Source of the DNA: a virus | Taxonomy: Duplodnaviria > Caudoviricetes | IMG/VR virus record: IMGVR_UViG_3300015608_005401 | Coordinates: 10,686 to 74,685 of that record | DNA length: 64,000 bases | Reading direction: 5' to 3' (one strand) | Shown here: one piece after another, positions 1-64,000 of the stretch | How the letters are laid out: every line of letters starts with the position of its first letter | Numbering within the stretch: position 1 is the first letter of the stretch | Position numbers and translations under genes: made by a program | The notes under the pieces: model-generated | What the model was told of the DNA's origin: nothing | Databases searched by the model: none | What the model saw: only the letters and a program-made list of their open reading frames with translations

Positions 1-333
1 ACTGGTATAAGTTCTACAATGAAAGATATTGTTATAGAGAGTTGTAAGGACTATGGATTTGAAGTAAGTGAGATGTATTTTAATCCAGGGAGTTTAGTAA
101 TTAATATAAATTAATTTGGAAGAATAAAACTTTTGATATATATTTGTAGTATAATAATTAAAATGAATTTGAGTTAGAAAGACTCTATGAAAAGTTCAAA
201 GACTTAACACCAACTGTTATCTTCTATGAGCCTGATGTAGATGAAAGGACTTCTATTTGCCTTTATGGTACGCCAGAAATTAGAAAAAAGTTAAGAAGTT
301 TGCCACTTCTATTAAAAAACAAAACCAAAGAAA

Positions 334-1029
334 ATGAAACTATTTAATTTATTCAAAAAGAAAAAGGCCACACCAGTGGCTCCGGCTAAAAATCACTTTA
401 ATAGCGAGACTATGACTTATACCGTTAATAACAAAGAGTATGCTATTGCTGATAGTCAATTAGTTAAAGTCCAGGCAGTTGCTGATGATGTACATCTATA
501 TGGATGGTCACTTGAGGTTAGATGGAAAGATACAAAAGGAGAGTGGTATAATTGGATGACTTATTGGAATCATCGAATATATGTTAGTAGAAGTGCCACT
601 TTGGATGCTGCTACTAAAATATACCCAAGTTACCATAATGGATATGAATGGAGAATTGTACCTATTTATAAAATGACTGAACCAGAATATAGAGATTATA
701 AAATTGATCAGTTATTGCGACCAAATACAGTAAAAAGAGAACCAAAAGTATATGAAATCAAAGCCTGGAAAGTAAAAGAAGATTGTGAAATTTTTTACGA
801 AAGAACAAATAAAACATTCAAATACAAAAAAGGAACTTTGTTTATTCAAATGGAAGATGGTAATATTAGACTAATTAAAGATCAAACAACACCATTAGAT
901 TATAATAGCAGACATCAATTATTTAATGATCTAATTGAAAATAAACAGGTTGAAGAAGTAAATATTCAAAATGAAAAGTGGGCTCACCCACACTTATGTA
1001 AAGAATTAAAAACAAAAATTAAAAAATAA
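334..1029 (+). CDS. hypothetical phage protein
   Basis: 231-aa ORF; internal YRDYKIDQLL copy of the recurring RxxK[IL]xx[IL]L motif. Confidence 0.7.
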   Translation: MKLFNLFKKKKATPVAPAKNHFNSETMTYTVNNKEYAIADSQLVKVQAVADDVHLYGWSLEVRWKDTKGEWYNWMTYWNHRIYVSRSATLDAATKIYPSYHNGYEWRIVPIYKMTEPEYRDYKIDQLLRPNTVKREPKVYEIKAWKVKEDCEIFYERTNKTFKYKKGTLFIQMEDGNIRLIKDQTTPLDYNSRHQLFNDLIENKQVEEVNIQNEKWAHPHLCKELKTKIKK

Positions 1030-1057
1030 AACTATGTTGTAGATTACAAAACAAGAG

Positions 1058-2635
1058 TTAATTCAGAAAATGTCTGAATGCGAATCTTGTTGTATAAAGT
1101 GGAGATTGACCCCATTGATCTTTTGGTGTTTTTGCTACAAACAATAAAGTAAATACTGTTTCACCATCGATAAATAAATTTTGACCATTTGTTCTGTCAA
1201 AACCACCCCATTCAACAATAGAGTCCATTGGATTAACAAAACTCATCCAATTCATAGCTTTTTCGCTATTAATAACTTGTTTGAATTCTAATAATTGACT
1301 GTCAAATTTAAGACCCAATTGAAGAGCTCCTATTTTTTGATTACCTGTGAATACCTTAACTGGTAATTTAACTAAGTTACCTTCATCTACTGTAAGACTT
1401 GGAACATTAATTTCAACTGTAGGTGCGACAAAATCATATTCAACAGATTCATCAATTAAATGATTAGGTGCATTTGTTGGATTAATAATTTCAATTGGTG
1501 TTAAACGAGCCATGTGATAACCGGTGTTGTTAGCATCACCTGGTACTAATACATAGAAATTAACTGAGTCAGGCTGACCAGGTAAAATGCTATGATAGAA
1601 GTTTGTTACACCAGATATTGAGCTTGTCATATTTGTTGTAGGAGAGCCTGTAATTGAATTATATTCAGATTGTGTAAAGAATTTTACATCTTTAACTGAG
1701 TTAGGCCAGACTGAAAAACGACCAGCTATTCTACCAAAGACGCCATAAGCATCTGAAATAGTTATGTTATTATCACCATTGACATCAGCTGTGTAAAAAT
1801 CCCAAGATGATGGTGTAATAGAACCAAGTACCCATTGATTTACTTTTTGAGCATCAGCGGTTGATATTACGTTACCAACACCCATTGTGTCACCTTTTAT
1901 AGCCAATCTTACATCAAAATAAGTTGTGTCTAATATCTCATTAAACGCAAAGTGACCAGCAGTGTCAGTTGAGTAAGTATTTACTTGTGACCGAACTGAA
2001 CCTGTCTTAGGCTTCTTTTCTAATGCCAAAGTTAAGTTTTTAGCACCTGACCCTGTTACATTTTTAAATGTGCCGTGATAAGCAAGATGTGGTAAATAAA
2101 ATATACCACCATAGCTGTGTAAAGAAAGAGCGATATCATTACCTGGTTGCTCAGCCGCAACTTGAGAGTATGAATAAGCACCCGACCAAGATAAAGGTGA
2201 TATAGATGTTAATGTTTGGAATGTTGTTGCAGTAACGTGTGTGAATGTTATCTCAAACGTCTCGCCATTAGCAAGTGAGTAGGTATTACTTGAACCCGTA
2301 TAAACTAAAGTAATAGTAACATAACCATTTGCGTTATTATCTACTGATTGTAGATAAAGGTTTGTTGATGATCCAACTAGAGCAACAGAGGCAGAAGCAA
2401 AAGCATTCTTGTCATAGAACACTCTAAATTGAACACCCGTAATTTTACTAGTAGTAGTGTTTTGAAGAGTCAGTTTTGCTTTAGTTACACCTAAAGTATT
2501 TGTACCGACTGTGTAATTGGTATCAATGATTGCCCAGATACCAGAAGCAGGAGCTGGAGGACCGGTCTGTGAGAAGGCCGGTAAAGCCAGAGTTAAAAAT
2601 AGCATTAAGCTACCTAACATTTTAAGTAATTTCAT
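1058..2635 (-). CDS. secreted cohesin/dockerin-like domain protein, apparently C-terminally truncated
   Basis: Signal peptide; beta-sandwich segments (GVQFRVFYD, IGALQLGLKFD); EF-hand dockerin-like ADVNGDNNITISDAY; the tail after PLYTTR (FAFRHFLN) looks out of context. Confidence 0.6.
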   Translation of the reverse strand: MKLLKMLGSLMLFLTLALPAFSQTGPPAPASGIWAIIDTNYTVGTNTLGVTKAKLTLQNTTTSKITGVQFRVFYDKNAFASASVALVGSSTNLYLQSVDNNANGYVTITLVYTGSSNTYSLANGETFEITFTHVTATTFQTLTSISPLSWSGAYSYSQVAAEQPGNDIALSLHSYGGIFYLPHLAYHGTFKNVTGSGAKNLTLALEKKPKTGSVRSQVNTYSTDTAGHFAFNEILDTTYFDVRLAIKGDTMGVGNVISTADAQKVNQWVLGSITPSSWDFYTADVNGDNNITISDAYGVFGRIAGRFSVWPNSVKDVKFFTQSEYNSITGSPTTNMTSSISGVTNFYHSILPGQPDSVNFYVLVPGDANNTGYHMARLTPIEIINPTNAPNHLIDESVEYDFVAPTVEINVPSLTVDEGNLVKLPVKVFTGNQKIGALQLGLKFDSQLLEFKQVINSEKAMNWMSFVNPMDSIVEWGGFDRTNGQNLFIDGETVFTLLFVAKTPKDQWGQSPLYTTRFAFRHFLN

Positions 2636-2735
2636 AGTGGTTAAATCTTAATTTTGATTTATATATTAACTTTAAAAGTTAAAAATCTGTCAAGTAAAGA
2701 AAAAAATCCTTTATATCTCTTTATTTACAAGGATT

Positions 2736-3635
2736 TTAAGATTCTTTATTTTTCTTTTTCTTGTTGTAAAACCAAACAATTAATGGTATGATTATCGTAG
2801 TCATTATCCATTGCCAATATTGGTTAATAAATCCTTTAATAGTAAATATAGCATTAGACTTAACACTTATAATCTCATCATAAACTGGAATATCTTTTTT
2901 AATAGTTCCTTCTTCGGATTTTACTATAACACTAACCATTATTTTTAAAAATATATCACCTCCTTTTATAGGTGTTAGTCTCCACTCCCATTCTGTAAAT
3001 CCTTCTTTCTCAATATCTTGAATTGGAGTAGATGTTGGTTGTATTAACATCTTTGAACTGTCCGAGATAAGTCTAGCACTCATCACTGGTTCAACTCTTA
3101 TAGATGCTATAGTTATTTTAGAGTCAATATTTTCATCGGCTATTGAAACACCGTTACCATTTATTAATTGTATTTTATTATTTTCCTTAGATATTCTTAG
3201 CTTAATAGTGTATGTTTTACCAACTTGCATTTTTTCTGGAACAGAATGAGCGACTAAACCTATATTTGGATTGTCATTTACTACTGAAGTTTTATCAATA
3301 ACTTTAATAACTCTTTTAGGCTTGATTGGTTCCTCTTTTACTATTTCAATGCCACCTTCACTCGATGGTTTTCTATCTGTATTATCAAATTTTTCAAGAG
3401 CCAACACTTCAGGACATCCATTATTATTAACTGATCCCGGTACATTAGGACATTCATCATCTTTATCAATAACACCATCATCATCACTATCAGAATCAAT
3501 TGACATAGTATCTATCTTAATGTTTTCTAATTTAACAATAGAATCATTTTTAATGCCTTTATTCTCTACAACATTTTTAGTTGTACCGCAAGAAAAAATA
3601 ACAAATGATATAAGTATGTAAATAATAAACCTCAT
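2736..3635 (-). CDS. lipoprotein with thrombospondin type-3-like Ca-binding repeat and C-terminal TM helix
   Basis: Lipobox IFSC; DSDSDDDGVIDKDDECPNVPG..NNGCP as in Bacteroidota OmpA-type proteins; WQWIMTTIIIPLIVW helix. Confidence 0.6.
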   Translation of the reverse strand: MRFIIYILISFVIFSCGTTKNVVENKGIKNDSIVKLENIKIDTMSIDSDSDDDGVIDKDDECPNVPGSVNNNGCPEVLALEKFDNTDRKPSSEGGIEIVKEEPIKPKRVIKVIDKTSVVNDNPNIGLVAHSVPEKMQVGKTYTIKLRISKENNKIQLINGNGVSIADENIDSKITIASIRVEPVMSARLISDSSKMLIQPTSTPIQDIEKEGFTEWEWRLTPIKGGDIFLKIMVSVIVKSEEGTIKKDIPVYDEIISVKSNAIFTIKGFINQYWQWIMTTIIIPLIVWFYNKKKKNKES

Positions 3636-3713
3636 AAATTAGTTCCATTGTTTTTGATAATATTTTAAACTTATTGTATATATTAAAGTAAAAACCTCAT
3701 AAATTAATTTATT

Positions 3714-4121
3714 ATGAATATAGCAGTAATTGCACACGATAACAAAAAGGCAGATATGGTTGCCTTTATTATGAAAAGAATGGACTTCTTTAAACAAAAA
3801 GGAGTTGTGATATATGCGACTGGAACTACAGGTAAGCATATTGAAAATGCTGGTCTTGATGTGGAATGCCTACTTTCAGGTCCGATGGGAGGTGATGCAC
3901 AAATTGCCGCTAAATTAGTAGTTGGTGAAATTGATGCTGTTCTCTTTTTTATAGATCCACTTTACTCACATCCACATGAAGTTGATGTTCAAATGTTAAT
4001 GAGATTGTGTAATGTACATGATATACCATTAGCTACAAATTATTCTTCAGCAAAATGTGTTGTTAGTTATTTAAAGAGACACGGTGATACAAAAGTATCT
4101 GAGTTTAATCAATCTCACTAA
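3714..4121 (+). CDS. mgsA: methylglyoxal synthase
   Basis: IAVIAHDNKK, ATGTTG, SGPMGGDAQI, DPLYSHPHEVDV, LATN motifs. Confidence 0.92.
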   Translation: MNIAVIAHDNKKADMVAFIMKRMDFFKQKGVVIYATGTTGKHIENAGLDVECLLSGPMGGDAQIAAKLVVGEIDAVLFFIDPLYSHPHEVDVQMLMRLCNVHDIPLATNYSSAKCVVSYLKRHGDTKVSEFNQSH

Positions 4122-5025
4122 GCCTTTTTATTATAGTATCTTTATTCATTCTGATATATCTCAGAACATCTGGTCTGATTTTATAACCCATATCACCAAA
4201 AACAGAAGGAGCCCAATTTTCAGAATTAGCTTCTTTATACTCACTTTTTAGTTCTTCTAATGTAACCTTTGGTATTCTAATTACACTTTTAATATACTTA
4301 CTTAGTGATATGTATCTTGAGCTTAAAGCAAGTGAATAGATATCGTTATAGCCACCCTTTGGTGCAACAACATAACCAGCATTTATTATCTTAAACATCT
4401 CAGATTTATCTAAAACATTGACAGCTATATTTGTCGGATTATTTATATCATCTGGATAAGCAAGAATCCATCCATCTATTTCTGGTGTTATTGCATTCCA
4501 TATTTTTCTTTTTAGACTATTGTTATCAGACTTAAAGACTCTAGTTAATCCACCCGCCTCTATAACTTCTTCATTTAGTCTAGGTCTTCCGGTTATAATA
4601 CTTTTAAATCTTCCAATTTCTGGGGCTTTATTTTTATGATCAACAAACTTGACACTATATCTTTTACCATCTATTGTTAAGTCATATTTAGAACCTCTTG
4701 TAGATAAAACACCTCCAAATAATCCAGCAATTAAACCCTCAAAGTTATGACCTCTGACATCCTTATCTTCTAATAAAGAATCAAAATAGTCACTAAATCT
4801 TATTTGATCATGTGGTTTATAAAAATTTAACTTCACATCCTGACCTAAATCAAAAAACTTTCTTTCGTTAGATGATAAAATGATTTTACTAATTACATAT
4901 GCTGCTTTGTCTTTAGGGACTGGTATAGAACCATAAAGGTGAAGTAATTTACCCATCAAACTATTATATTCCTCTGATTGGTCATGAACCGATTCAAAAA
5001 TTTTGTATGATTTTATAAACTTCAT
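4105..5025 (-). CDS. PD-(D/E)xK-like nuclease candidate with capsid-targeting-like N-terminus
   Basis: N-term MKFIKSYKIFES; GHNFEGLIAG...KYDL...YSVK arrangement resembles a restriction-endonuclease-like fold. Confidence 0.45.
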   Translation of the reverse strand: MKFIKSYKIFESVHDQSEEYNSLMGKLLHLYGSIPVPKDKAAYVISKIILSSNERKFFDLGQDVKLNFYKPHDQIRFSDYFDSLLEDKDVRGHNFEGLIAGLFGGVLSTRGSKYDLTIDGKRYSVKFVDHKNKAPEIGRFKSIITGRPRLNEEVIEAGGLTRVFKSDNNSLKRKIWNAITPEIDGWILAYPDDINNPTNIAVNVLDKSEMFKIINAGYVVAPKGGYNDIYSLALSSRYISLSKYIKSVIRIPKVTLEELKSEYKEANSENWAPSVFGDMGYKIRPDVLRYIRMNKDTIIKRLSEID

Positions 5026-5057
5026 AAACTATATATAAAATTTTAATTATAAAATAT

Positions 5058-5140
5058 ATGAGAACAACCCCCGAAAATATTTCTAAATTAGAACAAGGTT
5101 ATATATTTGTTTTTGGATCCAACCTATCCGGCAGACATGT
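5058..5140 (+). pseudogene. 5' fragment of a phage protein (MRTTPENISKLEQGYIFVFGSNLSGRH)
   Basis: ATG after an A/T-rich leader; IFVFGSN motif; runs head-on into the truncated glycosyltransferase. Confidence 0.5.
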
Positions 5141-5861
5141 TTCTAGATGTGTAAAAATCATCAGAAAAAATTAATTTTTCATCTGACTCTTCATTCCAAA
5201 TAAATGAACAACCACCATCAAATCTATGATTTTGATACTTTATTTTTTCTTTTGTTCTAGGATCATTTTCTAACCAAGAATAGTGTTTTATCCATGCTAT
5301 ATTTCTAGGTATGCTATAATTTGGTTTATAATCAAATGCTTCCCCATTATTGTATATAATATGGTTATCAAAATAAAAATGGCTAATACCACTATATCTA
5401 TCCGTTCTGAATATTCTAGGAGGACAGTATCCATCAGTCCATAGATTTTTAGTAATTGTATAGTTTTTGAAATTGATAGAATACCAATCATATTGAGGTG
5501 TCTCTGATATTACTTTTAATATATTTCTTATATCATCCTCTTTGTAAAACTCATCAGAGTCTAAAATCCAAATTAAATCACAGTCATTTTTCATTGTATT
5601 CAATACCGTGTTTCTACTAGTATCCTCATCCAATAAAATTTTAGAGCCTGTCGCGACTAGGAAATCCAAGTCTTTTTTGACCAACTTAGATAGTGTTTTT
5701 TTATTATTAGGTTTAAAACCTAAGTTTAAGTAATCCTTAAACATTCCACTATTACAACCAATGAATATATCAAGCTCATTTTTTAGATTTAACCAAGGTT
5801 CTAAACACTCATCTATGTAGCTTTCTGAATTATAAGCGGTTAGTAAAACTCCAATTTTCAT
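5124..5861 (-). CDS. glycosyltransferase family 2-like (3' end probably truncated)
   Basis: LLTAYNSESYIDECL, WILDSDEF (DxD), IKHYSW. Confidence 0.75.
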   Translation of the reverse strand: MKIGVLLTAYNSESYIDECLEPWLNLKNELDIFIGCNSGMFKDYLNLGFKPNNKKTLSKLVKKDLDFLVATGSKILLDEDTSRNTVLNTMKNDCDLIWILDSDEFYKEDDIRNILKVISETPQYDWYSINFKNYTITKNLWTDGYCPPRIFRTDRYSGISHFYFDNHIIYNNGEAFDYKPNYSIPRNIAWIKHYSWLENDPRTKEKIKYQNHRFDGGCSFIWNEESDEKLIFSDDFYTSRNMSAG

Positions 5862-5869
5862 AAATTAAT

Positions 5870-7765
5870 TTAAATGTTATAATTTTTTTCTATCATTTGC
5901 ATAACAGTTTCAGGTGTTATTGCCTTTGTGCAAATAAACCTTCTCATATCATCATTTCTATAAACAGGACACCAAAGCCAATCACCTGCGTTAAATGGAT
6001 AAGTATCAGGTTTATTGAAACAACCGTGACAAACAGTTTCGTCTGATATTCTTATTGTATTTTCGTTTATGTACTCGTGATCTTTAGATGTTGCATTCGA
6101 AATGATTACAGTTGGTTTTCCTACTGCTTGAGCCAACCAAGTTAAACCACTACTTAACCCTATAAAGAACTCACAATGATATAAATAGTTAATAGTGTCT
6201 TCTAATGACATACCTGTTTTTTTAACAGATTTACTTGGTGCCTCATTGAAGTTACCTTTTATACCAAAGGATGAATCTCTATCTATACAAACCGGAGTTA
6301 ATCCTTTTTTTCTCAACATTCTACAAATCTCATCCCAGCCACCTGGGTAGTTCCAGTATTTACACTGTGCTGTACTTTGAACAGCTATACAAACATATTT
6401 ACTTTGTATTGGTCTTTCTTTTATAACTAAATCAACTTTTGGCTCAACACCACTAGCATCCATATTGAAATCTTTTGCAAAACCTTCAAGTAGTGGCATA
6501 TCAAATTTATATTCAGTCAATATTCTCTCGTCAAATATTTTACCATTCAATAACCAAGCATTCTTCTCTGCTATATACCTATAATCGTTTGTTGAGTCTA
6601 TGAAATTTATTTCAGGGTATGACTTTCTAAATAGGTTTGAGAACTTACATATAACTGATACATTTCTACCAGATGTTTTTCTGTACTTATCAATAACTGC
6701 AACCGAACCAATAGTATCACCAAGTGCTTTACTACCAACCTCCACAAGTACATCATTACTAACCTCAACATCATTAACAACGGATTCTACAGTAGTCTCA
6801 GTCTTCGATTTTTCTGTAAATAAGTTTTTAACAGATTCAAAAACCTTATTAAATGACGGATTACATTCAAAACTTGGTTTTTTCTCTAAGCAACCCCCAA
6901 TAAGTGTAACCGATTGTATGTGACCCCAATCTCTTAATGAATAACTTAAATCAGATGCACAATGTAAATTACATGTCCCACCAACATATTCATACTTATA
7001 GCTTTGAGAGCCTTTTCTATAAGGTGCTCTGTACTCAGGTTTTATAGAGCTACCAAGTTGAATAATGTGAGTATCTGTTGTTCCTGCTAAATGCAACACA
7101 CCAGAGTCCATCGTTACTACACACTTTGCATTATTCAATATGTGCCAAGTCTGGTCTAATGTTGTTTTATTAGATAAGTCTATTCCATTCCTAATATCTA
7201 ACTTGAAAACTGGTTTAGTCATTGTTCCATTAACTGAATGCTCTATTGAATCTTTTCCAATGGAGACTACAGGAACATTTATCTCTTCAAGTAGAATACA
7301 AAGTGTTTGCCAGTTATATTTACTCCAAGTTCTAGATGACCATGATTGAGCAGGGTGTATAACTACATATTCTTTTGGTAAATTAAGACCAGATAGACAA
7401 CTTTCATTTTCTTTTGGAAAATAGTCACAAGACATCTCAGATGGAGTTAGCATAAAACCCAAATCCTTAGCATGAAATTGTCTTATGTCGCAAATTGCAT
7501 GTTTGAATTCAATGCCTCTTGAATCTTGCTTCCCTAACAAGAAAAAAGATTTATGTAGATCATAGATTTGTGATAGTTCTTCTTCGGAATACTTATCAAA
7601 TGCGATACTCTCACTAACATATGGTAGATTATCAAATAGATAAGGATGTGTTGATATTACGGTAATTTGTGATTTATAAATTTCAGCAAGTTTTTTAATT
7701 GTCGGAGTGGCTGATATAAGGTCTCCAATTGCTGAGGCGGATGAATAAAAAGCTTGTTTCTTCAT
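5870..7765 (-). CDS. GT9-type glycosyltransferase fused to a TibC/Aah-like (BAHT) heptosyltransferase domain
   Basis: AIGDLISATP, VVIHPAQSWSSRTW, MDSGVLHLAGTT; C-terminal QSTAQCKYWNYPGGW, FIGLSSGLTWLA, Cys-rich CHGCF..WLWCP..FICTKAI. Confidence 0.75.
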   Translation of the reverse strand: MKKQAFYSSASAIGDLISATPTIKKLAEIYKSQITVISTHPYLFDNLPYVSESIAFDKYSEEELSQIYDLHKSFFLLGKQDSRGIEFKHAICDIRQFHAKDLGFMLTPSEMSCDYFPKENESCLSGLNLPKEYVVIHPAQSWSSRTWSKYNWQTLCILLEEINVPVVSIGKDSIEHSVNGTMTKPVFKLDIRNGIDLSNKTTLDQTWHILNNAKCVVTMDSGVLHLAGTTDTHIIQLGSSIKPEYRAPYRKGSQSYKYEYVGGTCNLHCASDLSYSLRDWGHIQSVTLIGGCLEKKPSFECNPSFNKVFESVKNLFTEKSKTETTVESVVNDVEVSNDVLVEVGSKALGDTIGSVAVIDKYRKTSGRNVSVICKFSNLFRKSYPEINFIDSTNDYRYIAEKNAWLLNGKIFDERILTEYKFDMPLLEGFAKDFNMDASGVEPKVDLVIKERPIQSKYVCIAVQSTAQCKYWNYPGGWDEICRMLRKKGLTPVCIDRDSSFGIKGNFNEAPSKSVKKTGMSLEDTINYLYHCEFFIGLSSGLTWLAQAVGKPTVIISNATSKDHEYINENTIRISDETVCHGCFNKPDTYPFNAGDWLWCPVYRNDDMRRFICTKAITPETVMQMIEKNYNI

Positions 7766-7811
7766 TAAAAATTTTATAATTTATATCTTATATGTAATTA
7801 GTGAGTAAATG

Positions 7812-8573
7812 TTAGTGAATAATTTGAAAATTATCTCTATCGTTTAGAAATGGTAACTGCTTTCTTATTTTAAGAAGTTCATTTTTATCCAACGTTGTAG
7901 TAAAAACATCCTCACTATGAGACCTAATATAGAGTGTCTCACCTAATGCATTAATTAAAGATGTTTCACCACTATAGAAATTTCCGTTGTTATCAAATCC
8001 AATCCTATTAACTCCAATAACATAAGATTGATTCTCTACAGCTCTTGCTACTAATAAAATTTTCCAAGCTTGTTTTCTTTTAACGGGCCAGTTTGCAACG
8101 TATATTAAGATGTCATAATCTTCAATATTTCTTGACCAAACCGGAAATCTTAAATCGTAGCATACCATTGGACATATTCTCCAACCTTTATATTCAATTA
8201 TTAATTTTGAATTACCAGGTGTATAGTTCTCATTCTCACCAGCAAATGAAAAAAGGTGTTTTTTATCATAGTAATATAGGCTACCACTCGGCTCAACCCA
8301 TATAAATCTATTATAATAATTATTATTTTCTTTTATTACTAAAGAACCACAAATTGCTGAATTAATCTTCGATGAGTTTTTTTTCATCCAATTTACAGTA
8401 TATCCATCCATTTCTTCTGCCACTTTTTTAGGATCCATTGTGAATCCAGTTGAAAACATTTCAGGTAGAATAATAATATCAGATTTGATATCTTTTATTT
8501 TATTCTGATAGATTCTTAAATTTTCAGATATATTTTCCCAAACTATATCAGATTGAATTGTTGTAATGATCAT
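7812..8573 (-). CDS. nitrilase-family amidohydrolase (YafV/omega-amidase-like)
   Basis: LPEMFSTGF, YDKKHLF, CYDLRFPVW catalytic E-K-C triad, ARAVENQ. Confidence 0.9.
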   Translation of the reverse strand: MIITTIQSDIVWENISENLRIYQNKIKDIKSDIIILPEMFSTGFTMDPKKVAEEMDGYTVNWMKKNSSKINSAICGSLVIKENNNYYNRFIWVEPSGSLYYYDKKHLFSFAGENENYTPGNSKLIIEYKGWRICPMVCYDLRFPVWSRNIEDYDILIYVANWPVKRKQAWKILLVARAVENQSYVIGVNRIGFDNNGNFYSGETSLINALGETLYIRSHSEDVFTTTLDKNELLKIRKQLPFLNDRDNFQIIH

Positions 8574-8953
8574 TTATATTCTTTGTAGTCTTTTTGCTCT
8601 TTGATTTCAGAATTAGTTAGAGTGTTTATTTTATCTTTCAATCTGAATCTTTCATCATTTGTATAATAGACAGCTCTTGCTAGCTCTATAAAGTGACTAC
8701 CAAAATCTTTTGTATTTTCTATTACTCTTAATTCATCTTCTATATTCCAAAGTTTAAGATTTACATCTATTAACTCTTTGAATGTTAATAATATATCAGC
8801 ATCTTGAAAATACTCAATACACATATCATATAAAAGATCGTACTCTTTTTCTATGAATTTTAATTTATCAGGATTTTTAACTTTACCTTTTTTAACTTGA
8901 AGTATTGATAACTTATCAATAAGTTCTCCTACACTAACTGGAACTGTGACCAT
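8570..8953 (-). CDS. conserved hypothetical protein (DUF6165-like)
   Basis: VPVSVGELIDKLSIL...LWNIEDELR...LARAVYYTNDER. Confidence 0.65.
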   Translation of the reverse strand: MVTVPVSVGELIDKLSILQVKKGKVKNPDKLKFIEKEYDLLYDMCIEYFQDADILLTFKELIDVNLKLWNIEDELRVIENTKDFGSHFIELARAVYYTNDERFRLKDKINTLTNSEIKEQKDYKEYK

Positions 8954-8995
8954 TATAGATTTTTTTATTATTATATCTATAATATGTGAAAATGT

Positions 8996-9319
8996 TTATA
9001 TCGCAAATGACTCACCACACCCACAAGTTCTGGATGCATTTGGATTATTAAATGTAAATCCTTTACCATTTAGACCACCTGAGTAGTCAAGTTCGGTACC
9101 AAATAAATAAAGAAAGCTTTTTTTATCACAAACAATCTTAACGCCCTTATCTTCAAATTCTTGGTCACCTTCACTTATTTTATTATCAAATGACAAATCA
9201 TAGGAAAGACCTGAACATCCACCACCTTTGACACCTACTCTGATAAATGAGTTAGATAGACCTTCTTCTTGCATTAATTTTACGGCTTGATTCTTAGCCG
9301 CCTCAGTAACTGTTATCAT
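8996..9319 (-). CDS. iscA: HesB/IscA Fe-S cluster assembly accessory protein
   Basis: GGGCSGLSY and C-terminal CGCGESF. Confidence 0.9.
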   Translation of the reverse strand: MITVTEAAKNQAVKLMQEEGLSNSFIRVGVKGGGCSGLSYDLSFDNKISEGDQEFEDKGVKIVCDKKSFLYLFGTELDYSGGLNGKGFTFNNPNASRTCGCGESFAI

Positions 9320-9386
9320 AATATGTTATAATAAAAAAACCTCAAAAAGATTTTGAGGTTTTATATTTTTAGTAATATTTTTAATA

Positions 9387-9704
9387 TTAAAGCGGAGCAC
9401 CACCACCAACTCTATAATGTGGTCCTTTAGATGCTTCTTTTTCCATCTCAGATGCTACTTCATTTGCAATTACCTTAGGATCGGCATCAGGATTTTCTTG
9501 AACTTTTTGAGCAATTCTCTTATTAAGCTCATCTTTTTGTTCTTTTCTGTGTTTTCTATAAGCCGCTATAAATGGAAAGTTTAATGCCAAAGCACCAAGC
9601 ACACCTGCTACAGCTTCCCAGTTAGCTACTAGCTCACCAGTACCGTCAAATCTACTTGATTGTAACCAATTTACAAACCCGTTATAGATATCTGTTAAAG
9701 CCAT
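9387..9704 (-). CDS. hypothetical membrane protein
   Basis: 105-aa ORF with one hydrophobic helix. Confidence 0.6.
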   Translation of the reverse strand: MALTDIYNGFVNWLQSSRFDGTGELVANWEAVAGVLGALALNFPFIAAYRKHRKEQKDELNKRIAQKVQENPDADPKVIANEVASEMEKEASKGPHYRVGGGAPL

Positions 9705-9932
9705 GGATATGATAATGATTCTATATGGTACTATAATTCGAATGGTTCCAAATTAACATTATTGTCACCATATAATGTATATAAGATAAAGTGATGTGGA
9801 TATTATATTACATAATTATAAATATAACCATTGCTATTATTTTATTTTTAGGATTGAGGTTTTGTGACTTTATTCTAAGAAAATACCCTAAAAGTAAATT
9901 TTCTGAATTTTGTAGAAAAAATATAATTTCTG

Positions 9933-10409
9933 ATGTTTATGATGAATAGGCTTGCTATATTAATATTTTTTTGTTATATTTGTATAACAAATCACTACGT
10001 CATGGCACAAACTCACATTTACAAAGGTCGGTACAAAAACACATCAGATATTCTATACACCTGGGATGGTAAGCACCTTTACAGAGGTCGATTCACAAAC
10101 ACAAATGATATTCTTTATACATTTGATGGTAAGTATTTGTATAGAGGTCGATTCACAAACACAAATGATGTTCTTTATTCTGTATATGGTAATAATGTTT
10201 ATCGTGGTAGGTATAATGATTTATCATGCTTAGTTATCAACTTTGATAGAAATAATATATATGAGGGTAGATACAATAATCTATCTGATATTAAATTGAC
10301 CCAAAAAAATAATTATATTTATCCAAATAGATACAACAATCTATCAGAGATTATGTATAATACTGACGGTAATGTTCCTTTGTTCTTCTTTGGAACAATT
10401 ATCAAATAA
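9933..10409 (+). CDS. secreted protein made of six 20-aa tandem repeats
   Basis: Signal peptide, then units like KHLYRGRFTNTNDILYTFDG; 60-bp DNA repeats visible at about 10021-10200. Confidence 0.7.
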   Translation: MFMMNRLAILIFFCYICITNHYVMAQTHIYKGRYKNTSDILYTWDGKHLYRGRFTNTNDILYTFDGKYLYRGRFTNTNDVLYSVYGNNVYRGRYNDLSCLVINFDRNNIYEGRYNNLSDIKLTQKNNYIYPNRYNNLSEIMYNTDGNVPLFFFGTIIK

Positions 10410-10499
10410 GGAGGTTTGGCAGAGCGGTCGAATGCGGCAGTCTTGAAAACTGCTTTACTCGTGAGGGTAACCGGGGTTCGAATCCCTGAGCCTCCGCCA
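10410..10499 (+). tRNA. tRNA-Ser(TGA)
   Basis: GGAGGTT/AGCCTCC acceptor stem, G73, encoded CCA, loop CTTGAAA, long variable arm. Confidence 0.93.
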
Positions 10500-10501
10500 A
10501 T

Positions 10502-10617
10502 ACAAGAGTGGCGGAAACAAACATTTTGCTAGTGAAGTGTTAATAGTAGACGTGACCTGATTAAAGGGTTGATTGATAGGTAACTAAATCGTGTTGGTGC
10601 GAGTCCAGCCTCTTGTA
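10502..10617 (+). tRNA. atypical Leu-type tRNA, D-loop hairpin insertion, ambiguous anticodon (TAA or TTA)
   Basis: ACAAGAG/CTCTTGT stem, A73, GGCGGAA..GTAGACG Leu-type D region, long variable arm, T-arm GTTGG-TGCGAGT-CCAGC. Confidence 0.55.
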
Positions 10618-10620
10618 CAA

Positions 10621-10649
10621 AAAAACCCACTCAATGAGTGGGTTTTTTT
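10621..10649. terminator. bidirectional intrinsic terminator
   Basis: AAAAACCCACTC-AAT-GAGTGGGTTTTTTT between convergent units. Confidence 0.85.
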
Positions 10650-10650
10650 A

Positions 10651-11907
10651 TTAATATGGTTCTATTGTATTCATATTATAAAGTACATTTGTAGAGGAAC
10701 CTGCAAAAACATTCCATGCTGAGAATCCAACAGTTTGTCCGCTAGGTCTATTACCTTTTGATATAACATCAAGTCCTAAAAATAGATTATCACTAACAGT
10801 GGATGAATAAGCATTCCAAAGTGTTTCAACCGCACTTCCTGCACCTGTGTGGAGATATAACCCATCTAATAATATAGAACCACTCCAATCACCTACTTCA
10901 AGTAATGGATCTGTGAGTATAAAATGAGCATGTCTATCACTTTTTTCTAAGTTAAGAGAAGTTCTATGTATTCTCATTCTAGCTGAGTCATTTATTGATA
11001 AGCTGTCAAAGATTAAGAACGACTCATCACCAATATTAACAGTTGGATTAGGATTCCAAGTATTAGTCATTGATAAATAGCTGTTTGTCATGAACAATCT
11101 ACAAGATGACATTTTAATCATTAGTTGTCTATAATCCTGACAGTTATTAATGAATGATATAGTAGAGTTATTTATAGTAAGTTTTGTATTTATAATATCT
11201 ATTATACTAAGAACATTAGGACCTTCTTGTTGTTGAGGTTGAGTCTGAGTACTGTTTATTTTTACATTATCTATATTAATATTATGTGCCTCGGAAATAA
11301 TAGACTTTATAAATGTGAAATTTGTAACTATTAGTGATGATTCTTTACCTGTGCTGGATAATCTAAAAGTAGAGTTATTATTCATCGTTATTATAGGAGT
11401 ATCATTAGTTGATGAAATTCTCCATTCTACTCCATTCTCAAGATGTAATGAAACTTTTGATGCTGCGCCAGACACTCCCAGCGTTATAGTGGTTCCATAA
11501 ATATTTTCATCATAATAACCAGACCAAACATGAACTGTGTAGCGTGTACCATCAACACTGGATAAATTTGCAGCATCTTGTAATGCGTTTTTAATATTAC
11601 GCCAAGGCTTAAATAAATTACCAAGCTCAGCTGTAGTATCATTACCCTTTATATCAACAAATAGTGTTTGTGAGTAAGTTAGACCTACACCACCGCCTCC
11701 ACCACCACTAATAGTTACATCAGCTGTTGTACCAGAAGCAACAACAGTTGCTCCAGATACAAAATTAATATTACTAACACCAGTTACAACTACAGAGCCT
11801 GATGTTGAAACATCTACAGAGTAACCTGATGTTCCACTTGATCCAGAAGATCCTGATGTTCCACTTGATCCAGAAGATCCTGATGTTCCACTTGATCCAG
11901 AAGTCAT
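10651..11907 (-). CDS. fiber/virion-like protein with SSGSSGTSG low-complexity repeats, 5' truncated
   Basis: Starts directly in the Ser/Gly repeat; LFVDIKGNDTTAELGNLFKPWRNI beta-helix-type entry; Asn/Ile-rich body. Confidence 0.6.
   Translation of the reverse strand: MTSGSSGTSGSSGSSGTSGSSGSSGTSGYSVDVSTSGSVVVTGVSNINFVSGATVVASGTTADVTISGGGGGGVGLTYSQTLFVDIKGNDTTAELGNLFKPWRNIKNALQDAANLSSVDGTRYTVHVWSGYYDENIYGTTITLGVSGAASKVSLHLENGVEWRISSTNDTPIITMNNNSTFRLSSTGKESSLIVTNFTFIKSIISEAHNINIDNVKINSTQTQPQQQEGPNVLSIIDIINTKLTINNSTISFINNCQDYRQLMIKMSSCRLFMTNSYLSMTNTWNPNPTVNIGDESFLIFDSLSINDSARMRIHRTSLNLEKSDRHAHFILTDPLLEVGDWSGSILLDGLYLHTGAGSAVETLWNAYSSTVSDNLFLGLDVISKGNRPSGQTVGFSAWNVFAGSSTNVLYNMNTIEPY
11824..11903. 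repeat. 27-bp tandem repeat, about 3 copies (coding)
   Basis: CCTGATGTTCCACTTGATCCAGAAGAT repeated with no spacers; encodes SSGSSGTSG on the minus strand. Confidence 0.9.
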
Positions 11908-12293
11908 TTGATAGTATTAGAAAAAGATGGGATGGCGTTTTGATATTTTTACATATTGAAGAGTGTACTCAAGAAGGTCTTTTCTTTTTAGCAAGATGTA
12001 TGGATAAAAGATATTGGGAACACGGTAATAAATGGAGAATTGAATTATCAGTTGGTGATGTAGAACACATGAACGGTGATAGACCAATAAATTATAATTT
12101 ATTTAGAGCATTTCAAGAAGGTGATAATGAACAAGTTATTATGGATGAGTTTAAATCATTATTTGATAATATGATGCACCATTTTAATCATGATAACTTT
12201 ATGACGCACTACAATATGAATAGAAAAGAATATCATCTTGTTGATGAAACAGCATTTGATAGAAGAGTTAAATTAGAAAAATTAGGATTATGA
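11904..12293 (+). pseudogene. 5'-truncated hypothetical protein ending RRVKLEKLGL
   Basis: Open frame from SFDSIRKRW with no native start; abuts the repeat junction. Confidence 0.5.
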
Positions 12294-12453
12294 GAAACTT
12301 TATTACAGCCCTTATTTTAATTGTTGTTGGACAATCATTGGCTTACTTACAACTACAAAGTCAATTCTTTTGGACGTGGGCTAAGAACCATCCTTTATTA
12401 ATGTCGATGTACCTGTTGAAGACGTTTCTGTCCAAAAGAAAGGTAAGAAGTAA
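12290..12453 (+). pseudogene. membrane-protein 5' part fused out of frame to the 3' end of another gene (DVPVEDVSVQKKGKK*)
   Basis: Frame switch near 12405; the second fragment is followed directly by a terminator. Confidence 0.45.
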
Positions 12454-12471
12454 TCACACTTCTATTAAAAG

Positions 12472-12507
12472 AAACCCTTTGATTAATTTCAAAGGGTTTT
12501 TTGTTTT
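12472..12507 (+). terminator. intrinsic terminator
   Basis: AAACCCTTTGA-TTAATT-TCAAAGGGTTTTTTGTTTT. Confidence 0.85.
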
Positions 12508-12532
12508 AAAAATATTTGTGTATATTTGTGAA

Positions 12533-12756
12533 ATGAAAACTACTAAAGGAGATATTTTAATTTGTTCAACCGGTTAGAACAAAATCTTATAGTAGGTGAT
12601 AAGTATAAAGTATTAGATGTAATTGAAATGGCTGAGAAAGTTATTTTAGATTTAATACACATAGATACTAATTGTAGAGTTGGTTTATTTGATGATAAGT
12701 GCTTTATACCATTAGATGTTTATCGTGAATTTCAACTAAGAAAGATATTAGAATAA
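12533..12756 (+). CDS. small hypothetical protein with an apparent 1-nt frameshift near 12573
   Basis: TATATTTG promoter, then MKTTKGDILICSTG; continues in another frame as LEQNLIVGDKY...REFQLRKILE. Confidence 0.55.
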
Positions 12757-13292
12757 TGTTAAAAGGAAAAGACATATTTACATTTGTAAGATTTGGTGGT
12801 CTTGACTTGAAGAACCAAAAAGGTTTTTCTCAAGATCCTGAGACTTATCATCAACCACCAGCTTCTCGTGGCTTTTATGCTATGCCTAAAATTGCTCAAG
12901 AGTTCTTTTTAGTTGGTTCTTTGAGTTCCACTCAACCAGGAGTTTTTGCAAAAGCCGGTGATAATGTAAAAAATAAAAAAGTAGAAGATCCAAACTATTG
13001 GAGAAATAAACTTCGTCAAATCCGTAAAGAATTTAGAAAAACTGATGGTGAAATCTGGCATCATCTTGAAGAATATACTGATATCAAAGATATTCTACAA
13101 AGACACGGCTCTTGGGTAAAAACTGATATTAAAGTTTGGGCCAAAGCCTTTTCTAAAATGTCTACTATCATGAGATATGGTAGAGCCAAATATGATTTAG
13201 ATAGTGGCATTGATAAACCAGGTGATGGTAAAGGTGTTGTTGGTTGGTATTCTAAAGACCACTGTGAAGTATTTTTTGATGAAAAAGTTTAA
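12756..13292 (+). CDS. hypothetical phage protein
   Basis: 178-aa ORF coupled to its neighbours. Confidence 0.7.
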   Translation: MLKGKDIFTFVRFGGLDLKNQKGFSQDPETYHQPPASRGFYAMPKIAQEFFLVGSLSSTQPGVFAKAGDNVKNKKVEDPNYWRNKLRQIRKEFRKTDGEIWHHLEEYTDIKDILQRHGSWVKTDIKVWAKAFSKMSTIMRYGRAKYDLDSGIDKPGDGKGVVGWYSKDHCEVFFDEKV

Positions 13293-13294
13293 TT

Positions 13295-14041
13295 ATGTTG
13301 TACGATAAAATATATGACTTCTGTAAAGTAAGAAACTTTGGTAGTGTTTATTCAAATTCAGATAAACCAACACCGCGAGTTCAATTTCTTATGCAACTTT
13401 TAGAATCAGAAAGTATTGATTATGAACTTGATACTTATCAATCAAGAGGTACAACTTGTTTTAATCTTATATTAAAAGGTACATCTAATAGAATGGTTGT
13501 TGCACATCACGATATTAGTAATCCACATATTGATAATGCTAATGACAACTCAGCATCTGTTATTAATGCTATTTCTATTAAGAAATTAATGCCTGAAATG
13601 AATATTGTTCTTTTAGATGGTGAAGAATGTGGTGGTTTAGGCTCTCAAAGAGTCTCAGATCAAATTAATAATGGTTATTTTGGTAAAATTGACTGGGTTC
13701 TTAATTTAGAATTAACTGGTCGTGGTGGAAAGTATTTCTTTATTGGTAACTATCCTGGTAAATTATCAGACCATATCAAATCAATCTTTGATTGTCCTAT
13801 TACAAATACTCCTTATAATGATTCCATTACCTTTAGAAAGAACGGAATTGATTCTTGTGTTATTAATCCTATTCCACCTTTGAATGAAGGTAAAAAGTCT
13901 CAAGTTAAATGGGATGATAATACCTACTTAGATTATTCCATGTTATATAACTGTCACTCTTCTAAAGATACTATTGAGACTATTAGTGTGAGTGATATGA
14001 AAGAGTTTGTTGAAGATGTTGTGTTGAAAATACTGGCATAA
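13295..14041 (+). CDS. M28-family metallopeptidase
   Basis: VVAHHD, NANDNSAS, LDGEECGGLGS, LNLEL, NCHSSKD. Confidence 0.85.
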   Translation: MLYDKIYDFCKVRNFGSVYSNSDKPTPRVQFLMQLLESESIDYELDTYQSRGTTCFNLILKGTSNRMVVAHHDISNPHIDNANDNSASVINAISIKKLMPEMNIVLLDGEECGGLGSQRVSDQINNGYFGKIDWVLNLELTGRGGKYFFIGNYPGKLSDHIKSIFDCPITNTPYNDSITFRKNGIDSCVINPIPPLNEGKKSQVKWDDNTYLDYSMLYNCHSSKDTIETISVSDMKEFVEDVVLKILA

Positions 14042-14079
14042 AAAATTAATATATACTGATATAAAATTCAGTTGTATTA

Positions 14080-14553
14080 ATGAAACATTTACAAACATTC
14101 GAGGGATATAATATTAGAAATCCTTACATAGATAAGAGAGTTCAATCTAGTAGAGCTCCTCAAGAAATCGCCTATCTTAAAGAACCTGTTGAAATTAGAA
14201 TTGATGTTGAGAAGGTAACACATGCTGGTGATAGACAATTCAGACACGGTCTTGATGAAAAAATAACAAATGATGATATTGTTGAAACAGTTGAGTTAGC
14301 AATTGAAGAATTGACTATTGCTTTAATGCAAGATAAATTTAATATTTATCAAGAAGAAGATAACTATCCTACAAAAGGTGTAAGAGCCGGTGAGCCAAAT
14401 AGATTTGTAATTAAGAATAAAACAAATGATTTGAATGTTGTTTGTCAATTAACACCAGGTGATAATGAGTTCAAATTAACCGTTATTACTGTTATGAAAA
14501 AGGCAGACTTTAGAGCTTATCAAGGGCAATATGTAATTGAAGTTCAATCGTAA
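14080..14553 (+). CDS. hypothetical protein, capsid-targeting-like N-terminus
   Basis: MKHLQTFEGY; TTAATATATA upstream. Confidence 0.7.
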   Translation: MKHLQTFEGYNIRNPYIDKRVQSSRAPQEIAYLKEPVEIRIDVEKVTHAGDRQFRHGLDEKITNDDIVETVELAIEELTIALMQDKFNIYQEEDNYPTKGVRAGEPNRFVIKNKTNDLNVVCQLTPGDNEFKLTVITVMKKADFRAYQGQYVIEVQS

Positions 14554-14924
14554 TGAAACATTTAAGAAAGTTTAATGAGTCTAAGGAAGAGATAAACGAG
14601 CAGATTATTAAAGACTGTTTTTCTCACACCTTTGATTTATCCGAATCATTTGATATAAGTGATGCCTATTTTAATGTTATGAGAAAGAGAGATTGGGCAA
14701 GTAATGATTTTAGCAATGACCACACTGCATGTGATTTAGGATTTGATATTTCTATAGATCATAAATTTTATGATAAAACAGATATGTCTGACTTTGAAAA
14801 ATATGTTGAAATGATAAATCAATTATTAGAAGATGTTAAAAGATTTACCGAGTTATACTCACCTAAGGATATTTTCTTTGAAGAAGGTGGTAATTCAGAA
14901 ATACATATATTAATACAACCATGA
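14553..14924 (+). CDS. hypothetical protein, capsid-targeting-like N-terminus
   Basis: MKHLRKFNES. Confidence 0.7.
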   Translation: MKHLRKFNESKEEINEQIIKDCFSHTFDLSESFDISDAYFNVMRKRDWASNDFSNDHTACDLGFDISIDHKFYDKTDMSDFEKYVEMINQLLEDVKRFTELYSPKDIFFEEGGNSEIHILIQP

Positions 14925-15397
14925 AACACTTAAATAGATTTAACGAAAACTGGGTTCCAGATGAAAGCAGATTACAAAAAGATTTCACAGAAGATGACAA
15001 GAAATTCTTTGATAGTGTATTTGCTGAATTCATAGATATGGGTGCTACTTCTGAACTATATGATAGTGAGGTAACACATTTTCAAGGTGGTGGATCTAAC
15101 GCAAGCTATAAACAAAAAGTCAAAAGGTACAGAATATTTCTTAATTTGGCTAATATGACTTCTAAAAAACATAGTCCTTCACGAATAATAGATTTAGTTA
15201 AATATACAACTGAATTAAATGAATTGGTATTAGAAGTTCAATCATGTTTTAATAAGATAAAAGAAGAAGAAGATTATAAATATATTGGTAGTCATACACA
15301 TACTAATAAAGAATCAAAAGTTCGTTTGCACTATGGTGGATATGATGAAGGTGACGTACCTGATAGATTTAATATAGTATTAGAATTATATAGATAA
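14921..15397 (+). CDS. hypothetical protein, capsid-targeting-like N-terminus
   Basis: MKHLNRFNEN. Confidence 0.7.
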   Translation: MKHLNRFNENWVPDESRLQKDFTEDDKKFFDSVFAEFIDMGATSELYDSEVTHFQGGGSNASYKQKVKRYRIFLNLANMTSKKHSPSRIIDLVKYTTELNELVLEVQSCFNKIKEEEDYKYIGSHTHTNKESKVRLHYGGYDEGDVPDRFNIVLELYR

Positions 15398-15432
15398 AAA
15401 AAGCCTCAGATTAATCTGAGGCTTTTCTTTTT
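15396..15432. terminator. bidirectional intrinsic terminator
   Basis: AAAAGCCTCAGA-TTAA-TCTGAGGCTTTT. Confidence 0.85.
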
Positions 15433-15449
15433 TTCTGGTAGAATCAATC

Positions 15450-16577
15450 TTAACCAACCGTTAAGAAGATTTTACGAGACATTCTATCCACTGATAAAAC
15501 CTTCACTTTAATTGCCTGACCAGCACTGAATTTTTTACCAAGTTTCTCCATTTCTGAAGTGTGGATAAGACCAACAGTTTCATCATCAAGATTAACTAAT
15601 GTTCCGAATGCTTTCACATCCTTAACAGTACCTTCGATAATTTGACCGTTTTTGATTGTGTCCCAAAGAGTCTCACGAAGGATTTGAGTCAAGATAATTT
15701 TATCTTTAATCACATCCTTAATGTAGAACTCGATTTGGAATCCTGGTGAAATTGTTGTCAATTTCTCAGCCCACTCAGGATTAACGTTTGCTTTGTGAAT
15801 CATTCCAGTCAAGCATTCGTTGAACTCCACGAACACACCAAATGGTGTAGTTCCTGTAACGTGACCGCTGTAGATTTTTCCATACTCTAATTCCTTAATT
15901 GCTTCAGGGATAAGAGTTTGAAGATATTTACGGCGAGAAACGATGTAGGTTCCTTCTTGTTGAGCATAAGATTCAATCATAACATTGAATGTTTGTCCAA
16001 CAATAGAATTTGGATCGTGTAGTTTGTTGATACCGGCAAGTGTGTTAGGCATAAATCCTGGTAAAGTAACTCCACCGTGACTCAATTCAACATCATAACC
16101 AGCTGGGTTAAGACTCTTAACTGTAACCATAACTGGTAGAGAAGTGCGTTTGCCTTTCTTATCACATTCACCTTCAACAAGTGCTTTAAGTTTGGCATGT
16201 GCTCTTGATTCGTAAAGAGAAGAAACACTTCCTTTAATCATAAAAGCATCTTGATTTACTTCAGTGATTAGCACATCAATCATATCACCCATGTTTAGGT
16301 TCTTGAAGTACTTTGATTCACTAACTCTATCATCTACACGAACATCGTCTTTATATCCTGGAACACTAAATATAAATTGGCCTGCTGACTTACCAACATA
16401 TTTAGCTGAGATAACTTGTCCTTCTTCAGGGATAGCAATTTCTTCAAGTCTATAAAGTTTTAACATTTCTTGGTACTCTTTACTGTTCTTGTTTCGAGAA
16501 CCTTTTCGAGAAAACTCGACTTCGCTAAAGATGTCAATTAGTTCCTCATTTCCGATTGTGTTTTTTATCATATTCAT
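15450..16577 (-). CDS. rpsA: ribosomal protein S1-like protein (several S1/OB domains)
   Basis: GHVTGTTPFGVFVEF..GMIHKA; GTVKDVKAFGTLVNL..GLIHTSEM..VKVLSVDRMSRKIFL. Confidence 0.8.
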   Translation of the reverse strand: MNMIKNTIGNEELIDIFSEVEFSRKGSRNKNSKEYQEMLKLYRLEEIAIPEEGQVISAKYVGKSAGQFIFSVPGYKDDVRVDDRVSESKYFKNLNMGDMIDVLITEVNQDAFMIKGSVSSLYESRAHAKLKALVEGECDKKGKRTSLPVMVTVKSLNPAGYDVELSHGGVTLPGFMPNTLAGINKLHDPNSIVGQTFNVMIESYAQQEGTYIVSRRKYLQTLIPEAIKELEYGKIYSGHVTGTTPFGVFVEFNECLTGMIHKANVNPEWAEKLTTISPGFQIEFYIKDVIKDKIILTQILRETLWDTIKNGQIIEGTVKDVKAFGTLVNLDDETVGLIHTSEMEKLGKKFSAGQAIKVKVLSVDRMSRKIFLTVG

Positions 16578-16634
16578 ATTTTTTAATAGTTACAAAGTAA
16601 TATATTCTTTCCGAGTTTAATTGTTTAGTTCAAA

Positions 16635-17042
16635 TTAAAAATTTCTTTTAATGTTATTTCTATTCATATAATCACGAACTCTTGCCGCTTCTTCATACTT
16701 TTCTTTTTTGATTAAGTCGTCAAGTTTTATATTTAATTCTTTTGTGATTTCTTCTATACTTTTTTCTTTAGAAAGTTGTTTTATATCATCAATAAAAGAA
16801 TTATAAAAATTCTCCATTTGAGATATATCTAAGAAATACACAGGTACAGGAACGGGAAGTAATTTCTGTTCAGATTTTTCTCCCTCATTTAATTCCTTTA
16901 GTCTATCACTATGTTTTAGTTTTTTTATAAACTCATCAGTTAGTGCTGAGTTTTCAACTAAGTATTTTGCCAAATGGTAAGGTCGATTTTTAAACATCTT
17001 TAACAGTATCACTAAACTGCGATATAGCTCTTCGTTTTCCAT
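16635..17042 (-). CDS. protein with a C-terminal UvrB/UvrC coiled-coil motif
   Basis: LDDLIKKEKYEEAARVRD. Confidence 0.65.
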   Translation of the reverse strand: MENEELYRSLVILLKMFKNRPYHLAKYLVENSALTDEFIKKLKHSDRLKELNEGEKSEQKLLPVPVPVYFLDISQMENFYNSFIDDIKQLSKEKSIEEITKELNIKLDDLIKKEKYEEAARVRDYMNRNNIKRNF

Positions 17043-17072
17043 AAGTATTTTATTTAATATTAGATAAGTTGT

Positions 17073-17762
17073 TTAGATTTTCTCAAACAAAATATTAAAA
17101 TAGTAGTCAAAGTTATATTGACTTGTAGGTTTTTCTTGTGTAAATAATAATTTAACTTTAGAATCATCAAATGATAAATCAACTTGTTTTTTCTTAAAAA
17201 GATTAATATCTGATACTATATTAGGATTCCAAGTATTTTTGTATCTTAATACATTTTGACTTCTTAGGTCTTTATAAGATATATAAAGGTCTAATCTGCT
17301 GAATTTATATCTATTAATAACATTACTATCAATATATCTTCTGATAGCGGTGTCAATATCATTTGTTTTTGTCATAGGATTTAAAATCCCTTCAAATGTT
17401 CTATATCTTTTTAGTACTGCAAAAAGATAATCACTTAATATACTCTTTAGATCTACATCTATTATCCATTTGGCGTTAGATTCTTTTTGATAGTTTAATT
17501 GAGACTCATCTAAATATAACTTTTGATAACCATTTAGACTATCTGATGAAGAATATACCTTTGTCGGTAGTGATGACTCAATAGCCAAATCTACTTGTTC
17601 GCCCGTAGCTCTTTGATAGTATATTATATTTTGATTAGATATGTATATGCTATCCTCAATTTCAAGCATTTTAGCACTGAAGAAATTACTTTCCTCGACC
17701 ATATTAAATGTGCCGTATATAGGTGTGTTGTTATACTCTGGTGACATGTAACTTCTTCTCAT
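17073..17762 (-). CDS. hypothetical (probable virion structural) protein
   Basis: 229-aa ORF in an operon with two very large proteins. Confidence 0.6.
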   Translation of the reverse strand: MRRSYMSPEYNNTPIYGTFNMVEESNFFSAKMLEIEDSIYISNQNIIYYQRATGEQVDLAIESSLPTKVYSSSDSLNGYQKLYLDESQLNYQKESNAKWIIDVDLKSILSDYLFAVLKRYRTFEGILNPMTKTNDIDTAIRRYIDSNVINRYKFSRLDLYISYKDLRSQNVLRYKNTWNPNIVSDINLFKKKQVDLSFDDSKVKLLFTQEKPTSQYNFDYYFNILFEKI

Positions 17763-17763
17763 A

Positions 17764-20700
17764 TTATAAACTTATATTTTTATTAGCCGTTTGAACTCCT
17801 AAGAAATTAGCATTTTTAACTAATGTTTTATTAGACTCTTCTTTTTTCTTTATTTCTAAATTGTTTGATGTTATGTAGTGATAGTTATAATCCCACGTTG
17901 ATTTAAATATAAATGAATCAACAACAGTATAGCCAAATTCATCTAACATTGGATAAATTGATTTTTGATTTTTAACATTATAAAGCTTTAGTATATCTTC
18001 TTTGTGATTAATTTTTCTAATTTTTCTTTCCTTCATTATACCAAATGATGTTAATGTTGTATCAAATTTGTAATTTTCTTCTATTAGAGTGTTGGAATCT
18101 AACTTTGGAGATTCAAATAAGTCTATAGAGTAGAATATTGGCATATAAAATCCACTAAACCTGTATATAACATCACTAGTAATATTAATAGAACCACTGT
18201 AGTTTATAGTTGGCTTTGGAACATTCTTATTAGAGTTTATTTCAACCGCCACTGCTGTTTTATTATAATAATTTAAGTTTGATAAATCAGGATTTATAGA
18301 TGATAAAACTTTTGTAGGTTTTAATTCTTTAGGTGAATCAACTATTTTAAACTCTAAAGAGTGAGCTTTCATTACAACTTCATCCGGTACTTCACATTTT
18401 ATAAAATATGGTAGTCCTGCAATATTATCATGATTATATCTCTGAATACTATTATCTTCATTTATTATTATGTAATTTACATAATCTGTAAATCCATATT
18501 TATTTGAAATATCGTTAATACATTCTATGAAATTATGAGCTGTTAATTTTGTATTTAACTCATTATACATATTATCTCTTTCATTCTCAGATATTCCAGG
18601 TATTGTATTGTCAGCTATATCAATGTTTATAAGAACATTTTTCCACTTTTTATTTATGTAGATATTAATACCATTCTCTAATGTAGAATTAGAAGCATTA
18701 CTATTAATCATATAGTAAGAATTATTCATCTCTATTATAGGATTTAATGATGAGCTGTAAGCTAAGCTTGTATCTGGCACCAGTGAATATATTCTTAACC
18801 AATCAGATGAAATGCCTGGTTCATTACCAGACATAACAGATGTTAGTGATTTATAGACTATACTATTGTGTATTGTGTATTGATTTATATTATAAGATAT
18901 ACTTGGGTTCCACAATTGAACTACTGACCATTTTGGATTTGATGATTGAGTAGCAACCCAATAGTATCTACCAACAGTTTCATAGACACTATAACCATCC
19001 AAAAGACTTCTTTTTGAGCTATAAACATTTGAAAAAGCATAAGGTTCTTTGTAATCTGGTCTGTGATGATTAGATGATGTCATAGACATATAATATTGAC
19101 CTTTAAATAAAACAACCTCACTCTGTGTATAACCATTAACTGAGTCTGACTTTATAGGATTCCAAAAGTCATCACCCGTAGAAGAATTACATATATAGTA
19201 GTCTCCGCTATTATAAACAATAACGCCACCGGTTCCTACGCCCGCTCCAGGATAGGTCAATGATGGATTCCAAAATATTGAACTAAAGGTAGGAGAATAT
19301 ACTGACCAACCTGATTGATTATAAGGTGCAGAAATTGCTTTTTTAATATTAACATATTCTTTAACAGGGTTTGTGACGATATTACTACTTGTTGATGATA
19401 TGTATAATATATCATCTTTTAAAACTATATCACCGTTATTATAAGTTTTATCCATTTTCCAATCATCAAAAATTGTCCAATTCATTAAATTTTGAGATTG
19501 TGTTAAAACGCCTATATTATTACCAACCGGAGAGTCAATAACTGACCAATCATTATCTGATAGTAGGATTGAGAATTTATATCCATCAAATGTGTTTGAT
19601 GTTTTTAAATTAAATACTTCTATTTTACCAGTCTCATCTTTTTTAACATCTTCAACATCATAGATTAAAAATTTCAGTCCTTTGAATAAAGTAATGTTTG
19701 GTATTGATTTATCAGCTCTGTTAAATAAAGAGTATTTTTTTGAATTTTTATTAATTTTATAATTATCAAATCTTGCATTTTTTTCAAAAAAGTGTGAAAA
19801 ATAGTCAAAACTATAAGTTGCTGAATATGTCCCATTTGAATATGTCGCCATATTAAGATATTTATCTAATTCAAATTTGAATGATGTATCAATACCATTT
19901 ACATTTTGACTCTCAACGTGTAGTGTATGATGTATGTATGAGAATGTGGATGAATTTATTGTATAGAAGTAGTCTAAATTTCTTTCAATTCTTTTAGGAT
20001 TTGGATCAAAAGGATTAACACTTCTATTATAGTCTTCAAATATCAATGAGTTATTCAATAGATATGGTACATCATTAGCAGATAAAGAGTTTTGAAATCC
20101 CCATCTACAATATGTGCTATTTTTTCTCCATATTTCAGAAAGATCACCATTATCTATTTTAAATGTTTCATGATTTGCAGTATATTCAGATGAGACGGGT
20201 ATATTAGAAACCACCTCTTTGAATATAAAGTCATCATAATGTTTAGGTATTGATTTACTTCTTAAATCAACTAAGTATAATTTAGTCTCATCTGTTTCTG
20301 TTAAATCATATTTATTTTCATATTCAAATTTTGAATATTCAGTATCTACAATTCTTGTATCAAAATCTTTAATATCTGTAAATTTTAATTTATAGATATT
20401 AAATTTCTTAGGCGGATTATCAGCATCTACCACAAAGCTAACTTTTTTAGTATAACTTGGATCATTCTTATTAATCCAGTACTCGTAGTCATTTTCATTT
20501 ATTCTGAATGAATAGTCACTATTAATTCTTACTTTTGTAGTAGTGGTTAGTATTCCATTTACTAACTCAGGACTAGTTTCTCTTACTAAATTATGAAACA
20601 CTCCATCAATTTCAATTAACCAAACATCAGCTGTGTCCCATTCTGGAATTTGATAATTTGTATTATCATAGTTTAATATTCTATTAGGGTAAGCAGAATT

Positions 20701-21876
20701 ATCACTTATCAAAGCTGTATTTTTATTTAGCATTGATTGCTTTCCTGATAAATCAACATCTGATATAATTCTATACTTTGTAATATTTGCATTAGTATAT
20801 TGTTGAGTTACTACATTACCGGTTACAACTGATTGTAAGGTTGCATTAGATTGAGTTTCTTGATACTTTTCAACTTTATAGTATTCACCATTATACTCAA
20901 CATAATATACTTTATGGTCTAAAAATCCTTCAACAAATGGATCGCCACTTGGAGAGTATAGTAAATTACCATTTTGTATAACAGCATCAGTTTTAATAAA
21001 TGGAGTTATATATGGTGATATGGACCTTACTTTAACCATATCATCTAAATAAAATCCATAATATCTATTTATAGACCATTTTCTTAGTGATTCTGAATTA
21101 GCTGGAGTATCATCAAAAAGAAAAGTCATATTAATTATATTTGGAAATACAACTTTATTATTTTTGTACCCATCAAATACATACTTTTCAAATTCGAATA
21201 TCTCTTTTTCTTCCTCATATACAGGCTCTAAAAACATAGACTTACTTGTATATCCACCATTCTCATAATCAATTCCATTCCACTTAGAAAACTCTAAGTT
21301 GTCAAAGCTCATTTCAAATGGTGTTAATGGGAAAAAAACATTTGTGTTAAAGTTTGATTCTAGCCATTCACCAAGTGGTGTTTTTTTAGTTAAATCAAAT
21401 ATCTTAACTGTTTTAAAGTTGTTTAATATAAGAGATTTGAAGTTCTCTCTTTTTACAGTCTCAATACCAGGCCCATCTACCCTAAATATTATAAAGTTTT
21501 TTGGTAGATTATTTGGTGAGATGTAAAGAGGTGCAAAATACTCAAACTCTTCTTTATAGTCTTTATTGTTTATTATATTTCTAGCACCATATTGATAAAT
21601 CTCATCAAATTGAGATGCATAATCTTTGCTAGCTGAATCTACATCATTTTCATATTTTATATAGTATGCTGTATCAGCTGGCAAACCATCATAAAAATAT
21701 GTAATTAACTCATCATAGTAGTTTTGTTTTATAAAAGAAACTTTTTTATACTTTGAATTTGAAAGTTCTTCTTTTGATTCAATACTACTTAATGAAAGGC
21801 TATAATTACTATCCACCACTACTTTGATGTTAGTTGTTAGTCCGACATTGGTTCTTAATATAGCAAAGCTCTTCAC
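17764..21876 (-). CDS. large probable virion structural protein
   Basis: 1370 aa (GTG start), Asn/Ser/Tyr-rich, short W-x-x-x-x-x-Y carbohydrate-binding-like repeats (WNPSISYNINQY). Confidence 0.6.
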   Translation of the reverse strand: MKSFAILRTNVGLTTNIKVVVDSNYSLSLSSIESKEELSNSKYKKVSFIKQNYYDELITYFYDGLPADTAYYIKYENDVDSASKDYASQFDEIYQYGARNIINNKDYKEEFEYFAPLYISPNNLPKNFIIFRVDGPGIETVKRENFKSLILNNFKTVKIFDLTKKTPLGEWLESNFNTNVFFPLTPFEMSFDNLEFSKWNGIDYENGGYTSKSMFLEPVYEEEKEIFEFEKYVFDGYKNNKVVFPNIINMTFLFDDTPANSESLRKWSINRYYGFYLDDMVKVRSISPYITPFIKTDAVIQNGNLLYSPSGDPFVEGFLDHKVYYVEYNGEYYKVEKYQETQSNATLQSVVTGNVVTQQYTNANITKYRIISDVDLSGKQSMLNKNTALISDNSAYPNRILNYDNTNYQIPEWDTADVWLIEIDGVFHNLVRETSPELVNGILTTTTKVRINSDYSFRINENDYEYWINKNDPSYTKKVSFVVDADNPPKKFNIYKLKFTDIKDFDTRIVDTEYSKFEYENKYDLTETDETKLYLVDLRSKSIPKHYDDFIFKEVVSNIPVSSEYTANHETFKIDNGDLSEIWRKNSTYCRWGFQNSLSANDVPYLLNNSLIFEDYNRSVNPFDPNPKRIERNLDYFYTINSSTFSYIHHTLHVESQNVNGIDTSFKFELDKYLNMATYSNGTYSATYSFDYFSHFFEKNARFDNYKINKNSKKYSLFNRADKSIPNITLFKGLKFLIYDVEDVKKDETGKIEVFNLKTSNTFDGYKFSILLSDNDWSVIDSPVGNNIGVLTQSQNLMNWTIFDDWKMDKTYNNGDIVLKDDILYISSTSSNIVTNPVKEYVNIKKAISAPYNQSGWSVYSPTFSSIFWNPSLTYPGAGVGTGGVIVYNSGDYYICNSSTGDDFWNPIKSDSVNGYTQSEVVLFKGQYYMSMTSSNHHRPDYKEPYAFSNVYSSKRSLLDGYSVYETVGRYYWVATQSSNPKWSVVQLWNPSISYNINQYTIHNSIVYKSLTSVMSGNEPGISSDWLRIYSLVPDTSLAYSSSLNPIIEMNNSYYMINSNASNSTLENGINIYINKKWKNVLINIDIADNTIPGISENERDNMYNELNTKLTAHNFIECINDISNKYGFTDYVNYIIINEDNSIQRYNHDNIAGLPYFIKCEVPDEVVMKAHSLEFKIVDSPKELKPTKVLSSINPDLSNLNYYNKTAVAVEINSNKNVPKPTINYSGSINITSDVIYRFSGFYMPIFYSIDLFESPKLDSNTLIEENYKFDTTLTSFGIMKERKIRKINHKEDILKLYNVKNQKSIYPMLDEFGYTVVDSFIFKSTWDYNYHYITSNNLEIKKKEESNKTLVKNANFLGVQTANKNISL

Positions 21877-21893
21877 TTAATAATGTTAATTTT

Positions 21894-24800
21894 TTATCCT
21901 GCTGATCTTACAGCTATGTTATACCCAGCATTAGCATTTACTGCTTGTGTAGCCTTTTTCACAATTACTTTATTTCTGTTTATAACAAATTTTATACTAA
22001 ATGTAAATGGTCTATTTTCAGCCTCATTCTCTAAGAAGAATTTAACCTTCTTAACGTGTGTAACAGTTTGTCTTATAGCATTTAAATTAATATACTTATA
22101 GTTTAATCCATTTTGATTAGTATCTAATGAGTTCATCTTAAAGTAAATGTTTATTGGAAGAATTGTTGCATTATTATCACCAGTATTAACTGTTTTTACT
22201 TTTTCTGAGTTAGTTTCAACTATTGATTCTAAGTTAGGAACAACTGGGTGTATAGTTGTCAATAGTTTTGTAGTTGAAGATACTGATACTGTACTATCTA
22301 TCCACTTAGATGGATCTAATAATGACTTATTATTACCAACAAAAGATAAAATAGATGACTCATTAAATCCAACATTATACTCATTAGAGCCTAATACACT
22401 TGTTATCGAGTTTGATACATTTGTAGCAAATAGATTTCCTATATTTTCTGATAGTTTAGTAACACTTGAATCTATAATTGAGTCATAATTGACCATCCAA
22501 ATATATTGGTTATTTAATTGTGTTCTGGTTTGACCAGATGTATCCGATGTGATTAACTCATCATGATCATTTACCCAGAATGTCTGAGGAGCACCAGTGT
22601 TATAGTAACTTGGATTTTGTAAGTAAGTTCTATTTGAAAGCAATCCTAATGGAGAACTTGTAGATTTATTTCTAATTTTTACCACGAAGTCTTTAATAAC
22701 ATAGATATTATTAGCATAAACTCTACCAGTTGGAATACCTGATCCAGTAAATGGATCTAAGTAGTCCTCACAATCAATATTAAATGTTGTTTCACTTCCA
22801 TTAGCAGCAATAAACTCTTGGTTATTTCTAAGAATAACGACTTCAAGCTCGCCTTTAACTCTTTTAATTTTCTCTTCAAGTGAAGATATTCTCTCTTGTA
22901 AAGATTTTAGATAGTTATATAAATCAAGTGCTACACCATTTTCGTCTTTAAAGCCAGACAATATCTTATTACTTTCATGATGAAATGTTAAATTATTAAC
23001 AACTATTGTATCTGATAAGTGATCATCAAGACCTTTTGCAGATAATTCCTGACTAACTTTAATTTTCAGATCTTCTGAAGTTGCCGCTTTTAAAATGAAA
23101 TCGTTTTCATTTAATACGTTATTTAAGTCATCTGGAAACTCAATTGTTAATACATCTGACCAATCAGACTCAGTTGGCAAATCGGGCCAGCCAACTTCAG
23201 ATATAGATTTAACTCTTATCTCAATTTTTTCATTTGATTGAATACTCAAATCTAATTGGTTAATGTTTGGTGTGTCAGCACTTGTAACATCTTCTATTTC
23301 CCATTTATACTCACCAGTGGCTGGGTTATAAGTTCTTTTTCTTGCATCTGTTTTGAATTCATTCCAGTTAGAAAAAGCCGCCTTTGTTTGAGTATTATCC
23401 ACTTTGAATGTCTCAACTGGTGGTTCAGAGCCATCTTTTGATAAGTATCTATATTGTACTCTAAATTGAACAACCTCTTGGGGTCTTGTTCCTCTAGTAA
23501 CAACAGCAGATGGTATAGTCCAAAAACCTCTAACTCTAAACTTAGGATCAACCTTTGTTTTAGGGTTATTTGATAGTGATATAATCTCTTGAGTAGTGGT
23601 TGATAGTAATTTAGACTTAGCATCTTTCTTTCTACTTAACTCTTCAATCTCAAGTTGAACTTGTTTCTTTTCAGCCTCTGATTTATATTTAACAAATTTA
23701 GATTTAGCGTTTTTATCAATAATAGCGTCTTGAATTTGTTGAACTTCAGACTTTAATGTGAGCTGATAGTTATGTTTTTGTTTAATTACATTAGAGTCTG
23801 GTGTATCAGTTAAATGTTTGTTTATTTGAACAACTTTAAAGTTACCGGAGTTTAAAGTTGGTGCAACTGGAGTACCCGCTAAAGAATTAGGTGTCTTTTT
23901 AGCAACTAAGTCTTTTAATACTGTTCCATAATCATATACATAATCTGTATAGAATTGTTCCATAGTAAGACCATTTTGAGGAGCAGTTGAATCCAATGTT
24001 AAGTCATTAGTCCAGAAACCTGTACCTAAACTCCAGTTTCTTGCTAATAAGTGATTATCCGCATTTAGTGGCTTAATGAATATAACATTTCTCTCATCGT
24101 AGCCAACGCTAATTTTAACAACTTTACTATAAACTACAGGTGAGTATATTTTTAGTGTTCCTATTCCAACTGGAACTGGTTCAACGCCTTCGACTCTTTC
24201 CAATCTAACTCTTGGATTAGATTCAGCAGTTGAAACCTCAATTACTTTATATCTTGTTGATGTTTGAGCAGAATTTATAATAACTTCACTACCAATAGAA
24301 AGTTTTGCTGTTTCATTGGTTGCTCTTACTAAGTATGTTAGTGTATCCAATACATACCAAAGTTTTCTATTAATTCTATCTTCTTGTATTCTTAAAACAC
24401 TGAACTGACCATCGTATAGTAATTCGTGTGGATCTAAGTCAAAAACTTGTTCATCAAACTGTGGGTTTGTAGGATCAACTAAACCAGGTGTAGTTGTGTG
24501 CCAATTTTCAAAATCAGATATTAAAATAGATGAGTTCCCTCTAAATAGTGTATTAAAACTATTTAATGCAGATTGTCCTAAGTTTGTAAGAGCACCTGTA
24601 GCGTCTTTTGCAAAATTAATAATATATCTTCTACTTTGAATTTTTCTAACATTATTTTCTACTTTACCAGTTAAATCTAACTCAACAGAAACTATTGGAC
24701 TCATTAACCCATCAAAAAACCAGTTATTAAGTGCTTTGAATTTATTAATAGAACCAATTGCTCCGACAGCATTAGGTTCTCTATTTAAATCAACTGTGAT

Positions 24801-25088
24801 TATTTTTTTATATTTATTTTGATTTGAGGTAGCAATCATTGCACCTGCTGCATCTATACTATAAAGTGAATTGATATTGTTATTTAATCTATCAATCTCA
24901 CCTTTAAGTGAGTTAAATGATGGTACAGCAAAAGTTCTTAGAACTCCATTTTCATCATATATTTTTATATTTACTGTACTATCTTGTGTAGTAACTAGTG
25001 AGTTTATTTGACCTAATATTTCTATAATATTCTTATTAGATGAAATAACCTGGTCAGCTACTGTCGGAAATGAACTTTGAATAGGCAT
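21894..25088 (-). CDS. large probable virion structural protein
   Basis: 1064 aa with central coiled coils; TTAATATATA motif upstream on the minus strand. Confidence 0.6.
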   Translation of the reverse strand: MPIQSSFPTVADQVISSNKNIIEILGQINSLVTTQDSTVNIKIYDENGVLRTFAVPSFNSLKGEIDRLNNNINSLYSIDAAGAMIATSNQNKYKKIITVDLNREPNAVGAIGSINKFKALNNWFFDGLMSPIVSVELDLTGKVENNVRKIQSRRYIINFAKDATGALTNLGQSALNSFNTLFRGNSSILISDFENWHTTTPGLVDPTNPQFDEQVFDLDPHELLYDGQFSVLRIQEDRINRKLWYVLDTLTYLVRATNETAKLSIGSEVIINSAQTSTRYKVIEVSTAESNPRVRLERVEGVEPVPVGIGTLKIYSPVVYSKVVKISVGYDERNVIFIKPLNADNHLLARNWSLGTGFWTNDLTLDSTAPQNGLTMEQFYTDYVYDYGTVLKDLVAKKTPNSLAGTPVAPTLNSGNFKVVQINKHLTDTPDSNVIKQKHNYQLTLKSEVQQIQDAIIDKNAKSKFVKYKSEAEKKQVQLEIEELSRKKDAKSKLLSTTTQEIISLSNNPKTKVDPKFRVRGFWTIPSAVVTRGTRPQEVVQFRVQYRYLSKDGSEPPVETFKVDNTQTKAAFSNWNEFKTDARKRTYNPATGEYKWEIEDVTSADTPNINQLDLSIQSNEKIEIRVKSISEVGWPDLPTESDWSDVLTIEFPDDLNNVLNENDFILKAATSEDLKIKVSQELSAKGLDDHLSDTIVVNNLTFHHESNKILSGFKDENGVALDLYNYLKSLQERISSLEEKIKRVKGELEVVILRNNQEFIAANGSETTFNIDCEDYLDPFTGSGIPTGRVYANNIYVIKDFVVKIRNKSTSSPLGLLSNRTYLQNPSYYNTGAPQTFWVNDHDELITSDTSGQTRTQLNNQYIWMVNYDSIIDSSVTKLSENIGNLFATNVSNSITSVLGSNEYNVGFNESSILSFVGNNKSLLDPSKWIDSTVSVSSTTKLLTTIHPVVPNLESIVETNSEKVKTVNTGDNNATILPINIYFKMNSLDTNQNGLNYKYINLNAIRQTVTHVKKVKFFLENEAENRPFTFSIKFVINRNKVIVKKATQAVNANAGYNIAVRSAG

Positions 25089-25179
25089 ATTTTTAATCTG
25101 TTGATTTTTTTATTATATATTAAATTCTACTCATTTCTTTGGTATTTGTTTTTGTTAAAAAATTTACTTAAATTTGTAA

Positions 25180-25413
25180 ATGATGAAGATTTATACAGTT
25201 ACATTTAATGATGGTGGTTGGCATAGCTCACTACCAAGCTATCAAGTAGTTGCATCTTCAAAAGAAGAAGCTATTGATAAAGTAAAGTCAGAACACACTT
25301 ATTATAAAAGTTGGGATTGTTGGGCAACAGAGTTCAAAATGGAAGGTTATGTAATTGAAGTATATGATGAAAAAACATATAACCGTAATAAAAATTTAGA
25401 AAATTTATTGTAA
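25180..25413 (+). CDS. small hypothetical protein ending RNKNLENLL
   Basis: TAAATTTG promoter immediately upstream. Confidence 0.65.
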   Translation: MMKIYTVTFNDGGWHSSLPSYQVVASSKEEAIDKVKSEHTYYKSWDCWATEFKMEGYVIEVYDEKTYNRNKNLENLL

Positions 25414-25440
25414 GTAAAAAAAATTAACTATCTTTGTAAA

Positions 25441-27267
25441 ATGATTGAACAATTAAGAGAGCAAATTATTAAAGCAAATGAGTCTTATCGTCTTGGTAAG
25501 CCTGTTATATCCGATGCTAAATACGATCAATTAGTTGAGGAACTTCAAATGTTATCACCGGATGATGAACTACTAAATAAGGTAGGTCATACAATTGCCG
25601 ATGAATCTCGTAAAAGTAAATTACCTATTGAAATGGCTTCGATGAATAAAATCAAGTCAATAGATGATATCAATGATTGGTGTCGTCTAAAAGGTATTTC
25701 AAAATCAGAATATGTTATTATCACTCCTAAGTTTGATGGTTTATCACTTTGTGTAAATGAAGCCACATCAGAGGCTTGGACTCGTGGTGATGGTGAATTT
25801 GGTCAAAAATCAAATGAACACTACTCTTTAATTCAAAATCACTTAAACTTAGAAGAAGATTCATTTAGCTTTACATATGGTGAAGTTATGATGCCTAAGC
25901 AAGTATTTGTTGATAAATACTCCGCTGATTTTGCCAACCCTCGTAATCTTGTTGCTGGTTTGTTAAACTCAAAAGAACCAGGTGACATTCTTAAAGATTG
26001 TCAGTATATTAAGTATGGTGCTATCTGTAAAAGAAACTTCTCAACTAAACAAGAAGTTATCAATGAACTTAATAAAGGACAACAAACAAAAGTTCAATAT
26101 TACATTTGTCAAATCTCTGACCTTGATGAAGATTTACTAATTGAATTATTCCACAAATTCTCTACTGAGTTTGAAATTGATGGATTGATTATAGAGTTAA
26201 ATCGTCTTGACTTACAATCTCAATTGGGTCGTGAAACATCATCTAATAATCCAGTATGGGCTCGTGCCTTCAAACATCCAAGTTTTGAACAATCTGCTGA
26301 AACAGATATTATCGGTATTTCTTGGAATATTTCTAAACAAGGTTTATTAAAACCAACTTTACATATCTCACCTGTTAAACTTGATGGTGTAACAGTATCT
26401 AACGTGACTGGTAACAACGCCAGATTCGTAAAAGACTTAGGGCTTGGTGTAGGTGCTAAAGTAGTCGTAAAACGTTCTGGAATGGTTATTCCAATCATTG
26501 CGGATGTTGTCATTCCAGTTGAATTTCAAATGCCTGATGTTCCAAACATTGATTGGAATGAGAATGGCGTTGAATTAGTAACACTTTTTGAAACTGATGA
26601 ACAACAACTTAAAAAGATTGTTGCTTTCTTTGAAATCTTAGAAGCAGACAATGTGTCAGAAGGTGTTATTACTCAATTGTGGGAAGCTGGTTACAGAACA
26701 ATTAAAGATATTCTTAATCTTAAAAAACAAGATTTAGAAAAGATTGACCGTTTTGGAAAACGTAAAGCCGAAATTGTTTATAACTCAATTCAAAAGTCTA
26801 TTACAGGTGTTCAATTGTCTAAACTACAACATGCGACTGGTATCTTCAAAGGATTGGGATCACTTAGATTGGTGAAGTTAGAACATTTTAAAACAAAACC
26901 ATCGGTTGATGATGTTATGATGATTGATGGGTTTGCGGAATCTTCCGCTAAATCGTATGTTGATAGTTATGATGAATTTTTTGATTTTATCAAAGGTCTT
27001 CCAATTACTATAATAGAAAAAGTTGAATCTGTTAAAGTTTCTAATGATTTAGAAGGTATGTCTTTTATCTTCACTGGGGTTAGAAGACCCGATCTTGTTA
27101 AGATTATAGAATCCAGAGGTGGGAAAGAATGCTCGTCTGTTTCTAAAAACACAACACATTTAGTTTGCGCCGATAAAGGTTCAAGTTCGTCTAAAATGAA
27201 GAAGGCAATTGATTTAGGAATACAAATTTTAGATGTAAAAGATTTAGAAAATCTTTTGTCATTATAA
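25441..27267 (+). CDS. ligA: NAD-dependent DNA ligase
   Basis: TPKFDGLS (KxDG), TRGDG, NPRNLVAG, EIDGLI, ARAFK, C-terminal BRCT (FIFTG..SVSKNTTHLV). Confidence 0.95.
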   Translation: MIEQLREQIIKANESYRLGKPVISDAKYDQLVEELQMLSPDDELLNKVGHTIADESRKSKLPIEMASMNKIKSIDDINDWCRLKGISKSEYVIITPKFDGLSLCVNEATSEAWTRGDGEFGQKSNEHYSLIQNHLNLEEDSFSFTYGEVMMPKQVFVDKYSADFANPRNLVAGLLNSKEPGDILKDCQYIKYGAICKRNFSTKQEVINELNKGQQTKVQYYICQISDLDEDLLIELFHKFSTEFEIDGLIIELNRLDLQSQLGRETSSNNPVWARAFKHPSFEQSAETDIIGISWNISKQGLLKPTLHISPVKLDGVTVSNVTGNNARFVKDLGLGVGAKVVVKRSGMVIPIIADVVIPVEFQMPDVPNIDWNENGVELVTLFETDEQQLKKIVAFFEILEADNVSEGVITQLWEAGYRTIKDILNLKKQDLEKIDRFGKRKAEIVYNSIQKSITGVQLSKLQHATGIFKGLGSLRLVKLEHFKTKPSVDDVMMIDGFAESSAKSYVDSYDEFFDFIKGLPITIIEKVESVKVSNDLEGMSFIFTGVRRPDLVKIIESRGGKECSSVSKNTTHLVCADKGSSSSKMKKAIDLGIQILDVKDLENLLSL

Positions 27268-27304
27268 GAAAAATCATTATATTTGTATAGCAAAATAAGA
27301 GAAA

Positions 27305-27925
27305 GTGAAAATAGATTATCAATTAGAATATAGAAAACAATTACAAATAAATATCTCACTTGTAAGAAATGAGATAGATAATCCGGATTTTGTATTAAAA
27401 ATTACAAATCATGCTGAAAAGTTTGGTAGAGAATATGATGAAGTGAAATCAAAAATCATGACTGATGATATGTATGCCGAGTGGTTCGCTAAAGATCCGG
27501 CTAAACAAAATATCTATGAAAAATTAGCGGCTTCATATATATCCGGAATTGAAGATGTTGTTGATTTCAGAAATCTTCCAAATAGTGCTAAAATGTTTAT
27601 TGTTGAAGGTAAAGTTACATCAGAAAGATTAAATGATGTTAAATCTATTGACTTTCACTTTAAAGTTGGTGATAATAACATTTATGCTTCACATAAATAT
27701 ATCAAAGCCACTTATGGTGGTGCTCAAGATAATCAATATAATGATATCAGAAACTTTTTGAGAAATTGTAATAAAATTTCATCAGGTAATGATTATTATA
27801 TAGCAATTTGTGATGGTCCATATTTTGATACGAAAATTCAAGTTCTAAATGACGACTTTGGATCAACAAATGTTTTAGCAATGACTATTGATGAATTAGA
27901 AGATTTTATAAATAAGATAAAATAA
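27305..27925 (+). CDS. putative restriction endonuclease (PD-(D/E)xK-like)
   Basis: KSIDF...YASHKY..GGAQDNQ; convergent with an adenine methyltransferase. Confidence 0.55.
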   Translation: MKIDYQLEYRKQLQINISLVRNEIDNPDFVLKITNHAEKFGREYDEVKSKIMTDDMYAEWFAKDPAKQNIYEKLAASYISGIEDVVDFRNLPNSAKMFIVEGKVTSERLNDVKSIDFHFKVGDNNIYASHKYIKATYGGAQDNQYNDIRNFLRNCNKISSGNDYYIAICDGPYFDTKIQVLNDDFGSTNVLAMTIDELEDFINKIK

Positions 27926-27956
27926 AAAAAAGAGGGATTAAAATCCCTCTTTTTTT
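27926..27956. terminator. bidirectional intrinsic terminator
   Basis: AAAAAGAGGGAT-TAAA-ATCCCTCTTTTTT. Confidence 0.85.
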
Positions 27957-28942
27957 ATAATATAACTTATAATTTTATAAGCAACATCAAATGATATTCT
28001 TTTTCTAGCATATGATGATGTTGAGTTTCTAAAATTTGTTAGAAACATAGAATTATACTTTTCTCTATTTGATTCTAAAATTCTATTAAACTCATCACAT
28101 ATTTTAATCTCTTGTTCTTCTGTATATACTTTATCCATTACTAAAGTAGCAAAAGATCTATCACTTTCTTTACCATAGAAATGTTCTCTTTTGATACTTA
28201 AAGCAATTCTTCCCTCATTTGTCCCAGTATCAATTGCTCGTAAATATAGATTTGAGTTTGGTGTTCCATCTATTCTTAACCTTTTTATTCCAGTATTTTC
28301 TACACTATTTAGTATATCTAAAAAGTCAGATCCAATTCTCCAACCTGTTGATTTTTTCAAGTCATAATATTTGATTTCTTTATTGGGAAAAAAACAACAC
28401 TCAATTGTATCATACTCATCATTTCTATCCTCTTTTAACTTAAAAGAGAAAGAACATATAGTATATGTAGTATCATCAAATACCGTCTCCTCAAAAATAT
28501 TTAATCTAATTATATCAAACTTACTAAAAAACAAATCTCTTATTTTATTATCCTCATCACAAAAGAAATTTAAGGGAATTATTAATATACCACCACTACA
28601 ATCAATTATGCTTTTTATAGCAGCTTTATATAAATCACTTACTTCATATAAATCATATAAAGATTTATCTTTATTTTTATTCCTGGCTAAGAATGGTGGA
28701 TTAGTTACAACTAGTTTATTTTTATAATCTGGTTTATTTGATAGTGTATCTCTTTTCTCACAACCTTCAATTTTTGGATCTATATCATATATCTCATATT
28801 CATTATCAAATATTAATAAATCTCCTTCTCCGCAAAATGGTTCTACAACTGTTAGATTTTTATCTAAATCCTCTAAAAGATTTCCTATGATATACTTGGA
28901 CCTCTTTGTATAGAATTGTCCTAATTTTACTTTATTTTCCAT
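27938..28942 (-). CDS. N6-adenine DNA methyltransferase
   Basis: LGQFYT, EPFCGEGDL (motif I), TNPPF (motif IV). Confidence 0.85.
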   Translation of the reverse strand: MENKVKLGQFYTKRSKYIIGNLLEDLDKNLTVVEPFCGEGDLLIFDNEYEIYDIDPKIEGCEKRDTLSNKPDYKNKLVVTNPPFLARNKNKDKSLYDLYEVSDLYKAAIKSIIDCSGGILIIPLNFFCDEDNKIRDLFFSKFDIIRLNIFEETVFDDTTYTICSFSFKLKEDRNDEYDTIECCFFPNKEIKYYDLKKSTGWRIGSDFLDILNSVENTGIKRLRIDGTPNSNLYLRAIDTGTNEGRIALSIKREHFYGKESDRSFATLVMDKVYTEEQEIKICDEFNRILESNREKYNSMFLTNFRNSTSSYARKRISFDVAYKIISYIIKKEGF

Positions 28943-28967
28943 ATTTTTTATATTATTTTTTCATGTT

Positions 28968-29660
28968 TTAGTTTGTATAAACCCATTTATACCCACCACA
29001 TTGTTTATAAACACCACTACAAGCTCTTGATATACCTGATCTGTCTATATTTAATTCTCTAGCTGCTTCCATAATAGATTTCCATTCTTTAATAAAAGAA
29101 CCGTCCATTGATAGTTGTTTTATTTTAATACTTTGGTCTATTTTGATTTTCTTTTCTTTCTCAGGTTTGTTGTATTTAAGACCTCTATGACCGTCAGCTA
29201 ATTTTCTTATATGTTCATCTGTTAGTTTTCTACCTTTTAATTTATTTTTAATTTTTTCTTTGGTTTCATCTGAGTGATTTTTATCTTGAAAAGGATGACC
29301 ATATTCACTTAGGTATTTACTAACAGACTCGCTTATTTTTTTCTTAGTCTCATTAGACATATTTCCAATTTTTCTACCATATTTAGAATTACCACCAATT
29401 GTTAAATTATAACCAATTTCTAAATTATTAGAATTATAAAATTTTATCCAGTATATTTCTCTTTCCTCTAAAAACTCATTATCAACTTCCTCCAATATCT
29501 CTCTGTTGAAACTATCTAATCCATATTTATTTATAGCATCTTTTAATAATTTACCACTACCATAGTATTTATTTCTAAGGAATTTATCCTTGGTGAATAT
29601 TCTTTTACCAATATAAATTTTGTTGTTTATTAAATTAGTTGTTTTATATATCACTCCCAT
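28968..29660 (-). CDS. GIY-YIG homing endonuclease with NUMOD3/NUMOD1-like repeats
   Basis: MGVIYKTTNLINNKIYIGK..YYGSG; HSDETKEKI; KEWKSIMEAARELNI..GYKWVY; start reassigned to 29660. Confidence 0.85.
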   Translation of the reverse strand: MGVIYKTTNLINNKIYIGKRIFTKDKFLRNKYYGSGKLLKDAINKYGLDSFNREILEEVDNEFLEEREIYWIKFYNSNNLEIGYNLTIGGNSKYGRKIGNMSNETKKKISESVSKYLSEYGHPFQDKNHSDETKEKIKNKLKGRKLTDEHIRKLADGHRGLKYNKPEKEKKIKIDQSIKIKQLSMDGSFIKEWKSIMEAARELNIDRSGISRACSGVYKQCGGYKWVYTN

Positions 29661-29662
29661 AA

Positions 29663-29824
29663 TTAGATAATTATTTTTTCTAAGTCTACTCCATTCTTCA
29701 ATAAATCTTGTTCTATCAACCATTCAATATATGCGGACTTATTATCAAACATTTCTTCCATATAATTATCTAACTTTTTATCTATTGAAATGGAGACAGA
29801 TACTTTTTCTTTTATAGCTTTCAT
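29663..29824 (-). CDS. ribbon-helix-helix (CopG-like) regulator, 53 aa, absent from the ORF track
   Basis: MKAIKEKVSVSISIDKKLDNYMEEMFDNKSAYIEWLIEQDLLKNG. Confidence 0.65.
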   Translation of the reverse strand: MKAIKEKVSVSISIDKKLDNYMEEMFDNKSAYIEWLIEQDLLKNGVDLEKIII

Positions 29825-29931
29825 AACTTTTATTATTTTTTCTTATAATATATATTAAGTTCCAAAAGTCAAAAAGTAGTATTTTTAGATTATTTTTGGA
29901 TTATTTAATAAAAAATTAGTATATTTGTAAA

Positions 29932-30114
29932 ATGAATAAGAAATCAGAGGAGAAAAAGAAAAGAAAAATATCATTTTCTATGAATAAGAAATTATTATCA
30001 AAATTAGATGAACATCTTGAAAATGAAGACTTGGGTAAAAGATCTAAGTATATTGAGAAACTCATAAGAGAAGACATGGAAAAAAGAGGTAAAGACACAA
30101 CTAAAGATTTTTAA
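29932..30114 (+). CDS. ribbon-helix-helix (CopG-like) regulator
   Basis: KISFSMNKKLLSKLDEHL..RSKYIEKLIREDM. Confidence 0.7.
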   Translation: MNKKSEEKKKRKISFSMNKKLLSKLDEHLENEDLGKRSKYIEKLIREDMEKRGKDTTKDF

Positions 30115-30115
30115 T

Positions 30116-30250
30116 ATGAGTTGTGTTAGTAAAAACACTACTTACCTTGTAATGAAGGCAATTGGTTCTGGCTCTTCTAAAGAAAAGAAAGCAATTGAGT
30201 TAGGTGTTGAAGTTATTACAGTTGAACAATTAGAAAATTTACTAAAATGA
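30116..30250 (+). pseudogene. displaced original 3' end of ligA (BRCT C-terminus)
   Basis: MSCVSKNTTYLVMKAIGSGSSKEKKAIELGVEVITVEQLENLLK*, 26 of 43 residues identical to the ligA end; ATGA overlap with the next gene. Confidence 0.85.
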
Positions 30251-30510
30251 AAATAACAATATTTCAATTAAAATCAAATCCTGAGATAGGGTTTTCAATA
30301 CATGAGGACTTTGAAAACAAGTATAACCCGAAAACTAAGAAATTAGAAAGGGCAAAAGATAAAACCTATCAACTATGGATGGATCCATATGAAGGCGGTG
30401 AAGCATATGAAACTGATTGGGACTATGTTGATGGTTTCAAATCATTTGATGATGCGATGAATTATATTTTAGAAAACCATGGTGAGGTGGAAAAATTAGC
30501 CGTTTATTAA
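30247..30510 (+). CDS. hypothetical protein
   Basis: 87-aa ORF. Confidence 0.65.
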   Translation: MKITIFQLKSNPEIGFSIHEDFENKYNPKTKKLERAKDKTYQLWMDPYEGGEAYETDWDYVDGFKSFDDAMNYILENHGEVEKLAVY

Positions 30511-30511
30511 T

Positions 30512-30850
30512 ATGTCATTAATTTATAATTTAGGTAGAGCCGAAATTGACCAATATGGTGTCTCTGAGCTTGTTAAAGACTTAGAAAGATGTGTTAATAC
30601 ATTAGAAGGCTTGAATAAAATTTTAGACAAAAAGGAGAAAGGTAAATTTCCAGAGGCTGAAACATACAAAAGAATAGAAGATGGTATATTAGACTCTATT
30701 CATAAAGCAAATAATCATCAACTTACATATATGTTGAATGGTGGCTATAAGTTTAGATTTTATACCGAGTTCAATGATAATAATGAGTTATTAAGAGCTG
30801 AAATACAAAAAAGATTAAGAAATAACAAAATAGAAGAAATACTAAAATGA
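30512..30850 (+). CDS. hypothetical protein ending LRNNKIEEILK
   Basis: 112-aa ORF. Confidence 0.65.
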   Translation: MSLIYNLGRAEIDQYGVSELVKDLERCVNTLEGLNKILDKKEKGKFPEAETYKRIEDGILDSIHKANNHQLTYMLNGGYKFRFYTEFNDNNELLRAEIQKRLRNNKIEEILK

Positions 30851-31196
30851 CAGAATTTAACTACACTCCAAATTTGGGTAGCTTGATACCTGGTCCTCAG
30901 GGTCCAAGAATTATCAGAACAAAGGAAGAGATACAAACCAAATCTGAAGAAGAAAGAACTCTTTACTATCTAGGTGGTGAGCCTGATGAAAATAACAGTA
31001 GATTAACTATTGGGAAAAATATATTGTTAGAACTGCTGCATACTCTGAGACTGCTGATGTTGCAAGAGTTAGTGTATGGGTATGCTCTGATGATGAAAAT
31101 AAAGGTAAATTGTGTAGGATAAACTTAGATAATTTCTGTACCTTTGCAGAACTGCGTAATAAAAAAATCGACCAAATAATAAAATCAGACCTATAA
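30847..31196 (+). CDS. hypothetical protein with an apparent frameshift in the A-run at 31015-31019
   Basis: Continues in another frame as KYIVRTAAYSE...LRNKKIDQIIKSDL*. Confidence 0.55.
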
Positions 31197-31200
31197 AAAT

Positions 31201-31980
31201 ATGAAAAAAAACAAACCCGAAGTACTAGAACAAAATGAAAAAAACTTTGAAACAGAGCCAACTTTTGCTGATATATATAATATAAATTATTCTGATGCGC
31301 AAGCATCATTAACGGCAAAAAATGGCAATACTATTGAGGATGAATTAATGACTCCTCAAACAAAAAATGAACGGCAAATTATGGAATCGAAGGCGATTTT
31401 ATTCAGCGAACAAGAAAAAATCTTTAGAGAAAGAACGGGTAAGGATTTCTCTACACTCTACACAAAGTACTACCCAAAATTAGTTTATTTTACATCTAAA
31501 ATTACTAATGACCCTCAAAAAGCCGAGGATATCTCAACAGACTCATTTATGGCGGCTTTTGAAAAAATTGAGAAATATGAAAAAGAAAAATCTCAATTCT
31601 CTACCTGGCTATTTACTATAGCAAAAAACTTAGCACTTCAAGACCTTAAAAGCGAAAAGAAAACAATGTCATTAGATATTGAGTTTGACGATGAAGGTAC
31701 AACAATGAAGGATTTTATTCAAGAAGACGAGAACGACAATCACATTCATGAAATTCACGCAAAGAAAGCTGAAATTATGAAAAGACACATTTCAATGTTG
31801 AAAAGTCCATATCGTGATGTTATTGAAATGAGAGAGCTTAAAAAGATGTCATATAAAGATATATCTGATAAACTTAATCTCAACTTATCAACAGTGAAAT
31901 CTCAAATTAGAAATGGCAGAGCTATCTTAGTTCGCGAGACTAAGAAAGAGTTTGATGCTATCGATGAAATGCTAGGTTAA
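31201..31980 (+). CDS. ECF-type RNA polymerase sigma factor
   Basis: AEDISTDSF..FSTWLFTIAKN..; region 4 YRDVIEMRELKKMSYKDISDKLNLNLSTVKSQIRNGR. Confidence 0.88.
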   Translation: MKKNKPEVLEQNEKNFETEPTFADIYNINYSDAQASLTAKNGNTIEDELMTPQTKNERQIMESKAILFSEQEKIFRERTGKDFSTLYTKYYPKLVYFTSKITNDPQKAEDISTDSFMAAFEKIEKYEKEKSQFSTWLFTIAKNLALQDLKSEKKTMSLDIEFDDEGTTMKDFIQEDENDNHIHEIHAKKAEIMKRHISMLKSPYRDVIEMRELKKMSYKDISDKLNLNLSTVKSQIRNGRAILVRETKKEFDAIDEMLG

Positions 31981-31981
31981 T

Positions 31982-33286
31982 ATGAACATAGAATCTTTAG
32001 GAAGACAGGCTATAGATAGAATCAAATCTGAGTGGGGATTGCCATTACACGGCTTTGTAGCCGGTGGTTCCATTGCAAACATTGTTTGGGAAATGGTATC
32101 TGGTAACAAAGCTATTGTCAATGATATTGACATCTTTGTTTTTGATGGTATTGAAGAAGAGTTAGATAATGATTCTCATTCTCTTTTTAAGTACCAAGAA
32201 AAAGAAACAAAGTACTACGAAGATTATAATGGTATGAATTTTAATAATTATACCAAAGACTTCTACTCTATAGTTGAATCCGAAAGAGACGAAATGTTCA
32301 ATACTATTAAGTATAAATCAAATACGTCTGATCCATCTTTAATTATTAAATCATTTGATATCAACGCTACTCGTATTGGTTATGATATTGACAATGATAA
32401 ATTATACTGGACTTCTGAATTTGAAGACTTCTTAAAAACTGGTGAGTTAAAAGTTTCAAATTTAATGACTCCTTCACACACAGCACTTCGTATAGCTAAG
32501 AAATCAAAAGAATTAAATGCCAAACTTGATGAATTTGAATTCAAATTACTTCAATATGCTCTCTCATATAGATTTATTGATAGAATTAAATTGAGATTTA
32601 GAGAACGATATTTAGAAATGTGTAAGGAGTATAAACATATCCTTTCTAATTATTTTCAAATGTCGAGAGATTTAGAGGCAGAAGATTTTGTTTTCACAAA
32701 AACTGGTGAGAAAGTAGAACTTTACTATTTAGTTGCTAGAGATATAACAACTGAAGTAAAAGAGTTGGATGACTTTGAGAAAATTGTTTATAGCAATCTC
32801 CCTAAGATATTTGAAGATGATAATCTTAGTAGAATATTTAAATCAACTGATTTCTTATTTTATATGAGAAATATTTATGGTAAAGACCAAACTCTTAAAG
32901 ACATGTGGTCTAAGCTATATTACTTTTTTAATGATGTTCATTATGTTGATAGAGAGATAAGTAAAGAAGATATGGATTTATTGGAAAGATTTGGCAAGTA
33001 TGCACCTGGTTCAATTGAAAATCTAAAAGGGTTGAAGATATCTGAACAAATTGAGATCATCAAAAAGTTCTTAGAAACATTCAAAGAAGATCCACTTATT
33101 GCTATTTCTATATTAGAAAGTGTTAAAGTAGATAAAAATATAGTTTTAGATGAACAAACCATGTTATTATTAGAACTTTCTGTTAGAAAAAAAATAATTA
33201 ATGATACTCGTGGTAAAGTCAATAAAATACTTAATATTGAACAAGTAGTAGATAAGAATAATAATAGTGATATTTGGATGTTTTAA
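31982..33286 (+). CDS. class II nucleotidyltransferase-like (CCA-adding / poly(A) polymerase head domain)
   Basis: FVAGGSIAN...NDIDIF (GG..DxD) and SFDINA resembling the RDFTINA motif. Confidence 0.5.
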   Translation: MNIESLGRQAIDRIKSEWGLPLHGFVAGGSIANIVWEMVSGNKAIVNDIDIFVFDGIEEELDNDSHSLFKYQEKETKYYEDYNGMNFNNYTKDFYSIVESERDEMFNTIKYKSNTSDPSLIIKSFDINATRIGYDIDNDKLYWTSEFEDFLKTGELKVSNLMTPSHTALRIAKKSKELNAKLDEFEFKLLQYALSYRFIDRIKLRFRERYLEMCKEYKHILSNYFQMSRDLEAEDFVFTKTGEKVELYYLVARDITTEVKELDDFEKIVYSNLPKIFEDDNLSRIFKSTDFLFYMRNIYGKDQTLKDMWSKLYYFFNDVHYVDREISKEDMDLLERFGKYAPGSIENLKGLKISEQIEIIKKFLETFKEDPLIAISILESVKVDKNIVLDEQTMLLLELSVRKKIINDTRGKVNKILNIEQVVDKNNNSDIWMF

Positions 33287-33331
33287 ACTTTCCTAATATA
33301 TCCAATATAAAATAAAAAATAATAGAAAATT

Positions 33332-33655
33332 ATGGTAGCATATATTACTGAATTAAACGAGACCAACTATGATGACTTTGTAAGTGAAGGAGTTGTTCTT
33401 GTTGATGTTTGGGCGGCTTGGTGTGGTCCTTGTAAAGCAATTTCACCAATTATTGATCAAATCTCAGAAGAATATAAAGACAAGATTAAAGTAGGTAAAT
33501 GTGACGCTGATGCTAATAGAGATAAAGTAATGTCATTAGGTGTTAGAAATATACCAACATTATTTCTTTATAAAGACGGTCAAATCATTGATCAAATGAG
33601 CGGTGGAGGTAGTAAGAGTAAATTTACTGATTTTATCGATAAGCATTTATCATAA
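33332..33655 (+). CDS. trxA: thioredoxin
   Basis: WAAWCGPCK active site, IPTL cis-Pro loop. Confidence 0.93.
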   Translation: MVAYITELNETNYDDFVSEGVVLVDVWAAWCGPCKAISPIIDQISEEYKDKIKVGKCDADANRDKVMSLGVRNIPTLFLYKDGQIIDQMSGGGSKSKFTDFIDKHLS

Positions 33656-33776
33656 TGATTGATATTAAAGAATTGTTTGACTTAGTTAGGCAATCCGATA
33701 TTACACTTATTGGTTACACTTTCAGAAATGAAAGAATTAAAGACAAGTTTATTTCCAATTTTAATTTATTTGCAGA

Positions 33777-34211
33777 ATGAAAATTACAACAAATAGAAAA
33801 GCTTATTATGAATACTTTGTGTTGGAAGACTTCGACGCAGGTATGGTTCTATTGGGCAATGAAGTTAAATCAATTCGTGAGGGTAATGTAACCATCACTG
33901 ATTGTTTTGCTTATATAGCAAGTGGTGAAATATTCTTAAAGAATATGAAGGTAGCCAGATATAAACAAACTCATATGGCAGAAAAACATGATGAAAATCG
34001 TGATAAGAAACTATTGCTAAATAGAAAAGAAATAGACAGAATTGAAAAGTTGCTTCAAGATAAAGGAACAACTATGGTTCCTCTTGAGATATTCACAGCA
34101 CACAATAGAATTAAAGTTAAAATTGGAGTAGTAAAGGGTAAAAAACTTTACGACAAAAGAGAAACTATTAAAAAAAGAGATATGGATCGTGAGATCCGTC
34201 GTAGTATGTAA
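33777..34211 (+). CDS. smpB: SsrA-binding protein SmpB
   Basis: NRKAYYEY, AGMVLLGNEVKSIR, RDKKLLLNRKEI, KGKKLYDKRETIKKRD. Confidence 0.95.
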   Translation: MKITTNRKAYYEYFVLEDFDAGMVLLGNEVKSIREGNVTITDCFAYIASGEIFLKNMKVARYKQTHMAEKHDENRDKKLLLNRKEIDRIEKLLQDKGTTMVPLEIFTAHNRIKVKIGVVKGKKLYDKRETIKKRDMDREIRRSM

Positions 34212-34212
34212 C

Positions 34213-34581
34213 ATGGCTCGTAAGACAAAGAACGATGAAAAGGTTTTAGAAGACCTTAGAAACTCAAATACAGAAGAGGATATACTTAAAAACCTCGTAA
34301 AAATAGTAAAGGGTTTTGACCAAGAAAAATATAAAGAGATTATATATTCTAATCCTTTTTATAAATCACTTATTCCTGATATTCAAAAAGAAGTTATTAA
34401 CGATCTTGAAACGATTGCTAAATCAATTCACGAAGAAATACTAACAATTGAGTCAGATTTAAAGAAAATTGGAAGTAAGGATTCTGAAAAACAGTTAAAG
34501 TCTTTAAAGAAAGATTGTTTATCATTGATTTATGAGATAGATGCTCGTAAAAAAGAGGTAAGTATGTTATCTCAATATTGA
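34213..34581 (+). CDS. hypothetical coiled-coil protein
   Basis: Likely start MARKTKNDE. Confidence 0.55.
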   Translation: MARKTKNDEKVLEDLRNSNTEEDILKNLVKIVKGFDQEKYKEIIYSNPFYKSLIPDIQKEVINDLETIAKSIHEEILTIESDLKKIGSKDSEKQLKSLKKDCLSLIYEIDARKKEVSMLSQY

Positions 34582-36440
34582 TTGAACATATCTTTCAATC
34601 TGTTTAGTTTTTTTAATATCTTCTAAAATATCATTATTTCTTCTTTCGGAGTAATCGTTTATCCAATACTGAACATCACTTGTATAATGAAAATCATTTA
34701 AGACACTTCTAGTGTATCCGCTAAATTGAAATTCTTTTTCACCAACTAAACTTCTGATAGATTTCAATTTAGTAACTATCATTTTTAAATCTTCAATAGT
34801 TTGAACATTTTGTGAAAGTAGATAATCTTTAATCTTTTTACCAATTTCTATAAATAGATTGAATAGTTCTATAACCAATTCCAATCCACTATTATTTATA
34901 TATCTAAGACATTCTGTATATGTCTTTCTATAGTCTTCGGAGTAATCATTTAATGATTTAAATGAACTGACTATTCTTGATAAGTAATGCTCTTTATCTT
35001 CTTTCAATTCTGTTCTTATCATATCATAAAGATAACCAGATATGTTTTCTAAATAGTCAAAACTTGGTCTGCTTTTGTATATAGATATAAATCCAAATTC
35101 ATTACATATAGACTTTAGTATTAACTTTTGAAGATTTTTTAGTTCTTCAATGTCTGTCGTGATTCCCATTTTACCTACTACTGCAAACAATATGGATAAT
35201 ACACTATCCCGTATAGTATATACCAGTTGTAATGTTTCTTCTATACCAAGCTCAACATTACAAACACCACTACCTGTAGAATATTCTACTCCGGGATTAT
35301 ATAATATTTATTTAGCCATTGATGAAGGCTTACCAACAATGAAAGTTGATTGTAAGTTAGTACGTGTCTTACCAAAACCTTACATTGAAATTAATAATGA
35401 TACCCTAAAGCAGTTAAATACCTTTCAATATTCATTCTTCTAATTGTATCATCAGATAAAAATTTACTAGCTCCTTCTTTTGACTCTTTTCTTTCTTTAT
35501 TTATTGATGAAACTGTTTTTAATTTAAATAGGTCTTCCAATATTAAAACAACAGCAAAGTCAGCTCTTTTCAAATCCTCATAACTATTAATGGACCAATC
35601 ATAATTAAACCAGTTACCAACTTGAAATCTTGAATTTGTTGGTAAATTATAATCTAATGGGTTTTCCTCACCTTCTTCTTTAATTGTTTTTTGATATCCT
35701 TCTACAGTAAGAGGTTCTTCTGATGGTGTGTAAATATATAGTTTATGATGATCATCTCCGGGAGAATGTACGCTATTCAATGACCAAGAATCTGAAAATC
35801 TACGAGGTCCAAAAGATTCATCATTTCTCCAGTCTGTCCAGTTTTCACCATCTATGTCATTATCAGATGATCCACCTGAGGCAACATTTTGTATGGCATA
35901 TGCATAATCACCATCTCTCCATATTTTAGCTAAGCCTAATCTTGATAAATCTTCCCCATCATCAGAGAAAACACCTATAACAAATGAACCATGTTTCAAA
36001 TCTGTATCATAGTTTTTAACAGGTGTTAAATTTCCAGTTTTTATTCCTAGATTATTCTTGATATAATCAACTTCTTCATCACTATATTTCTCGCCATAAC
36101 TTCCTCTTCTTTTACGTTCCTCAAACTTATACACTTGGTTACCGGTTGATGTAAATCCAATGTAACCTTCATTTAATGAAAACCAAAATTTAAGACAATA
36201 AATTCCTCTTGGATTTTCAGAATCTTTATCACTTCTTAATTTTAAGGCTTGATTTCTATTTAAGTATTTAATGTCCTTATCACTGATTTTGCTGATAGGA
36301 ATATCTAGTTGTTCTTGTAATTTCAATAATCTGCTACGAAATCTATTAACAGAATCTTTATCTACTTTATTACTAAGATACTTAATCGCTTTAGATAGTG
36401 CTGTTGATTCAAATGCTTCGTATAACTTTAAATACTTCAT
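34567..36440 (-). pseudogene. capsid-targeting-like N-terminus protein split by an opposite-strand insert of about 227 bp
   Basis: MKYLKLYEAFES...IERYLTAL (to about 35405) resumes as VGKMGITTD (from about 35178). Confidence 0.5.
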
Positions 36441-36499
36441 AAACTATATATTAAAAATTATTTGGCAAATTAAAACTTTGTTACTATCTTTGTATAAGA

Positions 36500-36895
36500 A
36501 TTAACCAAGTCATTGAGACAACAGTCCTAAAAGGATAAGTCGAAAGACCTCACAAAATATGATAAGAAAAAAGTGTGAGTCTCAATGAAATTATGGTAGT
36601 AAGTAACTGTCAAATAATTTAACACCCTTGTTAAAAAACAGTGAACTACCTTGTATAATATATTAATAATGATATAGTAAGGGTGTAGATATCAAAATTG
36701 TGTTGGTGATAGATATCTCAAATAACTAATGATTAAATCCAACTCAAAGAAGATATTACCCGAGCAGAATGGTAACACTGCTCAACCAAGGCGATGAGCC
36801 ATTAAAAGGTAATCCTAAGTGATGAGGTCACTAAAAGTCAAGTTCCAGAGGTTCTCGGATTCCAACCATACTTGACAGGCGTTCCAAAGTCTTCT
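36500..36895 (+). ncRNA. candidate large structured ncRNA
   Basis: ORF-free, follows a TATCTTTG promoter, many long-range helices, a GAAA tetraloop and a possible pseudoknot. Confidence 0.55.
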
Positions 36896-36926
36896 TTTTA
36901 TTTAGAAATTATTAAAAACAAAGTAT

Positions 36927-37331
36927 ATGACACTGAAAGAAAAAATTAATGCAGACTTTATAACAGCTCTTAAATCAAAGAACGCTGTTGCTAAAAGCAT
37001 ACTTTCCGTTGTGAAAGGTGAAATTCAAACCGTTGAAAAGAATGTAGGTTCTGATAATCTTTCAGACGTTGAAGTAACTAAGATTTTAACAAAAACTGTT
37101 AAGTCTCTTAAAGAAACTATTTCAATGGCTAATGACGAAAAGTCTAAACTTGAATTGGCTATTGTTGAAGTATATCTTCCAAAGCAAATGTCTAAAGAAG
37201 AAGTTACTGCTAAAGTAACTGAACTTGTAAATTCTGGTATCACACAAATTGGTGCTATAATGAAAGAGTTTGCAACACTTCCAGCTGATAAAAAAATGGT
37301 TTCAGAAACTATTAAAGAAGTTGTCAAATAA
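36927..37331 (+). CDS. GatB/YqeY domain protein
   Basis: LKEKINADFITALKSK..ILSVVKGEI..ELAIVEVYLPKQMSKEE. Confidence 0.85.
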   Translation: MTLKEKINADFITALKSKNAVAKSILSVVKGEIQTVEKNVGSDNLSDVEVTKILTKTVKSLKETISMANDEKSKLELAIVEVYLPKQMSKEEVTAKVTELVNSGITQIGAIMKEFATLPADKKMVSETIKEVVK

Positions 37332-37367
37332 TTTGGCAACTTCTAATTTTCTCCTTATCTTTGTTTT

Positions 37368-37619
37368 ATGGAAGAGAAAAAAATTAGAAACATTTTATTT
37401 GCAATCTGTATAGTATTTTCAGCTTTTGCATTTTATAATTTATATTCAAGTAAAAATTATAAACTAACTGTTTGTAACGGCTCTGGATTAAATTATATGG
37501 AAACATTTATCTACTGTGATTCATTTGAAATGATATCTACTAAGGAAGTTAAATTCTGGGTTGATGGTAAAGAACAAACAGTATTAGCAACAGACTGTAT
37601 AAGAGTAGAAACAAACTAA
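37368..37619 (+). CDS. small membrane-anchored hypothetical protein
   Basis: N-terminal TM helix; TATCTTTG promoter upstream. Confidence 0.6.
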   Translation: MEEKKIRNILFAICIVFSAFAFYNLYSSKNYKLTVCNGSGLNYMETFIYCDSFEMISTKEVKFWVDGKEQTVLATDCIRVETN

Positions 37620-37640
37620 AAATAAAAAAATAAAAAAAAA

Positions 37641-37723
37641 TTAGGTAGATTTAAAACTTCTTTCTATATTTGTATAAAATAATACAGAAAATAACAAAAG
37701 GAACAAAAACTTTTTAATATATA
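37641..37723 (+). promoter_or_regulatory. tandem Bacteroidota sigma-type (TTAGG..TATATTTG) and TTAATATATA promoters of tRNA operon 1
   Basis: -7 box at 37665-37672; TTAATATATA at 37714-37723. Confidence 0.7.
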
Positions 37724-37729
37724 ATAACA

Positions 37730-37828
37730 ATGAGAACAAATCGCACACATAAACATTTTAGTAAATCGAATAAGTGGTTTAGAAACCAGTTCGGTACTGA
37801 AAGTGTATTGCTCTCAAATAAGATGTAA
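37730..37828 (+). CDS. attenuator leader peptide L1 (MRTNRTHKHFSKSNKWFRNQFGTESVLLSNKM)
   Basis: Codons 7-17 are 8/11 His/Lys/Phe/Trp, matching the downstream tRNAs. Confidence 0.8.
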   Translation: MRTNRTHKHFSKSNKWFRNQFGTESVLLSNKM

Positions 37829-37857
37829 CAAATCTATATTTATACAAGACAATATTC

Positions 37858-37896
37858 AAAGTCCGAACTTAAAAAAAGTTCGGACTTTTTTGTTTT
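37858..37896 (+). terminator. attenuator terminator T1
   Basis: AAAGTCCGAACTT-AAAAA-AAGTTCGGACTTT then TTTGTTTT. Confidence 0.9.
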
Positions 37897-37900
37897 ATAT

Positions 37901-37986
37901 GGTGTCGTTAGTGTCAGCGGTGAGTCTTCGGACGAGCATATGGCTCTGTGAAAGCCAAGGGACGGGTTCAAATCCCGTACGACACC
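37901..37986 (+). tRNA. tRNA-His(GTG) with an extra D-loop hairpin
   Basis: G-1:C73, loop CTGTGAA, GTC-TTCG-GAC inside the D-loop. Confidence 0.85.
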
Positions 37987-38044
37987 CCTTGATTTTTTTT
38001 GACTTTTGATTTTAATATATAAAGAAATCAAAAGTCAAAAAAAA

Positions 38045-38686
38045 ATGAAAAAAGAAAAAGTAAGGTATTACTTCTTATATAAGACTACCAATAAAATGAA
38101 TGGTAAATTTTATATAGGAGTACATAGTACAATAAAAATGAATGATGGGTATTTAGGATCCGGTAAAAGACTTAGATACTCGATGAGAAAATATGGAAAG
38201 GAGAATTTTGAAATAGATATATTAGAATTTTTCAATAGTAGAGAACTTATGTTTGAAGCTGAGAGAAACCTTGTTAATACTGATTTAATTAAAAATGAAT
38301 TATGTATGAATTTAAAAGAAGGTGGTATTGGTGGGTGGACAAAAGAACAACAAATAGAGAATGCTAATAGATCTAATATTAAAAAGAAAGAATTGAGAGA
38401 TAATAATCCAGAATGGAGAGGGCTTGAAAAGATAAGAAATTCAGAAAATATGAGAAAATCATATGAGAGAGGAGATAGAGAAAAAAAGCAACCTATGGAT
38501 TGGACTGGTAAAAGACATAAAAGGGAGACTATTCAGAAAATGAAAAAATCCAAAAATGTTGGTAAATTAAACTCTCAATATGGTACAAAGTGGATTAATA
38601 AAGATGGTATTATTAAAAAAATAAAAGAAAATGAACTTGAATATTATCTGAACAATGGATGGATTCAAGGTAGAAAAGGAACCTAA
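38045..38686 (+). CDS. GIY-YIG (Seg-like) homing endonuclease
   Basis: LYKTTNKMNGKFYIGVH..GYLGSG; HKRETIQKM NUMOD3-like; stop codon overlaps tRNA-Phe. Confidence 0.85.
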   Translation: MKKEKVRYYFLYKTTNKMNGKFYIGVHSTIKMNDGYLGSGKRLRYSMRKYGKENFEIDILEFFNSRELMFEAERNLVNTDLIKNELCMNLKEGGIGGWTKEQQIENANRSNIKKKELRDNNPEWRGLEKIRNSENMRKSYERGDREKKQPMDWTGKRHKRETIQKMKKSKNVGKLNSQYGTKWINKDGIIKKIKENELEYYLNNGWIQGRKGT

Positions 38687-38753
38687 GCTAATCAGGTGAA
38701 AGCACTGGACTGAAAATCCAGGGAGCCCGGATCGTTACCGGGAGGTTCCACCA
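38678..38753 (+). tRNA. tRNA-Phe(GAA)
   Basis: GGAACCT/AGGTTCC stem, loop CTGAAAA, encoded CCA. Confidence 0.9.
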
Positions 38754-38762
38754 AAAAAAAAT

Positions 38763-38836
38763 GGTGATTGTAGCTCAATCGGTAGAGCGCAGGTTTGTGG
38801 AGCCGAGGGTCGGGATTTCGAAATTCCTCGTTCACC
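38763..38836 (+). tRNA. tRNA-His(GTG), weak anticodon stem
   Basis: G-1:C73, loop TTGTGGA, mismatches in the anticodon stem. Confidence 0.65.
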
Positions 38837-38843
38837 CAAAAAA

Positions 38844-38913
38844 GAGGGGATAACATAATGGTAGTGTACCGGGCGGAAAACCGGTAGTGTTAGTTCGATT
38901 CTAGCTCCCTTCA
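38844..38913 (+). tRNA. Phe-like tRNA with an 8-nt anticodon loop (GCGGAAAA)
   Basis: GAGGGGA/TCCCTTC stem; D and T arms intact. Confidence 0.55.
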
Positions 38914-38921
38914 CTACAAAT

Positions 38922-39005
38922 GTGGCAGTAGCTGAGACGGTGGCGTAAGCCTGTAGCGCTTGGTTTGAAAAACCAGAGACATCGGTTCGAATCCGATCTG
39001 TCACA
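38922..39005 (+). tRNA. tRNA-Phe(GAA) with an extra D-loop hairpin
   Basis: GTGGCAG/CTGTCAC stem, loop TTGAAAA, GGC-GTAA-GCC in the D-loop. Confidence 0.8.
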
Positions 39006-39011
39006 CAAAAT

Positions 39012-39093
39012 ACAGGTACTCATTGGTGTGACCAGCCGGCTCCAACCCGGTAATTCGTAAGAGTGGCTAAGAGTTCGAGTCTCTTTACCTGTG
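39012..39093 (+). tRNA. tRNA-Trp(CCA) with a long variable arm
   Basis: ACAGGTA/TACCTGT stem, G73, loop CTCCAAC, ATTC-GTAA-GAGT variable hairpin. Confidence 0.7.
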
Positions 39094-39101
39094 CTAAAAA
39101 T

Positions 39102-39172
39102 ACATCTGTGGTGAAATGGTATCATTTTTGTCTCCAAAACAAAAGTTCTTGGTTCGAGCCCAGGCAGGTGTG
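39102..39172 (+). tRNA. tRNA-Trp(CCA)
   Basis: ACATCTG/CAGGTGT stem, G73, loop CTCCAAA. Confidence 0.88.
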
Positions 39173-39226
39173 CTAAAAAGGTATGGAGAGGTTCAACTTT
39201 TTAATATATAAAATAAAAACTTATAT

Positions 39227-39895
39227 ATGAAAATTTTAGATAACCTTGATATATCTGATATTCAGAGAAAACTGAATGAGTCTAAATCATTTAGAGAGTT
39301 TCTATTAAAAATAGGATCTTCATCTAATGGGTCTGGTTCATACAAATCTATTAAGAATCAATTAATTAAATTAGGAGTTATAATTCCTGAGTTTAATTAT
39401 GAGAATAAAAATAAAATTAGTAAAAAAATTGATGATGTTGATGTTTTTATAAAAGGTTCTTTTTATAGTAGACAAAGATTAAAAGAAAGAATTATTAAAA
39501 ATAAACTAATTGATTACAGATGTGAGGAATGTGGAAATGATGGCGATTGGAATGGTAAAAATCTAAGCTTACATCTTGAACACAAAAATGGAGTTAATGA
39601 TGATAATAGATTAGAAAATCTAACATTCTTATGTCCAAATTGTCACTCACAGACCGAAACTTATAGTGGTAAAAATAGGAAGAAAAAAGAAAAAAGAAAG
39701 TGTGAGTGTGGTAGAGAAATATTCAAAACAAGTAAAATGTGTTTAGATTGTAACTCTATAAAAAATAGAAAAGTTGAAAGACCGTCAATTGAAAAACTAA
39801 AAGAAGAAGTTGTTGAGTTTGGATATAAAGCTATTGGTAGAAAGTATGGTGTTAGTGATAACACAATTAGAAAATGGATTAAAATAAAAAAGTAA
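39227..39895 (+). CDS. HNH homing endonuclease
   Basis: CEECG..LHLEHKNGVNDDNRLENLTFLCPNCHSQT; C-terminal HTH YKAIGRKYGVSDNTIRKW. Confidence 0.88.
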   Translation: MKILDNLDISDIQRKLNESKSFREFLLKIGSSSNGSGSYKSIKNQLIKLGVIIPEFNYENKNKISKKIDDVDVFIKGSFYSRQRLKERIIKNKLIDYRCEECGNDGDWNGKNLSLHLEHKNGVNDDNRLENLTFLCPNCHSQTETYSGKNRKKKEKRKCECGREIFKTSKMCLDCNSIKNRKVERPSIEKLKEEVVEFGYKAIGRKYGVSDNTIRKWIKIKK

Positions 39896-39982
39896 AAATT
39901 AGATTAAGAAAATGAAAAGTAAGTTGAAATATAAACGCTAGGCAACGACCAATTGAGAGGGGTCGTTGCCATTAAAAACAAT

Positions 39983-40055
39983 GATTCCGTAGCTCAATTG
40001 GTGGAGCTTCCGGCTTTTAACCGGAAGGATGTGGGTTCAAGTCCCACCGGGATCA
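39983..40055 (+). tRNA. tRNA-Lys(TTT)
   Basis: Loop CTTTTAA, canonical cloverleaf. Confidence 0.92.
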
Positions 40056-49262: not shown

Positions 49263-49442
49263 ATGAAGGAAAAAATAAAAAAGAGTCAATATGAGTCTAC
49301 AAAGGCTTACACTAAAGAGTATAATAAGCTAAATATAAATGTTCAGTTAGATAGGGACCTTATTAAAAAAGTTAAAGATATCTTAGATGATAAGGAGACA
49401 ATTAAATCTTATATTGAGGATTTAATAAGAAGGTCTCTTTGA
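49263..49442 (+). CDS. ribbon-helix-helix-like regulator, 59 aa, absent from the ORF track
   Basis: KLNINVQLDRDLIKKVKDIL..KSYIEDLIRRSL. Confidence 0.6.
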   Translation: MKEKIKKSQYESTKAYTKEYNKLNINVQLDRDLIKKVKDILDDKETIKSYIEDLIRRSL

Positions 49443-49731
49443 ATAAGGAAGTTTCCACTTTGGATAAGGTTCTTTTTTACAATTATATTTATTTTATTTT
49501 CTCTTCCAATTTAAAGTTAATAATAGAACAGATTTATTTTCTTTTAAGTCTTTTAATTTTAAAATTCTTTTACCTTCAAATCCAGCAACATGTATTTTAT
49601 GCAAAACCCATCCTTGTTCATTCATATATTCTATACTTCTTAATATATCATCATAAACTTCATCAGTATTAAATCTATGCACATTAGATGTTCCAGCAGG
49701 ATTTATATTAGTTCTTTTACTAATTCCAGTT

Positions 49732-49887
49732 GGTGGTGTACCTTCAGTATTGATTTCACTTCCCTTGAAGTATATGCACAGTACAGTAGAAACCGCACAT
49801 CGTTTAGATATTGAAAATATTATTAAACTGATTTATAACACACTCTTGAATATCCAAGAGAATCATAACTTTAAGTATAATGCTTAA
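49732..49887 (+). pseudogene. displaced second 3' end of the M42 peptidase
   Basis: GGVPSVLISLPLKYMHSTVETAHRLDIENIIKLIYNTLLNIQENHNFKYNA*, 36 of 45 residues identical from LISLP. Confidence 0.85.
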
Positions 49888-49892
49888 AAAAG

Positions 49893-49919
49893 AAAACCCA
49901 CTCAAATGAGTGGGTTTTT
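49893..49919. terminator. intrinsic terminator
   Basis: AAAACCCACTC-AAAT-GAGTGGGTTTT, nearly identical to the one at 10621. Confidence 0.85.
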
Positions 49920-49925
49920 ATATAG

Positions 49926-50188
49926 GCCACCAAAGAAAACACAGAAGTCTTTAGCTTCTGTGATGAATTTGACTTAACTTTTTATAAGGAAGGTAACAAT
50001 TTTTAATATATAAATTATGTTAAAATCCTATAAATATAGAATATATCCAACTGACGATCGGGACATAAATGCTGCTTTAAATATAAGAAACTTCGGGTTG
50101 AGGAACCAACCCAGCGTCACTCAACGTAAATCATTGGATTATGAGTGTGGCGTAGAAACACAAAAGTCTTTAGCTTTTGTGTAGTTCA
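49926..50188 (+). mobile_element. non-autonomous IS200/IS605-family mini-element with an internally deleted tnpB
   Basis: Left hairpin CACAGAAG-TCTTTAG-CTTCTGTG, right hairpin ACACAAAAG-TCTTTAG-CTTTTGTGT then AGTTCA; ORF 50017-50184 = MLKSYKYRIYPT fused to DRDINAALNI. Confidence 0.8.
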
Positions 50189-50578
50189 TTAAATGCTAAA
50201 TACAATTCTATAATCTGAGATATTTATCTTTCCTTCTTTCCAATCATCATAGCGATTATCATAGTCATCACCAAATGCGGTTTGCATAATCAATCTAAGA
50301 CCTATTGATTTTAGATAATCACTTACTCTAATAATATAATCTTCTATATCTTTATATTTAATTTTCTCAAGCCCAGAAAAAATTATTTTAATCTTAGCAG
50401 GTCTCTTACCGAAATCATGATACCCTATTGAAACTCTTGAAGCCCATTCATAATCTAAACTATATTCTATATCAGGATGTTCTTCAGGTAGTTCAAGTAG
50501 TATTTCATTTAGTGTTTTAAAAATTTCATCTTTTTCACTAAATGTTGGATCAAATTCTCTATAATATTTAATTCTCAT
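50189..50578 (-). CDS. hypothetical protein, capsid-targeting-like N-terminus
   Basis: MRIKYYREF. Confidence 0.6.
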   Translation of the reverse strand: MRIKYYREFDPTFSEKDEIFKTLNEILLELPEEHPDIEYSLDYEWASRVSIGYHDFGKRPAKIKIIFSGLEKIKYKDIEDYIIRVSDYLKSIGLRLIMQTAFGDDYDNRYDDWKEGKINISDYRIVFSI

Positions 50579-50954
50579 ACTTATTAATATTTTTTGGTAA
50601 TTTCATATCAGTTGTTATTTCAATCTTAAAGTTAAAACCAGTATCTTCATCTGTGCCATATTTAACTTCTGCATCATAGCCTCTATTACCACTAAATGTT
50701 GTTGGTTTTGGTCCTTGCATTCTTGCTATTCTTCTTTGTTCTTCTTCTTTTAATTTGGCTTCATGTTGAGCGACCATTTCCTCAAAAGTTAAATCCATAC
50801 TAGGATTGTGAACAGGTTGTTCTTCTCTAGTTGTGAATTGTTGTGGTTGATGTCCGTATTTACGAAGAAGTTGTTCCGCCTCCCAACTGTCAATATTAGC
50901 CGGTTGTGTTGTTTCTTCTTGATTTTGTATAATTCTTACTTCTGGTCTATTCAT
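50568..50954 (-). CDS. hypothetical protein
   Basis: 128-aa ORF, Gln/Glu-rich. Confidence 0.65.
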   Translation of the reverse strand: MNRPEVRIIQNQEETTQPANIDSWEAEQLLRKYGHQPQQFTTREEQPVHNPSMDLTFEEMVAQHEAKLKEEEQRRIARMQGPKPTTFSGNRGYDAEVKYGTDEDTGFNFKIEITTDMKLPKNINKYEN

Positions 50955-50958
50955 AATG

Positions 50959-51390
50959 TTAAATTATTTTATCTAAGTATATTTCATTACCATATTTATC
51001 TAATTCCCATCCTTCTATTGGATTGTTTTTTAGATATCTATAATATACTTTTGTTCTTTGATGTATTGGTTCCTTTTCAGTTCCTTTTCCTAAACCTTTA
51101 ATTGTTATCATTTGACACCAATCATTTTTACTTATAAAGTCTGGTATTATCTCACCGAATATAGTTTTTAAAATTCTATAAATATTTGTAGAAACCAACT
51201 TGAATGTCCATTCATCACCATCTTTAACACGATAAAGTATCTCAACCTCACCTTCTGGTTTTCTATCAATCTCTACTCTAAAATCATTTACACTATCAGA
51301 AAAGTAATAGTAGTAAGTTGCACCTTTATGATCGCCATATTCAAATGTATAAGGCTCAACAAATTCAAATATAGGTTTTAAGTACTTCAC
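50959..51390 (-). CDS. hypothetical protein, capsid-targeting-like N-terminus
   Basis: GTG start, MKYLKPIFEFVE. Confidence 0.65.
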   Translation of the reverse strand: MKYLKPIFEFVEPYTFEYGDHKGATYYYYFSDSVNDFRVEIDRKPEGEVEILYRVKDGDEWTFKLVSTNIYRILKTIFGEIIPDFISKNDWCQMITIKGLGKGTEKEPIHQRTKVYYRYLKNNPIEGWELDKYGNEIYLDKII

Positions 51391-51457
51391 TTATTTATAT
51401 ATTAAAACTTTTAAACAACATTGGTATATAAAATATAATTAAAAAATAAAAAATTAA

Positions 51458-52087
51458 ATGGCTAATGGCGTTTATAAGATAACAGAAGACTTTGAAAAAG
51501 CACTAGCTGATTATACAGGTGCTCCCTATGTAATAACAGTTGATAATCAAAGTAACGCACTTTTTCTTGCAATGATGTATGAAAAAGTAGCAGGTATGGA
51601 AATTACTATACCATCAAGAACTTATCCTTCAGTTCCTTGTGAAATTATTCATGCTGGTGCTAAAGTAAAATTTAGACCAGTAGAAGGAAAAACAATTAAA
51701 GGAGCATATCAATTAGAGCCAACTAATGTTTGGGATTCTGCTTTAAGTTTTACAGCGGATATGTACAAACCAGGAACACATATGTGTATATCTTTTACAG
51801 GTCCTTATAAGCATTTCAAACTAAGCAAAGGTGGTGCTATTTTAACTGATAGTTTGGAAGCTTATCATTGGTTTAAAAGAGCTAGATACTCTGGTAGAAG
51901 AGAGTGTTCTTATCATGATGATAATTTTGATATGTTAGGTTGGAATTTTTATATGATGCCTGAATTAGCAACAAGGGGATTACTTTTAATGGGTCAGTTC
52001 TATAATATGGATGGTACTAAAAAACATAATGCTGATTTAGAATTACCTTATCCAGATTTATCAAAATTTGAAATTTATACAAAATGA
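51458..52087 (+). CDS. DegT/DnrJ/EryC1/StrS-type sugar aminotransferase (short form)
   Basis: VWDSA, ISFTGPYKHFKLSKGGAILTD, GWNFYMMPELATRG. Confidence 0.8.
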   Translation: MANGVYKITEDFEKALADYTGAPYVITVDNQSNALFLAMMYEKVAGMEITIPSRTYPSVPCEIIHAGAKVKFRPVEGKTIKGAYQLEPTNVWDSALSFTADMYKPGTHMCISFTGPYKHFKLSKGGAILTDSLEAYHWFKRARYSGRRECSYHDDNFDMLGWNFYMMPELATRGLLLMGQFYNMDGTKKHNADLELPYPDLSKFEIYTK

Positions 52088-52668
52088 GATATGACTTTAT
52101 AGAAATAGGAACATCAGATTTTGATACACTTTTACAAGAAAGTACAAATGAAATAGGTTTGTCAATTGAGCCTCTTAAAGTATATTTAGATAATCTACCA
52201 GACAAGAACAATGTTATTAAACTAAATTGTGCAATAACTGATAAAGATGGTATGGTGGATGTCTATTGGATAGACCCGGAAGATATAGATAGATATGGCT
52301 TACCTGATTGGCTAAAGGGATGTAATTCAATAATAGAACCTCACCCATCAACAGTTAAGGAATTAAAAGATAGAAATCTTGAACATATTTATAAAAAATC
52401 AGAATGTAAATGTCTAACTTGGAGTAGCATTGTTAATATTTATGATATAAAACATGTAGAGTATTTAAAAATTGACACAGAAGGACATGATTGTGTCATC
52501 ATTAACAATATTTTAGACTCTAATGTTTTATTGCCAAAAAAAATATTATTTGAAAATAATATACTTTCTGATGAAAAATATGTAAATGAAACGTTAGAAA
52601 AATTAAAAAAATATGGATACAATATCATAAATCGTAGAGATTTTGATATTTTAGTTGAAAGATTATGA
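52084..52668 (+). CDS. FkbM-like methyltransferase
   Basis: FIEIG, SIEP, YLKIDTEGHD. Confidence 0.75.
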   Translation: MRYDFIEIGTSDFDTLLQESTNEIGLSIEPLKVYLDNLPDKNNVIKLNCAITDKDGMVDVYWIDPEDIDRYGLPDWLKGCNSIIEPHPSTVKELKDRNLEHIYKKSECKCLTWSSIVNIYDIKHVEYLKIDTEGHDCVIINNILDSNVLLPKKILFENNILSDEKYVNETLEKLKKYGYNIINRRDFDILVERL

Positions 52669-53450
52669 AAGTAAATAAAATAATATTTTCCTCAGATGAT
52701 TCACATTATTTGGATTTTTGGAAAATAAACTCAGAGATAACATTAAAAAAATTAGGAATAACTCCTGTTTTATTTCATATAACAGATGAGGATAGTGATT
52801 TTTTTGAAGATGATTTTGGTTTGGTAAAAAAAATTAAAAGACTATCAAATCACTCAGATAAAGTACAAGCTCAAATTGTAAGAATGTATGCTACAAAGTA
52901 TTTTCCTGATGAAGTTTGTCTAACAAATGATATAGATATGTTTTTATTTAATAAAGATTATCTTATTAACAATCTTCAAGATATAAGTGATGATGATATG
53001 GTTATATTAAATTCCGATGCATACGATCCAGATAGACCGGAATGTATAAATGAATATGCGGGGCCGGATAGATATCCTATTTGTTACATAGCGGCTAAAG
53101 GAACTACATTTAATAAGCTACTAAACACTGATGTATCATTTCAGGAATATGTAGATAGAGTAGAATCGGTTGGCCTTGAAGGACATAATGATGAAATATA
53201 TTTTGGTAGAATGGTAAATAATCAAAGTGAAATAAATATTCACAAGGTTAAAAGAGGTTACTGTTCTAATTTTTATGTACCTCAGAGAATTGAAAAGTAT
53301 ATGTTTAATTCAAATGAGCAACTAACCTTTAGAATCGACATAAGTGGATATATTGATACATCATATTTTATTGATTGTCACTGTAAAGGATCGTATCAAG
53401 AAAATAAATACTTAATAGATAAAATTAAAAATCAAATATTAAATGATTAA
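52665..53450 (+). CDS. putative glycosyltransferase-like protein
   Basis: CLTNDIDM (DxD); located in a sugar-modification operon. Confidence 0.5.
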   Translation: MKVNKIIFSSDDSHYLDFWKINSEITLKKLGITPVLFHITDEDSDFFEDDFGLVKKIKRLSNHSDKVQAQIVRMYATKYFPDEVCLTNDIDMFLFNKDYLINNLQDISDDDMVILNSDAYDPDRPECINEYAGPDRYPICYIAAKGTTFNKLLNTDVSFQEYVDRVESVGLEGHNDEIYFGRMVNNQSEINIHKVKRGYCSNFYVPQRIEKYMFNSNEQLTFRIDISGYIDTSYFIDCHCKGSYQENKYLIDKIKNQILND

Positions 53451-54030
53451 ATGTTTAATAGGCAATGGTGGTCATGCAAGAGAAGTTATGGCTCAAATGG
53501 GAATAAATCTAACTAGATTTGTTGATGATGAGTTTTGGAAGGAAGGTGATGATAAACTATTACCAATTTCTAAGTTTGATTCGAATAAGTATATTACTAT
53601 GATTGCAGTTGGTGATTCTCAAGATAGATTTAATATTTATAAAAAACTACCAAAAGAAACTAAATATTTTACTTATATACACCCTACTGCTTTAATATTA
53701 GATGATAAAACTGAAATAGGAGAAGGCTCCTTTATTGGTGCTTATTCTATCTTAACAACAAACATAAAAATAGGAAAACACTCAATATTGAACAGAGGAA
53801 ATCAAATAGGACATGATTGTATGATAGGTGATTTTTTTAGTATGATGCCTGGATCAATAGTTTCTGGTAATGTAATAATTGGAAATAATGTTTATGTAGG
53901 TACAAACTCTTGTATAAGAGAGAAAATAAATATCTGTGATAATGTAGTAATTGGTTTATCATCTGGTGTCGTTAAAGATATTAAAGAATCAGGTGTATAT
54001 GTAGGATCTCCTGTAAAAAAAATTAAATAA
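53443..54030 (+). CDS. NeuD/PglD-like sugar O/N-acetyltransferase
   Basis: IGNGGHAREV, IHPTA, hexapeptide repeats, VGSPVKKIK. Confidence 0.88.
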   Translation: MIKCLIGNGGHAREVMAQMGINLTRFVDDEFWKEGDDKLLPISKFDSNKYITMIAVGDSQDRFNIYKKLPKETKYFTYIHPTALILDDKTEIGEGSFIGAYSILTTNIKIGKHSILNRGNQIGHDCMIGDFFSMMPGSIVSGNVIIGNNVYVGTNSCIREKINICDNVVIGLSSGVVKDIKESGVYVGSPVKKIK

Positions 54031-54032
54031 AA

Positions 54033-54764
54033 ATGAAATTAAGTGTAATTATACCATGTTATAATTTTGAAAATTATATTGAACAAGCTATATTATCCGC
54101 ATTGGCTCAAAGAACAAACTTCGAGTTTGAAGTTTTAGTTAGAGATGATAAATCAACTGATAACTCTTATAAACATATTGAAAGATATTCAGAGTTTGTT
54201 AGATTGTTAGACTCTTCTGAGAATTTAGGAGCAGCAAGAAATATAAAGACTCTAATAGATAATTGTAGAGGAGAATACATTGCTTATCTAGACGGAGATG
54301 ACTATTGGACAGACATCTACAAACTACAAAAGCAAGTTGATTATATGGATGCTAATCCTGATTGTATCATGACTTTTACTGGTCATTGGACAAAAGGTGA
54401 AGAAGTAGAAGGAGGTTACATTCCACCAGAGCCATATCTATGGTTGTGTATTCCATCTATTTACGAAAATGATGAAGTTAAAACTCATCATTTATTAGAT
54501 AGAAACCCAGCAACATTTGGTAGAGTATTTAGAAATATTAATGGTCTAATTAAAGATTGGATGCTAGATATAGTTTATTTTGATTGGGTTACCAATTATG
54601 AACTATCAAAGTTAGGAAGAATTCAATATTTGAACATCGGTGCTGGTATTTACAGAGTTCATAAAAATGGAGTTTTTAGTCTATCTGATGAAGAAACTAA
54701 AAATAGATTAACATTTGAAACTAGTGAGATTATTAAAAAAGACTATGAACGATTTATTAATTAA
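54033..54764 (+). CDS. glycosyltransferase family 2
   Basis: SVIIPCYN, DDKSTD, AYLDGDDYW..KLQKQ. Confidence 0.9.
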   Translation: MKLSVIIPCYNFENYIEQAILSALAQRTNFEFEVLVRDDKSTDNSYKHIERYSEFVRLLDSSENLGAARNIKTLIDNCRGEYIAYLDGDDYWTDIYKLQKQVDYMDANPDCIMTFTGHWTKGEEVEGGYIPPEPYLWLCIPSIYENDEVKTHHLLDRNPATFGRVFRNINGLIKDWMLDIVYFDWVTNYELSKLGRIQYLNIGAGIYRVHKNGVFSLSDEETKNRLTFETSEIIKKDYERFIN

Positions 54765-55629
54765 AATAGAATATACACCACATAGTGAAAGTAAAGATAA
54801 CTGGATACCTGATGGGTGTATAAAAGTATTAACCACAGATTTATCACAAGTAATATCAGAAGATAACTTGCCTTTAATTTTATCTGTAGAGAATATTAAA
54901 GGAGATGAAGTTTGGGGTTGTAAGTTAAATTCTTTTTGTTGGGGTGCTTATAATGAAATATGCTACAAAAAAATTAAAGTTAAAACATCAAAAGGTCTTG
55001 ACCTTATTAAATGGGAGTGGGATGTTTTTCAACATGGTGATATTTGTCACCAAATATTCCAAATTTGGGCCTTAAATAATAAAGGCTCAAAAGGTTTAGC
55101 AATTGGAACACACGATGGTACATCTGGTGAATGGGTTGGTCCAGTATTTTCTGATATATTAGAGGCAGTTTTAGTAGAACCATCAGATAAACAATATTCG
55201 GTTTTAGAGTCAATATATGAGAAAAAACCATTAGTTAAATTAGAAAAAGCTCTTGTTACTCCAAACGGTGGTGATATTGATTTTTATGAAGGTGGTAATG
55301 GAACAACTAATTCGGTAAATAGGGAACACACACTACAATACTATGATAATTTAAATGTGGTTAGATATAAATCCGTTACTCTAAGAAATTTATTAGATAA
55401 ATATCATATAGGAAATGATAAGTGGTGGTTACATTTGGATGTAGAAGGTTTAGATGATGAGTTGTTATTAACACTTGATTATTCAAATATTAACTTACCG
55501 TCTTGTTTAGTATTTGAACATGAAGGTTTAACTGAAGAAAGATCAAATAGAATACAAATTTGGTTAGATGAGAGAAGATATAGTTGTAATAAATCTGCTA
55601 GAAATACAATTTGTATATTAAATAATTAA
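54745..55629 (+). CDS. FkbM-like methyltransferase
   Basis: AIGTHDG, LVEP, WLHLDVEG, FEHE; likely start MNDLLIK. Confidence 0.7.
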   Translation: MNDLLIKIEYTPHSESKDNWIPDGCIKVLTTDLSQVISEDNLPLILSVENIKGDEVWGCKLNSFCWGAYNEICYKKIKVKTSKGLDLIKWEWDVFQHGDICHQIFQIWALNNKGSKGLAIGTHDGTSGEWVGPVFSDILEAVLVEPSDKQYSVLESIYEKKPLVKLEKALVTPNGGDIDFYEGGNGTTNSVNREHTLQYYDNLNVVRYKSVTLRNLLDKYHIGNDKWWLHLDVEGLDDELLLTLDYSNINLPSCLVFEHEGLTEERSNRIQIWLDERRYSCNKSARNTICILNN

Positions 55630-55703
55630 TATTTTTTTTATATTTGTAAAATAATTGAAAAGGGAGCTAAACTTTTTAATATATACACATACAATAAAAA
55701 CAT

Positions 55704-55775
55704 TGCGGGGTAGAGCAGAGGTAGCTCGCAAGGCTCATAACCTTGAGGCCGTTGGTTCGATTCCAACCCCCGCTA
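55704..55775 (+). tRNA. tRNA-Met(CAT), initiator-like
   Basis: 1:72 mismatch, AGAGCAG..GGTAGCTCG D region, loop CTCATAA; has its own promoters and no leader ORF. Confidence 0.85.
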
Positions 55776-55793
55776 CAAAAAAATTAAAAAAGA

Positions 55794-55825
55794 TTTGGTA
55801 GATTAAAAAAGTCTACATATCTTTG
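55794..55825 (+). promoter_or_regulatory. Bacteroidota sigma-type promoter of tRNA operon 3
   Basis: TTTGG..TATCTTTG. Confidence 0.7.
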
Positions 55826-55859
55826 TAAAAGAAATAAGAAACGAATAAAAATTATAACA

Positions 55860-55937
55860 ATGACAACTATTACTAACATAGCGTATTATTATGAGGGTGA
55901 GCAAAGCTCAAACGTCAGACTAATGTCTATGTCGTAA
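55860..55937 (+). CDS. attenuator leader peptide L3 (MTTITNIAYYYEGEQSSNVRLMSMS)
   Basis: TAT TAT TAT GAG GGT GAG core, upstream of Glu and Tyr tRNAs. Confidence 0.8.
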   Translation: MTTITNIAYYYEGEQSSNVRLMSMS

Positions 55938-55959
55938 TGGTGTCATTATGATATTAACT

Positions 55960-55996
55960 AACCCAGTCTGACTTATCAGACTGGGTTTTTTGTTTT
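55960..55996 (+). terminator. attenuator terminator T3
   Basis: AACCCAGTCTGA-CTTA-TCAGACTGGGTT then TTTTGTTTT. Confidence 0.9.
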
Positions 55997-56013
55997 AAAG
56001 TTCTTTGAAAATT

Positions 56014-56100
56014 GGGAGTATAACGTCAGCGGCATGTTAGAGCCGCCCCTGAACAAATAGACGTATAGAGGTAACTTGTGTGCAAATCCAGGTACTCCCA
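56014..56100 (+). tRNA. tRNA-like element lacking a conventional D-arm; 8-nt loop ATGTTAGA
   Basis: GGGAGTA/TACTCCC stem, GTGCAAATC T-loop-like segment, ACGTC/GACGT helix enclosing the anticodon arm. Confidence 0.45.
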
Positions 56101-56107
56101 CAAATAT

Positions 56108-56179
56108 GGTCTCGTCGACTAATGGTCAGGTCACCACCCTTTCAAGGTGTAGATGCGGGTTCGATCCCCGTCGAGACTA
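56108..56179 (+). tRNA. tRNA-Glu(TTC)
   Basis: Loop CTTTCAA, canonical cloverleaf. Confidence 0.9.
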
Positions 56180-56186
56180 CAAATAT

Positions 56187-56272
56187 GCTACGGTATGCAA
56201 ACCGGAATAAGCAACCAGACTTTCAATCTGGACATCGAAAGATGTGTGCGGGTTCGAGCCCCGTCCGTAGTA
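56187..56272 (+). tRNA. long-variable-arm tRNA with a TTC (Glu) anticodon
   Basis: GCTACGG/CCGTAGT stem, A73, CCAGA-CTTTCAA-TCTGG, ACATC-GAAA-GATGT variable arm. Confidence 0.8.
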
Positions 56273-56279
56273 CAAATTT

Positions 56280-56362
56280 GGGGATGATGTGACACAGGTA
56301 GTTACACTGGTCTGTAAAACCAGAGCCTTCGGGCGTTGTGGGTTCGAGTCCCAGCCCCACCA
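56280..56362 (+). tRNA. tRNA-Tyr(GTA); 3' side about 3 nt short
   Basis: CTGGT-CTGTAAA-ACCAG, variable arm GCC-TTCG-GGC, ends in CCA. Confidence 0.7.
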
Positions 56363-56365
56363 AAT

Positions 56366-56438
56366 GATGCCATCGACTAACGGCTGAGGTCATCACCCTC
56401 TCAAGGTGAAGATACGGGTTCGAATCCCGTTGGCATTA
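56366..56438 (+). tRNA. tRNA-Glu(CTC)
   Basis: TCACC-CTCTCAA-GGTGA. Confidence 0.9.
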
Positions 56439-56547
56439 CAAATACCTATATTAAAATGGCAAGACCTTTCGATTATAACCCAAGTGGTGCTACAATTTCA
56501 GGTTGTATTTGAAAATAATAATTTAACTACTTTAATTTATAAAAATA

Positions 56548-56609
56548 TTTGACAAGAATAAAAAAAAGTTGTATATTTGTATCAACAAAGAAAGAAAACT
56601 TAATATATA
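56548..56609 (+). promoter_or_regulatory. tandem promoters of tRNA operon 4
   Basis: TTTG..TATATTTG (56572-56579) and TTAATATATA (56600-56609). Confidence 0.7.
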
Positions 56610-56616
56610 GATTATT

Positions 56617-56697
56617 ATGACAAAAGTAAATAACATAGGAATAGCGATTATAGGAGGCGGCGCGGGAGCGTATGTCACTGGCTGGAGTATGTTGTAA
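56617..56697 (+). CDS. attenuator leader peptide L4 (MTKVNNIGIAIIGGGAGAYVTGWSML)
   Basis: 12 consecutive Ile/Gly/Ala codons, upstream of Ile, Ala and Gly tRNAs. Confidence 0.85.
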   Translation: MTKVNNIGIAIIGGGAGAYVTGWSML

Positions 56698-56722
56698 ACT
56701 TTTCTAAAAAGATATTATAACT

Positions 56723-56756
56723 AAACCCAGTCAGAAATGATTGGGTTTTTTGTTTT
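56723..56756 (+). terminator. attenuator terminator T4
   Basis: AAACCCAGTCA-GAAA-TGATTGGGTTT then TTTGTTTT. Confidence 0.9.
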
Positions 56757-56760
56757 ATAT

Positions 56761-56850
56761 TGGCGAGTAGCAGTGGTGTCTTATAAACACTATACCTGTA
56801 GCGGTAACTTGAGATAACTTCAAACATGGGTTCAAATCCCATCTCGCCAA
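56761..56850 (+). tRNA. tRNA-Ile(TAT)-like, no conventional D-arm, long variable region
   Basis: TGGCGAG/CTCGCCA stem, GGTGT-CTTATAA-ACACT, ATGGG-TTCAAAT-CCCAT. Confidence 0.65.
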
Positions 56851-56856
56851 CAAATT

Positions 56857-56930
56857 GGGCCATTGGTGAAGAAGGCTATCACACTTGGTTTGCACCCAGG
56901 AGTCACGAGTTCGAAGCTCGTATGTGTCCA
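56857..56930 (+). tRNA. tRNA-Ala(TGC)
   Basis: Loop TTTGCAC, G3:U70, one bulged base in the acceptor stem. Confidence 0.8.
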
Positions 56931-56992
56931 CAACTGAGAAAACAGTAAATCGTGAGTCAACACTAAAACCATCCCACCAGGATGTAAAACTC

Positions 56993-57067
56993 GCAACATT
57001 GGTGTTTAATGGTTTAGCACATTGCGCTTCCAACGCAAAGGTGCCTGTTCGAATCAGGTATGTTGCT
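56993..57067 (+). tRNA. tRNA-Gly(TCC)
   Basis: TTGCG-CTTCCAA-CGCAA, U73. Confidence 0.9.
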
Positions 57068-57117
57068 CTGAGTAAGGGGTGTCGAACTTTTTAATATATA
57101 ATATTAAAAGGATAGAT

Positions 57118-57864
57118 ATGTTGCACATAATTTATAAAATTACAAACCTAAAAAATGAAAAAATATACATAGGTAAACATTCATGTGAAGACATTAATGA
57201 TGAATATATGGGTAGTGGTAAACTTATAAAAAGAGCAATAAAAAAATATGGAATAGAAAATTTTAAAAAAGAAATTCTTTATACTTTCTATGACGAGATC
57301 GAAGCATATAAAATGGAAAAAAATATAGTAAATGAAGATTTTATAAAAAGAAAAGATGTATATAATGTGATAATTGGTGGGGATCCATTCGAATCAATCA
57401 ACTCAAATGTTGAACTCAGAAAGGAGAAAAATAGAAGAGCAGTCATATCGATGAATAAAATAATATGGAATGATGAAGGAGAAAATAATAAAGAAAATGT
57501 TTACAAAAGTAAACTAAAATGGGTGGGTAAAAATCCACATATAATTTCTTGGAGAAATTTATTAAAAAATAGTCTAAAAAGACTAAATACTAACAAAGGA
57601 TCATCAACAATTAATCTATTAGGATATAGCGCAGAGGATTTAAAATATCATATATCTAGTTTATTTACACCAGGAATGAGTTGGGAAAACTACGGAGAAT
57701 GGCACATCGATCATATAAAACCAGTTTGTTCATTTGATTCTAACACCCCAGTTAGTATTGTCTGTGCTTTATCTAATTTACAACCTCTATGGGCAACAAC
57801 AAGAGAAATAGATGGTATTATCTATGAGGGAAATTTAAATAAAAACAAATTTTATCAAAATTAA
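57118..57864 (+). CDS. chimeric GIY-YIG plus HNH-type endonuclease
   Basis: IIYKITNLKNEKIYIGKH..YMGSG N-terminus; MSWENYGEWHIDHIKP..LSNLQPLW C-terminus. Confidence 0.7.
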   Translation: MLHIIYKITNLKNEKIYIGKHSCEDINDEYMGSGKLIKRAIKKYGIENFKKEILYTFYDEIEAYKMEKNIVNEDFIKRKDVYNVIIGGDPFESINSNVELRKEKNRRAVISMNKIIWNDEGENNKENVYKSKLKWVGKNPHIISWRNLLKNSLKRLNTNKGSSTINLLGYSAEDLKYHISSLFTPGMSWENYGEWHIDHIKPVCSFDSNTPVSIVCALSNLQPLWATTREIDGIIYEGNLNKNKFYQN

Positions 57865-57870
57865 ATATTT

Positions 57871-58080
57871 CTATGTAGTATCCGAGTTTGTGTTTCTTGA
57901 ACCAAAATATCCACCAACAATACCAATTAGACCAGTAATTGACATTTGCAATAGCTGGATTATATCATCAATTGGTCTTTTTTCCTGTAAAGAAACCCAA
58001 AAGTCACCTAATACTATAATAGTAAGTAAAGTCATAACACCACCAACCATTATAAAAACCATTCTATCTTTACTTTTCAT
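57871..58080 (-). CDS. small two-TM membrane protein
   Basis: Two hydrophobic helices, GIVGGYFGS. Confidence 0.6.
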   Translation of the reverse strand: MKSKDRMVFIMVGGVMTLLTIIVLGDFWVSLQEKRPIDDIIQLLQMSITGLIGIVGGYFGSRNTNSDTT

Positions 58081-58699
58081 TATCTTTATTAAATATTTTT
58101 TCTAAATACATATAAATATATTTTCTATATCTATTTATTATTTTTTCATCACAGTATTTTTTAATATCATGCCATAGATGACCTGCTTGACCACCAATTC
58201 CTCTTTGTAGCTTTTCCATACCAGACTCTACACTTCTTGTTACTTTAGATAATTCACTAGCAATAGTAAATGAAAAAGCCATCACTTCTTCTTTATTTGA
58301 AAAGTAAGATTTTCTATCTAACGGACTTGGTAGTTTATAATCAATAATTCCTTTTCTTAAACTTTGTTCAGCATGAACTCTTTCGTGTCCAATAATATCT
58401 AACATAATTTCTTTGAAGTTTGGTATAAATCTAGCAGCATTTGCATCCACCAAAACAAACATTGGTTTTTTTCTGATAGGATTAAAAAGAGCAAAGAAAG
58501 GAACGCCTTGTCTTGGTGGTGCTGTTTTTTTATTTTCTTCACTTAATGAATTATAAAAATCATCATAATTAACAACATCAAAGCCATTTCTATTTCCAAA
58601 CTCAACCGCAGACTCAAAAGAGTTTACAGGAGCATTATCATCTATTTTAGAAGGTATAATAACCGCTTCAAATAATTCAAACTTTTTTAGGTATTTCAT
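58070..58699 (-). CDS. hypothetical protein, capsid-targeting-like N-terminus, HExxH motif
   Basis: MKYLKKFELFEA; IIGHERVHAEQ...EVMAFS. Confidence 0.6.
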   Translation of the reverse strand: MKYLKKFELFEAVIIPSKIDDNAPVNSFESAVEFGNRNGFDVVNYDDFYNSLSEENKKTAPPRQGVPFFALFNPIRKKPMFVLVDANAARFIPNFKEIMLDIIGHERVHAEQSLRKGIIDYKLPSPLDRKSYFSNKEEVMAFSFTIASELSKVTRSVESGMEKLQRGIGGQAGHLWHDIKKYCDEKIINRYRKYIYMYLEKIFNKDNEK

Positions 58700-58780
58700 A
58701 AATTATATATTAATTTTGTAAAATAAAAATAAACTATCGCAGAAACAAATAACATATTTATTGGTCAGTACTGGGAATCC

Positions 58781-59395
58781 TTGAATAAATTAGGACTACC
58801 ATACTATCTTTATCTTGGTGATGAACTAGTAATAGTAGTCAATATAGAAAAAAGAAAAAGGAAAAATGGTGCAAAAATAGATCAGGTTTATTATACTTTA
58901 GAAGATGGTACAGTAAAACATGCTTCGTTCTTTAAAAAAGTAGATATTAAGTTAATTAAAAGAGATTTTATACTAAATAATTATTGTAGTGATAAAAATC
59001 TTAAATTAACTATTGGTAGAACTGAATTAAAACCAGAGTCAAATAAAGAAAAGATTTGGTCAGATTTAAGATATGAGTTCTTTTCTCAATTCGACTTTCC
59101 TATTATGACTTGCCATCATTTAGATGATTGTGTTGAGACATATTTATTTTCTTGCCTACGAGGATTTCAATCTGTTATTCCTTATTCAAAAGCTAATATA
59201 ATTCGACCTTTTTTATTAAATGAAAAGTCCGTCTTTGAAAGATGGTGTAAACAAAAATCGGTTCCATTCATAAAAGATGAATCTAATGATTGTTTAGATT
59301 ATTCAAGAAACAGAATTAGACATAAAATTGTACCGGAGGCTTTACTTGTAAATCCTGGTTTGAAAACAGTTGTTAAAAAAATGATTAAATTATAA
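58781..59395 (+). pseudogene. tilS: TilS (tRNA-Ile lysidine synthetase) C-terminal part fused to an unrelated N-terminus
   Basis: LRYEFF, CHHLDDCVETYLF, IIRPFL, DESN..YSRNRIRH present; SGGxDS PP-loop absent. Confidence 0.7.
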
Positions 59396-60051
59396 TGGAG
59401 TTATTTCACTTTGATATAGAAACGGCTGGTCAATATAAAGACTATGACTCACTTTTAGATAGTGATGAAAGAGGTGCTAGACTTTTTTCATCTAAATATG
59501 AGAAGATGGGTTGGTCAGATAAGTACAAAGATATAAATGAGGCTTATCAAGAAAATGCTGGTATTATTTCTACTTACGGTAGAATTGTTTGTATTTCTTT
59601 TGGTTATGAACTAAACGGAGAAAAACACATAAGATCTTTTTATGGCGATGATGAAAGAGATATTGTTGATTCATTTAATAACTTATTAAAGAAAATAGAA
59701 ACAAAAATCTTTAGTTTATCTGGCTTTAGAATTAATCACTTTGATATTCCTTGGGTTCTTCATAAACTTCACAAGTATGAAATTGAACCGGCTAATATGA
59801 TTTATGTATATGATAAAAAGCCTTGGGATATGAGAATTGTTGATATGTCTGATGATTGGAAACAAAAATTTGCTTGGGCATTTTCATTTGACGAAATGTG
59901 TTATGAATTAGGTGTAAAATCACCAAAAGATAACATGAATGGATCAGACGTACATAAAGCTTATTGGTCTGGTAAAATTGAAGCAATAAAAACATACTGT
60001 GAAAAAGATGTTAGTTCATCAATTGATGCTTCTAAAAAGTTGTACAAATAA
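59395..60051 (+). CDS. DnaQ/PolB-like 3'-5' exonuclease
   Basis: HFDIETAG (ExoI), NHFDIPW (ExoII), YCEKDV (ExoIII). Confidence 0.85.
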   Translation: MELFHFDIETAGQYKDYDSLLDSDERGARLFSSKYEKMGWSDKYKDINEAYQENAGIISTYGRIVCISFGYELNGEKHIRSFYGDDERDIVDSFNNLLKKIETKIFSLSGFRINHFDIPWVLHKLHKYEIEPANMIYVYDKKPWDMRIVDMSDDWKQKFAWAFSFDEMCYELGVKSPKDNMNGSDVHKAYWSGKIEAIKTYCEKDVSSSIDASKKLYK

Positions 60052-60097
60052 TAATTTTTCCTTATCTTTGTCATGTTAATCACTAAAACAAAAAAAT

Positions 60098-60238
60098 ATG
60101 GCAAAGATTAAAGAAATCTACATGGAAATTCAAGAGAAACTTGGTGAAGAAGTTGAAATTACTGAGGAGATATTTCATCAACATCTAGTTGAAAAAGGAA
60201 TTATAAAAGAAACTAAAAACTCTGATGAAGAAGAGTAA
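60098..60238 (+). CDS. 46-aa acidic protein, absent from the ORF track
   Basis: MAKIKEIYMEIQEKLGEEV..; TATCTTTG promoter before it and a terminator after it. Confidence 0.55.
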   Translation: MAKIKEIYMEIQEKLGEEVEITEEIFHQHLVEKGIIKETKNSDEEE

Positions 60239-60242
60239 TTAA

Positions 60243-60271
60243 GACCCATCGAAAGATGGGTTTTTTGTTTT
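60243..60271 (+). terminator. intrinsic terminator
   Basis: GACCCATC-GAAA-GATGGGTT then TTTTGTTTT. Confidence 0.85.
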
Positions 60272-60319
60272 AAAGAGCCGTTGTATATACAAATATATAC
60301 TTGTAAAAATAGGTATAAA

Positions 60320-60508
60320 ATGGCAGCACCAAAAGACAAAATGTTTTCACTACGAATACCTGAAAAGCTACTAGAAGAGTATAGGTTATTTTGTGAGGAA
60401 AATTCTATTAATATTTCTAAAAGATTAAGAAAGTTTATTGAGAGAGATTTAGAATCTTGGAGAGCAAGAAAGCTTCAACAACAAAAAAATAATAATTCTC
60501 AGTCTTAA
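60320..60508 (+). CDS. ribbon-helix-helix regulator
   Basis: MAAPKDKMFSLRIPEKLLEEYRLFCEENSINISKRLRKFIE. Confidence 0.7.
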   Translation: MAAPKDKMFSLRIPEKLLEEYRLFCEENSINISKRLRKFIERDLESWRARKLQQQKNNNSQS

Positions 60509-60518
60509 TATATAGATT

Positions 60519-61073
60519 ATGATAAAAAATTACTCACAATTTATAAAAGAAGATTATTCAGATATTAAATCTGATTTAATTAAGTATATAGATGATAATA
60601 AAAATGATATCGAATCTAAAGGTTTAGAATTTAATGAACTAAAAGATGATATGACATTTGTCATAGAAAAACTTGATTCTGACTTTTTAAAAAAAATAAA
60701 CCTAGAACTGTCAAGTATAGATGTTGATAATAAAGTTGAATTTCAACATAAATTTGAAGAGGTTATTAAATCAATTATAGAAGAATTAGGCAAATCACAA
60801 TTAAATGAAGGTTTAGTTTCATTTTTTAAATCAATATGGAATGAAATTAAAAAAGCAGTTAAATGGATATCTGATAGAATATACACAATTTCTGGATATC
60901 TAACAATTGGATTGGCTGGTTTGCTATTTATAATCAATCAATGGGGTCCTGGACTATATATGCCATATGAATTTGGTAATGTGGCTTTGAACACTGTATT
61001 AGCAATTGGAATTGCTGTACTAAAATACGGTCAAAAAAATGACAATTATATAAAAAACATAAGTGAAATATGA
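60519..61073 (+). CDS. membrane protein with a T4-IP-like N-terminus
   Basis: MIKNYSQFIKED; internal LNEGL repeat of the xxE motif; two C-terminal TM helices. Confidence 0.65.
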   Translation: MIKNYSQFIKEDYSDIKSDLIKYIDDNKNDIESKGLEFNELKDDMTFVIEKLDSDFLKKINLELSSIDVDNKVEFQHKFEEVIKSIIEELGKSQLNEGLVSFFKSIWNEIKKAVKWISDRIYTISGYLTIGLAGLLFIINQWGPGLYMPYEFGNVALNTVLAIGIAVLKYGQKNDNYIKNISEI

Positions 61074-62802
61074 AACACATTAGAAACTTTGAAAAATTTA
61101 AAGAGAAAAGAAATCAAGTAATATCCGAAAAGGCAACTAATCACTACTATAAATTAGGTAAATCTTGTAATAAATCTATTTTTGAAATGGAATTGTTATC
61201 TGAGGGATATTCAGTTGAATTTGTTAATTCTGTTAATGAAAGTTTACAATTTTCTAAAATCGACAATAAAATAATTGATTGTGTTTGGGAATACCTTCAA
61301 GAAGGAACTGAAACTAAATTAGATTTACTAACAGAAGAGTTAACTGTTTTTGGTAAACAACTTCCTACTCTTGGTGATATGTATAAAGGAGTAACTAATG
61401 TTATAGATAAAGGTATTGAAATAGGTAAGTCTGCTATTGGTAGTTTTAAGGATTTCATTAAAAATATTGGAAATATTGTTAAAAATCTTTTCTCTAAAAT
61501 TAAAGCTTTCTTTGCTAAAGTTTGGGAAGCATTTAAACCTAAATTAACTGCTGCTATGGGTGTTATTAAAAAAGCTGTAGGTGGTGGTTCAACTGATAAA
61601 ATGAAAGGTGCTATTGACGCAATGGCTAGTGATGGTGGACAAAAAGAAATTGGTACTTTATCTGAAGATCTTTCTAAAGTTTGTTCAAAATTTTCAACTG
61701 GAGATGTTGGTAATATGTCAGAAGAATCAGCAAAACATTTACAAGATGAAGCTGGTGAATACCAAGGTATCGAAGGTGATGCTGATATTGAAAAATTAAT
61801 GTCAGAATCATTAGAAAGAAAAGGATCGGTTGAAAAGATATATTATTCAATAAAAGGTTTCTTATTTGAAGGTGGTAAAATTGATGAATTAGATGCTATC
61901 TTTGAAGCAGAAGAAACAAAGATTGAATTAAAAGAAGGTGATAAAGTAACATATACTAATAAAGAAGGTAAAGAAGTAACTAAATCTATAATTAGAATTG
62001 ATGGTGATAACGCTGTATTCAAAAGTGATAAAGATGGTAGTGAATTTACAAAGCCAGTATCTGATTTGAAAAAATCAGAAGGTGCTGGTAAGAAAATATT
62101 ATCTGGATTTGTTGGTGAAGAACCAGAGAAAAAAGGAGTATTTGGTTGGCTAGTTGAAGCTGTTGGATCTTTGTATTTAATCCACTTGTTAAACTTAAAG
62201 AAACACTTATAAAAGGTGGTACTAATGGAATATGTATGATGATTTCAGCTATGGCTAGAGGATTAAAAAATATGGCTAAATACATTGTTATTGGTGTTAT
62301 AGCTGGATTAGTTTATCACATAGTACATGGTCTTATGACACTTACTGGTGGTGGTCACGGTGAAGGTCACGGTGAGAAAGGACATGAAGCTGGGTCTGAG
62401 GCAGCAGAAGCTGGAGCTGAGGCGGCTAAAGGTGGAGTAGCTGATGCTGCTGCGAAAGCTACTTCAAAAATTAACTTAGCAAAAGAGTCTTTCGGTATAA
62501 ATGAATCTGAAGCAGCATTGGCTGTTGATATGAATAAAACAACATCATATACAAATGGAATTTTTGATATTGCTAAAAAGGTTGCTTTACCAGTTGTTGG
62601 AGGTCTTTTAATGGCGGCATTATCACACTTTTTCCCAATAGTACATACAATATTAGAAGCTATATTAGTTTCAATTGGTATATTTGAGTTAGTTGGTGCT
62701 GTTTGTACAATAGAGTCAATTAAAAGTAAGAACTTAAAAATTTGTACACTTCAACACAGTGCTCACCATTTCATAGAAGGTGGTGTAGGTGGTGGACACT
62801 AA
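61070..62802 (+). CDS. large capsid-targeting-like protein with a frameshift near 62170
   Basis: MKHIRNFEKFKE; the frame after WLVEAVG continues as FVFNPLVKLKETLIKGG into ORF 62236-62802. Confidence 0.55.
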
Positions 62803-62931
62803 TTAAAAATAACTTACTAAATGCTAATAAATTTGGTGAATTGAAAATCTCACCGTATATTTGTAAAACAATTGGGAAAGGCAACGATTTAGATACAACT
62901 CTCAATTATTTTTACAAATTTTAGAAAAAAA

Positions 62932-63004
62932 TTAGGTAGATTTAAAACTTTTATCTATATTTGTATAAAATAAGTCAAAAGGGACAAAAAACTTTTAATA
63001 TATA
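62932..63004 (+). promoter_or_regulatory. tandem promoters of tRNA operon 5
   Basis: TTAGG..TATATTTG (62956-62963) and TTAATATATA (62995-63004). Confidence 0.7.
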
Positions 63005-63009
63005 CTACA

Positions 63010-63117
63010 ATGACAACAATGAATTTAAATATGAACATGAATCTAACAGTGGTGCTTAATACGTTATGTATTAGACGCTCTGAGGGCTTCGTCATATCTA
63101 AACGATTTGTTGGCTAA
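63010..63117 (+). CDS. attenuator leader peptide L5 (MTTMNLNMNMNLTVVLNTLCIRRSEGFVISKRFVG)
   Basis: Five Asn codons upstream of two tRNA-Asn genes; ATT and AGA codons match the Ile(GAT) and Arg(TCT) genes. Confidence 0.8.
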   Translation: MTTMNLNMNMNLTVVLNTLCIRRSEGFVISKRFVG

Positions 63118-63147
63118 TGTGAAACAAATTATATAAAGGATAAATCG

Positions 63148-63180
63148 AAACCCTCAGACAAAAAATCTGAGGGTTTTTTT
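63148..63180 (+). terminator. attenuator terminator T5
   Basis: AAACCCTCAGA-CAAAAAA-TCTGAGGGTTT then TTTT. Confidence 0.9.
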
Positions 63181-63207
63181 ATGTCCCTATAAAAATAAAA
63201 AATATCT

Positions 63208-63281
63208 TCCTCGGTAGCTCAGTTGGTTAGAGCATCTGACTGTTAATCAGAGGGTCGCTGGTTCGAGTCCAGCCCGGGGAG
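63208..63281 (+). tRNA. tRNA-Asn(GTT)
   Basis: TCTGA-CTGTTAA-TCAGA, G73. Confidence 0.93.
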
Positions 63282-63291
63282 CAAAAATAAA

Positions 63292-63376
63292 CGGTAGGTA
63301 CCCGAGCGGTCTTCAGGGACTAGTCTGATACACTAGGTGAGAAATCACGACGTGGGTTCAAATCCCACCCTACCGA
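63292..63376 (+). tRNA. long-variable-arm tRNA with a GAT (Ile) anticodon
   Basis: CGGTAGG/CCTACCG stem, A73, CTAGT-CTGATAC-ACTAG, GTGA-GAAA-TCAC variable arm. Confidence 0.8.
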
Positions 63377-63382
63377 CAACAT

Positions 63383-63454
63383 TCACTGGTAGCTCAGAGG
63401 CAGAGCAGGCGCCTGTTAAGCGTTAGGTCGGGATATCGTAATTCCCCCAGTGAG
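63383..63454 (+). tRNA. tRNA-Asn(GTT)
   Basis: Loop CTGTTAA, G73, atypical T-loop ATCGTAA. Confidence 0.8.
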
Positions 63455-63459
63455 CAAAT

Positions 63460-63538
63460 GCCCCAGTAACCGAGGTCGCCTTCTAAGCGACTAATCGTAA
63501 CGGAGTTGAAAATGTAGGTTCGAATCCTACTTGGGGTA
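63460..63538 (+). tRNA. tRNA-Arg(TCT)-like, no conventional D-arm, long variable region
   Basis: GCCCCAG/TTGGGGT stem, GTCGC-CTTCTAA-GCGAC, GTAGG-TTCGAAT-CCTAC. Confidence 0.65.
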
Positions 63539-63598
63539 CAATTTCGAACTTTTTTTGAGTTTCGAAACTTAATATATAATAAAAAATAAATTTATTAT

Positions 63599-64000
63599 AT
63601 GAAAGTTTGTAAAAAATGCTTAATTGAAAAGGAAATAGAAGATTTTTCTTTTAAGGATAAAAAAGTTGGAAAAAGGCAAGCTTATTGTAAAGAGTGTTTT
63701 ATTTCTTTAAGAAAAGAATCTTATAAGAAAAATAAAAATCACTATTTAGGAAAAGCAAAAAATAGAAAAAAAGAAATAGTAGATTGGTATGTAGAAATTA
63801 AAAAAACGATGAAGTGTCAAAAGTGTGGATTTTCACATCCAGCAGCTTTAGATTTTCATCATAAAAATGAGAATGAAAAAGAATATGATGTATCTCAATT
63901 AGTGAGAAATGGTAACAAAGATAAAATATTAAAGGAGATAGAAAAATGTATCATTTTATGTTCAAATTGTCACAGAATACATCATTATGAAAATGAATAA
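63599..64000 (+). CDS. HNH homing endonuclease
   Basis: CKKC..CKEC zinc finger; CQKCG..LDFHH..CIILCSNCHRIHH. Confidence 0.85.
   Translation: MKVCKKCLIEKEIEDFSFKDKKVGKRQAYCKECFISLRKESYKKNKNHYLGKAKNRKKEIVDWYVEIKKTMKCQKCGFSHPAALDFHHKNENEKEYDVSQLVRNGNKDKILKEIEKCIILCSNCHRIHHYENE

Follow-up and report, generated by a model that had tools for sequence, protein, structure and literature searches.

The DNA examined here is a 64,000-nt window of a 74.7-kb contig, a giant Bacteroidota phage fragment in which five tRNA blocks each lie 3′ of their own short leader frame, and it raises the question of whether these frames control the tRNA genes behind them. A preliminary description proposed that the frames are leader peptides gating the tRNA operons. 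From the sequence evidence, the five units are very likely ribosome-mediated leader-peptide attenuators whose output would be the sensed tRNAs themselves; every sequence-level property of such attenuators that could be tested was found.

Architecture of the five tRNA units

All five units present the same order, as the preliminary description had it: a Bacteroidetes-type promoter, an ATG-initiated frame, a strong intrinsic terminator (hairpin plus T-run), and tRNA genes. The leader ORFs, 24 to 35 codons each in the open reading frame listing, were recovered exactly as described. A motif scan detected a -7 element, TAnnTTTG, 5′ of every leader ORF and the phage motif TTAATATATA 5 to 7 nt 5′ of the leader ATG in four units; the long protein ORFs of the contig have a comparable TTAATATATA-to-ATG spacing of 4 to 8 nt. 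The terminators are G+C-rich hairpins of 11 to 14 bp followed by a T-run; a gap of 22 to 30 nt separates each from its ORF, and a stop codon-to-terminator distance of 19 to 35 nt applies in the proposed switch. In four units the next tRNA begins ∼6 to 25 nt after the T-run, which leaves no space for a promoter, so that these tRNAs would be reached only by read-through. The claim that tRNAs start within ∼30 nt of each terminator stood except for unit 3, where the first confidently called tRNA lies at 120 nt. The leaders have in common the promoter block, an M-[T/K/R/N]-T start, and AAACCC...GGGTTTTTT terminators; descriptions of them as lacking obvious sequence similarity and as independent copies were thus mistaken and overstated, respectively, and the units are probably paralogues rather than independent inventions. 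Downstream tRNA identities agreed with those listed previously, several being called only with a relaxed ARAGORN threshold or by Rfam (His 37911, His 38764, Trp 39012, Ser 42381, Ser 42651, Tyr 56283, and Ile(TAT) 56761).

All features lie on the plus strand. The unit 1 promoter region (37665..37723) contains the -7 element (37665-37672) and TTAATATATA (37714-37723), the latter 6 nt 5′ of the ATG of leader ORF 1 (37730-37828; 32 codons, 32 aa). Its core, HKHFSKSNKWF (codons 7 to 17), has His, Lys, Phe, or Trp at 8 of 11 positions. The antiterminator segment (37787..37799; codons 20 to 24) is followed by the intrinsic terminator (37858..37895), a 13-bp stem with a 5-nt loop and then TTTTTTGTTTTA, with a predicted hairpin energy of -17 kcal/mol. 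tRNA cluster 1 (37911..40217; ARAGORN/Rfam) encodes His, Phe, His, a Phe-like tRNA with an 8-nt anticodon loop, and Phe, and then Trp, Trp, Lys(TTT), Lys(CTT), and Lys(TTT). It is interrupted by two ORFs (38046-38686 and 39227-39895), putative GIY-YIG-like and HNH-like homing endonucleases according to the annotation of blastn neighbours. The unit 2 promoter region (42119..42156; -7 element 42119-42126, TTAATATATA 42147-42156) precedes leader ORF 2 (42162-42236; 24 codons, 24 aa), which contains ten Ser codons (TCG, TCA, AGT) and two Arg codons (CGC, CGA). An antiterminator segment identified by complementarity (42214-42229) and a terminator (42260..42297; hairpin and T-run) lead to cluster 2 (42303..42829), encoding Arg(ACG), Ser(TGA), Ser(TGA), Ser(GCT), and Ser(GGA).

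Unit 3 has a -7 element (55818..55825), and the motif scan did not find an exact TTAATATATA 5′ of its leader. Leader ORF 3 (55860-55937; 25 codons, 25 aa) has the core YYYEGE, and its antiterminator segment (55913-55922) is complementary over 8 perfect bp to 55964-55973 in the terminator (55960..55995; hairpin and T-run). Cluster 3 (56108..56439) encodes Glu(TTC), Glu(TTC), Tyr(GTA), and Glu(CTC), and a tRNA-like stretch is present in the 120-nt gap that precedes it. Unit 4 comprises a promoter region (56572..56609; -7 element 56572-56579, TTAATATATA 56600-56609), leader ORF 4 (56617-56697; 26 codons, 26 aa), in which codons 7 to 18 (IGIAIIGGGAGA) specify Ile, Gly, and Ala exclusively, a complementary antiterminator segment (56677-56689), a terminator (56723..56756; hairpin and T-run), and cluster 4 (56761..57068), encoding Ile(TAT), Ala(TGC), and Gly(TCC). 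The first of these tRNAs reads as Ile(TAT), with an Rfam tRNA score of 34.8 bits and a homologue in phage LR745206.1 that is called Ile(TAT). In unit 5, a promoter region (62956..63004; -7 element 62956-62963, TTAATATATA 62995-63004) precedes leader ORF 5 (63010-63117; 35 codons, 35 aa), in which codons 2 to 23 are nearly all Asn, Leu, Met, Thr, Val, Ile, or Arg, with a single Cys; the antiterminator segment (63078-63087, by complementarity) and terminator (63148..63184; hairpin and T-run) follow. Cluster 5 (63208..63538; ARAGORN/Rfam) encodes Asn(GTT), a long-arm tRNA with anticodon GAT, Asn(GTT), and a long-arm tRNA with anticodon TCT; it is incomplete because the contig ends shortly past unit 5, and in relatives the cluster extends further with Leu, Val, Ile, Thr, Met, and Arg tRNAs.

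One tRNA gene, tRNA-Met(CAT) (55704-55776; with promoters, 55639..55776), has both promoter elements and neither leader nor terminator. It appears initiator-like, positions 1 and 72 being unpaired, and would be an exception that fits the attenuator reading, given that elongating ribosomes cannot sense an initiator tRNA.

Codon content and frame of the leaders

The leader cores were held to be built from the amino acids of the tRNAs that follow, and this correspondence exceeded chance: the true leader-cluster pairing in the window was the unique maximum of 120 permutations in four ways of counting (at the amino acid and anticodon levels, with strict or relaxed tRNA lists). The same shuffling test, set beforehand for related genomes, ranked the true pairing first, without ties, among 5040 in LR745206.1, LR756502.1, and G001 alike; these genomes are mutual relatives, so that the three results are not independent. 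Each has seven units, the two beyond the five being Pro/Asp and Gln. Taken singly, unit 3 (P = 0.15) and unit 5, which the contig end cuts short (P = 0.11), show weak whole-ORF enrichment. The match extends to codon families. The unit 2 Arg codons CGC and CGA precede tRNA-Arg(ACG), and CGN accounts for 12% and AGA for 83% of Arg codons in the contig's long ORFs; all 30 unit 5 homologues have AGA as the Arg codon ahead of Arg(TCT); and unit 4 has the Ile codon ATA before Ile(TAT).

Seven units in related full genomes cover 19 of 20 amino acids, tRNA-Cys not being detected there. Two more distant huge phages, which represent independent lineages, group their tRNAs otherwise, and their leaders change accordingly. 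In G008 (325 kb), the leader MHQPQQPQHPQ precedes Gln, Pro, and His tRNAs, LLDILSLVLEAMLVVDALLWADEDYY precedes Asp, Glu, Val, Leu, Ala, Trp, and Tyr tRNAs, and a leader rich in Thr, Asn, Ile, Ser, Cys, and Gly precedes tRNAs for those amino acids. In LR756501.1, IINMIQEQMQQIQ, with an 8-bp antiterminator, precedes Met, Gln, Ile(TAT), and Glu tRNAs.

The leader frames are also maintained. The unit 5 frame is open in all 37 homologues recovered (29 distinct), and that of leader ORF 1 is open in all three seven-unit genomes. Cognate triplet counts in frames 0/+1/+2 were 72/32/21, 65/26/14, and 59/26/17, making such triplets two to four times commoner in the leader frame than in the other two, which contain 14 to 26 stops. 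Gaps within the sensing part of the ORF are multiples of three, and in the unit 5 homologue comparison replacements in the sensing part stay within the cluster's amino acid set, whereas those 3′ of the antiterminator fall outside it.

A predicted terminator-antiterminator switch

The 3′ part of each leader pairs specifically with the 5′ arm of its own terminator. The complementary segment placed at about codons 18 to 26 by the preliminary description is real in all five units, and among the 120 pairings in the window the cognate duplexes ranked best. In unit 1 it pairs with 37859-37870 (-12.8 kcal/mol), a duplex reached by 4 of 1000 shuffles; across the window 3 to 43 of 1000 shuffled leaders did as well. 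In the three seven-unit genomes, 2, 10, and 2 of 5040 pairings did as well as the cognate duplexes. Individual duplexes are modestly better than shuffles (p 0.003 to 0.09), and that of G001 unit 4 is no better (500/1000). Predicted folds lacking the terminator 3′ arm contain the antiterminator, and folds of the leader alone pair this segment with the sensing codons, as an anti-antiterminator; in unit 1 the partner is codons 10 to 14. These pairings would give a trp-like 1:2/2:3/3:4 layout. Covariation of the arms, which had been suggested as a check, is thin: there is one compensatory pair per family (A-U/G-C in unit 2; C-G 13, U-A 9, and U-G 8 in unit 5, unpaired in 0 of 30 sequences), the helix columns are for the most part invariant, and in most cases the shuffle controls were not exceeded.

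In a simulation, a ribosome was moved codon by codon along each leader with an assumed footprint that reached 15 nt to the 5′ side of the A-site codon and 11 nt to its 3′ side. The antiterminator formed in all five units while the A site lay on the cognate run and was lost after the ribosome passed its end; the run ends where a stalled ribosome would start masking the antiterminator. In units 1 and 5 the ORF extends 27 to 28 nt beyond the antiterminator, which would stay unmasked once the ribosome had reached the stop codon. In the simulated unit 5 the antiterminator forms again, and termination in that unit must accordingly rely on timing or on the 1:2 hairpin. For units 2 to 5, the equilibrium fold without a ribosome predicts read-through, unlike trp superattenuation.

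We infer from the sequences that the leader frames are translated and, from the modelled folds, that stalling raises read-through. Transcription would start from the host-type promoter and later, probably, also from the phage TTAATATATA promoter, giving a nearly leaderless RNA, and a ribosome would then translate the short frame. Segment 1 would be the codon run decoded by the downstream tRNAs; segment 2, the antiterminator, would have either segment 1 or segment 3 as its partner; and segments 3 and 4 would be the 5′ and 3′ arms of the terminator. With fast decoding, the ribosome would cover segment 2 on its way toward the stop codon, the 3:4 terminator would form, and the tRNA genes would stay silent. 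If any cognate aminoacyl-tRNA were scarce, the ribosome would stall in segment 1, and the free segment 2 would capture segment 3, allowing RNA polymerase to read through into the tRNA genes.

Alternative explanations and known attenuators

The same hardware could instead answer a general signal: the frames would report whether ribosomes load and move at all, as a measure of translation capacity or infection stage rather than of the supply of particular tRNAs, and the attenuators would gate every tRNA block together, globally or in time. The promoters, start context, and terminator type common to all units are consistent with this, as is the ribosome-free fold of units 2 to 5, since general translation loss would open every unit at once. 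Such a gate needs no cluster-specific codons, yet the true pairing was the best of 5040, codon families track anticodons, and where other lineages partition their tRNAs differently the leaders differ in step with the clusters; we consider it unlikely. Less probable still, and by our estimate equally so, are two further readings. In one, the leader RNA binds tRNA by codon-anticodon pairing, like a T-box, and the frame is incidental; the tRNAs would then be both output and ligand, and terminator-antiterminator alternatives are the T-box core too. However, no T-box was matched when the whole window was searched against Rfam (E ≤ 1), the frame specificity of the cognate triplets holds from an ATG to a stop codon at a fixed distance from the terminator, and the spacing between phage motif and ATG is that of real genes. 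Moreover, one leader can carry as many as 25 cognate codons, for as many as seven amino acids, as against the single specifier of a T-box, and synonymous and within-set replacements are tolerated. In the other, small genes or chance ORFs with leaky terminators merely adjoin tRNAs that are read through or transcribed by a terminator-insensitive polymerase. Short ORFs are indeed abundant in this genome of 30% G+C (27 kb contain 304 that are 20 aa or longer), and the in vivo activity of the hairpins as terminators is a prediction, but the codon match and antiterminator complementarity both beat permutation controls, the unit 5 frame has stayed open among homologues, and the arrangement recurs in distant phages with different amino acid groupings.

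As leader-peptide attenuators, the phage units would resemble those of enterobacteria (trpL, hisL, pheL, leuL, and the multivalent thrL and ilvL/ivbL) in having a short frame rich in regulatory codons, translated there and predicted to be translated here, alternative 1:2, 2:3, and 3:4 pairings (here predicted), and an intrinsic terminator preceding the regulated genes. One leader serving several amino acids also has precedent, the thr leader sensing Thr and Ile and that of ilvGMEDA sensing Ile, Leu, and Val. The phage units differ in their carrier, a Bacteroidota phage, in their number (five here and seven in relatives, together spanning nearly all amino acids), in the leader stop codon, which in most units lies 3′ rather than 5′ of segment 2, and in their output, tRNA genes rather than biosynthetic enzymes, so that the loop would feed back on the sensed molecule itself. 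No similarity to Rfam leader families was detected at the units, and weak Leu_leader and Phe_leader matches occur elsewhere in the window. The E. coli pheST-himA attenuator (pheM leader) likewise has an output that is part of the translation apparatus and whose substrate is the tRNA being sensed, but it regulates a synthetase rather than a tRNA gene, senses a single amino acid, and is chromosomal. T-box riboswitches of Firmicutes also sense a specific tRNA state and choose between terminator and antiterminator, but they do so without translation, by binding the tRNA directly, with a specifier codon and the conserved T-box sequence as contacts, whereas the phage units have an ATG-to-stop frame.

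Phage tRNA genes can make up for tRNAs that host anticodon nucleases (PrrC, PARIS) or host tRNA turnover remove, and large phage-borne tRNA sets sustaining translation in infection are common to such phages and the one analyzed here. Reports on tRNA replacement cover which tRNAs are carried and how cleavage is escaped, whereas the units described here are predicted to control transcription. In agreement with the preliminary description, our literature search found no leader-peptide attenuator of tRNA genes, in which the sensed tRNA is the output, and no report of a sensor controlling transcription of phage tRNAs, nor is one mentioned in the publication that described these huge phages (PMC7162821). 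With leaders composed of cognate codons and a switchable stop, each tRNA block is probably made only when those codons decode slowly, which may result from host nucleases removing tRNAs, from mismatched codon usage, or from starvation, and the purpose may be to replace tRNAs that host defences destroy. If the attenuator reading is true, each unit is a negative-feedback loop on its own tRNA supply.

The source phage and its leader-tRNA units

The contig, 74,685 bases at about 30% G+C and covered over 64 kb by the window, has as its closest records LR745206.1 (634,780 bases) and LR756502.1 (642,428 bases), both from uncultured huge phages. Five genomes of more than 634 kb are all predicted to replicate in Bacteroidetes and lie within the Mahaphage clade (PMC7162821). 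Given that report and the sizes of the closest records, the contig is a fragment of a far larger phage genome; the contig end lies about 460 nt beyond the last tRNA of unit 5. Units 1 to 5 (window positions 37730, 42162, 55860, 56617, and 63010) are conserved in LR745206.1, LR756502.1, and the 385-kb IMG/VR genome G001. These three genomes carry two extra units that would fall past the contig end, one a Pro/Asp cluster with a leader reading ...NPQPQDQDP... upstream, the other a Gln cluster preceded by the leader MTTTQQIQQQQINQTD.

Each window unit contains an ATG frame of 24 to 35 codons, present in all five cases as written in the preliminary description. The strong hairpin and U-tract claimed to follow the leader were likewise found in all five, as a G+C-rich stem of 11 to 14 bp with a T-run lying 22 to 30 nt past the ORF; the terminators mostly end in TTTTTTGTTTTA. 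The terminator stands between the leader ORF and the tRNAs, with no promoter after it. The tRNA genes had been described as starting soon after the terminator, which holds for four units, where the T-run is separated from the next tRNA by about 6 to 25 nt, but not for unit 3, where the distance is 120 nt. That interval (55990-56107), between the unit 3 terminator and the first Glu tRNA, has acceptor-like ends GGGAGTA...TACTCCC flanking about 65 nt and is called a tRNA by neither Rfam nor ARAGORN; its counterpart is a tRNA-Tyr in LR745206.1 and only a short remnant in LR756502.1.

With default settings, ARAGORN reports 19 tRNAs within the range of the five units; two His, one Trp, two Ser, one Tyr, an Ile(TAT), and one long-arm tRNA come in addition from Rfam and from ARAGORN at a relaxed threshold. 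Because at least seven cluster tRNAs escape the default search, tests were run with both strict and relaxed tRNA lists. The cluster contents agree with those first described: His/Phe/Trp/Lys, Arg/Ser, Glu/Tyr, Ile/Ala/Gly, and Asn plus two long-arm tRNAs. The long-arm tRNAs are of uncertain identity: a long variable arm is normally a mark of Leu, Ser, and Tyr tRNAs, but many tRNAs for class-I-type amino acids have one here and are 80 to 90 nt long (63292-63377, 63460-63538, and 56187-56273 in the window; 13294-13559 in L001), examples being those with anticodons GAT (Ile) and TCT (Arg), an 87-nt Glu(TTC), and the 84- to 87-nt Lys tRNAs of relatives. A Phe-like tRNA at 38844-38914 has an 8-nt anticodon loop (given by ARAGORN as 'ggaa') and may be either degenerate or a +1 frameshift reader.

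Putative GIY-YIG-type and HNH-type homing endonuclease ORFs, recognized from their translations and the annotation of blastn neighbors, lie within or next to the tRNA clusters (38046-38686, 39227-39895, 40298-41281, 57079-57864, and 63599-64000); each has its own TTAATATATA ahead of it, and they vary among related genomes. Some phage tRNAs are not behind an attenuator, since no leader frame accompanies the tRNA-Ser(TGA) and second tRNA-like stretch at 10410-10650, directly 3′ of a repeat-rich ORF (10002-10409) and 5′ of a terminator (10620-10650). On the minus strand at 43266-44753, a 495-aa ORF with long, collagen-like Gly-Ser/Thr triplet repeats (GTSGTSGTSG...) perhaps encodes a fiber protein.

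A TAnnTTTG element, the Bacteroidetes −7 promoter consensus, occurs about 42 to 65 nt 5′ of the leader ATG in all five units. Another lies at 36485, just upstream of the tRNA region. In four of the five units TTAATATATA is found 5 to 7 nt 5′ of the leader ATG. The contig holds 27 copies of this motif, nearly always 4 to 25 nt 5′ of a gene-opening ATG (for example at 41264, 50003, 60505, 58713 on the minus strand, and 36454 on the minus strand). Because it stands at the same spacing ahead of many long ORFs on both strands, and also 18 nt ahead of a tRNA-Met without an ORF, the simplest reading of the motif is a promoter, probably a phage-specific one yielding leaderless or short-leader RNAs. 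A pattern search with the promoter block matched only one viral contig.

The tRNA-Met in question (55704-55776) has both promoter elements and neither leader nor terminator. Positions 1 and 72, as read from its ends, are unpaired, which is typical of initiator tRNAs, and it may well be initiator-like; the absence of an attenuator would then be sensible, because ribosomes in elongation have no means of sensing an initiator tRNA. The five copies had been called independent. That wording goes too far: the same promoter block, type of terminator, and start context recur in all five, and the units probably arose by duplication and divergence of a single ancestor rather than as independent inventions.

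Reading frame and codon content of the leaders

Leader homologs are open in every relative examined, and all lie 19 to 35 nt (stop codon to terminator) from their hairpins. For unit 5, 37 leaders were recovered from a set of 39 loci of one metagenome scan plus three relatives already known; 29 are distinct, and all are open over 34 to 38 codons. Across seven leaders, cognate triplets are two to four times commoner in the ATG frame than in the two other frames, which contain 14 to 26 stops. Indels within the sensing part are multiples of three; in the spacer past the stop codon, gaps are of any length. Replacements in the unit 5 sensing part (M/I, N/T, M/L/I, N/V, T/N/R, N/L, and N/I), some of which require two or three base changes, all stay within the cluster set Asn/Arg/Leu/Val/Ile/Thr/Met; those 3′ of the antiterminator show no such restriction and bring in P, H, S, C, D, F, K, E, and G.

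Leader codons served by each cluster were scored, and the true assignment was compared with all permutations. In the window, the true leader-cluster pairing is the single best of 120, at both the amino acid and the anticodon level and with strict or relaxed tRNA lists. With seven units, it is the unique maximum of 5040 in LR745206.1, LR756502.1, and G001 at both levels; since the three genomes are related, this is one strong result seen thrice rather than three independent ones. The comparison with shuffled pairings, proposed at the outset as a check on the codon match, thus came out in its favor. Taken singly against the contig's own proteome composition, unit 2 (P = 2.5e-6) and unit 4 (P = 8e-5) are strongly enriched, unit 1 moderately, and unit 3 and unit 5, the latter clipped by the contig end, weakly. 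On the permutation and frame tests, chance short ORFs were rejected as an explanation of the leaders.

The match extends to codon choice. In the 55 long ORFs of the contig, 83% of Arg codons are AGA and 12% are CGN of any kind; the Arg codons of unit 2 are CGC and CGA, ahead of tRNA-Arg(ACG), and Arg in unit 5, whose cluster includes tRNA-Arg(TCT), is AGA in 30 of 30 homologs. Ile is encoded mainly by ATA in unit 4, before tRNA-Ile(TAT), and by ATT in unit 5, before Ile(GAT). Unit 4 uses GCG three times, though it makes up 7% of the contig's Ala codons, and the following Ala(TGC) tRNA reads it. The composition of the unit 5 leader correctly predicts the Leu, Val, Ile, Thr, Met, and Arg tRNA genes of relatives.

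The strongest argument for a functional tie between leader and cluster comes from the more distant G008, a complete 325-kb phage of an independent lineage in which tRNAs are grouped differently and the leaders change to match. There, the leader MHQPQQPQHPQ precedes Gln, Pro, His, Pro, His, Gln, and Phe tRNAs; LLDILSLVLEAMLVVDALLWADEDYY precedes Asp, Glu, Val, Leu, Ala, Trp, and Tyr; and a leader rich in Thr, Asn, Ile, Ser, Cys, and Gly precedes Thr, Cys, Asn, Met, Ile, Ser, and Gly, with 21 to 24 nt between stop codon and terminator. His, which belongs with Phe/Trp/Lys in the window, is grouped with Gln and Pro in G008, and the leader differs accordingly. In the 735-kb phage LR756501.1, another independent lineage, tRNAs for Met, Gln, Ile(TAT), and Glu follow the leader IINMIQEQMQQIQ, which has an 8-bp antiterminator. 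Two contigs without tRNAs (G006 and G007) also matched a degenerate unit 5 pattern and were taken as chance matches, and no unit was found in a 40-kb stretch around a tRNA-Met in LR756504.1.

Terminator and antiterminator pairing

In each window unit, 10 to 16 nt at codons 18 to 26, beginning 1 to 14 nt past the last cognate codon of the run, pair with the unit's own terminator 5′ arm at −12.8 to −14.9 kcal/mol. The complementarity reported at these codons is therefore present in all five units and is unit specific: when leaders are matched to terminator arms in every possible way, the true combination ranks first among the 120 of the window, and only 2, 10, and 2 of the 5040 combinations in the three seven-unit genomes equal or beat it. 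For single units, duplexes compared with shuffled leaders gave P values of 0.003 to 0.09, with one failure.

Predicted folds have the four-segment layout of the trp type, with sensing codons (segment 1), antiterminator (segment 2), and terminator 5′ and 3′ arms (segments 3 and 4). The antiterminator forms in folds without the 3′ arm, and in the leader alone segment 2 pairs with the sensing codons in all five units. The 1:2 hairpin stands out best in unit 1 and in the relatives' Gln unit, where segment 2 includes the stop codon; it is kept in consensus folds of units 1 and 7 and is predicted to be stable enough to withstand 2:3 pairing only in unit 1. Because of poorly aligning spacers, consensus folding of units 1 and 3 missed the antiterminator, and single-sequence folds and duplex energies were used instead. 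In a simulation that moved a ribosome footprint along codon by codon, assumed to extend 15 nt upstream and 11 nt downstream of the A-site codon, the antiterminator formed in all five units with the A site on the cognate run and was lost past the end of the run.

Covariation of the two arms, suggested beforehand as a check, is limited and was not relied on: each of the families A1, A2, and A3 has one compensatory pair, and shuffle controls were mostly not exceeded. Helices are mostly invariant within a family; unit 2 has one compensatory pair, and in unit 5 the pair is C-G in 13, U-A in 9, and U-G in 8 sequences and unpaired in 0 of 30. In units 1 and 5, the ORF extends 27 to 28 nt past the antiterminator, so a ribosome at the stop codon would leave it unmasked. 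For units 2 to 5, read-through is what the equilibrium fold predicts when no ribosome is present.

Proposed attenuation with tRNA genes as output

All available sequence tests (frame, codon match, terminator, and antiterminator) support the leader-peptide attenuation originally claimed, and ribosome-mediated attenuators with tRNA genes as their output are the best explanation of the units. Slow decoding of any cognate codon would hold the ribosome on segment 1, freeing segment 2 to capture the terminator 5′ arm, and polymerase would proceed into the tRNA genes; with fast decoding, the terminator would form. The quantity sensed would be aminoacyl-tRNA supply, and candidate triggers are loss of host tRNAs to defense nucleases, the mismatch between A+T-rich phage codons and the host tRNA pool, and starvation. 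Another means of sensing tRNA, the T-box riboswitch, was rejected on an Rfam scan of the whole window on both strands at E≤1, which gave no match to RF00230. The Rfam amino acid operon leader families (Leu_leader, Phe_leader, and others) had no match at the five units, and a known Rfam leader family was therefore rejected as their identity; only sub-threshold matches to such families lie elsewhere in the window (10588-10696, 15394-15514, and 49864-49921).

Leader-peptide attenuation is a textbook mechanism, and the one proposed here is that of the trpL, hisL, leuL, pheL, thrL, and ilvL leaders, the last two being multivalent; the pheST attenuator is the nearest case in purpose. As far as could be found, it is otherwise known only for amino acid biosynthesis and a few synthetase and transport genes, and the same logic appears here to apply to the tRNA genes of a virus. 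A full-text search of papers open without subscription found no account of tRNA genes, phage or bacterial, being controlled by leader-peptide attenuation, and the report of these huge phages (PMC7162821) does not mention attenuation of tRNA genes.

We consider it likely that huge Bacteroidota phages carry a complete tRNA regulon, in which multivalent attenuators split nearly all amino acids among them and each block is gated by slow decoding of its own codons. This would be the first attenuation with the sensed tRNA as its output, serving tRNA homeostasis and possibly an automatic answer to host tRNA-cleaving defenses. If true, because leader composition predicts the tRNAs behind the leader, it would supply an annotation rule by which tRNAs are predicted from the leader upstream, and it would offer synthetic biology compact, amino acid–specific sensors of decoding speed. 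For the phages, it would explain how those with dozens of tRNAs avoid needless tRNA production and give a direct read-out of the codons that become limiting in infection, and the question of what phages need their own tRNAs for, and when, would become directly testable.

Follow-up and report, generated by a model that had tools for sequence, protein, structure and literature searches.

The short open reading frame ahead of a Glu/Tyr tRNA operon in the analysed window (64 kb of a 74.7-kb, AT-rich phage contig) is probably, with an estimated probability of about 0.75, the leader of a ribosome-mediated transcription attenuator, of the leader-peptide type known from trp and his operons, that would gate the phage tRNA genes behind it. 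An earlier note had read the locus in this way, and the computational evidence, namely codon-tRNA matching, leader-terminator complementarity, frame-preserving indels, invariant switch segments and ribosome footprint geometry, supports that reading. Sequence anatomy, conservation, codon matching and the thermodynamic feasibility of the switch were all established directly from the sequences and their folds.

Anatomy of the Glu/Tyr unit

The leader region and terminator comprise the following elements:

55851-55881, + strand: 5' strand of helix P1 (predicted anti-antiterminator), including the AUG and the conserved TAACATAG; from MFE folds and pair counts
55860-55937, + strand: leader ORF, ATG start, 25 codons plus stop, kept in 22 of 22 distinct homologues
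55884-55901, + strand: regulatory codon run TAT x3, GAG, GGT, GAG (codons 9-14, YYYEGE), the last six codons of the predicted antitermination-permissive zone
55914-55921, + strand: putative antiterminator segment S2, GTCAGACT, exact complement of AGTCTGAC (55965-55972) in the terminator 5' arm
55926-55953, + strand: 3' strand of helix P1, predicted from folds to be replaced in the ON state by an inner hairpin at about 55929-55954
55960-55987, + strand: intrinsic terminator hairpin with a 4-nt loop on a 12-bp stem (6 G-C pairs), separating leader ORF and tRNA genes
55988-55996, + strand: terminator U-tract, from the sequence

The codon content described in the earlier note, three consecutive TAT and two GAG codons, was confirmed at codons 9-14. 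Tyr and Glu together account for 12% of the codons in the long ORFs of the contig, and the probability that 24 random phage codons contain at least five Tyr/Glu codons in some six-codon stretch is P = 0.0019. The 8-nt perfect pairing of S2 with the terminator 5' arm, likewise proposed in that note, can be read directly from the sequence and stands. Compared with dinucleotide shuffles, the leader-to-arm duplex of the unit has p ~0.03, and the fold of its leader region reaches a z-score of -8.3 against shuffles. In the homologue alignment, 98% of the cells of the terminator stem are paired. A search of public sequencing runs listed no RNA run with this phage, and contigs from four DNA runs provided almost no cover or usable variation across the leader.

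Three further elements lie upstream of the leader:

55676-55685, + strand: TTAATATATA motif, taken in the earlier note for a phage-type promoter, before tRNA-Met; from a motif scan
55704-55776, + strand: tRNA-Met(CAT), with no leader ORF ahead; from tRNA gene calls
55794-55825, + strand: Bacteroidota-type promoter (TTTG box, spacer, TAnnTTTG box); from a motif scan, with homologous promoters in relatives

The order tRNA-Met, promoter, Tyr/Glu leader is conserved in the relatives examined. In the window's other four units the TTAATATATA motif is additionally present 6-8 nt before the ATG; it is absent directly upstream of the Glu/Tyr leader, both in the window and in all 22 aligned homologues. 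The claim that this operon has only the host-type promoter therefore holds for the immediate upstream region and is incomplete beyond it: a TTAATATATA motif lies 180 nt upstream of the leader, preceding tRNA-Met, no terminator was found between it and the leader, and judging from this arrangement it is a possible second source of transcripts, entering the leader by read-through. The promoter spacer itself (55797-55819) contains an inverted repeat that is changed on both sides between lineages, with the versions GGTAGA..TCTACA, GGTGG..CACC and GGTGAAAT..ATTTCACC among the window and the homologous promoters of L001-L005; from its sequence, this repeat may be an operator or a hairpin.

Downstream of the terminator, the leader is followed by tRNA genes only, and no biosynthesis, transport or synthetase genes are found among them:

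56013-56101, + strand: tRNA-like remnant with a Tyr-type acceptor stem, from its fold and comparison with the Tyr genes of relatives; called by neither tRNA finder
56108-56180, + strand: tRNA-Glu(TTC), from tRNA gene calls
56187-56273, + strand: 87-nt tRNA with anticodon TTC and a long variable arm, present in most homologous operons
56283-56362, + strand: Tyr(GTA)-like tRNA with weak acceptor stem and D-arm, found by ARAGORN at lowered threshold only and below the Rfam cut-off
56366-56439, + strand: tRNA-Glu(CTC), from tRNA gene calls

The earlier gene list was thus recovered for Glu(TTC), the long-arm TTC tRNA and Glu(CTC), the Tyr(GTA) gene being a weak, low-threshold call. Since only 4 of the 7 acceptor stem pairs of the latter are formed, this gene may be degenerate in the present contig.

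The long-arm TTC tRNA was also considered as a recoding tRNA derived from tRNA-Tyr, tRNA-Leu or tRNA-Ser, a reading that was not adopted, its identity to these (about 40-50%) being no closer than to other tRNAs. Long-arm Lys, Asn, Ile, Thr, Met and Gly tRNAs likewise occur in these phages, where many tRNAs of anticodon families that normally have short arms bear long, hairpin-forming variable arms, often with a GAAA-type loop. In the window the two sites are 56187-56273 (Glu TTC) and 63292-63377 (Ile GAT); long-arm Lys, Asn, Thr, Met and Gly tRNAs were seen in the relatives L006, L008, L012, L014 and L020. Two further anticodons were noted: in L049 (JACCDX011346135.1) a tRNA with a CTA anticodon, which reads TAG, stands among the Glu/Tyr genes after the Tyr/Glu leader, and a tRNA-like gene with a TTA anticodon was called at low threshold at 10528-10618 of the window.

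Homologues and paralogous units

Two pattern scans and BLAST, applied to IMG/VR and to freshwater, marine and wastewater metagenomes, yielded 22 distinct homologues of the Glu/Tyr unit; the second search pattern specified neither S2 nor the terminator. Chance pattern matches with no ORF, terminator and tRNAs (L026, L027 and about half of 46 metagenome loci) were set aside. The nearest public DNA to the window belongs to two uncultured huge phages, LR745206.1 (635 kb) and LR756502.1 (642 kb).

The S2 segment, GT(C/T)AGAC, and CCAGTCTG are kept in 22 of 22 homologues, and the single C-to-T change in S2 still pairs. Between these switch segments, the codon core is the least alignable part, with the variants YYYEGE, YYYEEE, SYESYYEEG, GYTGYEGAYSE, RGYEAYEY and IGYYEGE, in which Tyr and Glu contribute 33-60% of the codons against the 12% background. 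All lengths of core and spacer (32, 35, 41 and 47 nt) leave a remainder of 2 on division by 3, which keeps the frame intact. In one lineage, a 1-nt insertion after S2 alters the peptide tail and the stop codon while the nucleotides remain conserved. A reshuffled core in a preserved frame between conserved ends argues that selection maintains the codon content of the leader's central part and the RNA of its ends, and not the peptide sequence. The same data bear on the idea that the ORF encodes a functional micropeptide whose transcript is merely ended by the terminator. Its N-terminal motif (M-T/N-T-I-T-N-I) and C-terminal residues are indeed conserved in most homologues, which speaks for such a product; these conserved ends, however, fall on strands of the RNA helices, the central residues differ in order from lineage to lineage with only the composition kept, and the altered C-terminal frame of one lineage left the nucleotides in place, which makes a micropeptide very improbable.

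Returning to the attenuator reading, Glu and Tyr tRNA genes are present in all 21 homologues with enough downstream sequence. Within the Glu/Tyr family 96.5% of the cells of the S2:arm pairs are paired, four pairs are invariant and three have changed on one side only. Two-sided covariation was sought in these pairs within the family and none was found, the pairs being nearly invariant; because they hardly vary, covariation neither supports nor opposes the helix, and the sequence support for it comes from conservation and from the paralogous families described below. As to the suggestion that Glu(CTC) is matched specifically to the GAG codons, GAG is indeed the minor Glu codon of the phage (26% of Glu codons), and both Glu codons of the window's leader are GAG. 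The homologues, however, use both Glu codons irrespective of Glu(CTC): GAG occurs where the listed downstream tRNAs lack Glu(CTC), and GAA also where they include it. A specific GAG-CTC link was not upheld.

Five units of the same build are present in the window, with ORF starts at 37730, 42162, 55860, 56617 and 63010. The window and the tRNA regions of three related huge phages, four related genomes in all, were scanned automatically for terminators with an ORF of 10-50 codons ahead of them and a tRNA no more than 200 nt behind, and 25 units were returned. They fall into seven families:

His/Phe/Trp/Lys
Arg/Ser
Glu/Tyr
Ile/Gly/Ala
Asn/Leu/Met/Thr/Val/Ile
Pro/Asp
Gln

Nearly all amino acids are divided among the seven leaders in exactly the way in which the tRNA genes are grouped. 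When leaders were scored by the share of their codons readable by the anticodons of each operon, the true leader-operon assignment was the unique best permutation in every genome (1/120, 1/5040, 1/5040 and 1/720). Ranking of the duplexes between each leader and its own terminator arm against permutations gave 1/120, 1/5040, 5/5040 and 5/720, and since the terminator arms differ between families, this leader-arm matching acts as covariation across paralogues. For the Glu/Tyr leader taken singly, the duplex with its own arm (-12.0 kcal/mol) is not uniquely best, the arm of unit 5 giving -12.2 kcal/mol. Matched codons are enriched in the permissive zone over the 25 units (odds ratio 3.0, pooled p = 1e-9), and in the Glu/Tyr unit they occupy 5 of 13 codons inside the zone and 0 of 11 after it. 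Because of the relatedness of the four genomes, neither the permutation tests nor the pooled test can count as independent replication. For unit 5 (63010-63117), whose leader is rich in Asn, Leu, Met, Thr, Val and Ile codons, the window ends after about four tRNAs; the expectation that matching genes continue beyond this point was borne out in L008 and L014, in which the same leader is followed by about 20 tRNAs of exactly these amino acids.

These comparisons also bear on a simpler account, in which the hairpin is no more than a constitutive terminator or insulator, or the structures serve as processing signals, and the short ORF is untranslated with a coincidental codon content. Short ORFs are plentiful in AT-rich DNA, and single units are of modest significance, as the p ~0.03 of the Glu/Tyr duplex illustrates. 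A strong constitutive terminator between promoter and tRNA genes would, however, silence the latter, and coincidence would have to extend to codon matching that is the unique best permutation in four genomes, to indels of a hypervariable core that all keep the frame, and to matched codons placed where a stalled ribosome would matter. We regard this account as distinctly unlikely.

Some peculiarities of the other units may be recorded here. The leaders of units 2 and 4 favour codons that are rare in the genes of this phage and readable by the downstream tRNAs: unit 2 (42162-42236) has the Arg codons CGC and CGA, instead of the phage's usual AGA, before Arg(ACG), and unit 4 (56617-56697) has three GCG (6% of Ala codons) and three ATA codons before Ala(TGC) and Ile(TAT). 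G+C-rich RNA stems could explain part of this preference. Between the His and Phe genes, at 38844-38914, ARAGORN called a tRNA with a four-base anticodon (GGAA), possibly a degenerate tRNA-Phe, possibly one that reads a frameshift. In relatives, the Lys genes of unit 1 directly follow Trp, whereas in the window an HNH-endonuclease ORF (39227-39895) lies in between; at 39913-39975, a nine-codon mini-ORF with four Lys codons precedes a G+C-rich hairpin devoid of a U-tract, and three tRNA-Lys genes follow. Homing-endonuclease-like ORFs in or beside the tRNA operons comprise this HNH ORF, a weak GIY-YIG match at 38006-38686 and a SegE-type GIY-YIG ORF at 57079-57864, each located just after a TTAATATATA motif, one of the motifs being just inside the called ORF.

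Predicted switching and proposed mechanism

Folds of the nascent RNA, ending at the terminator loop, were computed with the 27 nt under a ribosome masked. With the ribosome at codons 1-14, 7 of the 12 terminator-arm bases are predicted to pair upstream with S2, and at codons 15-25 only 0-5 of them are paired and the arm is freed. The predicted fold thus switches at codon 14/15, a result of thermodynamic modelling only, and the modelled permissive zone ends exactly at the last regulatory codon of the Glu/Tyr leader. Without a ribosome, P1 (55851-55881 with 55926-55953) is predicted to form around S2, with the AUG buried in it and the arm left free.

For stalls at codons 9-14, the antiterminator fold is computed at -23 to -27 kcal/mol; at codons 9-12, the constrained alternative reaches -15 to -19 kcal/mol, about 8 kcal/mol worse. 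At equilibrium without a ribosome, the P1 fold (-32.3 kcal/mol) and the antiterminator fold (-32.2 kcal/mol) are nearly equal, and the RNAalifold consensus contains, in place of P1, a local hairpin in which S2 is paired with a nearby GUCUAUG. Given these near-equal energies and this local hairpin, the modelled switch must rely on kinetic, co-transcriptional folding. The S2/GUCUAUG hairpin was also considered as the anti-antiterminator itself and rejected, being about 8 kcal/mol worse than the antiterminator fold for stalls at codons 9-12.

From these folds we infer that the leader is translated, that its translation is coupled to RNA polymerase, and that the unit responds in vivo along the following lines. 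Transcription would begin at the Bacteroidota-type promoter, with read-through from the tRNA-Met unit as a possible additional source of transcripts. A ribosome would then start the 25-codon leader while RNA polymerase proceeds, transcription-translation coupling in the host being assumed. If Tyr and Glu codons are decoded slowly, a stall at codons 9-14 would make the P1 5' strand unavailable and leave S2 (GUCAGACU) free; free S2 would pair with the emerging terminator 5' arm around the inner hairpin, the terminator would be blocked, and the Glu/Tyr tRNAs would be transcribed. If decoding is fast, the ribosome would cover S2 and reach the stop codon, the terminator would form, and transcription would end at 55988-55996. 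If the leader is not translated, P1 would form, enclose S2 and bury the AUG, which would again lead to termination. The product is the very set of tRNAs being tested, so the arrangement would constitute a negative feedback loop holding the decoding capacity for these codons, and under this model the phage probably makes these tRNAs only when Tyr/Glu codons are read slowly.

The same RNA switch could instead report amino-acid starvation or general translation stress through a low charged fraction, and not tRNA abundance, with tRNA output simply following the stress. Classical attenuators such as trp and his sense charged tRNA, and a stalled ribosome cannot distinguish a missing amino acid from a missing tRNA. 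Extra tRNA does not, however, relieve an amino-acid shortage, so the feedback would be lost. The exact correspondence between the amino acids divided among the seven leaders and those of the tRNA genes behind them also speaks against a starvation signal, as does the choice of CGC/CGA in unit 2, which suits the Arg(ACG) behind it rather than the usual AGA and points to codons and tRNAs as what is monitored. A starvation signal is accordingly considered unlikely.

Relation to known systems and implications

Leader-peptide attenuators control amino-acid operons in Proteobacteria (trpL, hisL, pheL, leuL, and the multivalent thrL and ilvL). With these the Glu/Tyr unit would share a short ORF, a regulatory codon run, mutually exclusive anti-antiterminator, antiterminator and terminator helices, and termination as the default; its leader mixes codons of several amino acids, as do thrL and ilvL, and it is predicted to terminate when the leader is untranslated, as in the trp and his attenuators. 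It differs in that the regulated genes are tRNA genes and not biosynthetic enzymes, so that the product acts directly on the sensor, and in that it is phage-borne, with a putative Bacteroidota host, has no similarity to these attenuators at the sequence or Rfam level, and buries its start codon in P1. No match at gathering score was obtained to the T-box or to curated Rfam leader families such as Trp_leader, His_leader, Phe_leader and Thr_leader; one example of the sub-threshold, chance-level hits was the trpB motif, which scored 29 bits where the cut-off is 59 (E = 0.79).

T-boxes work without a ribosome, through direct binding of uncharged tRNA. A comparable riboswitch in the phage leader would likewise let tRNA status set the choice between terminator and antiterminator ahead of translation-related genes, here tRNA-related genes, and it is this resemblance that recommends the idea. 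Yet neither the T-box nor any other Rfam family is matched even with E up to 1, and a run of several codons in a preserved frame fits translation better than a single specifier codon, so direct tRNA binding appears highly unlikely. As a ribosome-dependent attenuator, which is the reading preferred here, the Glu/Tyr leader would differ from T-boxes in mechanism as well as in sequence.

Leader-peptide control of translation genes is represented by pheM-pheST in E. coli, which governs aminoacyl-tRNA synthetase genes. In bacilli, a His leader precedes hisS paralogues (PMC2965389). In those cases, as in the one proposed here, a leader with many codons for one amino acid controls a translation gene for that amino acid; those leaders act on protein genes, whereas here the tRNAs themselves, in whole multi-species blocks, would be gated. 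A full-text literature search found no account of tRNA genes under leader-peptide attenuation. Huge phages of the Mahaphage clade, with predicted Bacteroidetes hosts, and genomes carrying up to 67 tRNAs have been described (Al-Shayeb et al. 2020; PMC7162821), and tRNA regulation is not mentioned in the excerpted text of that study.

The premise of the earlier note that tRNA-Tyr is a target of retron-associated defence has been published: one study (PMC11555353) reports that expression of retron-Eco7 PtuAB leads to tRNA-Tyr degradation and that the tRNA-Tyr gene of T5 protects against it. [quoted passage not shown] By analogy with T5 and retron-Eco7 PtuAB, a phage-encoded tRNA-Tyr could replace host tRNA destroyed by defence; unlike in the overexpression case, the tRNA genes here sit behind a putative demand-sensing switch. 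It is conceivable, as a tentative proposal built on this analogy, that the leaders are codon-specific alarms for the loss of host tRNAs, forming an inducible and self-limiting counter-defence with seven sensors covering nearly the whole code. An anticodon nuclease, PtuAB-type degradation of tRNA-Tyr or phage-induced tRNA decay would then deplete one tRNA species, ribosomes would stall on exactly the matching leader, and only the matching block of replacement tRNAs would be switched on.

If the attenuator reading is true, cis-regulatory logic would for the first time have been described for phage tRNA genes, and no earlier case was found in which leader-peptide attenuation controls tRNA genes. 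Phage tRNAs would be made on demand, and the speed at which the codons of a block are decoded would feed back on that block. This bears on why phages carry tRNAs at all, be it for codon-usage compensation, replacement of degraded host tRNA or escape from tRNA-targeting defence. The leaders would state in plain sequence which codons the phage monitors, and could provide compact codon-specific sensors for synthetic biology.

A cultured phage-host pair has the same design, which makes the proposal bench-testable. The genome of Cellulophaga phage phi17:2 (NC_021798.1, 145 kb, host Cellulophaga baltica) contains three leader-terminator-tRNA units of this kind, together covering nearly all amino acids:

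L074 6311-6379: first phi17:2 unit
L074 7271-7354: second phi17:2 unit
L074 8830-8928: third phi17:2 unit

The leader of the first unit is followed by Pro, Glu, Gln, His, Leu, Leu and Arg genes, which between them read every one of its codons 4-14. The attenuator reading would also imply corrections to the annotation of this phage: the second leader is annotated as the hypothetical protein gp077, which covers it and has its start codon inside the promoter (a wrong start), and the small hypothetical protein gp078 overlaps a tRNA-Ser gene called by ARAGORN.

What the first reader, a model, noticed from the sequence alone, without database searches (positions are those of the whole stretch)
56014..63538. 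Three tRNA-like genes share a rearranged topology: D-stem equivalent encloses the anticodon arm
The elements at 56014-56100, 56761-56850 (Ile TAT) and 63460-63538 (Arg TCT) have perfect acceptor stems and recognisable T arms (intact in two, imperfect at 56014), but only 7-8 nt between acceptor and anticodon arm. In each, the bases after T8-A9 can pair with a segment 3' of the anticodon arm (ACGTC/GACGT; GCAG/CTGT; ACCGA/TCGT with a bulge). A GG dinucleotide then appears in the linker before the T arm, where it could replace D-loop G18G19. This could give the same L shape with a different strand order. Recurrence in three isotypes, and cognate codons in the leaders (ATA, AGA), argue against simple decay.
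Basis: partly seen in the sequence, partly recalled or inferred. Interest (0 to 1): 0.7.

Follow-up and report, generated by a model that had tools for sequence, protein, structure and literature searches.

The report
Phage tRNAs with re-threaded D-arm
Two of the three odd genes are very probably working isoleucine and arginine tRNAs of a giant phage whose D-arm parts are joined in a different order from the universal cloverleaf. The third is a tyrosine-tRNA relative of the same build with an abnormal anticodon loop.

Summary
56761-56850 (anticodon UAU) and 63460-63538 (UCU) have 7-bp acceptor stems, canonical T arms and canonical anticodon arms. No D hairpin exists: a 3-bp helix (CAG/CTG, CGA/TCG) encloses the anticodon arm and is followed by T-A-R-Y-G-G. 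Rfam's tRNA model scores both about 35 bits with the D arm deleted; ARAGORN misses them.

They are not local accidents. I collected 53 distinct Ile(UAU) and 67 Arg(UCU) genes of this build from phage contigs, cultured phages (unannotated there) and six bacterial assemblies, at least one in a prophage.
- The enclosing helix covaries (98% paired).
- RNAalifold predicts the helix unaided.
- The purine after T-A covaries with the base before the T stem in 120 of 120 genes, like the R15-Y48 tertiary pair. A blind test of this gave 14 of 14 (6 Arg, 7 Ile in the filtered counts; the 14th is outside the filter).
- The base after GG is A in 6 of 6 Arg genes where the pattern left it free, and never A in Ile.

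So the strand order differs but the core is probably the same L shape. Charging and decoding are untested.

56014-56100 belongs to a Tyr-derived family with a covarying 5-bp enclosing helix. Its anticodon loop has 8 nt (6 in close relatives) and the gene is deleted in one relative, so it is doubtful as a decoder.

This scan reported the same class before on other DNA. I found no paper describing it.

The parts
56761..56850 (+). Re-threaded tRNA-Ile(UAU) gene, 90 nt, first gene after the Ile/Gly/Ala leader and terminator
   Evidence: Rfam RF00005 34.8 bits with the D arm deleted. Model R1 39.1 bits. Member of the 53-sequence alignment A4.
56771..56773 (+). Element 2, 5' strand of the enclosing helix (CAG; stands for D-stem 23-25). 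G56770 lies opposite T56799.
   Evidence: Columns 11-13 of A4 pair with columns 37-39 in 98.1% of cells; 2 of 3 pairs show double changes.
56775..56791 (+). Element 2 anticodon arm GGTGT-CTTATAA-ACACT, anticodon TAT
   Evidence: The stem covaries in A4.
56796..56804 (+). Element 2, 3' strand of the enclosing helix (CTG), then T13-A14-G15-C16-G18-G19
   Evidence: G15 (56801) pairs in the Levitt sense with C56825.
56805..56825 (+). Element 2 linker with an optional small hairpin (TTGA-GATAACT-TCAA), ending in C48
   Evidence: The same hairpin insert is present in 11 of the 53 aligned members and absent in the rest. The last base covaries with R15.
56826..56842 (+). Element 2 T arm ATGGG-TTCAAAT-CCCAT
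63460..63538 (+). Re-threaded tRNA-Arg(UCU) gene, 79 nt, last gene of the Asn/Ile/Asn/Arg array
   Evidence: Rfam RF00005 34.7 bits with the D arm deleted. Seed of model R1, 99.6 bits. Member of an Arg set of 67 genes.
63471..63473 (+). Element 3, 5' strand of the enclosing helix (CGA). C63470 lies opposite T63498.
63475..63491 (+). Element 3 anticodon arm GTCGC-CTTCTAA-GCGAC, anticodon TCT
63495..63504 (+). Element 3, 3' strand of the enclosing helix (TCG), then T13-A14-A15-C16-G18-G19-A20
   Evidence: A15 pairs with T63513. A20 is present in every Arg member where the pattern left it free.
63514..63530 (+). Element 3 T arm GTAGG-TTCGAAT-CCTAC
56014..56100 (+). Tyr-derived tRNA-like gene with the same nested topology, first gene after the YYYEGE leader and terminator. 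Its anticodon loop is abnormal.
   Evidence: Homologues in G001, G002 and L191, and a Tyr(GUA) form in G006. No Rfam hit. Only a remnant in LR756502.
56023..56027 (+). Element 1, 5' strand of the enclosing helix ACGTC
   Evidence: Pairs with 56060-56064. The fourth pair is T-A (window, G001), T.G (L191) and C-G (G002).
56029..56046 (+). Element 1 anticodon-like hairpin GCGGC-ATGTTAGA-GCCGC (8-nt loop)
   Evidence: The loop has 6 nt in the three closest relatives.
56060..56074 (+). Element 1, 3' strand GACGT, then the linker ATAGAGGTAA containing GG
   Evidence: GGTAA is conserved in the four close relatives.
56075..56092 (+). Element 1 T-arm-like hairpin CTTG(T)G-TGCAAAT-CCAGG with one bulged base
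   Evidence: Read. The same bulge occurs in all four relatives, with compensatory changes in two pairs.

Best explanation
Elements 2 and 3 are genes for elongator tRNAs, Ile reading AUA and Arg reading AGA. They fold into the usual L shape from a three-way junction instead of a cloverleaf.

Proposed fold:
- After U8-A9 the chain runs straight into the strand that normally forms D-stem positions 22-25, then into the anticodon arm.
- After the anticodon arm and a 2-4 nt bulge comes the strand equivalent to positions 10-13.
- That strand is followed directly by a D-loop (A14, R15, Y16, G18, G19, N20) and a short linker ending in Y48, then a normal T arm.
- The 3-bp D-stem equivalent stacks on the anticodon stem as usual.
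- U8-A14, R15-Y48 and G18G19 with the T loop rebuild the core and the elbow.

The genes lie in processed tRNA arrays behind codon-matched leader-terminator switches. They serve a genome in which AGA is 84% of Arg codons and ATA is 42% of Ile codons.

Shown: the gene family, the helix, the tertiary-pair covariation and the isotype-specific position 20.
Inferred: the L shape, processing, charging and decoding. What selective advantage the re-threading gives is unknown. Possibilities are escape from host tRNA-directed nucleases, or neutral drift that an intact core tolerates.

Element 1 is a Tyr-derived relative with a 5-bp enclosing helix. It keeps its fold but has an abnormal anticodon loop, so it is most likely a decaying or non-decoding copy.
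For: Recognition by the tRNA model:
- RF00005 hits both genes above threshold, with only the D arm missing.

Homologues:
- They occur in at least 9 huge-phage contigs near this genome.
- Wider scans of phage contigs gave 53 distinct Ile(UAU) and 67 Arg(UCU) genes.
- Cultured Brevundimonas and Vibrio phages carry unannotated Arg(ACG) members.
- Six bacterial assemblies carry Arg(UCU) members.

Enclosing helix:
- Ile: 98.1% paired against 77% in shuffles. Pair types seen are CAG/CTG, CGG/CCG, CGA/TCG, CGT/ACG, CAT/ATG and CTC/GAG.
- Arg: pairs 24-11 and 23-12 hold in 66 and 64 of 67 genes. A subfamily with G25.G10 gains an A22-T13 pair instead.
- RNAalifold predicts the same helix on a MAFFT alignment.

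Tertiary and identity signals:
- R15-Y48 holds in 53 of 53 Ile (46 G-C, 7 A-U) and 67 of 67 Arg (61 A-U, 6 G-C). The minority classes were fetched by patterns that left position 48 free.
- T8 A9 is invariant.
- Position 20 is A in 6 of 6 Arg genes fetched with it left free and never A in 53 Ile genes. A20 is the main ArgRS identity base in E. coli (my knowledge).
- The Ile discriminator is A in 46 of 46.

Gene context:
- The genes share the CAAAT-type spacers of neighbouring ordinary tRNA genes.
- All five complete bacterial copies encode CCA after the discriminator.
- The leader before element 2 has ATA three times and only Ile, Gly and Ala codons at positions 7-18.
- Codon use in the window's ORFs favours AGA and ATA.
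- The syntenic gene in LR745206 has the same acceptor stem but a cloverleaf body.
- In G001, the closest near-complete relative, the re-threaded gene is the only UAU tRNA in the arrays I scanned.
Against: - There are no expression, processing, charging or decoding data for any member.
- G10-C25, usual in cloverleaf tRNAs, is not kept. Position 10 is mostly C or T.
- 22.13 is usually a Y.T opposition, so the helix has only 3 standard pairs.
- Single-sequence MFE folding does not predict the helix for elements 1 and 2.
- Several genomes also carry a cloverleaf isoacceptor. Examples are Arg(UCU) in LR745206 and G001, and Ile(UAU) in LR756502. The re-threaded copy is therefore not demonstrably needed.
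- Some copies are decaying, such as L114 1414-1492, which has a broken T loop.
- GG and A14 were fixed by my scan patterns. Their invariance rests on the 12 members found by a scan that did not require them.
- The sequences are related, so shuffle controls overstate significance.
Confidence: 0.7

Rival explanations
1. They are conserved, folded tRNA look-alikes that are not used by the ribosome. They might act as decoys or sponges for host tRNA-cleaving defence nucleases, or as ligands for phage enzymes.
For: - No functional data exist.
- Cloverleaf isoacceptors coexist in several genomes.
- The isotypes involved (Arg, Ile, Tyr) include known targets of tRNA nucleases (my knowledge).
- Element 1 keeps its fold while its anticodon loop drifts. 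That pattern fits a shape-only role.
Against: - The anticodon loops of the Ile and Arg families are strictly tRNA-like: 7 nt, U33, purine 37, fixed anticodons.
- Position 20 and the discriminator follow isotype rules.
- In G001 the re-threaded gene is the only UAU tRNA found.
- The leader before element 2 is written in ATA codons.
Confidence: 0.15
2. They are D-armless tRNAs of the mitochondrial kind. In this reading the short pairing merely lengthens the anticodon stem, the molecule has no D-loop/T-loop core, and the GG is incidental.
For: [quoted passage not shown]
Against: - That mitochondrial tRNA has a remodelled T loop and no tertiary core. Here the T loop is canonical.
- A14 is invariant and GG sits at D-loop spacing.
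- R15-Y48 covaries in 120 of 120 genes, including the blind test.
Confidence: 0.08
3. They are decaying pseudogenes, local deletions or assembly artefacts.
For: - The ortholog in LR745206 is a cloverleaf.
- One Ile(GAU) copy in LR745206 has a broken T loop.
- Element 1 is reduced to a remnant in LR756502, and its anticodon loop length varies among close relatives.
Against: For elements 2 and 3:
- More than 100 distinct genes of the same build come from independent assemblies and cultured phages.
- Compensatory changes occur in all four helices.

This rival remains a serious possibility (about 0.4) for the decoding function of element 1 only.
Confidence: 0.04

Closest known systems
Canonical bacterial and phage class I elongator tRNA-Arg(UCU) and tRNA-Ile(UAU) (Rfam RF00005). 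Examples: the cloverleaf Arg(UCU) at L002 2065-2136 and Ile(UAU) at L001 2915-2988 of LR745206.
   Same: 7-bp acceptor stem, U8 A9, 5-bp anticodon stem with a 7-nt loop, canonical T arm, A14, R15-Y48, G18G19, Y11-R24, and A20 in Arg. Same place in tRNA arrays. In one case the same acceptor stem at the syntenic locus.
   Different: There is no D hairpin between positions 9 and 26. The D-stem strands lie on either side of the anticodon arm and the D-loop follows the anticodon arm. The fold is a three-way junction, not a four-way one. G10-C25 is not kept.
D-armless mitochondrial tRNAs, e.g. human mt-tRNA-Ser(GCU) (PMC9427863) and nematode mt-tRNAs (PMC7609411)
   Same: No D hairpin. Bases after the acceptor stem pair with bases 3' of the anticodon stem and lengthen that helix.
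   Different: The mitochondrial forms have lost the D-loop/T-loop core and have aberrant T loops. The phage genes keep a D-loop-like segment, a canonical T loop and the 15-48 covariation. They are not organellar.
Class II tRNAs (Leu, Ser, bacterial Tyr) with a long variable arm
   Same: A long stretch (15-34 nt) lies between the anticodon arm and the T arm. Some members carry a small hairpin there.
   Different: Class II tRNAs have a normal D arm. Here the extra stretch is itself the D-stem strand plus the D-loop.
Circularly permuted and split tRNA genes (Cyanidioschyzon, Nanoarchaeum)
   Same: The gene order of tRNA parts differs from the textbook order.
   Different: In those cases the mature tRNA is a normal cloverleaf after processing and ligation. 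Here no such processing is implied, and the RNA itself would have the new connectivity.
Re-threaded phage Arg, Ile and Tyr tRNA classes noted earlier by this scan on other DNA (unpublished notes e1-124062, e1-5632148, e1-4040102 and others)
   Same: The same architecture and the same isotypes.
   Different: New here:
- three isotypes in one huge-phage fragment behind codon-matched leaders
- a blind test of the 15-48 pair
- copies in bacterial assemblies
- a cloverleaf ortholog at the same locus
- a Tyr-type copy with a drifting anticodon loop

Membership tests
tRNA (Rfam RF00005, cloverleaf) | Score at or above the gathering threshold of 29 bits | tested here: met
   34.8 bits (56761-56850) and 34.7 bits (63460-63538). 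Not met for 56014-56100, which has no hit at E<=10.
tRNA (Rfam RF00005, cloverleaf) | D arm hairpin (positions 10-25) between A9 and the anticodon arm | tested here: not met
   4-5 nt stand in place of 15 model positions in both alignments. The same holds in all homologues.
tRNA (Rfam RF00005, cloverleaf) | 7-bp acceptor stem, 5-bp anticodon stem with a 7-nt loop (U33, R37), and a 5-bp T stem with a TTCRA loop | tested here: met
   Met for elements 2 and 3, and all covary. Element 1 has an 8-nt loop and a bulged T stem.
tRNA (functional definition) | Processed, CCA-tailed, aminoacylated and used in decoding | not testable with these tools
   Only indirect signs are available: array spacers, CCA encoded in the bacterial copies, A20 in Arg and a codon-matched leader.
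Re-threaded-core phage tRNA class (unpublished; this scan) | Helix enclosing the anticodon arm, kept by compensatory change | tested here: met
   For element 1.
Re-threaded-core phage tRNA class (unpublished; this scan) | The 3' helix strand is followed by T-A-R-Y-(N)-G-G, and R covaries with the base before the T stem | tested here: met
   120 of 120 genes, with the minority classes fetched blind. For element 1 this is inconclusive: its linker ATAGAGG has no purine at the position expected for 15.
D-armless mitochondrial-type tRNA | Loss of the D-loop/T-loop tertiary core, with an aberrant T loop | tested here: not met
   The T loop is canonical, and GG, A14 and the 15-48 covariation are kept. 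Contrast with PMC9427863.
Class II tRNA | Long variable arm together with a normal D arm | tested here: not met
   There is no D arm.
Permuted or split tRNA gene | The 3' half is encoded upstream of the 5' half, or on another locus, with processing motifs | tested here: not met
   The acceptor 5' and 3' strands, the anticodon arm and the T arm are in normal order in one gene.

The most novel reading that the evidence does not exclude
A widespread natural family of bacterial-type (phage-borne) tRNAs works in translation with a non-cloverleaf connectivity. The two D-stem strands flank the anticodon arm and the D-loop follows it, yet the canonical L-shaped core is rebuilt. At one locus this build and the cloverleaf have replaced each other, so tRNA topology would be evolvable without loss of function.
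Probability: 0.6. Interest if true: 0.85.

Novelty: new variant of a known kind. Interest (0 to 1): 0.75.

Why it matters
- The cloverleaf is treated as universal for cytoplasmic-type tRNAs, and gene finders, annotation pipelines and tRNA-seq mappers assume it. A large conserved family that keeps the three-dimensional core but threads the chain differently would show that only the L shape is constrained, not the connectivity.
- It would add missing Arg and Ile (and perhaps Tyr) decoders to phage tRNA counts.
- It would give tRNA engineers a natural scaffold, possibly orthogonal to enzymes that read the D arm.
- It would raise a testable question: whether re-threading protects phage tRNAs from host tRNA-directed defences.
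- Cultured phages carry members, so the claim can be tested directly.

Tried and rejected
- Single-sequence MFE folding recovers the enclosing helix only for element 3. It is not informative for the others.
- A MAFFT alignment mixing Arg and Ile members misaligned the 5' part. I therefore aligned the isotypes separately (A2, A4).
- A relaxed structural scan gave mostly noise in AT-rich DNA. I replaced it with a stricter scan and with anchored parsing that does not use the helix.
- The first IMG/VR pattern returned 109 stretches. Only 6 IMG/VR loci held real genes, 5 of them distinct sequences (L062, L082, L084, L088, L089, L097).
- BLAST of element 1 and of the G006 Tyr form against GenBank phages found nothing.
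- I considered an intron or an excised anticodon hairpin. I rejected this because removing the enclosed part leaves no anticodon.
I rejected it on helix geometry and because A14 directly follows the 3' strand.
- The hit at window 42651-42736 from my first scan is an ordinary class II Ser(GCU) gene, not a re-threaded one.
- Literature searches and the 2020 review of non-canonical tRNAs gave no description of this build.
- tRNAscan-SE and R-scape are not available here.

Full report
**Context**

The window is 64 kb of a 74.7-kb IMG/VR fragment. It has 30% G+C. Its nearest relatives are the 635-kb and 642-kb "uncultured phage" genomes LR745206.1 and LR756502.1. A 476-kb IMG/VR contig, G001, is 90% identical over the region tested. 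The window carries more than 20 tRNA genes in arrays.

**Observation**

- Rfam's tRNA model aligns 56761-56850 and 63460-63538 end to end at 34.8 and 34.7 bits, against a gathering score of 29.
- In both alignments only 4-5 nt stand in place of the 15 D-arm positions, and 31 or 19 nt are inserted before the T arm.
- ARAGORN reports none of the three.
- 56014-56100 has no Rfam match.

The anatomy of elements 2 and 3 is the same:

1. acceptor stem (7 bp), then T8 A9
2. 0-1 extra nt, then a pyrimidine or G
3. a 3-nt strand (CAG in element 2, CGA in element 3), then one nt
4. a canonical anticodon arm (CTTATAA, CTTCTAA)
5. one nt plus a 2-3 nt bulge
6. the complementary 3-nt strand (CTG, TCG)
7. 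T-A-R-Y-G-G, a linker, then a canonical T arm

**Homologues**

- A pattern scan of IMG/VR and the two GenBank relatives gave eight distinct Arg(UCU) genes of this build.
- A structural scan that asked only for acceptor, T arm and an early anticodon hairpin found 12 genes of this build. They comprised Ile(GAU), Ile(UAU) and the Arg(UCU) genes.
- A covariance model built from the Arg set (R1) found Arg(UCG) in LR745206 and further Ile genes in five related genomes.
- Wider scans gave 46 distinct Ile(UAU) genes and about 60 Arg(UCU) genes.
- Cultured Brevundimonas jumbo phages and Vibrio phages carry Arg(ACG) members inside annotated tRNA arrays. These members are themselves unannotated.
- A scan of one genome per prokaryote species found six real Arg(UCU) copies in bacterial assemblies: Rhizobiales, Bryobacterales and Saccharibacteria.
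- One of these lies beside a phage tail-protein gene and one beside an HTH_3 gene. All five complete copies encode CCA.
- ARAGORN finds 7 of 52 Ile members and 2 of 67 Arg members, and only 5 and 0 with correct ends.

**The enclosing helix**

I located the helix strands from the anticodon loop and the TARYGG motif alone, not from pairing.

- In the Ile set, 97.8% of helix positions pair, against 76.7% (sd 1.9) in shuffles and 33-51% in shifted registers. Eight helix types occur.
- On a plain MAFFT alignment of 53 Ile genes (A4), the tool count is 98.1% paired. One pair is invariant (C-G) and two pairs show double changes in 21 and 20 sequences.
- RNAalifold predicts exactly this helix without guidance.
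- In the eight-gene Arg alignment A2 the helix is 100% paired, with double changes in two of three pairs.
- In 67 Arg genes, pairs 24-11 and 23-12 hold in 66 and 64. A subfamily with G25.G10 has an A22-T13 pair instead, so three pairs are kept either way.

**Which strand is which**

The 5' strand runs directly into the 5' strand of the anticodon stem, as positions 22-25 do in a cloverleaf. The 3' strand leaves the anticodon stem and is followed at once by A14. So the 5' strand stands for 22-25 and the 3' strand for 10-13. The pair 11-24 is then Y-R in 49 of 53 Ile genes, as in ordinary bacterial tRNAs. G10-C25 is not kept.

**The linker as a D-loop**

- T8 A9 is invariant.
- In the 12 members found without requiring it, the 3' strand is always followed by T-A-R-Y-(N)-GG.
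- If R is position 15, it should form the Levitt pair with the base before the T stem. The Arg genes (A15 fixed by my pattern) all had T there, and the Ile genes (G15 fixed) all had C.
- I therefore searched for the opposite classes with position 48 left free. All 7 real Ile genes with A15 have T. All 7 Arg genes with G15 have C, one of which falls below the acceptor filter used for the counts below.
- Totals: Ile 46 G-C and 7 A-U; Arg 61 A-U and 6 G-C. There are no exceptions.
- Two nearly identical Ile(GAU) genes differ by exactly this double change.
- The base after GG is A in the G15 Arg genes, where it was left free, and T, G or C but never A in 53 Ile genes. A20 is the main ArgRS identity base in E. 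coli (my knowledge).

**Context that bears on function**

- The genes sit 4-10 nt from their neighbours, with the same CAAAT-type spacers as the ordinary tRNA genes.
- Element 2 is the first gene behind a leader peptide MTKVNNIGIAIIGGGAGAYVTGWSML and a terminator. The operon holds only Ile(UAU), Ala and Gly genes.
- Element 3 closes an Asn/Ile/Asn/Arg array behind a leader rich in Asn that contains I-R-R.
- AGA is 84% of Arg codons and ATA is 42% of Ile codons in the window's long ORFs.
- In G001 the re-threaded gene is the only UAU tRNA in the arrays I scanned. Arg(UCU) there has both a re-threaded and a cloverleaf copy.
- In LR745206 the gene behind the orthologous leader has nearly the same acceptor stem (TGGTGAG against TGGCGAG) and the same T stem, but a normal D arm. 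The two builds have therefore replaced each other at one locus.
- LR756502 has both builds.

**Element 1**

- Its close relatives (G001, G002, L191) share the 5-bp enclosing helix. The fourth pair runs T-A, T.G, C-G across them.
- They also share a GGTAA motif before the T arm and a T stem with one bulged base.
- A more distant form in G006 has a normal CTGTAAA loop (Tyr) and a GCCAC/GTGGC helix.
- In the close relatives the anticodon loop has 6 nt (ATGTAA, GTGTAA, ACGTAA). In the window it has 8 nt.
- LR756502 keeps only the first 13 and last 6 nt.
- LR745206 has a different D-arm-less Tyr(GUA) gene at that place.
- The fold is under selection or only recently diverged, but ordinary decoding is doubtful.

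**What is known**

- The closest secondary structure in print is human mitochondrial tRNA-Ser(GCU). [quoted passage not shown]
- The 2020 review of non-canonical tRNAs lists no phage case and no re-threaded D arm (PMC7609411).
- Five literature searches found none.
- Earlier notes of this scan describe the same Arg, Ile and Tyr classes on other DNA. They also found no paper. I treated these notes as leads and repeated the tests here.

**Verdict**

- The class is real, conserved and mostly phage-borne.
- Function in translation is probable but unproven.

Noticed in passing
window 55860-56010, 56617-56755, 63010-63185: Each tRNA array is preceded by a short ORF and an intrinsic terminator. The ORF codons match the tRNAs downstream: YYYEGE before Tyr and Glu, I/G/A before Ile/Ala/Gly, and Asn x5 with I-R-R before Asn/Ile/Arg. 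This looks like leader-peptide attenuation of tRNA operons. Other reports of this scan cover it.
   Followed up: partly
window 56187-56273 and 63292-63377; L360 and L361 (G001): Normally class I isotypes occur as 83-88 nt genes with a long variable arm, next to ordinary copies. In the window these are Glu(UUC) and Ile(GAU). In G001 they are Lys, Thr, Met, Gln and Asn.
   Followed up: no
window 56280-56362: A class II tRNA-Tyr(GUA) gene is missed by ARAGORN and by RF00005 at the gathering score. It appears only as a 28-bit tRNA-Sec match.
   Followed up: no
window 42651-42736: A class II tRNA-Ser(GCU)-like gene lies between annotated Ser genes. Neither ARAGORN nor the Rfam gathering search lists it.
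   Followed up: no
window 38844-38914: A tRNA gene is called with an 8-nt anticodon loop (ggaa). G001 has similar calls with 4-base and 2-base anticodons.
   Followed up: no
L001 1876-1946 (LR745206): The first gene after the Tyr/Glu leader is a roughly 70-nt Tyr(GUA) gene. It has a 12-nt loop in place of the D arm and an extended anticodon stem, a third non-cloverleaf build.
   Followed up: no
L001 2915-2988 (LR745206): The cloverleaf ortholog of element 2 has an unusual T loop, ATCGTTA, in place of TTCAAAT.
   Followed up: no
L174 about 1560-1590 (LR756502): Only a remnant of element 1 is left (GGGAGTATAACGT joined to TCCCAC), i.e. an internal deletion of the gene.
   Followed up: partly
window 57119-57865 and 63600-64000: ORFs directly after the two tRNA arrays read by eye like homing endonucleases: a GIY-YIG-like N terminus, and a Cys/His-rich HNH-like ORF. 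I did not test them.
   Followed up: no
window 58740-59396: An ORF between the arrays reads by eye like part of tRNA(Ile)-lysidine synthase (TilS; an HHxDD..ET motif). If real, the phage has a second route to AUA decoding. I did not test it.
   Followed up: no
L184, L186, L187, L189, L190 (bacterial assemblies): Re-threaded Arg(UCU) genes occur in Rhizobiales, Saccharibacteria and Bryobacterales assemblies, all with CCA encoded. The one in Allorhizobium lies beside a phage tail-protein gene.
   Followed up: partly

Follow-up and report, generated by a model that had tools for sequence, protein, structure and literature searches.

The DNA directly 5′ of three tRNA genes in a huge-phage fragment most likely encodes a transcription attenuator of the ribosome-mediated (leader-peptide) class, by which a phage tRNA operon would be controlled. 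A short leader ORF with an uninterrupted run of Ile, Gly and Ala codons precedes an intrinsic terminator, which in turn precedes tRNA genes for the same three amino acids, and it is probable that these tRNAs are made only when ribosomes read Ile, Gly and Ala codons slowly. This reading draws on what the sequence itself holds, namely the anatomy of the unit, its alternative pairings and their specificity, the match between leader and tRNAs and its co-variation across genomes. It is well supported by a specific antiterminator, by a folding model in which the position of the ribosome is varied, by a gap without room for a promoter and by homologous loci.

The analysed stretch of DNA (the window) is 64,000 nucleotides long and comprises bases 10686–74685 of a 74.7 kb IMG/VR virus record. 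The record, rated 12% complete by CheckV, thus represents one piece of a very large phage genome. The nearest relatives in a public phage collection are LR745206.1 (634,780 bp) and LR756502.1 (642,428 bp), with ∼76% identity across the tRNA region, and further near-complete relatives are found in IMG/VR (G001, 508 kb; G002, 476 kb; G003, 385 kb). The host presumably belongs to the Bacteroidota, judging from a threefold excess of a TAnnTTTG-type −7 promoter box. Five units of the kind described here are present in the window, with leaders at 37730, 42162, 55860, 56617 and 63010. A scan of the tRNA regions of seven other, related phage genomes (385–735 kb) for terminators that lie 3′ of a short ORF and 5′ of tRNAs, in which composition was ignored, yielded 30 more, giving 35 units in eight genomes. 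The unit whose leader begins at 56617 is laid out as follows.

56549–56581, + strand: promoter-like region (TTGACA, 17 nt, TATATT), overlapping a Bacteroidota-type −7 box, TATATTTG(TA), at 56572–56581
56600–56609, + strand: TTAATATATA motif, 7 nt 5′ of the leader ATG; may be an initiation signal or a promoter specific to the phage
56617–56697, + strand: leader ORF of 26 codons, ATG at 56617 and TAA at 56695–56697
56635–56670, + strand: putative regulatory run, codons 7–18, all Ile/Gly/Ala; includes segment 1 (56642–56653)
56678–56688, + strand: segment 2, the antiterminator strand CTGGCTGGAGT, ending 6 nt short of the stop codon
56723–56759, + strand: intrinsic terminator, consisting of a hairpin (56723–56748, 11 pairs) and a T-tract (∼56749–56759)
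56723–56733 and 56738–56748, + strand: segments 3 and 4, the two terminator arms
56762–56849, + strand: tRNA(UAU), reading the Ile codon AUA; no D-arm, 7-bp anticodon stem, long variable region
56857–56929, + strand: tRNA-Ala(UGC)
56930–56992, + strand: conserved spacer with the hairpin CATCC-CACCA-GGATG, ahead of tRNA-Gly(UCC)
56993–57068, + strand: tRNA-Gly(UCC), the last gene of the unit
57118–57864: GIY-YIG endonuclease gene, 3′ of tRNA-Gly(UCC)

The original prediction had placed twelve consecutive Ile/Gly/Ala codons at positions 7–18 of the leader, and these are indeed present (ATA GGA ATA GCG ATT ATA GGA GGC GGC GCG GGA GCG; that is, three ATA, one ATT, three GGA, two GGC and three GCG). 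Translated in all six frames, the window has a single Ile/Gly/Ala run of at least twelve, the runner-up being seven codons long. The proposed check on the probability of the run gives an expectation of 1.3 × 10−4 such runs in the six frames of the window, at a background Ile+Gly+Ala frequency of 0.18 in long ORFs, against the one observed. The match had also been claimed to extend to codon level, and here only part of the claim stands: nine of the twelve run codons are decoded by UAU, UCC or UGC under strict wobble, whereas ATT and the two GGC codons are not. For the leader core in the window, 9 of 13 Ile/Gly/Ala codons are decoded by these anticodons, compared with 4.8 expected from synonymous usage in the phage genes; the corresponding values for the block anticodons in the two 640-kb relatives are 8 of 10 (3.8 expected) and 8 of 8 (5.0 expected). 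Pooled over all 35 units, which are not independent of one another, 280 of 317 codons are decoded by the unit's own block compared with 253.5 expected (p = 5 × 10−5). The codon counts thus suggest an isoacceptor-level match of the run to the tRNAs that is real but partial. In the relatives a Gly(GCC) gene lies farther down the same tRNA block. The leader also favours GCG and GGC, which make up 6–7% of the Ala and Gly codons in the phage genes, and RNA structure may be as important as codon identity for the conservation of the GC-rich GGCGCGGG.

Between the terminator and the next protein gene there are exactly three tRNA genes, and this content bears out the expectation that the block holds only Ile(TAT), Ala(TGC) and Gly(TCC). 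The first of them is unusual. Infernal matches tRNA(UAU) at 56761–56850 with 34.8 bits (RF00005 cut-off 29); 15 D-arm positions of the model are replaced by 4 nt, the canonical D-arm is absent and the variable region carries a 31-nt insertion. Its anticodon loop is CUUAUAA, with CUUAUAN in all four homologues, which share the acceptor stem, the 7-bp anticodon stem and the T stem and show compensatory changes in all three (7 of 21 pairs); for these four, RNAalifold predicts no D-arm. The leader had been taken to support function of this D-arm-less Ile(TAT) gene, and the compensatory changes show it to be conserved and structured. Assignment of the gene as Tyr(ata) by relaxed ARAGORN was rejected, since it entails an implausible 3-bp anticodon stem, and both Infernal and RNAalifold give UAU. 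In LR756502.1 the D-arm-less tRNA stands beside a canonical tRNA-Ile(UAU), with the canonical gene first behind the leader.

Several further features of the tRNA regions were observed. A 45–60-nt spacer with the CATCC-CACCA-GGATG hairpin is always found 5′ of tRNA-Gly(UCC), also at loci of relatives (L006, 25457–25502; L180, ∼2774–2838), and could represent a small RNA or a signal for processing. Genes for GIY-YIG endonucleases (two, both slightly below the Pfam cut-off) and an HNH endonuclease lie within the tRNA blocks (57118–57864, 38045–38686 and 39227–39895), and such interspersed genes probably explain the differing content and order of blocks between relatives. Two tRNAs in the window, at 56187–56273 (anticodon UUC, Glu) and 63292–63377 (GAU, Ile), are class-II-shaped, 86–87 nt long with a long variable arm, even though their anticodons belong to class-I amino acids; the UUC tRNA is conserved in LR756502.1 (L005, 3096–3181). 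Within the His/Phe/Trp/Lys block, the tRNA at 38844–38914 has an 8-nt anticodon loop, to which ARAGORN assigns the four-base anticodon GGAA. It recurs at the equivalent site in the 508-kb relative G001 (L175, ∼1299) and may be a frameshift-type or degenerate Phe tRNA. Immediately after the terminator of the Glu/Tyr unit, a tRNA-like element with acceptor-like ends (GGGAGT and ACTCCC) is located at 56012–56100; it gave no match with relaxed ARAGORN or Rfam, and LR756502.1 carries a truncated remnant at the same position. Suppressor-type tRNAs with the anticodons CUA and UUA are encoded by relatives (G001, L178 ∼1231 and L175 ∼1221; G003, L191 ∼1033), a hint that stop codons may be recoded in this group of phages. 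In the window, TAA is the stop codon of all leaders seen.

The terminator hairpin (−14.4 kcal/mol) starts 25 nt past the leader stop codon, and segment 2 pairs with its 5′ arm and first loop base (56725–56734) through ten pairs and one bulge. The predicted pairing of 9 bp, between TGGCTGGAGT at 56679–56688 and ACCCAGTCA at 56725–56733 with A56686 bulged, is present as claimed, and C56678–G56734 adds the tenth pair. The duplex has a free energy of −14.9 kcal/mol, which is equalled by 0.2–0.7% of random window segments. In the ribosome-free fold segment 1 pairs with segment 2 and the terminator forms with a probability of 0.97–0.98. Masking 31 nt with a ribosome at codons 8–15 raises the antiterminator to 0.94–0.95 and lowers the terminator to 0.01–0.02, and with the mask at codons 16–18 or at the stop codon the terminator is back at 0.97–0.98 and no antitermination is seen. 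In this equilibrium model the folds follow the classical 1:2, 2:3, 3:4 attenuator logic. The first tRNA (from ∼56761–56762) starts 13 bases past the hairpin stem and ∼5 bases past the T-tract; this gap is too small for a promoter, and the tRNAs are therefore reached by read-through only.

The pairing is also specific to each unit. For each of the five window leaders the best pairing partner is the arm of its own terminator, the true assignment being the best of 120 permutations, and in the two 640-kb relatives, with seven units each, the true leader–arm assignment is within the best 2 of 5040. Pairing of leaders with their own arm is stronger than that with orthologous arms taken from other genomes (−12.2 versus −10.9 kcal/mol, one-sided Wilcoxon p = 0.016), and three diverged units of the Ile/Gly/Ala type, which have different terminators, each prefer their own arm. 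Chance as the source of the leader–arm pairing was rejected on account of this own-arm preference across units and genomes. Most homologues of the Ile/Gly/Ala unit were retrieved via the terminator sequence, for which reason the terminator arm is invariant among them, and covariation there comes from the diverged units and from one position: the base opposite the first loop nucleotide is C or U with loop G and G with loop C in seven of eight homologues.

Two kinds of promoter-like signal are found 5′ of the leader. The TTGACA/TATATT pair has 11 of 12 consensus matches and is the joint best within the 10 kb scanned. The overlapping box belongs to a motif, TAnnTTTGTA, with 34 occurrences compared with 10.7 expected, one copy of which lies 42–65 nt 5′ of each of the five leader ATGs. 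A longer form of the second signal, TTTTAATATATA, has 11 exact copies in the window, at 37712, 38010, 39199, 40268, 42039, 50001, 55674, 57089 and 62993 on the + strand and at 36445 and 51396 on the − strand, and 22 copies compared with 7 expected when one mismatch is allowed. It is positioned 6–20 nt 5′ of leader ATGs, homing-endonuclease genes and tRNA-Met. This distribution suggests that TTTTAATATATA may be a phage-specific promoter, in which case the leader mRNAs would be nearly leaderless. A phage-encoded or modified polymerase starting at TTAATATATA might ignore the terminator. The leader ORF has no Shine–Dalgarno sequence, as is usual in Bacteroidota, the presumed host group.

The same design recurs in the other units. 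Every unit has an ATG, an open frame in which the cognate codons are read, and a stop codon 19–33 nt before the terminator. The assignment of leaders to tRNA clusters is the single best of 120, 5040, 5040, 720, 24 and 720 permutations in six genomes; as these genomes share common ancestry the results are non-independent replicates, with the units being distinct within each genome. Examples of leader cores and of the tRNAs downstream of them are as follows.

Leader core H-K-H-F..K-W-F: tRNAs for His, Phe, Trp and Lys
Leader core with Ser runs and Arg: tRNAs for Arg and Ser
Leader core with Y and E: tRNAs for Glu and Tyr
Leader core with runs of 5–7 Gln: three to four tRNA-Gln
Leader core K-K-K-K: three tRNA-Lys
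Leader core with 16/16 or 18/18 codons from N, L, M, T, V and I: large blocks of exactly those tRNAs

Homologous loci in which the tRNA content is altered have a leader that is altered alongside. In G001 the cluster is fused (Glu, Tyr, Gly, Ile, Ala) and has one leader and one terminator (L176, 838–933), the leader core consisting of 14 consecutive codons for I, Y, G, A and E only. In LR756504.1 (L198) the block comprises Glu, Ala(UGC), Ile(UAU), Val and Gly(UCC), and I, A, V, E or G account for 15 of the 18 codons in the leader core. At the level of sequence comparison, nothing supports the proposed Ile/Gly/Ala unit more strongly than these two natural re-sortings. A separate observation concerns the last leader of the window (63010–63117), the orthologue of which in G002 (L181, 911–1018) differs by one residue and precedes tRNAs for Asn, Ile, Leu, Val, Thr and Met; a close relative therefore does have the tRNAs which, from the leader at 63010–63117, are expected past the end of the record.

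These comparisons bear on what is sensed. The leader could be translated and the terminator regulated in response to general translation capacity, amino-acid starvation or the timing of infection, for example through read-through by a phage-modified polymerase only, rather than to how well the three tRNAs themselves are supplied. The two kinds of promoter motif 5′ of the leader are in keeping with such a broader sensor, 3 of the 12 run codons need other tRNAs, and any slow elongation in the run, including that caused by Ile, Gly or Ala starvation, would yield the same read-through. However, a general sensor does not need a composition that in every genome agrees with the tRNA block and tracks its re-sortings, and the shift of codon choice toward the downstream anticodons also speaks against it; we consider it unlikely.

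A mechanism without ribosomes, in which uncharged or total tRNA binds the leader RNA by codon–anticodon pairing and stabilizes the antiterminator in the manner of a T-box, is suggested by the fact that the regulated products are tRNAs, T-box leaders being known tRNA-sensing terminator/antiterminator switches. Against this, the in-frame arrangement of ATG, cognate codons and stop codon ahead of the terminator is kept in every unit, the regulatory codons are numerous and stand for several amino acids, where a T-box has a single specifier, and the folds have neither stem I nor the T-box bulge architecture. Searches of the whole window at Rfam gathering thresholds, and of 55950–57100 at E-values up to 10, gave no match to the T-box (RF00230), to riboswitch families or to the leader families (Trp, His, Leu, Thr and similar). 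A T-box-like mechanism is thus highly unlikely, and the ribosome-mediated attenuator remains our preferred reading.

The leader ATG and TAA are kept in eight of eight distinct homologues, and the 5′ end and the run are in one common frame in all of them. Homologous loci that keep the tRNAs and lose the run, which the original prediction had named as counter-evidence, were not found: nine distinct close homologues hold 7–12 Ile/Gly/Ala codons among the twelve at positions 7–18, compared with 2.2 expected. In the 3′ half, GTCA-N-TGGCTG and TATGTT are conserved in seven of eight homologues and yet stand in a different reading frame in the window, where the leader has a 1-nt deletion before the conserved motifs and a 1-nt insertion after them; the translation is V-T-G-W-S-M-L in the window and of the R-Q-W-L-S-Y-V-M type in relatives. 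Because the nucleotides are conserved though the frame differs, this points to selection on the 3′ half at the RNA rather than the peptide level. A search of IMG/VR with the leader motif TAACATA-N18-24-GGCGCGGG gave, among the matches listed, chance matches and no new locus with downstream tRNAs.

The leader might instead be an ordinary small gene, with a terminator of its own, that encodes a hydrophobic micropeptide rich in Ile, Gly and Ala, the tRNAs being made by leaky or constitutive read-through and their match to the leader being incidental. The peptide is indeed hydrophobic and glycine-zipper-like, and its N-terminal part (N-N-I, G-A-G) is partly conserved among homologues. It matches no Pfam family, however, and a functional peptide is difficult to reconcile with a 3′ half that is conserved as nucleotides and read in another frame in the window. 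Moreover, the leaders of the 35 units in eight genomes differ widely in their chemistry (Ser-rich, Gln runs, Lys runs, His/Lys/Phe/Trp) and match their own blocks, the true leader–cluster assignment beats all permutations and leader composition shifts with cluster content. A micropeptide gene with an incidental tRNA match is therefore scarcely credible.

We propose that the attenuator works as follows, inferring translation of the leader, efficient termination and the direction of the response given here. Transcription would start from the promoter(s) at 56549–56609 and the 26-codon leader would be translated at once. With plentiful Ile-tRNA(UAU), Gly-tRNA(UCC) and Ala-tRNA(UGC) the ribosome would reach the TAA and cover segment 2, the hairpin at 56723–56748 would form and RNA polymerase would halt ahead of the tRNA genes. 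Should any of the three charged tRNAs be scarce, the ribosome would stall in the run, melting the 1:2 pairing and leaving segment 2 free to capture the emerging 5′ arm of the terminator, and read-through would allow tRNA(UAU), tRNA-Ala and tRNA-Gly to be made. These products would relieve the stall, and the unit would act as a negative-feedback homeostat for decoding capacity. At least five such units would be present in the phage, the leader of each spelling out the amino acids of the tRNA block behind it. On balance, and with some reserve, we favour the wider view that the units of huge phages together form a modular tRNA homeostat, in which blocks are on only at slow decoding of the matched codons. 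Isoacceptor capacity in the infected cell would thereby be measured, the loss of host tRNAs through anticodon nucleases or host shut-off included, and only the missing tRNAs replaced. Even non-canonical tRNAs such as the D-arm-less tRNA(UAU) would come under this control and would hence be active in translation.

Such an arrangement would be a very direct feedback loop, as the molecule that is regulated is also the one whose scarcity is detected. It would make the purpose of phage tRNAs testable, since the leaders name the monitored codons and codon-usage compensation can be set against the replacement of destroyed tRNAs, and the content of a tRNA cluster would be predictable from its leader alone. 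The design also supports the functionality of odd tRNAs, be they D-arm-less, class-II-shaped or with 8-nt anticodon loops, and synthetic biology may gain from it compact sensors that report decoding capacity in a codon-specific way. Attenuation through leader peptides is found in every textbook; to our knowledge, descriptions of it are confined to synthetase genes and those of amino-acid biosynthesis, and do not extend to tRNA genes or phages. A full-text literature search returned no description of attenuators for tRNA genes, and the Lak megaphage papers do not mention an attenuator, leader or terminator. The distinguishing points are the target and the carrier, namely tRNA genes in a phage, and the sorting of the tRNA repertoire into units by leader.

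The unit has all the defining features of the attenuator class that can be read from sequence: a short ORF, a cognate codon run, a terminator with no later promoter, an antiterminator that a ribosome at the stop codon is predicted to mask and a 1:2 pairing that a ribosome on the run is predicted to open. It resembles the enterobacterial attenuators (trpL, hisL, leuL, pheL, thrL and ilvL) in its short leader with a run of regulatory codons, presumed here to be translated, in its intrinsic terminator and mutually exclusive 1:2, 2:3 and 3:4 pairings, and, as modelled here, in the freeing of the antiterminator strand by a stalled ribosome and its masking by a ribosome at the stop codon. The thr and ilv leaders, which are multivalent with several amino acids per leader, are nearest in logic. 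The use of rare synonymous codons (here GCG and GGC) is a further likeness, the rare CUA codons of the leu leader being a parallel.

The E. coli pheST operon, encoding phenylalanyl-tRNA synthetase, is also controlled by leader-peptide attenuation and is similar in that a gene of the translation apparatus is attenuated rather than one of biosynthesis. Its target, however, is a protein, it senses a single amino acid and it is host-borne, whereas the phage unit would control the tRNAs themselves. T-boxes share with it a terminator/antiterminator decision set by the status of a specific tRNA, but they read uncharged tRNA directly through one specifier codon and with no ribosome, where the phage element is an in-frame ORF, and they control genes for synthetases, biosynthesis and transporters. 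In comparison with the enterobacterial attenuators, the phage element is associated with a Bacteroidota-type promoter and no Shine–Dalgarno sequence, and it is phage-borne and multiplied to five to seven units, each for its own tRNA block. The genes regulated are those of tRNAs here and of biosynthetic enzymes there, and while enterobacterial attenuation is a feedback on amino-acid supply, in the phage unit the product itself would relieve the stall, making it a feedback on decoding capacity.

What the first reader, a model, noticed from the sequence alone, without database searches (positions are those of the whole stretch)
63010..64000. Attenuator 5: Asn/Met/Leu/Thr/Val leader gives a prediction for sequence beyond the window
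Asn codons at positions 5, 7, 9, 11 and 17 match two tRNA-Asn genes; ATT and AGA match the Ile(GAT) and Arg(TCT) genes. TCTGAGGG (63079-63086) is identical to the terminator 3' arm and so can pair 8/8 with its 5' arm. The core also has internal Met x3, Leu x4, Thr x4, GTG GTG and Cys codons with no matching tRNA inside the window. By analogy with operon 1, which continues through endonuclease genes, the cluster should resume after the HNH gene.
Basis: inference. Interest (0 to 1): 0.8.

Follow-up and report, generated by a model that had tools for sequence, protein, structure and literature searches.

The report
Codon-sensing switch before phage tRNA genes
A giant uncultured lake phage places a 35-codon test gene and a switchable transcription stop in front of a tRNA gene array. 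Related phages show that this array holds the tRNAs whose codons fill the test gene, so the phage probably makes these tRNAs when ribosomes read those codons slowly.

Summary
It cannot be checked on this contig, which ends at base 64000.

What is in the window:
- A 35-codon ORF at 63010-63117.
- A copy of the terminator 3' arm inside the ORF, at 63079-63086.
- An intrinsic terminator at 63147-63177 plus a T7 run.
- Four tRNA(-like) genes starting 27 nt later, followed by an HNH gene.

Evidence from relatives:
- I found 45 distinct homologues of the leader. All keep the frame open, and indels inside it come in threes.
- 95% of the codons before the arm copy fall in {Asn, Met, Leu, Thr, Val, Cys, Ile, Arg}, against 42% background.
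- The arrays downstream hold almost only those eight tRNA kinds, Cys included.
- One relative carries a 75%-identical HNH gene at the same site, and its array resumes after that gene.
- The antiterminator pairing shows compensatory changes.
- A differently organised 636-kb phage regroups its tRNAs, and its leaders follow the new groups (1 of 5040 permutations).

Best reading (about 0.8): a trp/ilv-style leader-peptide attenuator that gates tRNA genes. Four literature searches found no published case. This scan had already reached the same reading for attenuators 1-4 of this window and for other phages. No expression data exist, and the order of events in the switch is inferred.

The parts
62932..62963 (+). 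Promoter-like element of the Bacteroidota type (TTAG, 20 nt, TAnnTTTG) about 47 nt upstream of the leader ATG
   Evidence: Pattern scan. One such element precedes each of the five leaders in the window. There are 25 + strand hits against 5.0 +/- 2.4 in Markov shuffles. The consensus itself is recalled from the literature and was not tested here.
62990..63004 (+). Motif ending in TTAATATATA, 5 nt before the ATG
   Evidence: There are 19 + strand copies in the contig, and 18 are followed by an ATG 4-24 nt later. These include ORFs of 200-350 codons and 4 of the 5 leaders. Its role (phage promoter or start signal) is unresolved.
63010..63117 (+). Leader ORF, 35 codons
   Evidence: The frame is open in 45 of 45 homologues, while the other two frames carry 282 and 233 stops in total. 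108 of 113 gap runs inside the ORF are multiples of 3, against 9 of 127 after the stop.
63013..63066 (+). Regulatory codons 2-19: Thr, Met, Asn, Leu and Val only
   Evidence: for codon content. In the masking model, an A site at codons up to 19 leaves segment 2 free.
63024..63103 (+). Hairpin 1:2 (candidate anti-antiterminator), which holds segment 2 against the regulatory codons
   Evidence: -18.3 kcal/mol. It is 77-83% paired in homologues against 37-50% for slid controls. RNAalifold does not recover it.
63079..63091 (+). Segment 2, the antiterminator 5' strand. It includes the copy of the terminator 3' arm.
63146..63158 (+). Segment 3. It is the terminator 5' arm and also the partner of segment 2.
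   Evidence: 12 pairs, 89.6% of cells paired, 3 pairs with compensatory changes, slid controls at most 56%. Duplex energy -19.0 kcal/mol.
63166..63180 (+). Segment 4 (terminator 3' arm) and the T7 tract
   Evidence: hairpin -16.6 kcal/mol. It is 100% paired in 45 homologues with one AU/UA swap.
63208..63282 (+). tRNA-Asn (GTT), canonical. It starts 27 nt after the T tract.
   Evidence: 71.6 bits.
63292..63377 (+). 86-nt tRNA with a long variable arm and anticodon GAT (Ile codons)
   Evidence: 51.9 bits.
63383..63455 (+). Second tRNA-Asn (GTT), with an unusual T arm
   Evidence: 45.9 bits.
63460..63538 (+). tRNA-like gene with anticodon TCT (Arg AGA), no D arm and a 19-nt insert in the variable region
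   Evidence: 34.7 bits. ARAGORN calls its homologues Arg(tct) in 37 related arrays.
63599..64000 (+). HNH endonuclease gene inserted in the array. Its stop codon is the last three bases of the contig.
   Evidence: A 75%-identical copy sits at the same site in L056. It is absent from most relatives.

Best explanation
This is a ribosome-mediated (leader-peptide) transcription attenuator that gates a phage tRNA operon.

Proposed course of events:
1. Transcription starts at the promoter-like element(s) upstream and enters a 35-codon ORF. Its first 19 sense codons after the ATG are all Thr, Met, Asn, Leu or Val, followed by Cys, Ile and Arg.
2. If the matching charged tRNAs are plentiful, the ribosome runs through. 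Segment 2 (63079-63091) is then covered by the ribosome or is recaptured by the upstream strand (hairpin 1:2).
3. Segments 3 and 4 form the terminator, and little transcript reaches the tRNA genes that begin 27 nt later.
4. If any of these codons is read slowly, the ribosome sits on the upstream strand. Segment 2 stays free and pairs with segment 3 as it emerges. The terminator cannot form, and RNA polymerase reads into the array.
5. The array holds Asn, Ile, Arg and, by synteny, Leu, Val, Cys, Thr and Met. The result is a negative feedback that tops up exactly the tRNAs that limit decoding.

Shown here: the ORF and its conservation; the three alternative pairings, with covariation for 2:3 and 3:4; the codon/tRNA match.

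Inferred: that the ORF is translated; that termination is conditional; the order of events; the benefit to the phage.
For: 1. Anatomy: ORF, arm copy, terminator, then tRNA genes 27 nt later with no room for a promoter in between.
2. Translated ORF: 45 distinct homologues all keep the frame open. Indels come in threes inside the ORF but not after the stop.
3. Selection on which tRNA reads a codon, not on the residue itself:
   - 95% of codons before segment 2 fall in the eight-amino-acid set, against 42% background. The figure is 94% when the five codons fixed by my search pattern are left out.
   - 94% are readable by the array's anticodons, against 30% from segment 2 to the stop and 41% in long ORFs.
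   - In the window itself the count is 21/21 against 4/13, Fisher p 1.4e-5.
   - 22 of 23 alternative residues at these positions stay in the set, against a null of 44%.
4. Downstream arrays in about 40 loci hold almost only these eight tRNA kinds.
5. Antiterminator 2:3: 89.6% of cells paired, three pairs with compensatory changes, and no shuffle of 500 reaches the covariation score.
6. Folding energies: region z = -4.1 and -4.9. The terminator is -16.6, the 1:2 hairpin -18.3 and the 2:3 duplex -19.0 kcal/mol.
7. In the masking model, 2:3 forms with the A site at codons up to 19 and is lost at codons 20-32.
8. The same design occurs six times in the 476-kb relative. These operons cover 19 amino acids by standard ARAGORN calls, plus a Cys(GCA)-like gene. 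The true leader-to-operon assignment is the single best of 720.
9. LR756504 groups its tRNAs differently (for example Leu+Ser+Cys, Ile+Arg+Met, Tyr+Gln+Lys). Its seven leaders follow these groups, and the true assignment is the single best of 5040.
10. The leader ATG has the same upstream motif, at the same spacing, as long protein genes.
Against: - There are no expression, ribosome or termination data, and the phage and its host are uncultured.
- RNAalifold on the 45 sequences recovers only the terminator. The 1:2 hairpin was derived from the window's own fold, so its counts lean towards it.
- The stop codon lies 24 nt beyond segment 2. Unlike trpL, a ribosome at the stop would not cover segment 2.
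- With the whole transcript at equilibrium, the terminator wins for most ribosome positions. Any switch must therefore be kinetic.
- The Cys, Ile and Arg codons (20-22) lie so close to segment 2 that a stall there should mask it. Their match may not be regulatory.
- Leaders of other operons in this phage share an Asn/Leu/Ile-rich N-terminus. Part of the Asn signal at codons 5-7 may be common ancestry.
- The HNH gene carries its own TTAATATATA motif. If that motif is a promoter, the distal tRNAs could escape the attenuator.
- The core of segments 2-4 was partly fixed by my search pattern and filter.
- The 735-kb phage LR756501 shows no such leader before one of its arrays.
Confidence: 0.8

Rival explanations
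1. A constitutive leaky terminator. The hairpin only sets a fixed low level of tRNA transcription or insulates the array from upstream genes. The small ORF plays no sensing role.
For: The terminator is the only structure that RNAalifold recovers. At equilibrium it forms for most ribosome positions.
Against: This does not explain the conserved copy of the 3' arm inside the ORF with compensatory changes. It does not explain the frame conservation. It does not explain why leader codons follow tRNA content in two differently organised genomes.
Confidence: 0.07
2. An untranslated RNA switch. The leader RNA binds a tRNA (T-box-like), a protein or a small molecule, and the open frame is incidental.
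For: Alternative terminator and antiterminator pairings are also the hallmark of riboswitches and T-boxes.
Against: No Rfam family other than tRNA reaches its threshold in the window. There are 0 stops in frame in 45 homologues, against 5-6 per sequence in the other frames. Indels come in threes only inside the ORF. Substitutions keep the tRNA set rather than the nucleotides.
Confidence: 0.04
3. A small peptide gene with its own terminator. The peptide has a function of its own, and the codon match reflects composition or shared ancestry of paralogous leaders.
For: Leaders of this phage share an N-terminal motif. The ORF has the same upstream motif as real genes.
Against: The residues vary freely within the tRNA set, while the C-terminal part varies across all classes. 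The match is operon-specific in 6 + 7 units. The tRNA genes have no promoter room of their own.
Confidence: 0.04
4. Translation of the leader controls processing or stability of the tRNA precursor (for example access of RNase E or RNase P) rather than transcription termination.
For: The leader and the tRNAs must be on one transcript. Ribosomes on a 5' leader can protect RNA.
Against: The hairpin is followed by a T7 tract, the signature of an intrinsic terminator. The competing pairing targets the terminator's 5' arm precisely.
Confidence: 0.05

Closest known systems
Multivalent leader-peptide attenuators of enterobacterial amino-acid operons (ilvGMEDA leader sensing Leu/Val/Ile; thr leader sensing Thr/Ile); from my own knowledge of the textbook systems
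   Same: A short translated leader rich in codons for several amino acids. An intrinsic terminator lies before the first regulated gene. The antiterminator shares a strand with the terminator, and an upstream strand can sequester the antiterminator.
   Different: The regulated genes are tRNA genes, not biosynthetic enzymes. Five to eight amino acids are sampled. The element is viral. There is no sequence similarity, and no Rfam leader family matches. The stop codon lies well beyond segment 2.
trp operon attenuator (trpL)
   Same: The 1:2, 2:3, 3:4 logic, with regulatory codons placed about 15 nt or more ahead of segment 2.
   Different: trpL senses a single amino acid. In trpL the ribosome at the stop codon covers segment 2, whereas here it would not.
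pheST (pheM leader) attenuator of E. coli; from my own knowledge
   Same: Leader-peptide attenuation applied to a component of the translation machinery rather than to biosynthesis.
   Different: It controls an aminoacyl-tRNA synthetase, not tRNA genes, and senses one amino acid.
T-box riboswitches
   Same: A terminator/antiterminator choice that reports on the state of a particular tRNA.
   Different: T-boxes bind uncharged tRNA directly and need no ORF. No T-box match was found, and here the frame is under selection.
Leader/tRNA units reported by this scan in other phages (Caulobacter phiCbK-like, Cellulophaga and other lake phages) and attenuators 1-4 of this window
   Same: The same design: a codon-matched mini-ORF, a built-in antiterminator and a terminator, followed by a tRNA array.
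   Different: Those are unchecked AI notes on other DNA. I re-derived only the units of this window, of its 476-kb relative and of LR756504.

Membership tests
Ribosome-mediated (leader-peptide) transcription attenuators | A short ORF in the 5' leader that is translated | tested here: inconclusive
   The comparative signs of translation are strong: the frame is open in 45/45, indels come in threes, and the start context matches real genes. No direct evidence of translation is available.
Ribosome-mediated (leader-peptide) transcription attenuators | The ORF is enriched in codons whose decoding reports on the regulated product | tested here: met
   Codons 2-22 of the window leader are all readable by the array's anticodons. 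The homologues show 94%, against 30% downstream and 41% background.
Ribosome-mediated (leader-peptide) transcription attenuators | An intrinsic terminator between the ORF and the first regulated gene | tested here: met
   A 12-bp stem at 63147-63177 plus T7, with the first tRNA 27 nt later. It is 100% paired in 45 homologues.
Ribosome-mediated (leader-peptide) transcription attenuators | An antiterminator that excludes the terminator and is favoured when the ribosome stalls at the regulatory codons | tested here: met
   The pairing 63079-63091 with 63146-63158 shows compensatory changes at three pairs. In a footprint-masking model it forms with the A site at codons up to 19. The kinetics are inferred.
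Ribosome-mediated (leader-peptide) transcription attenuators | An upstream strand that sequesters the antiterminator when there is no stall (1:2) | tested here: inconclusive
   It is predicted at -18.3 kcal/mol and is 77-83% paired in homologues. RNAalifold does not recover it.
Ribosome-mediated (leader-peptide) transcription attenuators | Readthrough rises when the cognate charged tRNA is scarce | not testable with these tools
   This needs a reporter or in vitro assay.
Classical attenuators as usually defined (amino-acid biosynthesis or aaRS operons) | The regulated genes encode biosynthetic enzymes or synthetases | tested here: not met
   The downstream genes are tRNAs and an inserted HNH endonuclease. 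For this reason I class the element as a new variant.
Rfam leader families (Trp, His, Thr, Leu leaders, leu/phe leader) and T-box | A match to the family covariance model at the gathering score | tested here: not met
   Only tRNA matches were found in the whole window.

The most novel reading that the evidence does not exclude
These phages carry a near-complete tRNA set. It is split into six or seven operons, each behind its own codon-resolved ribosome-speed sensor. This would let the phage detect which host tRNAs are missing or have been cut (for example by anticodon-nuclease defences or host shut-off) and replace only those. It would be an inducible counter-defence and tRNA-homeostasis circuit, of a kind described neither for tRNA genes nor for viruses.
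Probability: 0.3. Interest if true: 0.9.

Novelty: new variant of a known kind. Interest (0 to 1): 0.8.

Why it matters
As far as I know, tRNA genes are controlled at promoters (growth rate, stringent response) and not by attenuation. A leader that reads its own operon's codons would be a direct feedback from decoding speed to tRNA supply.

- It would explain how huge phages with 40-60 tRNA genes dose them.
- It offers a testable link between phage tRNAs and host tRNA-targeting defences.
- It gives annotators a rule that predicted the unseen content of an operon from 35 codons, which this case confirms.
- The leader/array pairs could also serve as natural, codon-specific sensors of translation speed.

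Tried and rejected
- Own assembly: the contig ends at window base 64000, so ARAGORN downstream was impossible.
- The first viral scan, with an 18-nt AT-rich word, gave 21 loci, of which only 2 were real homologues.
- Relaxed ARAGORN thresholds flooded the output with false calls, so I did not use them.
- Pfam gives nothing for the HNH ORF. PHROGs does. My Pfam query for the insert in the 476-kb relative had wrong coordinates, and that ORF stays uncharacterised.
- Equilibrium folding of the full transcript with ribosome masks gave no clean switch. Only the transcript without segment 4 did.
- RNAalifold did not recover 1:2 or 2:3.
- I considered pairing between the small upstream hairpin's loop and the leader. 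Only 8 nt match in the window and the match is not kept in LR745206, so I dropped it.
- Mar_Mega_1 (OU342829.1) is not in the collection.
- LR756501 shows no leader before the array I inspected.
- Four literature searches found no paper on attenuation of tRNA genes.

Full report
**Where the window comes from.** The window is the last 64 kb of a 74,685-bp virus contig, so nothing lies beyond base 64000 in this assembly. BLAST places it near the uncultured phages LR745206.1 (635 kb) and LR756502.1 (642 kb). A paper describes these two as freshwater and subsurface megaphages with no confidently predicted host (PMC9723777). A 476-kb IMG/VR contig, 97% complete by CheckV, has a leader region 93% identical to mine.

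**The observation.**
- The ORF at 63010-63117 has 35 codons.
- Its Asn codons are at positions 5, 7, 9, 11 and 17. It also has three internal Met, four Leu and four Thr codons, GTG GTG, and then TGT, ATT and AGA.
- TCTGAGGG lies at 63079-63086 and again at 63166-63173. Its complement lies at 63151-63158.
- The 8-mer occurs three times on this strand of the whole contig.
- The hairpin at 63147-63177 is followed by seven T.
- Twenty-seven nt later come Asn(GTT), an 86-nt long-arm tRNA with anticodon GAT, a second Asn(GTT), and a D-arm-less tRNA-like gene with anticodon TCT that only Rfam detects.
- The last ORF matches PHROG HNH endonuclease families.
- One correction: a tRNA-Met(CAT) does exist in the window, at 55704.

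**The prediction.**
- In the 476-kb relative the array begins with the same four genes. It is interrupted at the same place by a different insert. It then continues with Leu, Asn, Val, Ile, a Cys(GCA)-like gene, Thr, Val, Leu, Thr, Leu, Ile, Met, Thr, Leu, Met, Leu.
- Contig L056 carries a 75%-identical HNH gene at the same site, with the same upstream sequence. Its array resumes after that gene with Asn, Val, Ile, Cys, Thr, Leu, Leu, Met, Leu.
- Two pattern scans gave 45 distinct homologues of the leader.
- About 40 of them have downstream sequence. There ARAGORN calls almost only Asn, Ile, Arg, Leu, Val, Cys, Thr and Met. About five calls in roughly 380 are odd: three of other kinds (Ser, Lys and a Cys with anticodon aca) and two unassigned four-base anticodons.
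- Asp, Pro and Gln, which the leader lacks, form a separate operon in the relative behind a Pro/Gln/Asp-rich leader.
- Eight amino acids were left unplaced by what the window shows. The leader names exactly the five that share its operon, which is one choice in 56 (my arithmetic).

**Is the ORF translated?**
- All 45 homologues keep the frame open (34-40 codons). The other two frames carry 282 and 233 stops in total.
- 108 of 113 gap runs inside the ORF are multiples of three, against 9 of 127 between the stop and the terminator.
- Before segment 2, 95% of codons fall in the eight-amino-acid set, against 42% in long ORFs. The exceptions are Lys at codon 2 and Pro next to segment 2.
- Five codons were fixed by my search pattern. 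Without them the figure is 94%.
- At codon level, 94% are readable by the arrays' anticodons, against 30% from segment 2 to the stop and 41% background.
- In the window the boundary is sharp: codons 1-22 are all readable, and then only 4 of 13.
- At the regulatory positions, 22 of 23 alternative residues stay inside the set although only 44% of nonsynonymous neighbours would. The C-terminal part varies across all residue classes.
- This is selection on which tRNA reads the codon, not on the peptide.

**Structures.**
- The region folds better than shuffles (z = -4.1 and -4.9).
- Three alternatives exist:
  - hairpin 1:2 (63024-63103, -18.3 kcal/mol);
  - antiterminator 2:3 (63079-63091 with 63146-63158, duplex -19.0);
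  - terminator 3:4 (-16.6).
- On the 45-sequence alignment, 2:3 is 89.6% paired, against at most 56% for slid partners. Three of its pairs show compensatory changes.
- The terminator is fully paired, with one AU/UA swap.
- The 1:2 hairpin is 77-83% paired, but it was derived from the window sequence and RNAalifold returns only the terminator. I treat 1:2 as likely, not shown.
- With a ribosome footprint masked and the transcript ending before segment 4, 2:3 forms when the A site is at codons up to 19. It is lost at codons 20-32.
- The effective sensors are therefore the Thr, Met, Asn, Leu and Val codons. The Cys, Ile and Arg codons are probably too close to segment 2.
- The stop codon lies 24 nt past segment 2, and full-transcript equilibrium favours the terminator. 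The decision must therefore be kinetic.

**Is it a general design?**
- Each of the five leaders in the window is preceded by a Bacteroidota-type promoter-like element.
- The 476-kb relative has six leader/terminator/tRNA units covering 19 amino acids plus a Cys(GCA)-like gene. The true leader-to-operon assignment is the single best of 720 permutations.
- LR756504.1, a third lineage, groups its tRNAs differently: Thr+Asn+Arg, Arg+Ile+Met, Glu+Ala+Ile+Val+Gly, His+Phe, Asp, Tyr+Gln+Lys, and Leu+Ser+Cys. Each leader follows its own group, and the true assignment is the single best of 5040.
- LR756501.1 shows no such leader before the array I inspected.

**What is known.**
- The logic is that of leader-peptide attenuation, closest to the multivalent ilv and thr leaders.
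- No Rfam leader or T-box model matches.
- The regulated genes are tRNAs, which fails the usual definition of the class. Hence my classification as a new variant of a known kind.
- Four full-text searches found no report of attenuation of tRNA genes.
- This scan had already given the same reading to attenuators 1-4 of this window and to unrelated phages. Those notes are unchecked, and I re-derived only what is cited above.

**Verdict.** The best explanation is a ribosome-mediated attenuator that gates a phage tRNA operon, with confidence 0.8. What remains to be shown is translation of the ORF, conditional termination, and the response to tRNA supply.

Noticed in passing
window 63292-63377, 63383-63455, 63460-63538; also 56187-56273 and L030-L033: Canonical tRNAs alternate with odd ones in the arrays. 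One has a Tyr-like D arm, a long variable arm and anticodon GAT. One has anticodon TCT, no D arm and a 19-nt insert. One Asn tRNA has an aberrant T arm. In the 476-kb relative there are 85-88-nt 'long' versions of Asn, Glu, Lys, Met and Thr tRNAs. Who charges them and what they decode is unknown.
   Followed up: partly
window 62832-62925: A second promoter-like element is followed by a small hairpin with a conserved 20-nt loop, a covarying stem and a T-rich tail. It lies just upstream of the leader's promoter and is conserved in at least 10 related loci. It may be a small RNA of about 45 nt. I found no convincing target.
   Followed up: partly
contig-wide, e.g. window 37714, 39201, 57091, 62995, 63569: The motif TTAATATATA lies 4-24 nt before start codons: 19 + strand copies against 8 on the - strand. 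One copy precedes the lone tRNA-Met at 55704. It could be a phage promoter giving nearly leaderless mRNAs, or a translation start signal.
   Followed up: partly
L033 (G001:C1:271092-272289): The 476-kb relative has a sixth leader/tRNA unit that is not on my contig. A Pro/Gln/Asp-rich leader of 32 codons and a terminator precede Asp x4, Pro (one by default ARAGORN, a second only at relaxed settings) and Gln x3. Together the six units cover 19 amino acids by standard ARAGORN calls plus a Cys(GCA)-like gene, within about 55 kb.
   Followed up: yes
L168, L170-L176 (LR756504.1): There are seven leader/terminator/tRNA units here, with a different grouping of amino acids. Two sit in tandem, with the Asp unit reading into the Tyr/Gln/Lys unit.
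   Followed up: yes
window 63599-64000; L032 16050-16890; L056: Different inserts occupy the same site after the Arg(TCT)-like gene: an HNH gene here and in L056, an unrelated long ORF in the 476-kb relative, and nothing in most others. This points to turnover of homing endonucleases inside tRNA arrays.
   Followed up: partly
L001 7150-7236, L002 7128-7212, G001:C1:257262-257346: A Cys(GCA)-like gene with a much enlarged D arm and a U discriminator lies between Ile(GAT) and Thr(TGT). ARAGORN misses it at default settings. L056 and others have a canonical 74-nt Cys(GCA) at that position.
   Followed up: partly
window 38844-38914; G001:C1:257917-257989: ARAGORN reports tRNA-like genes with four-base anticodons (ggaa here, acat in the relative) inside the arrays.
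   Followed up: no
L002 6283-6483: In LR756502 a 66-codon ORF sits between the leader's terminator and the first tRNA. Its function is unknown.
   Followed up: no
L169 (LR756501.1 180628-192712): The 735-kb phage has an Ile/Cys/Asp/Asn/Tyr array with no recognisable leader ORF or terminator in the 400 nt upstream. The design is therefore not universal among the largest phages.
   Followed up: partly
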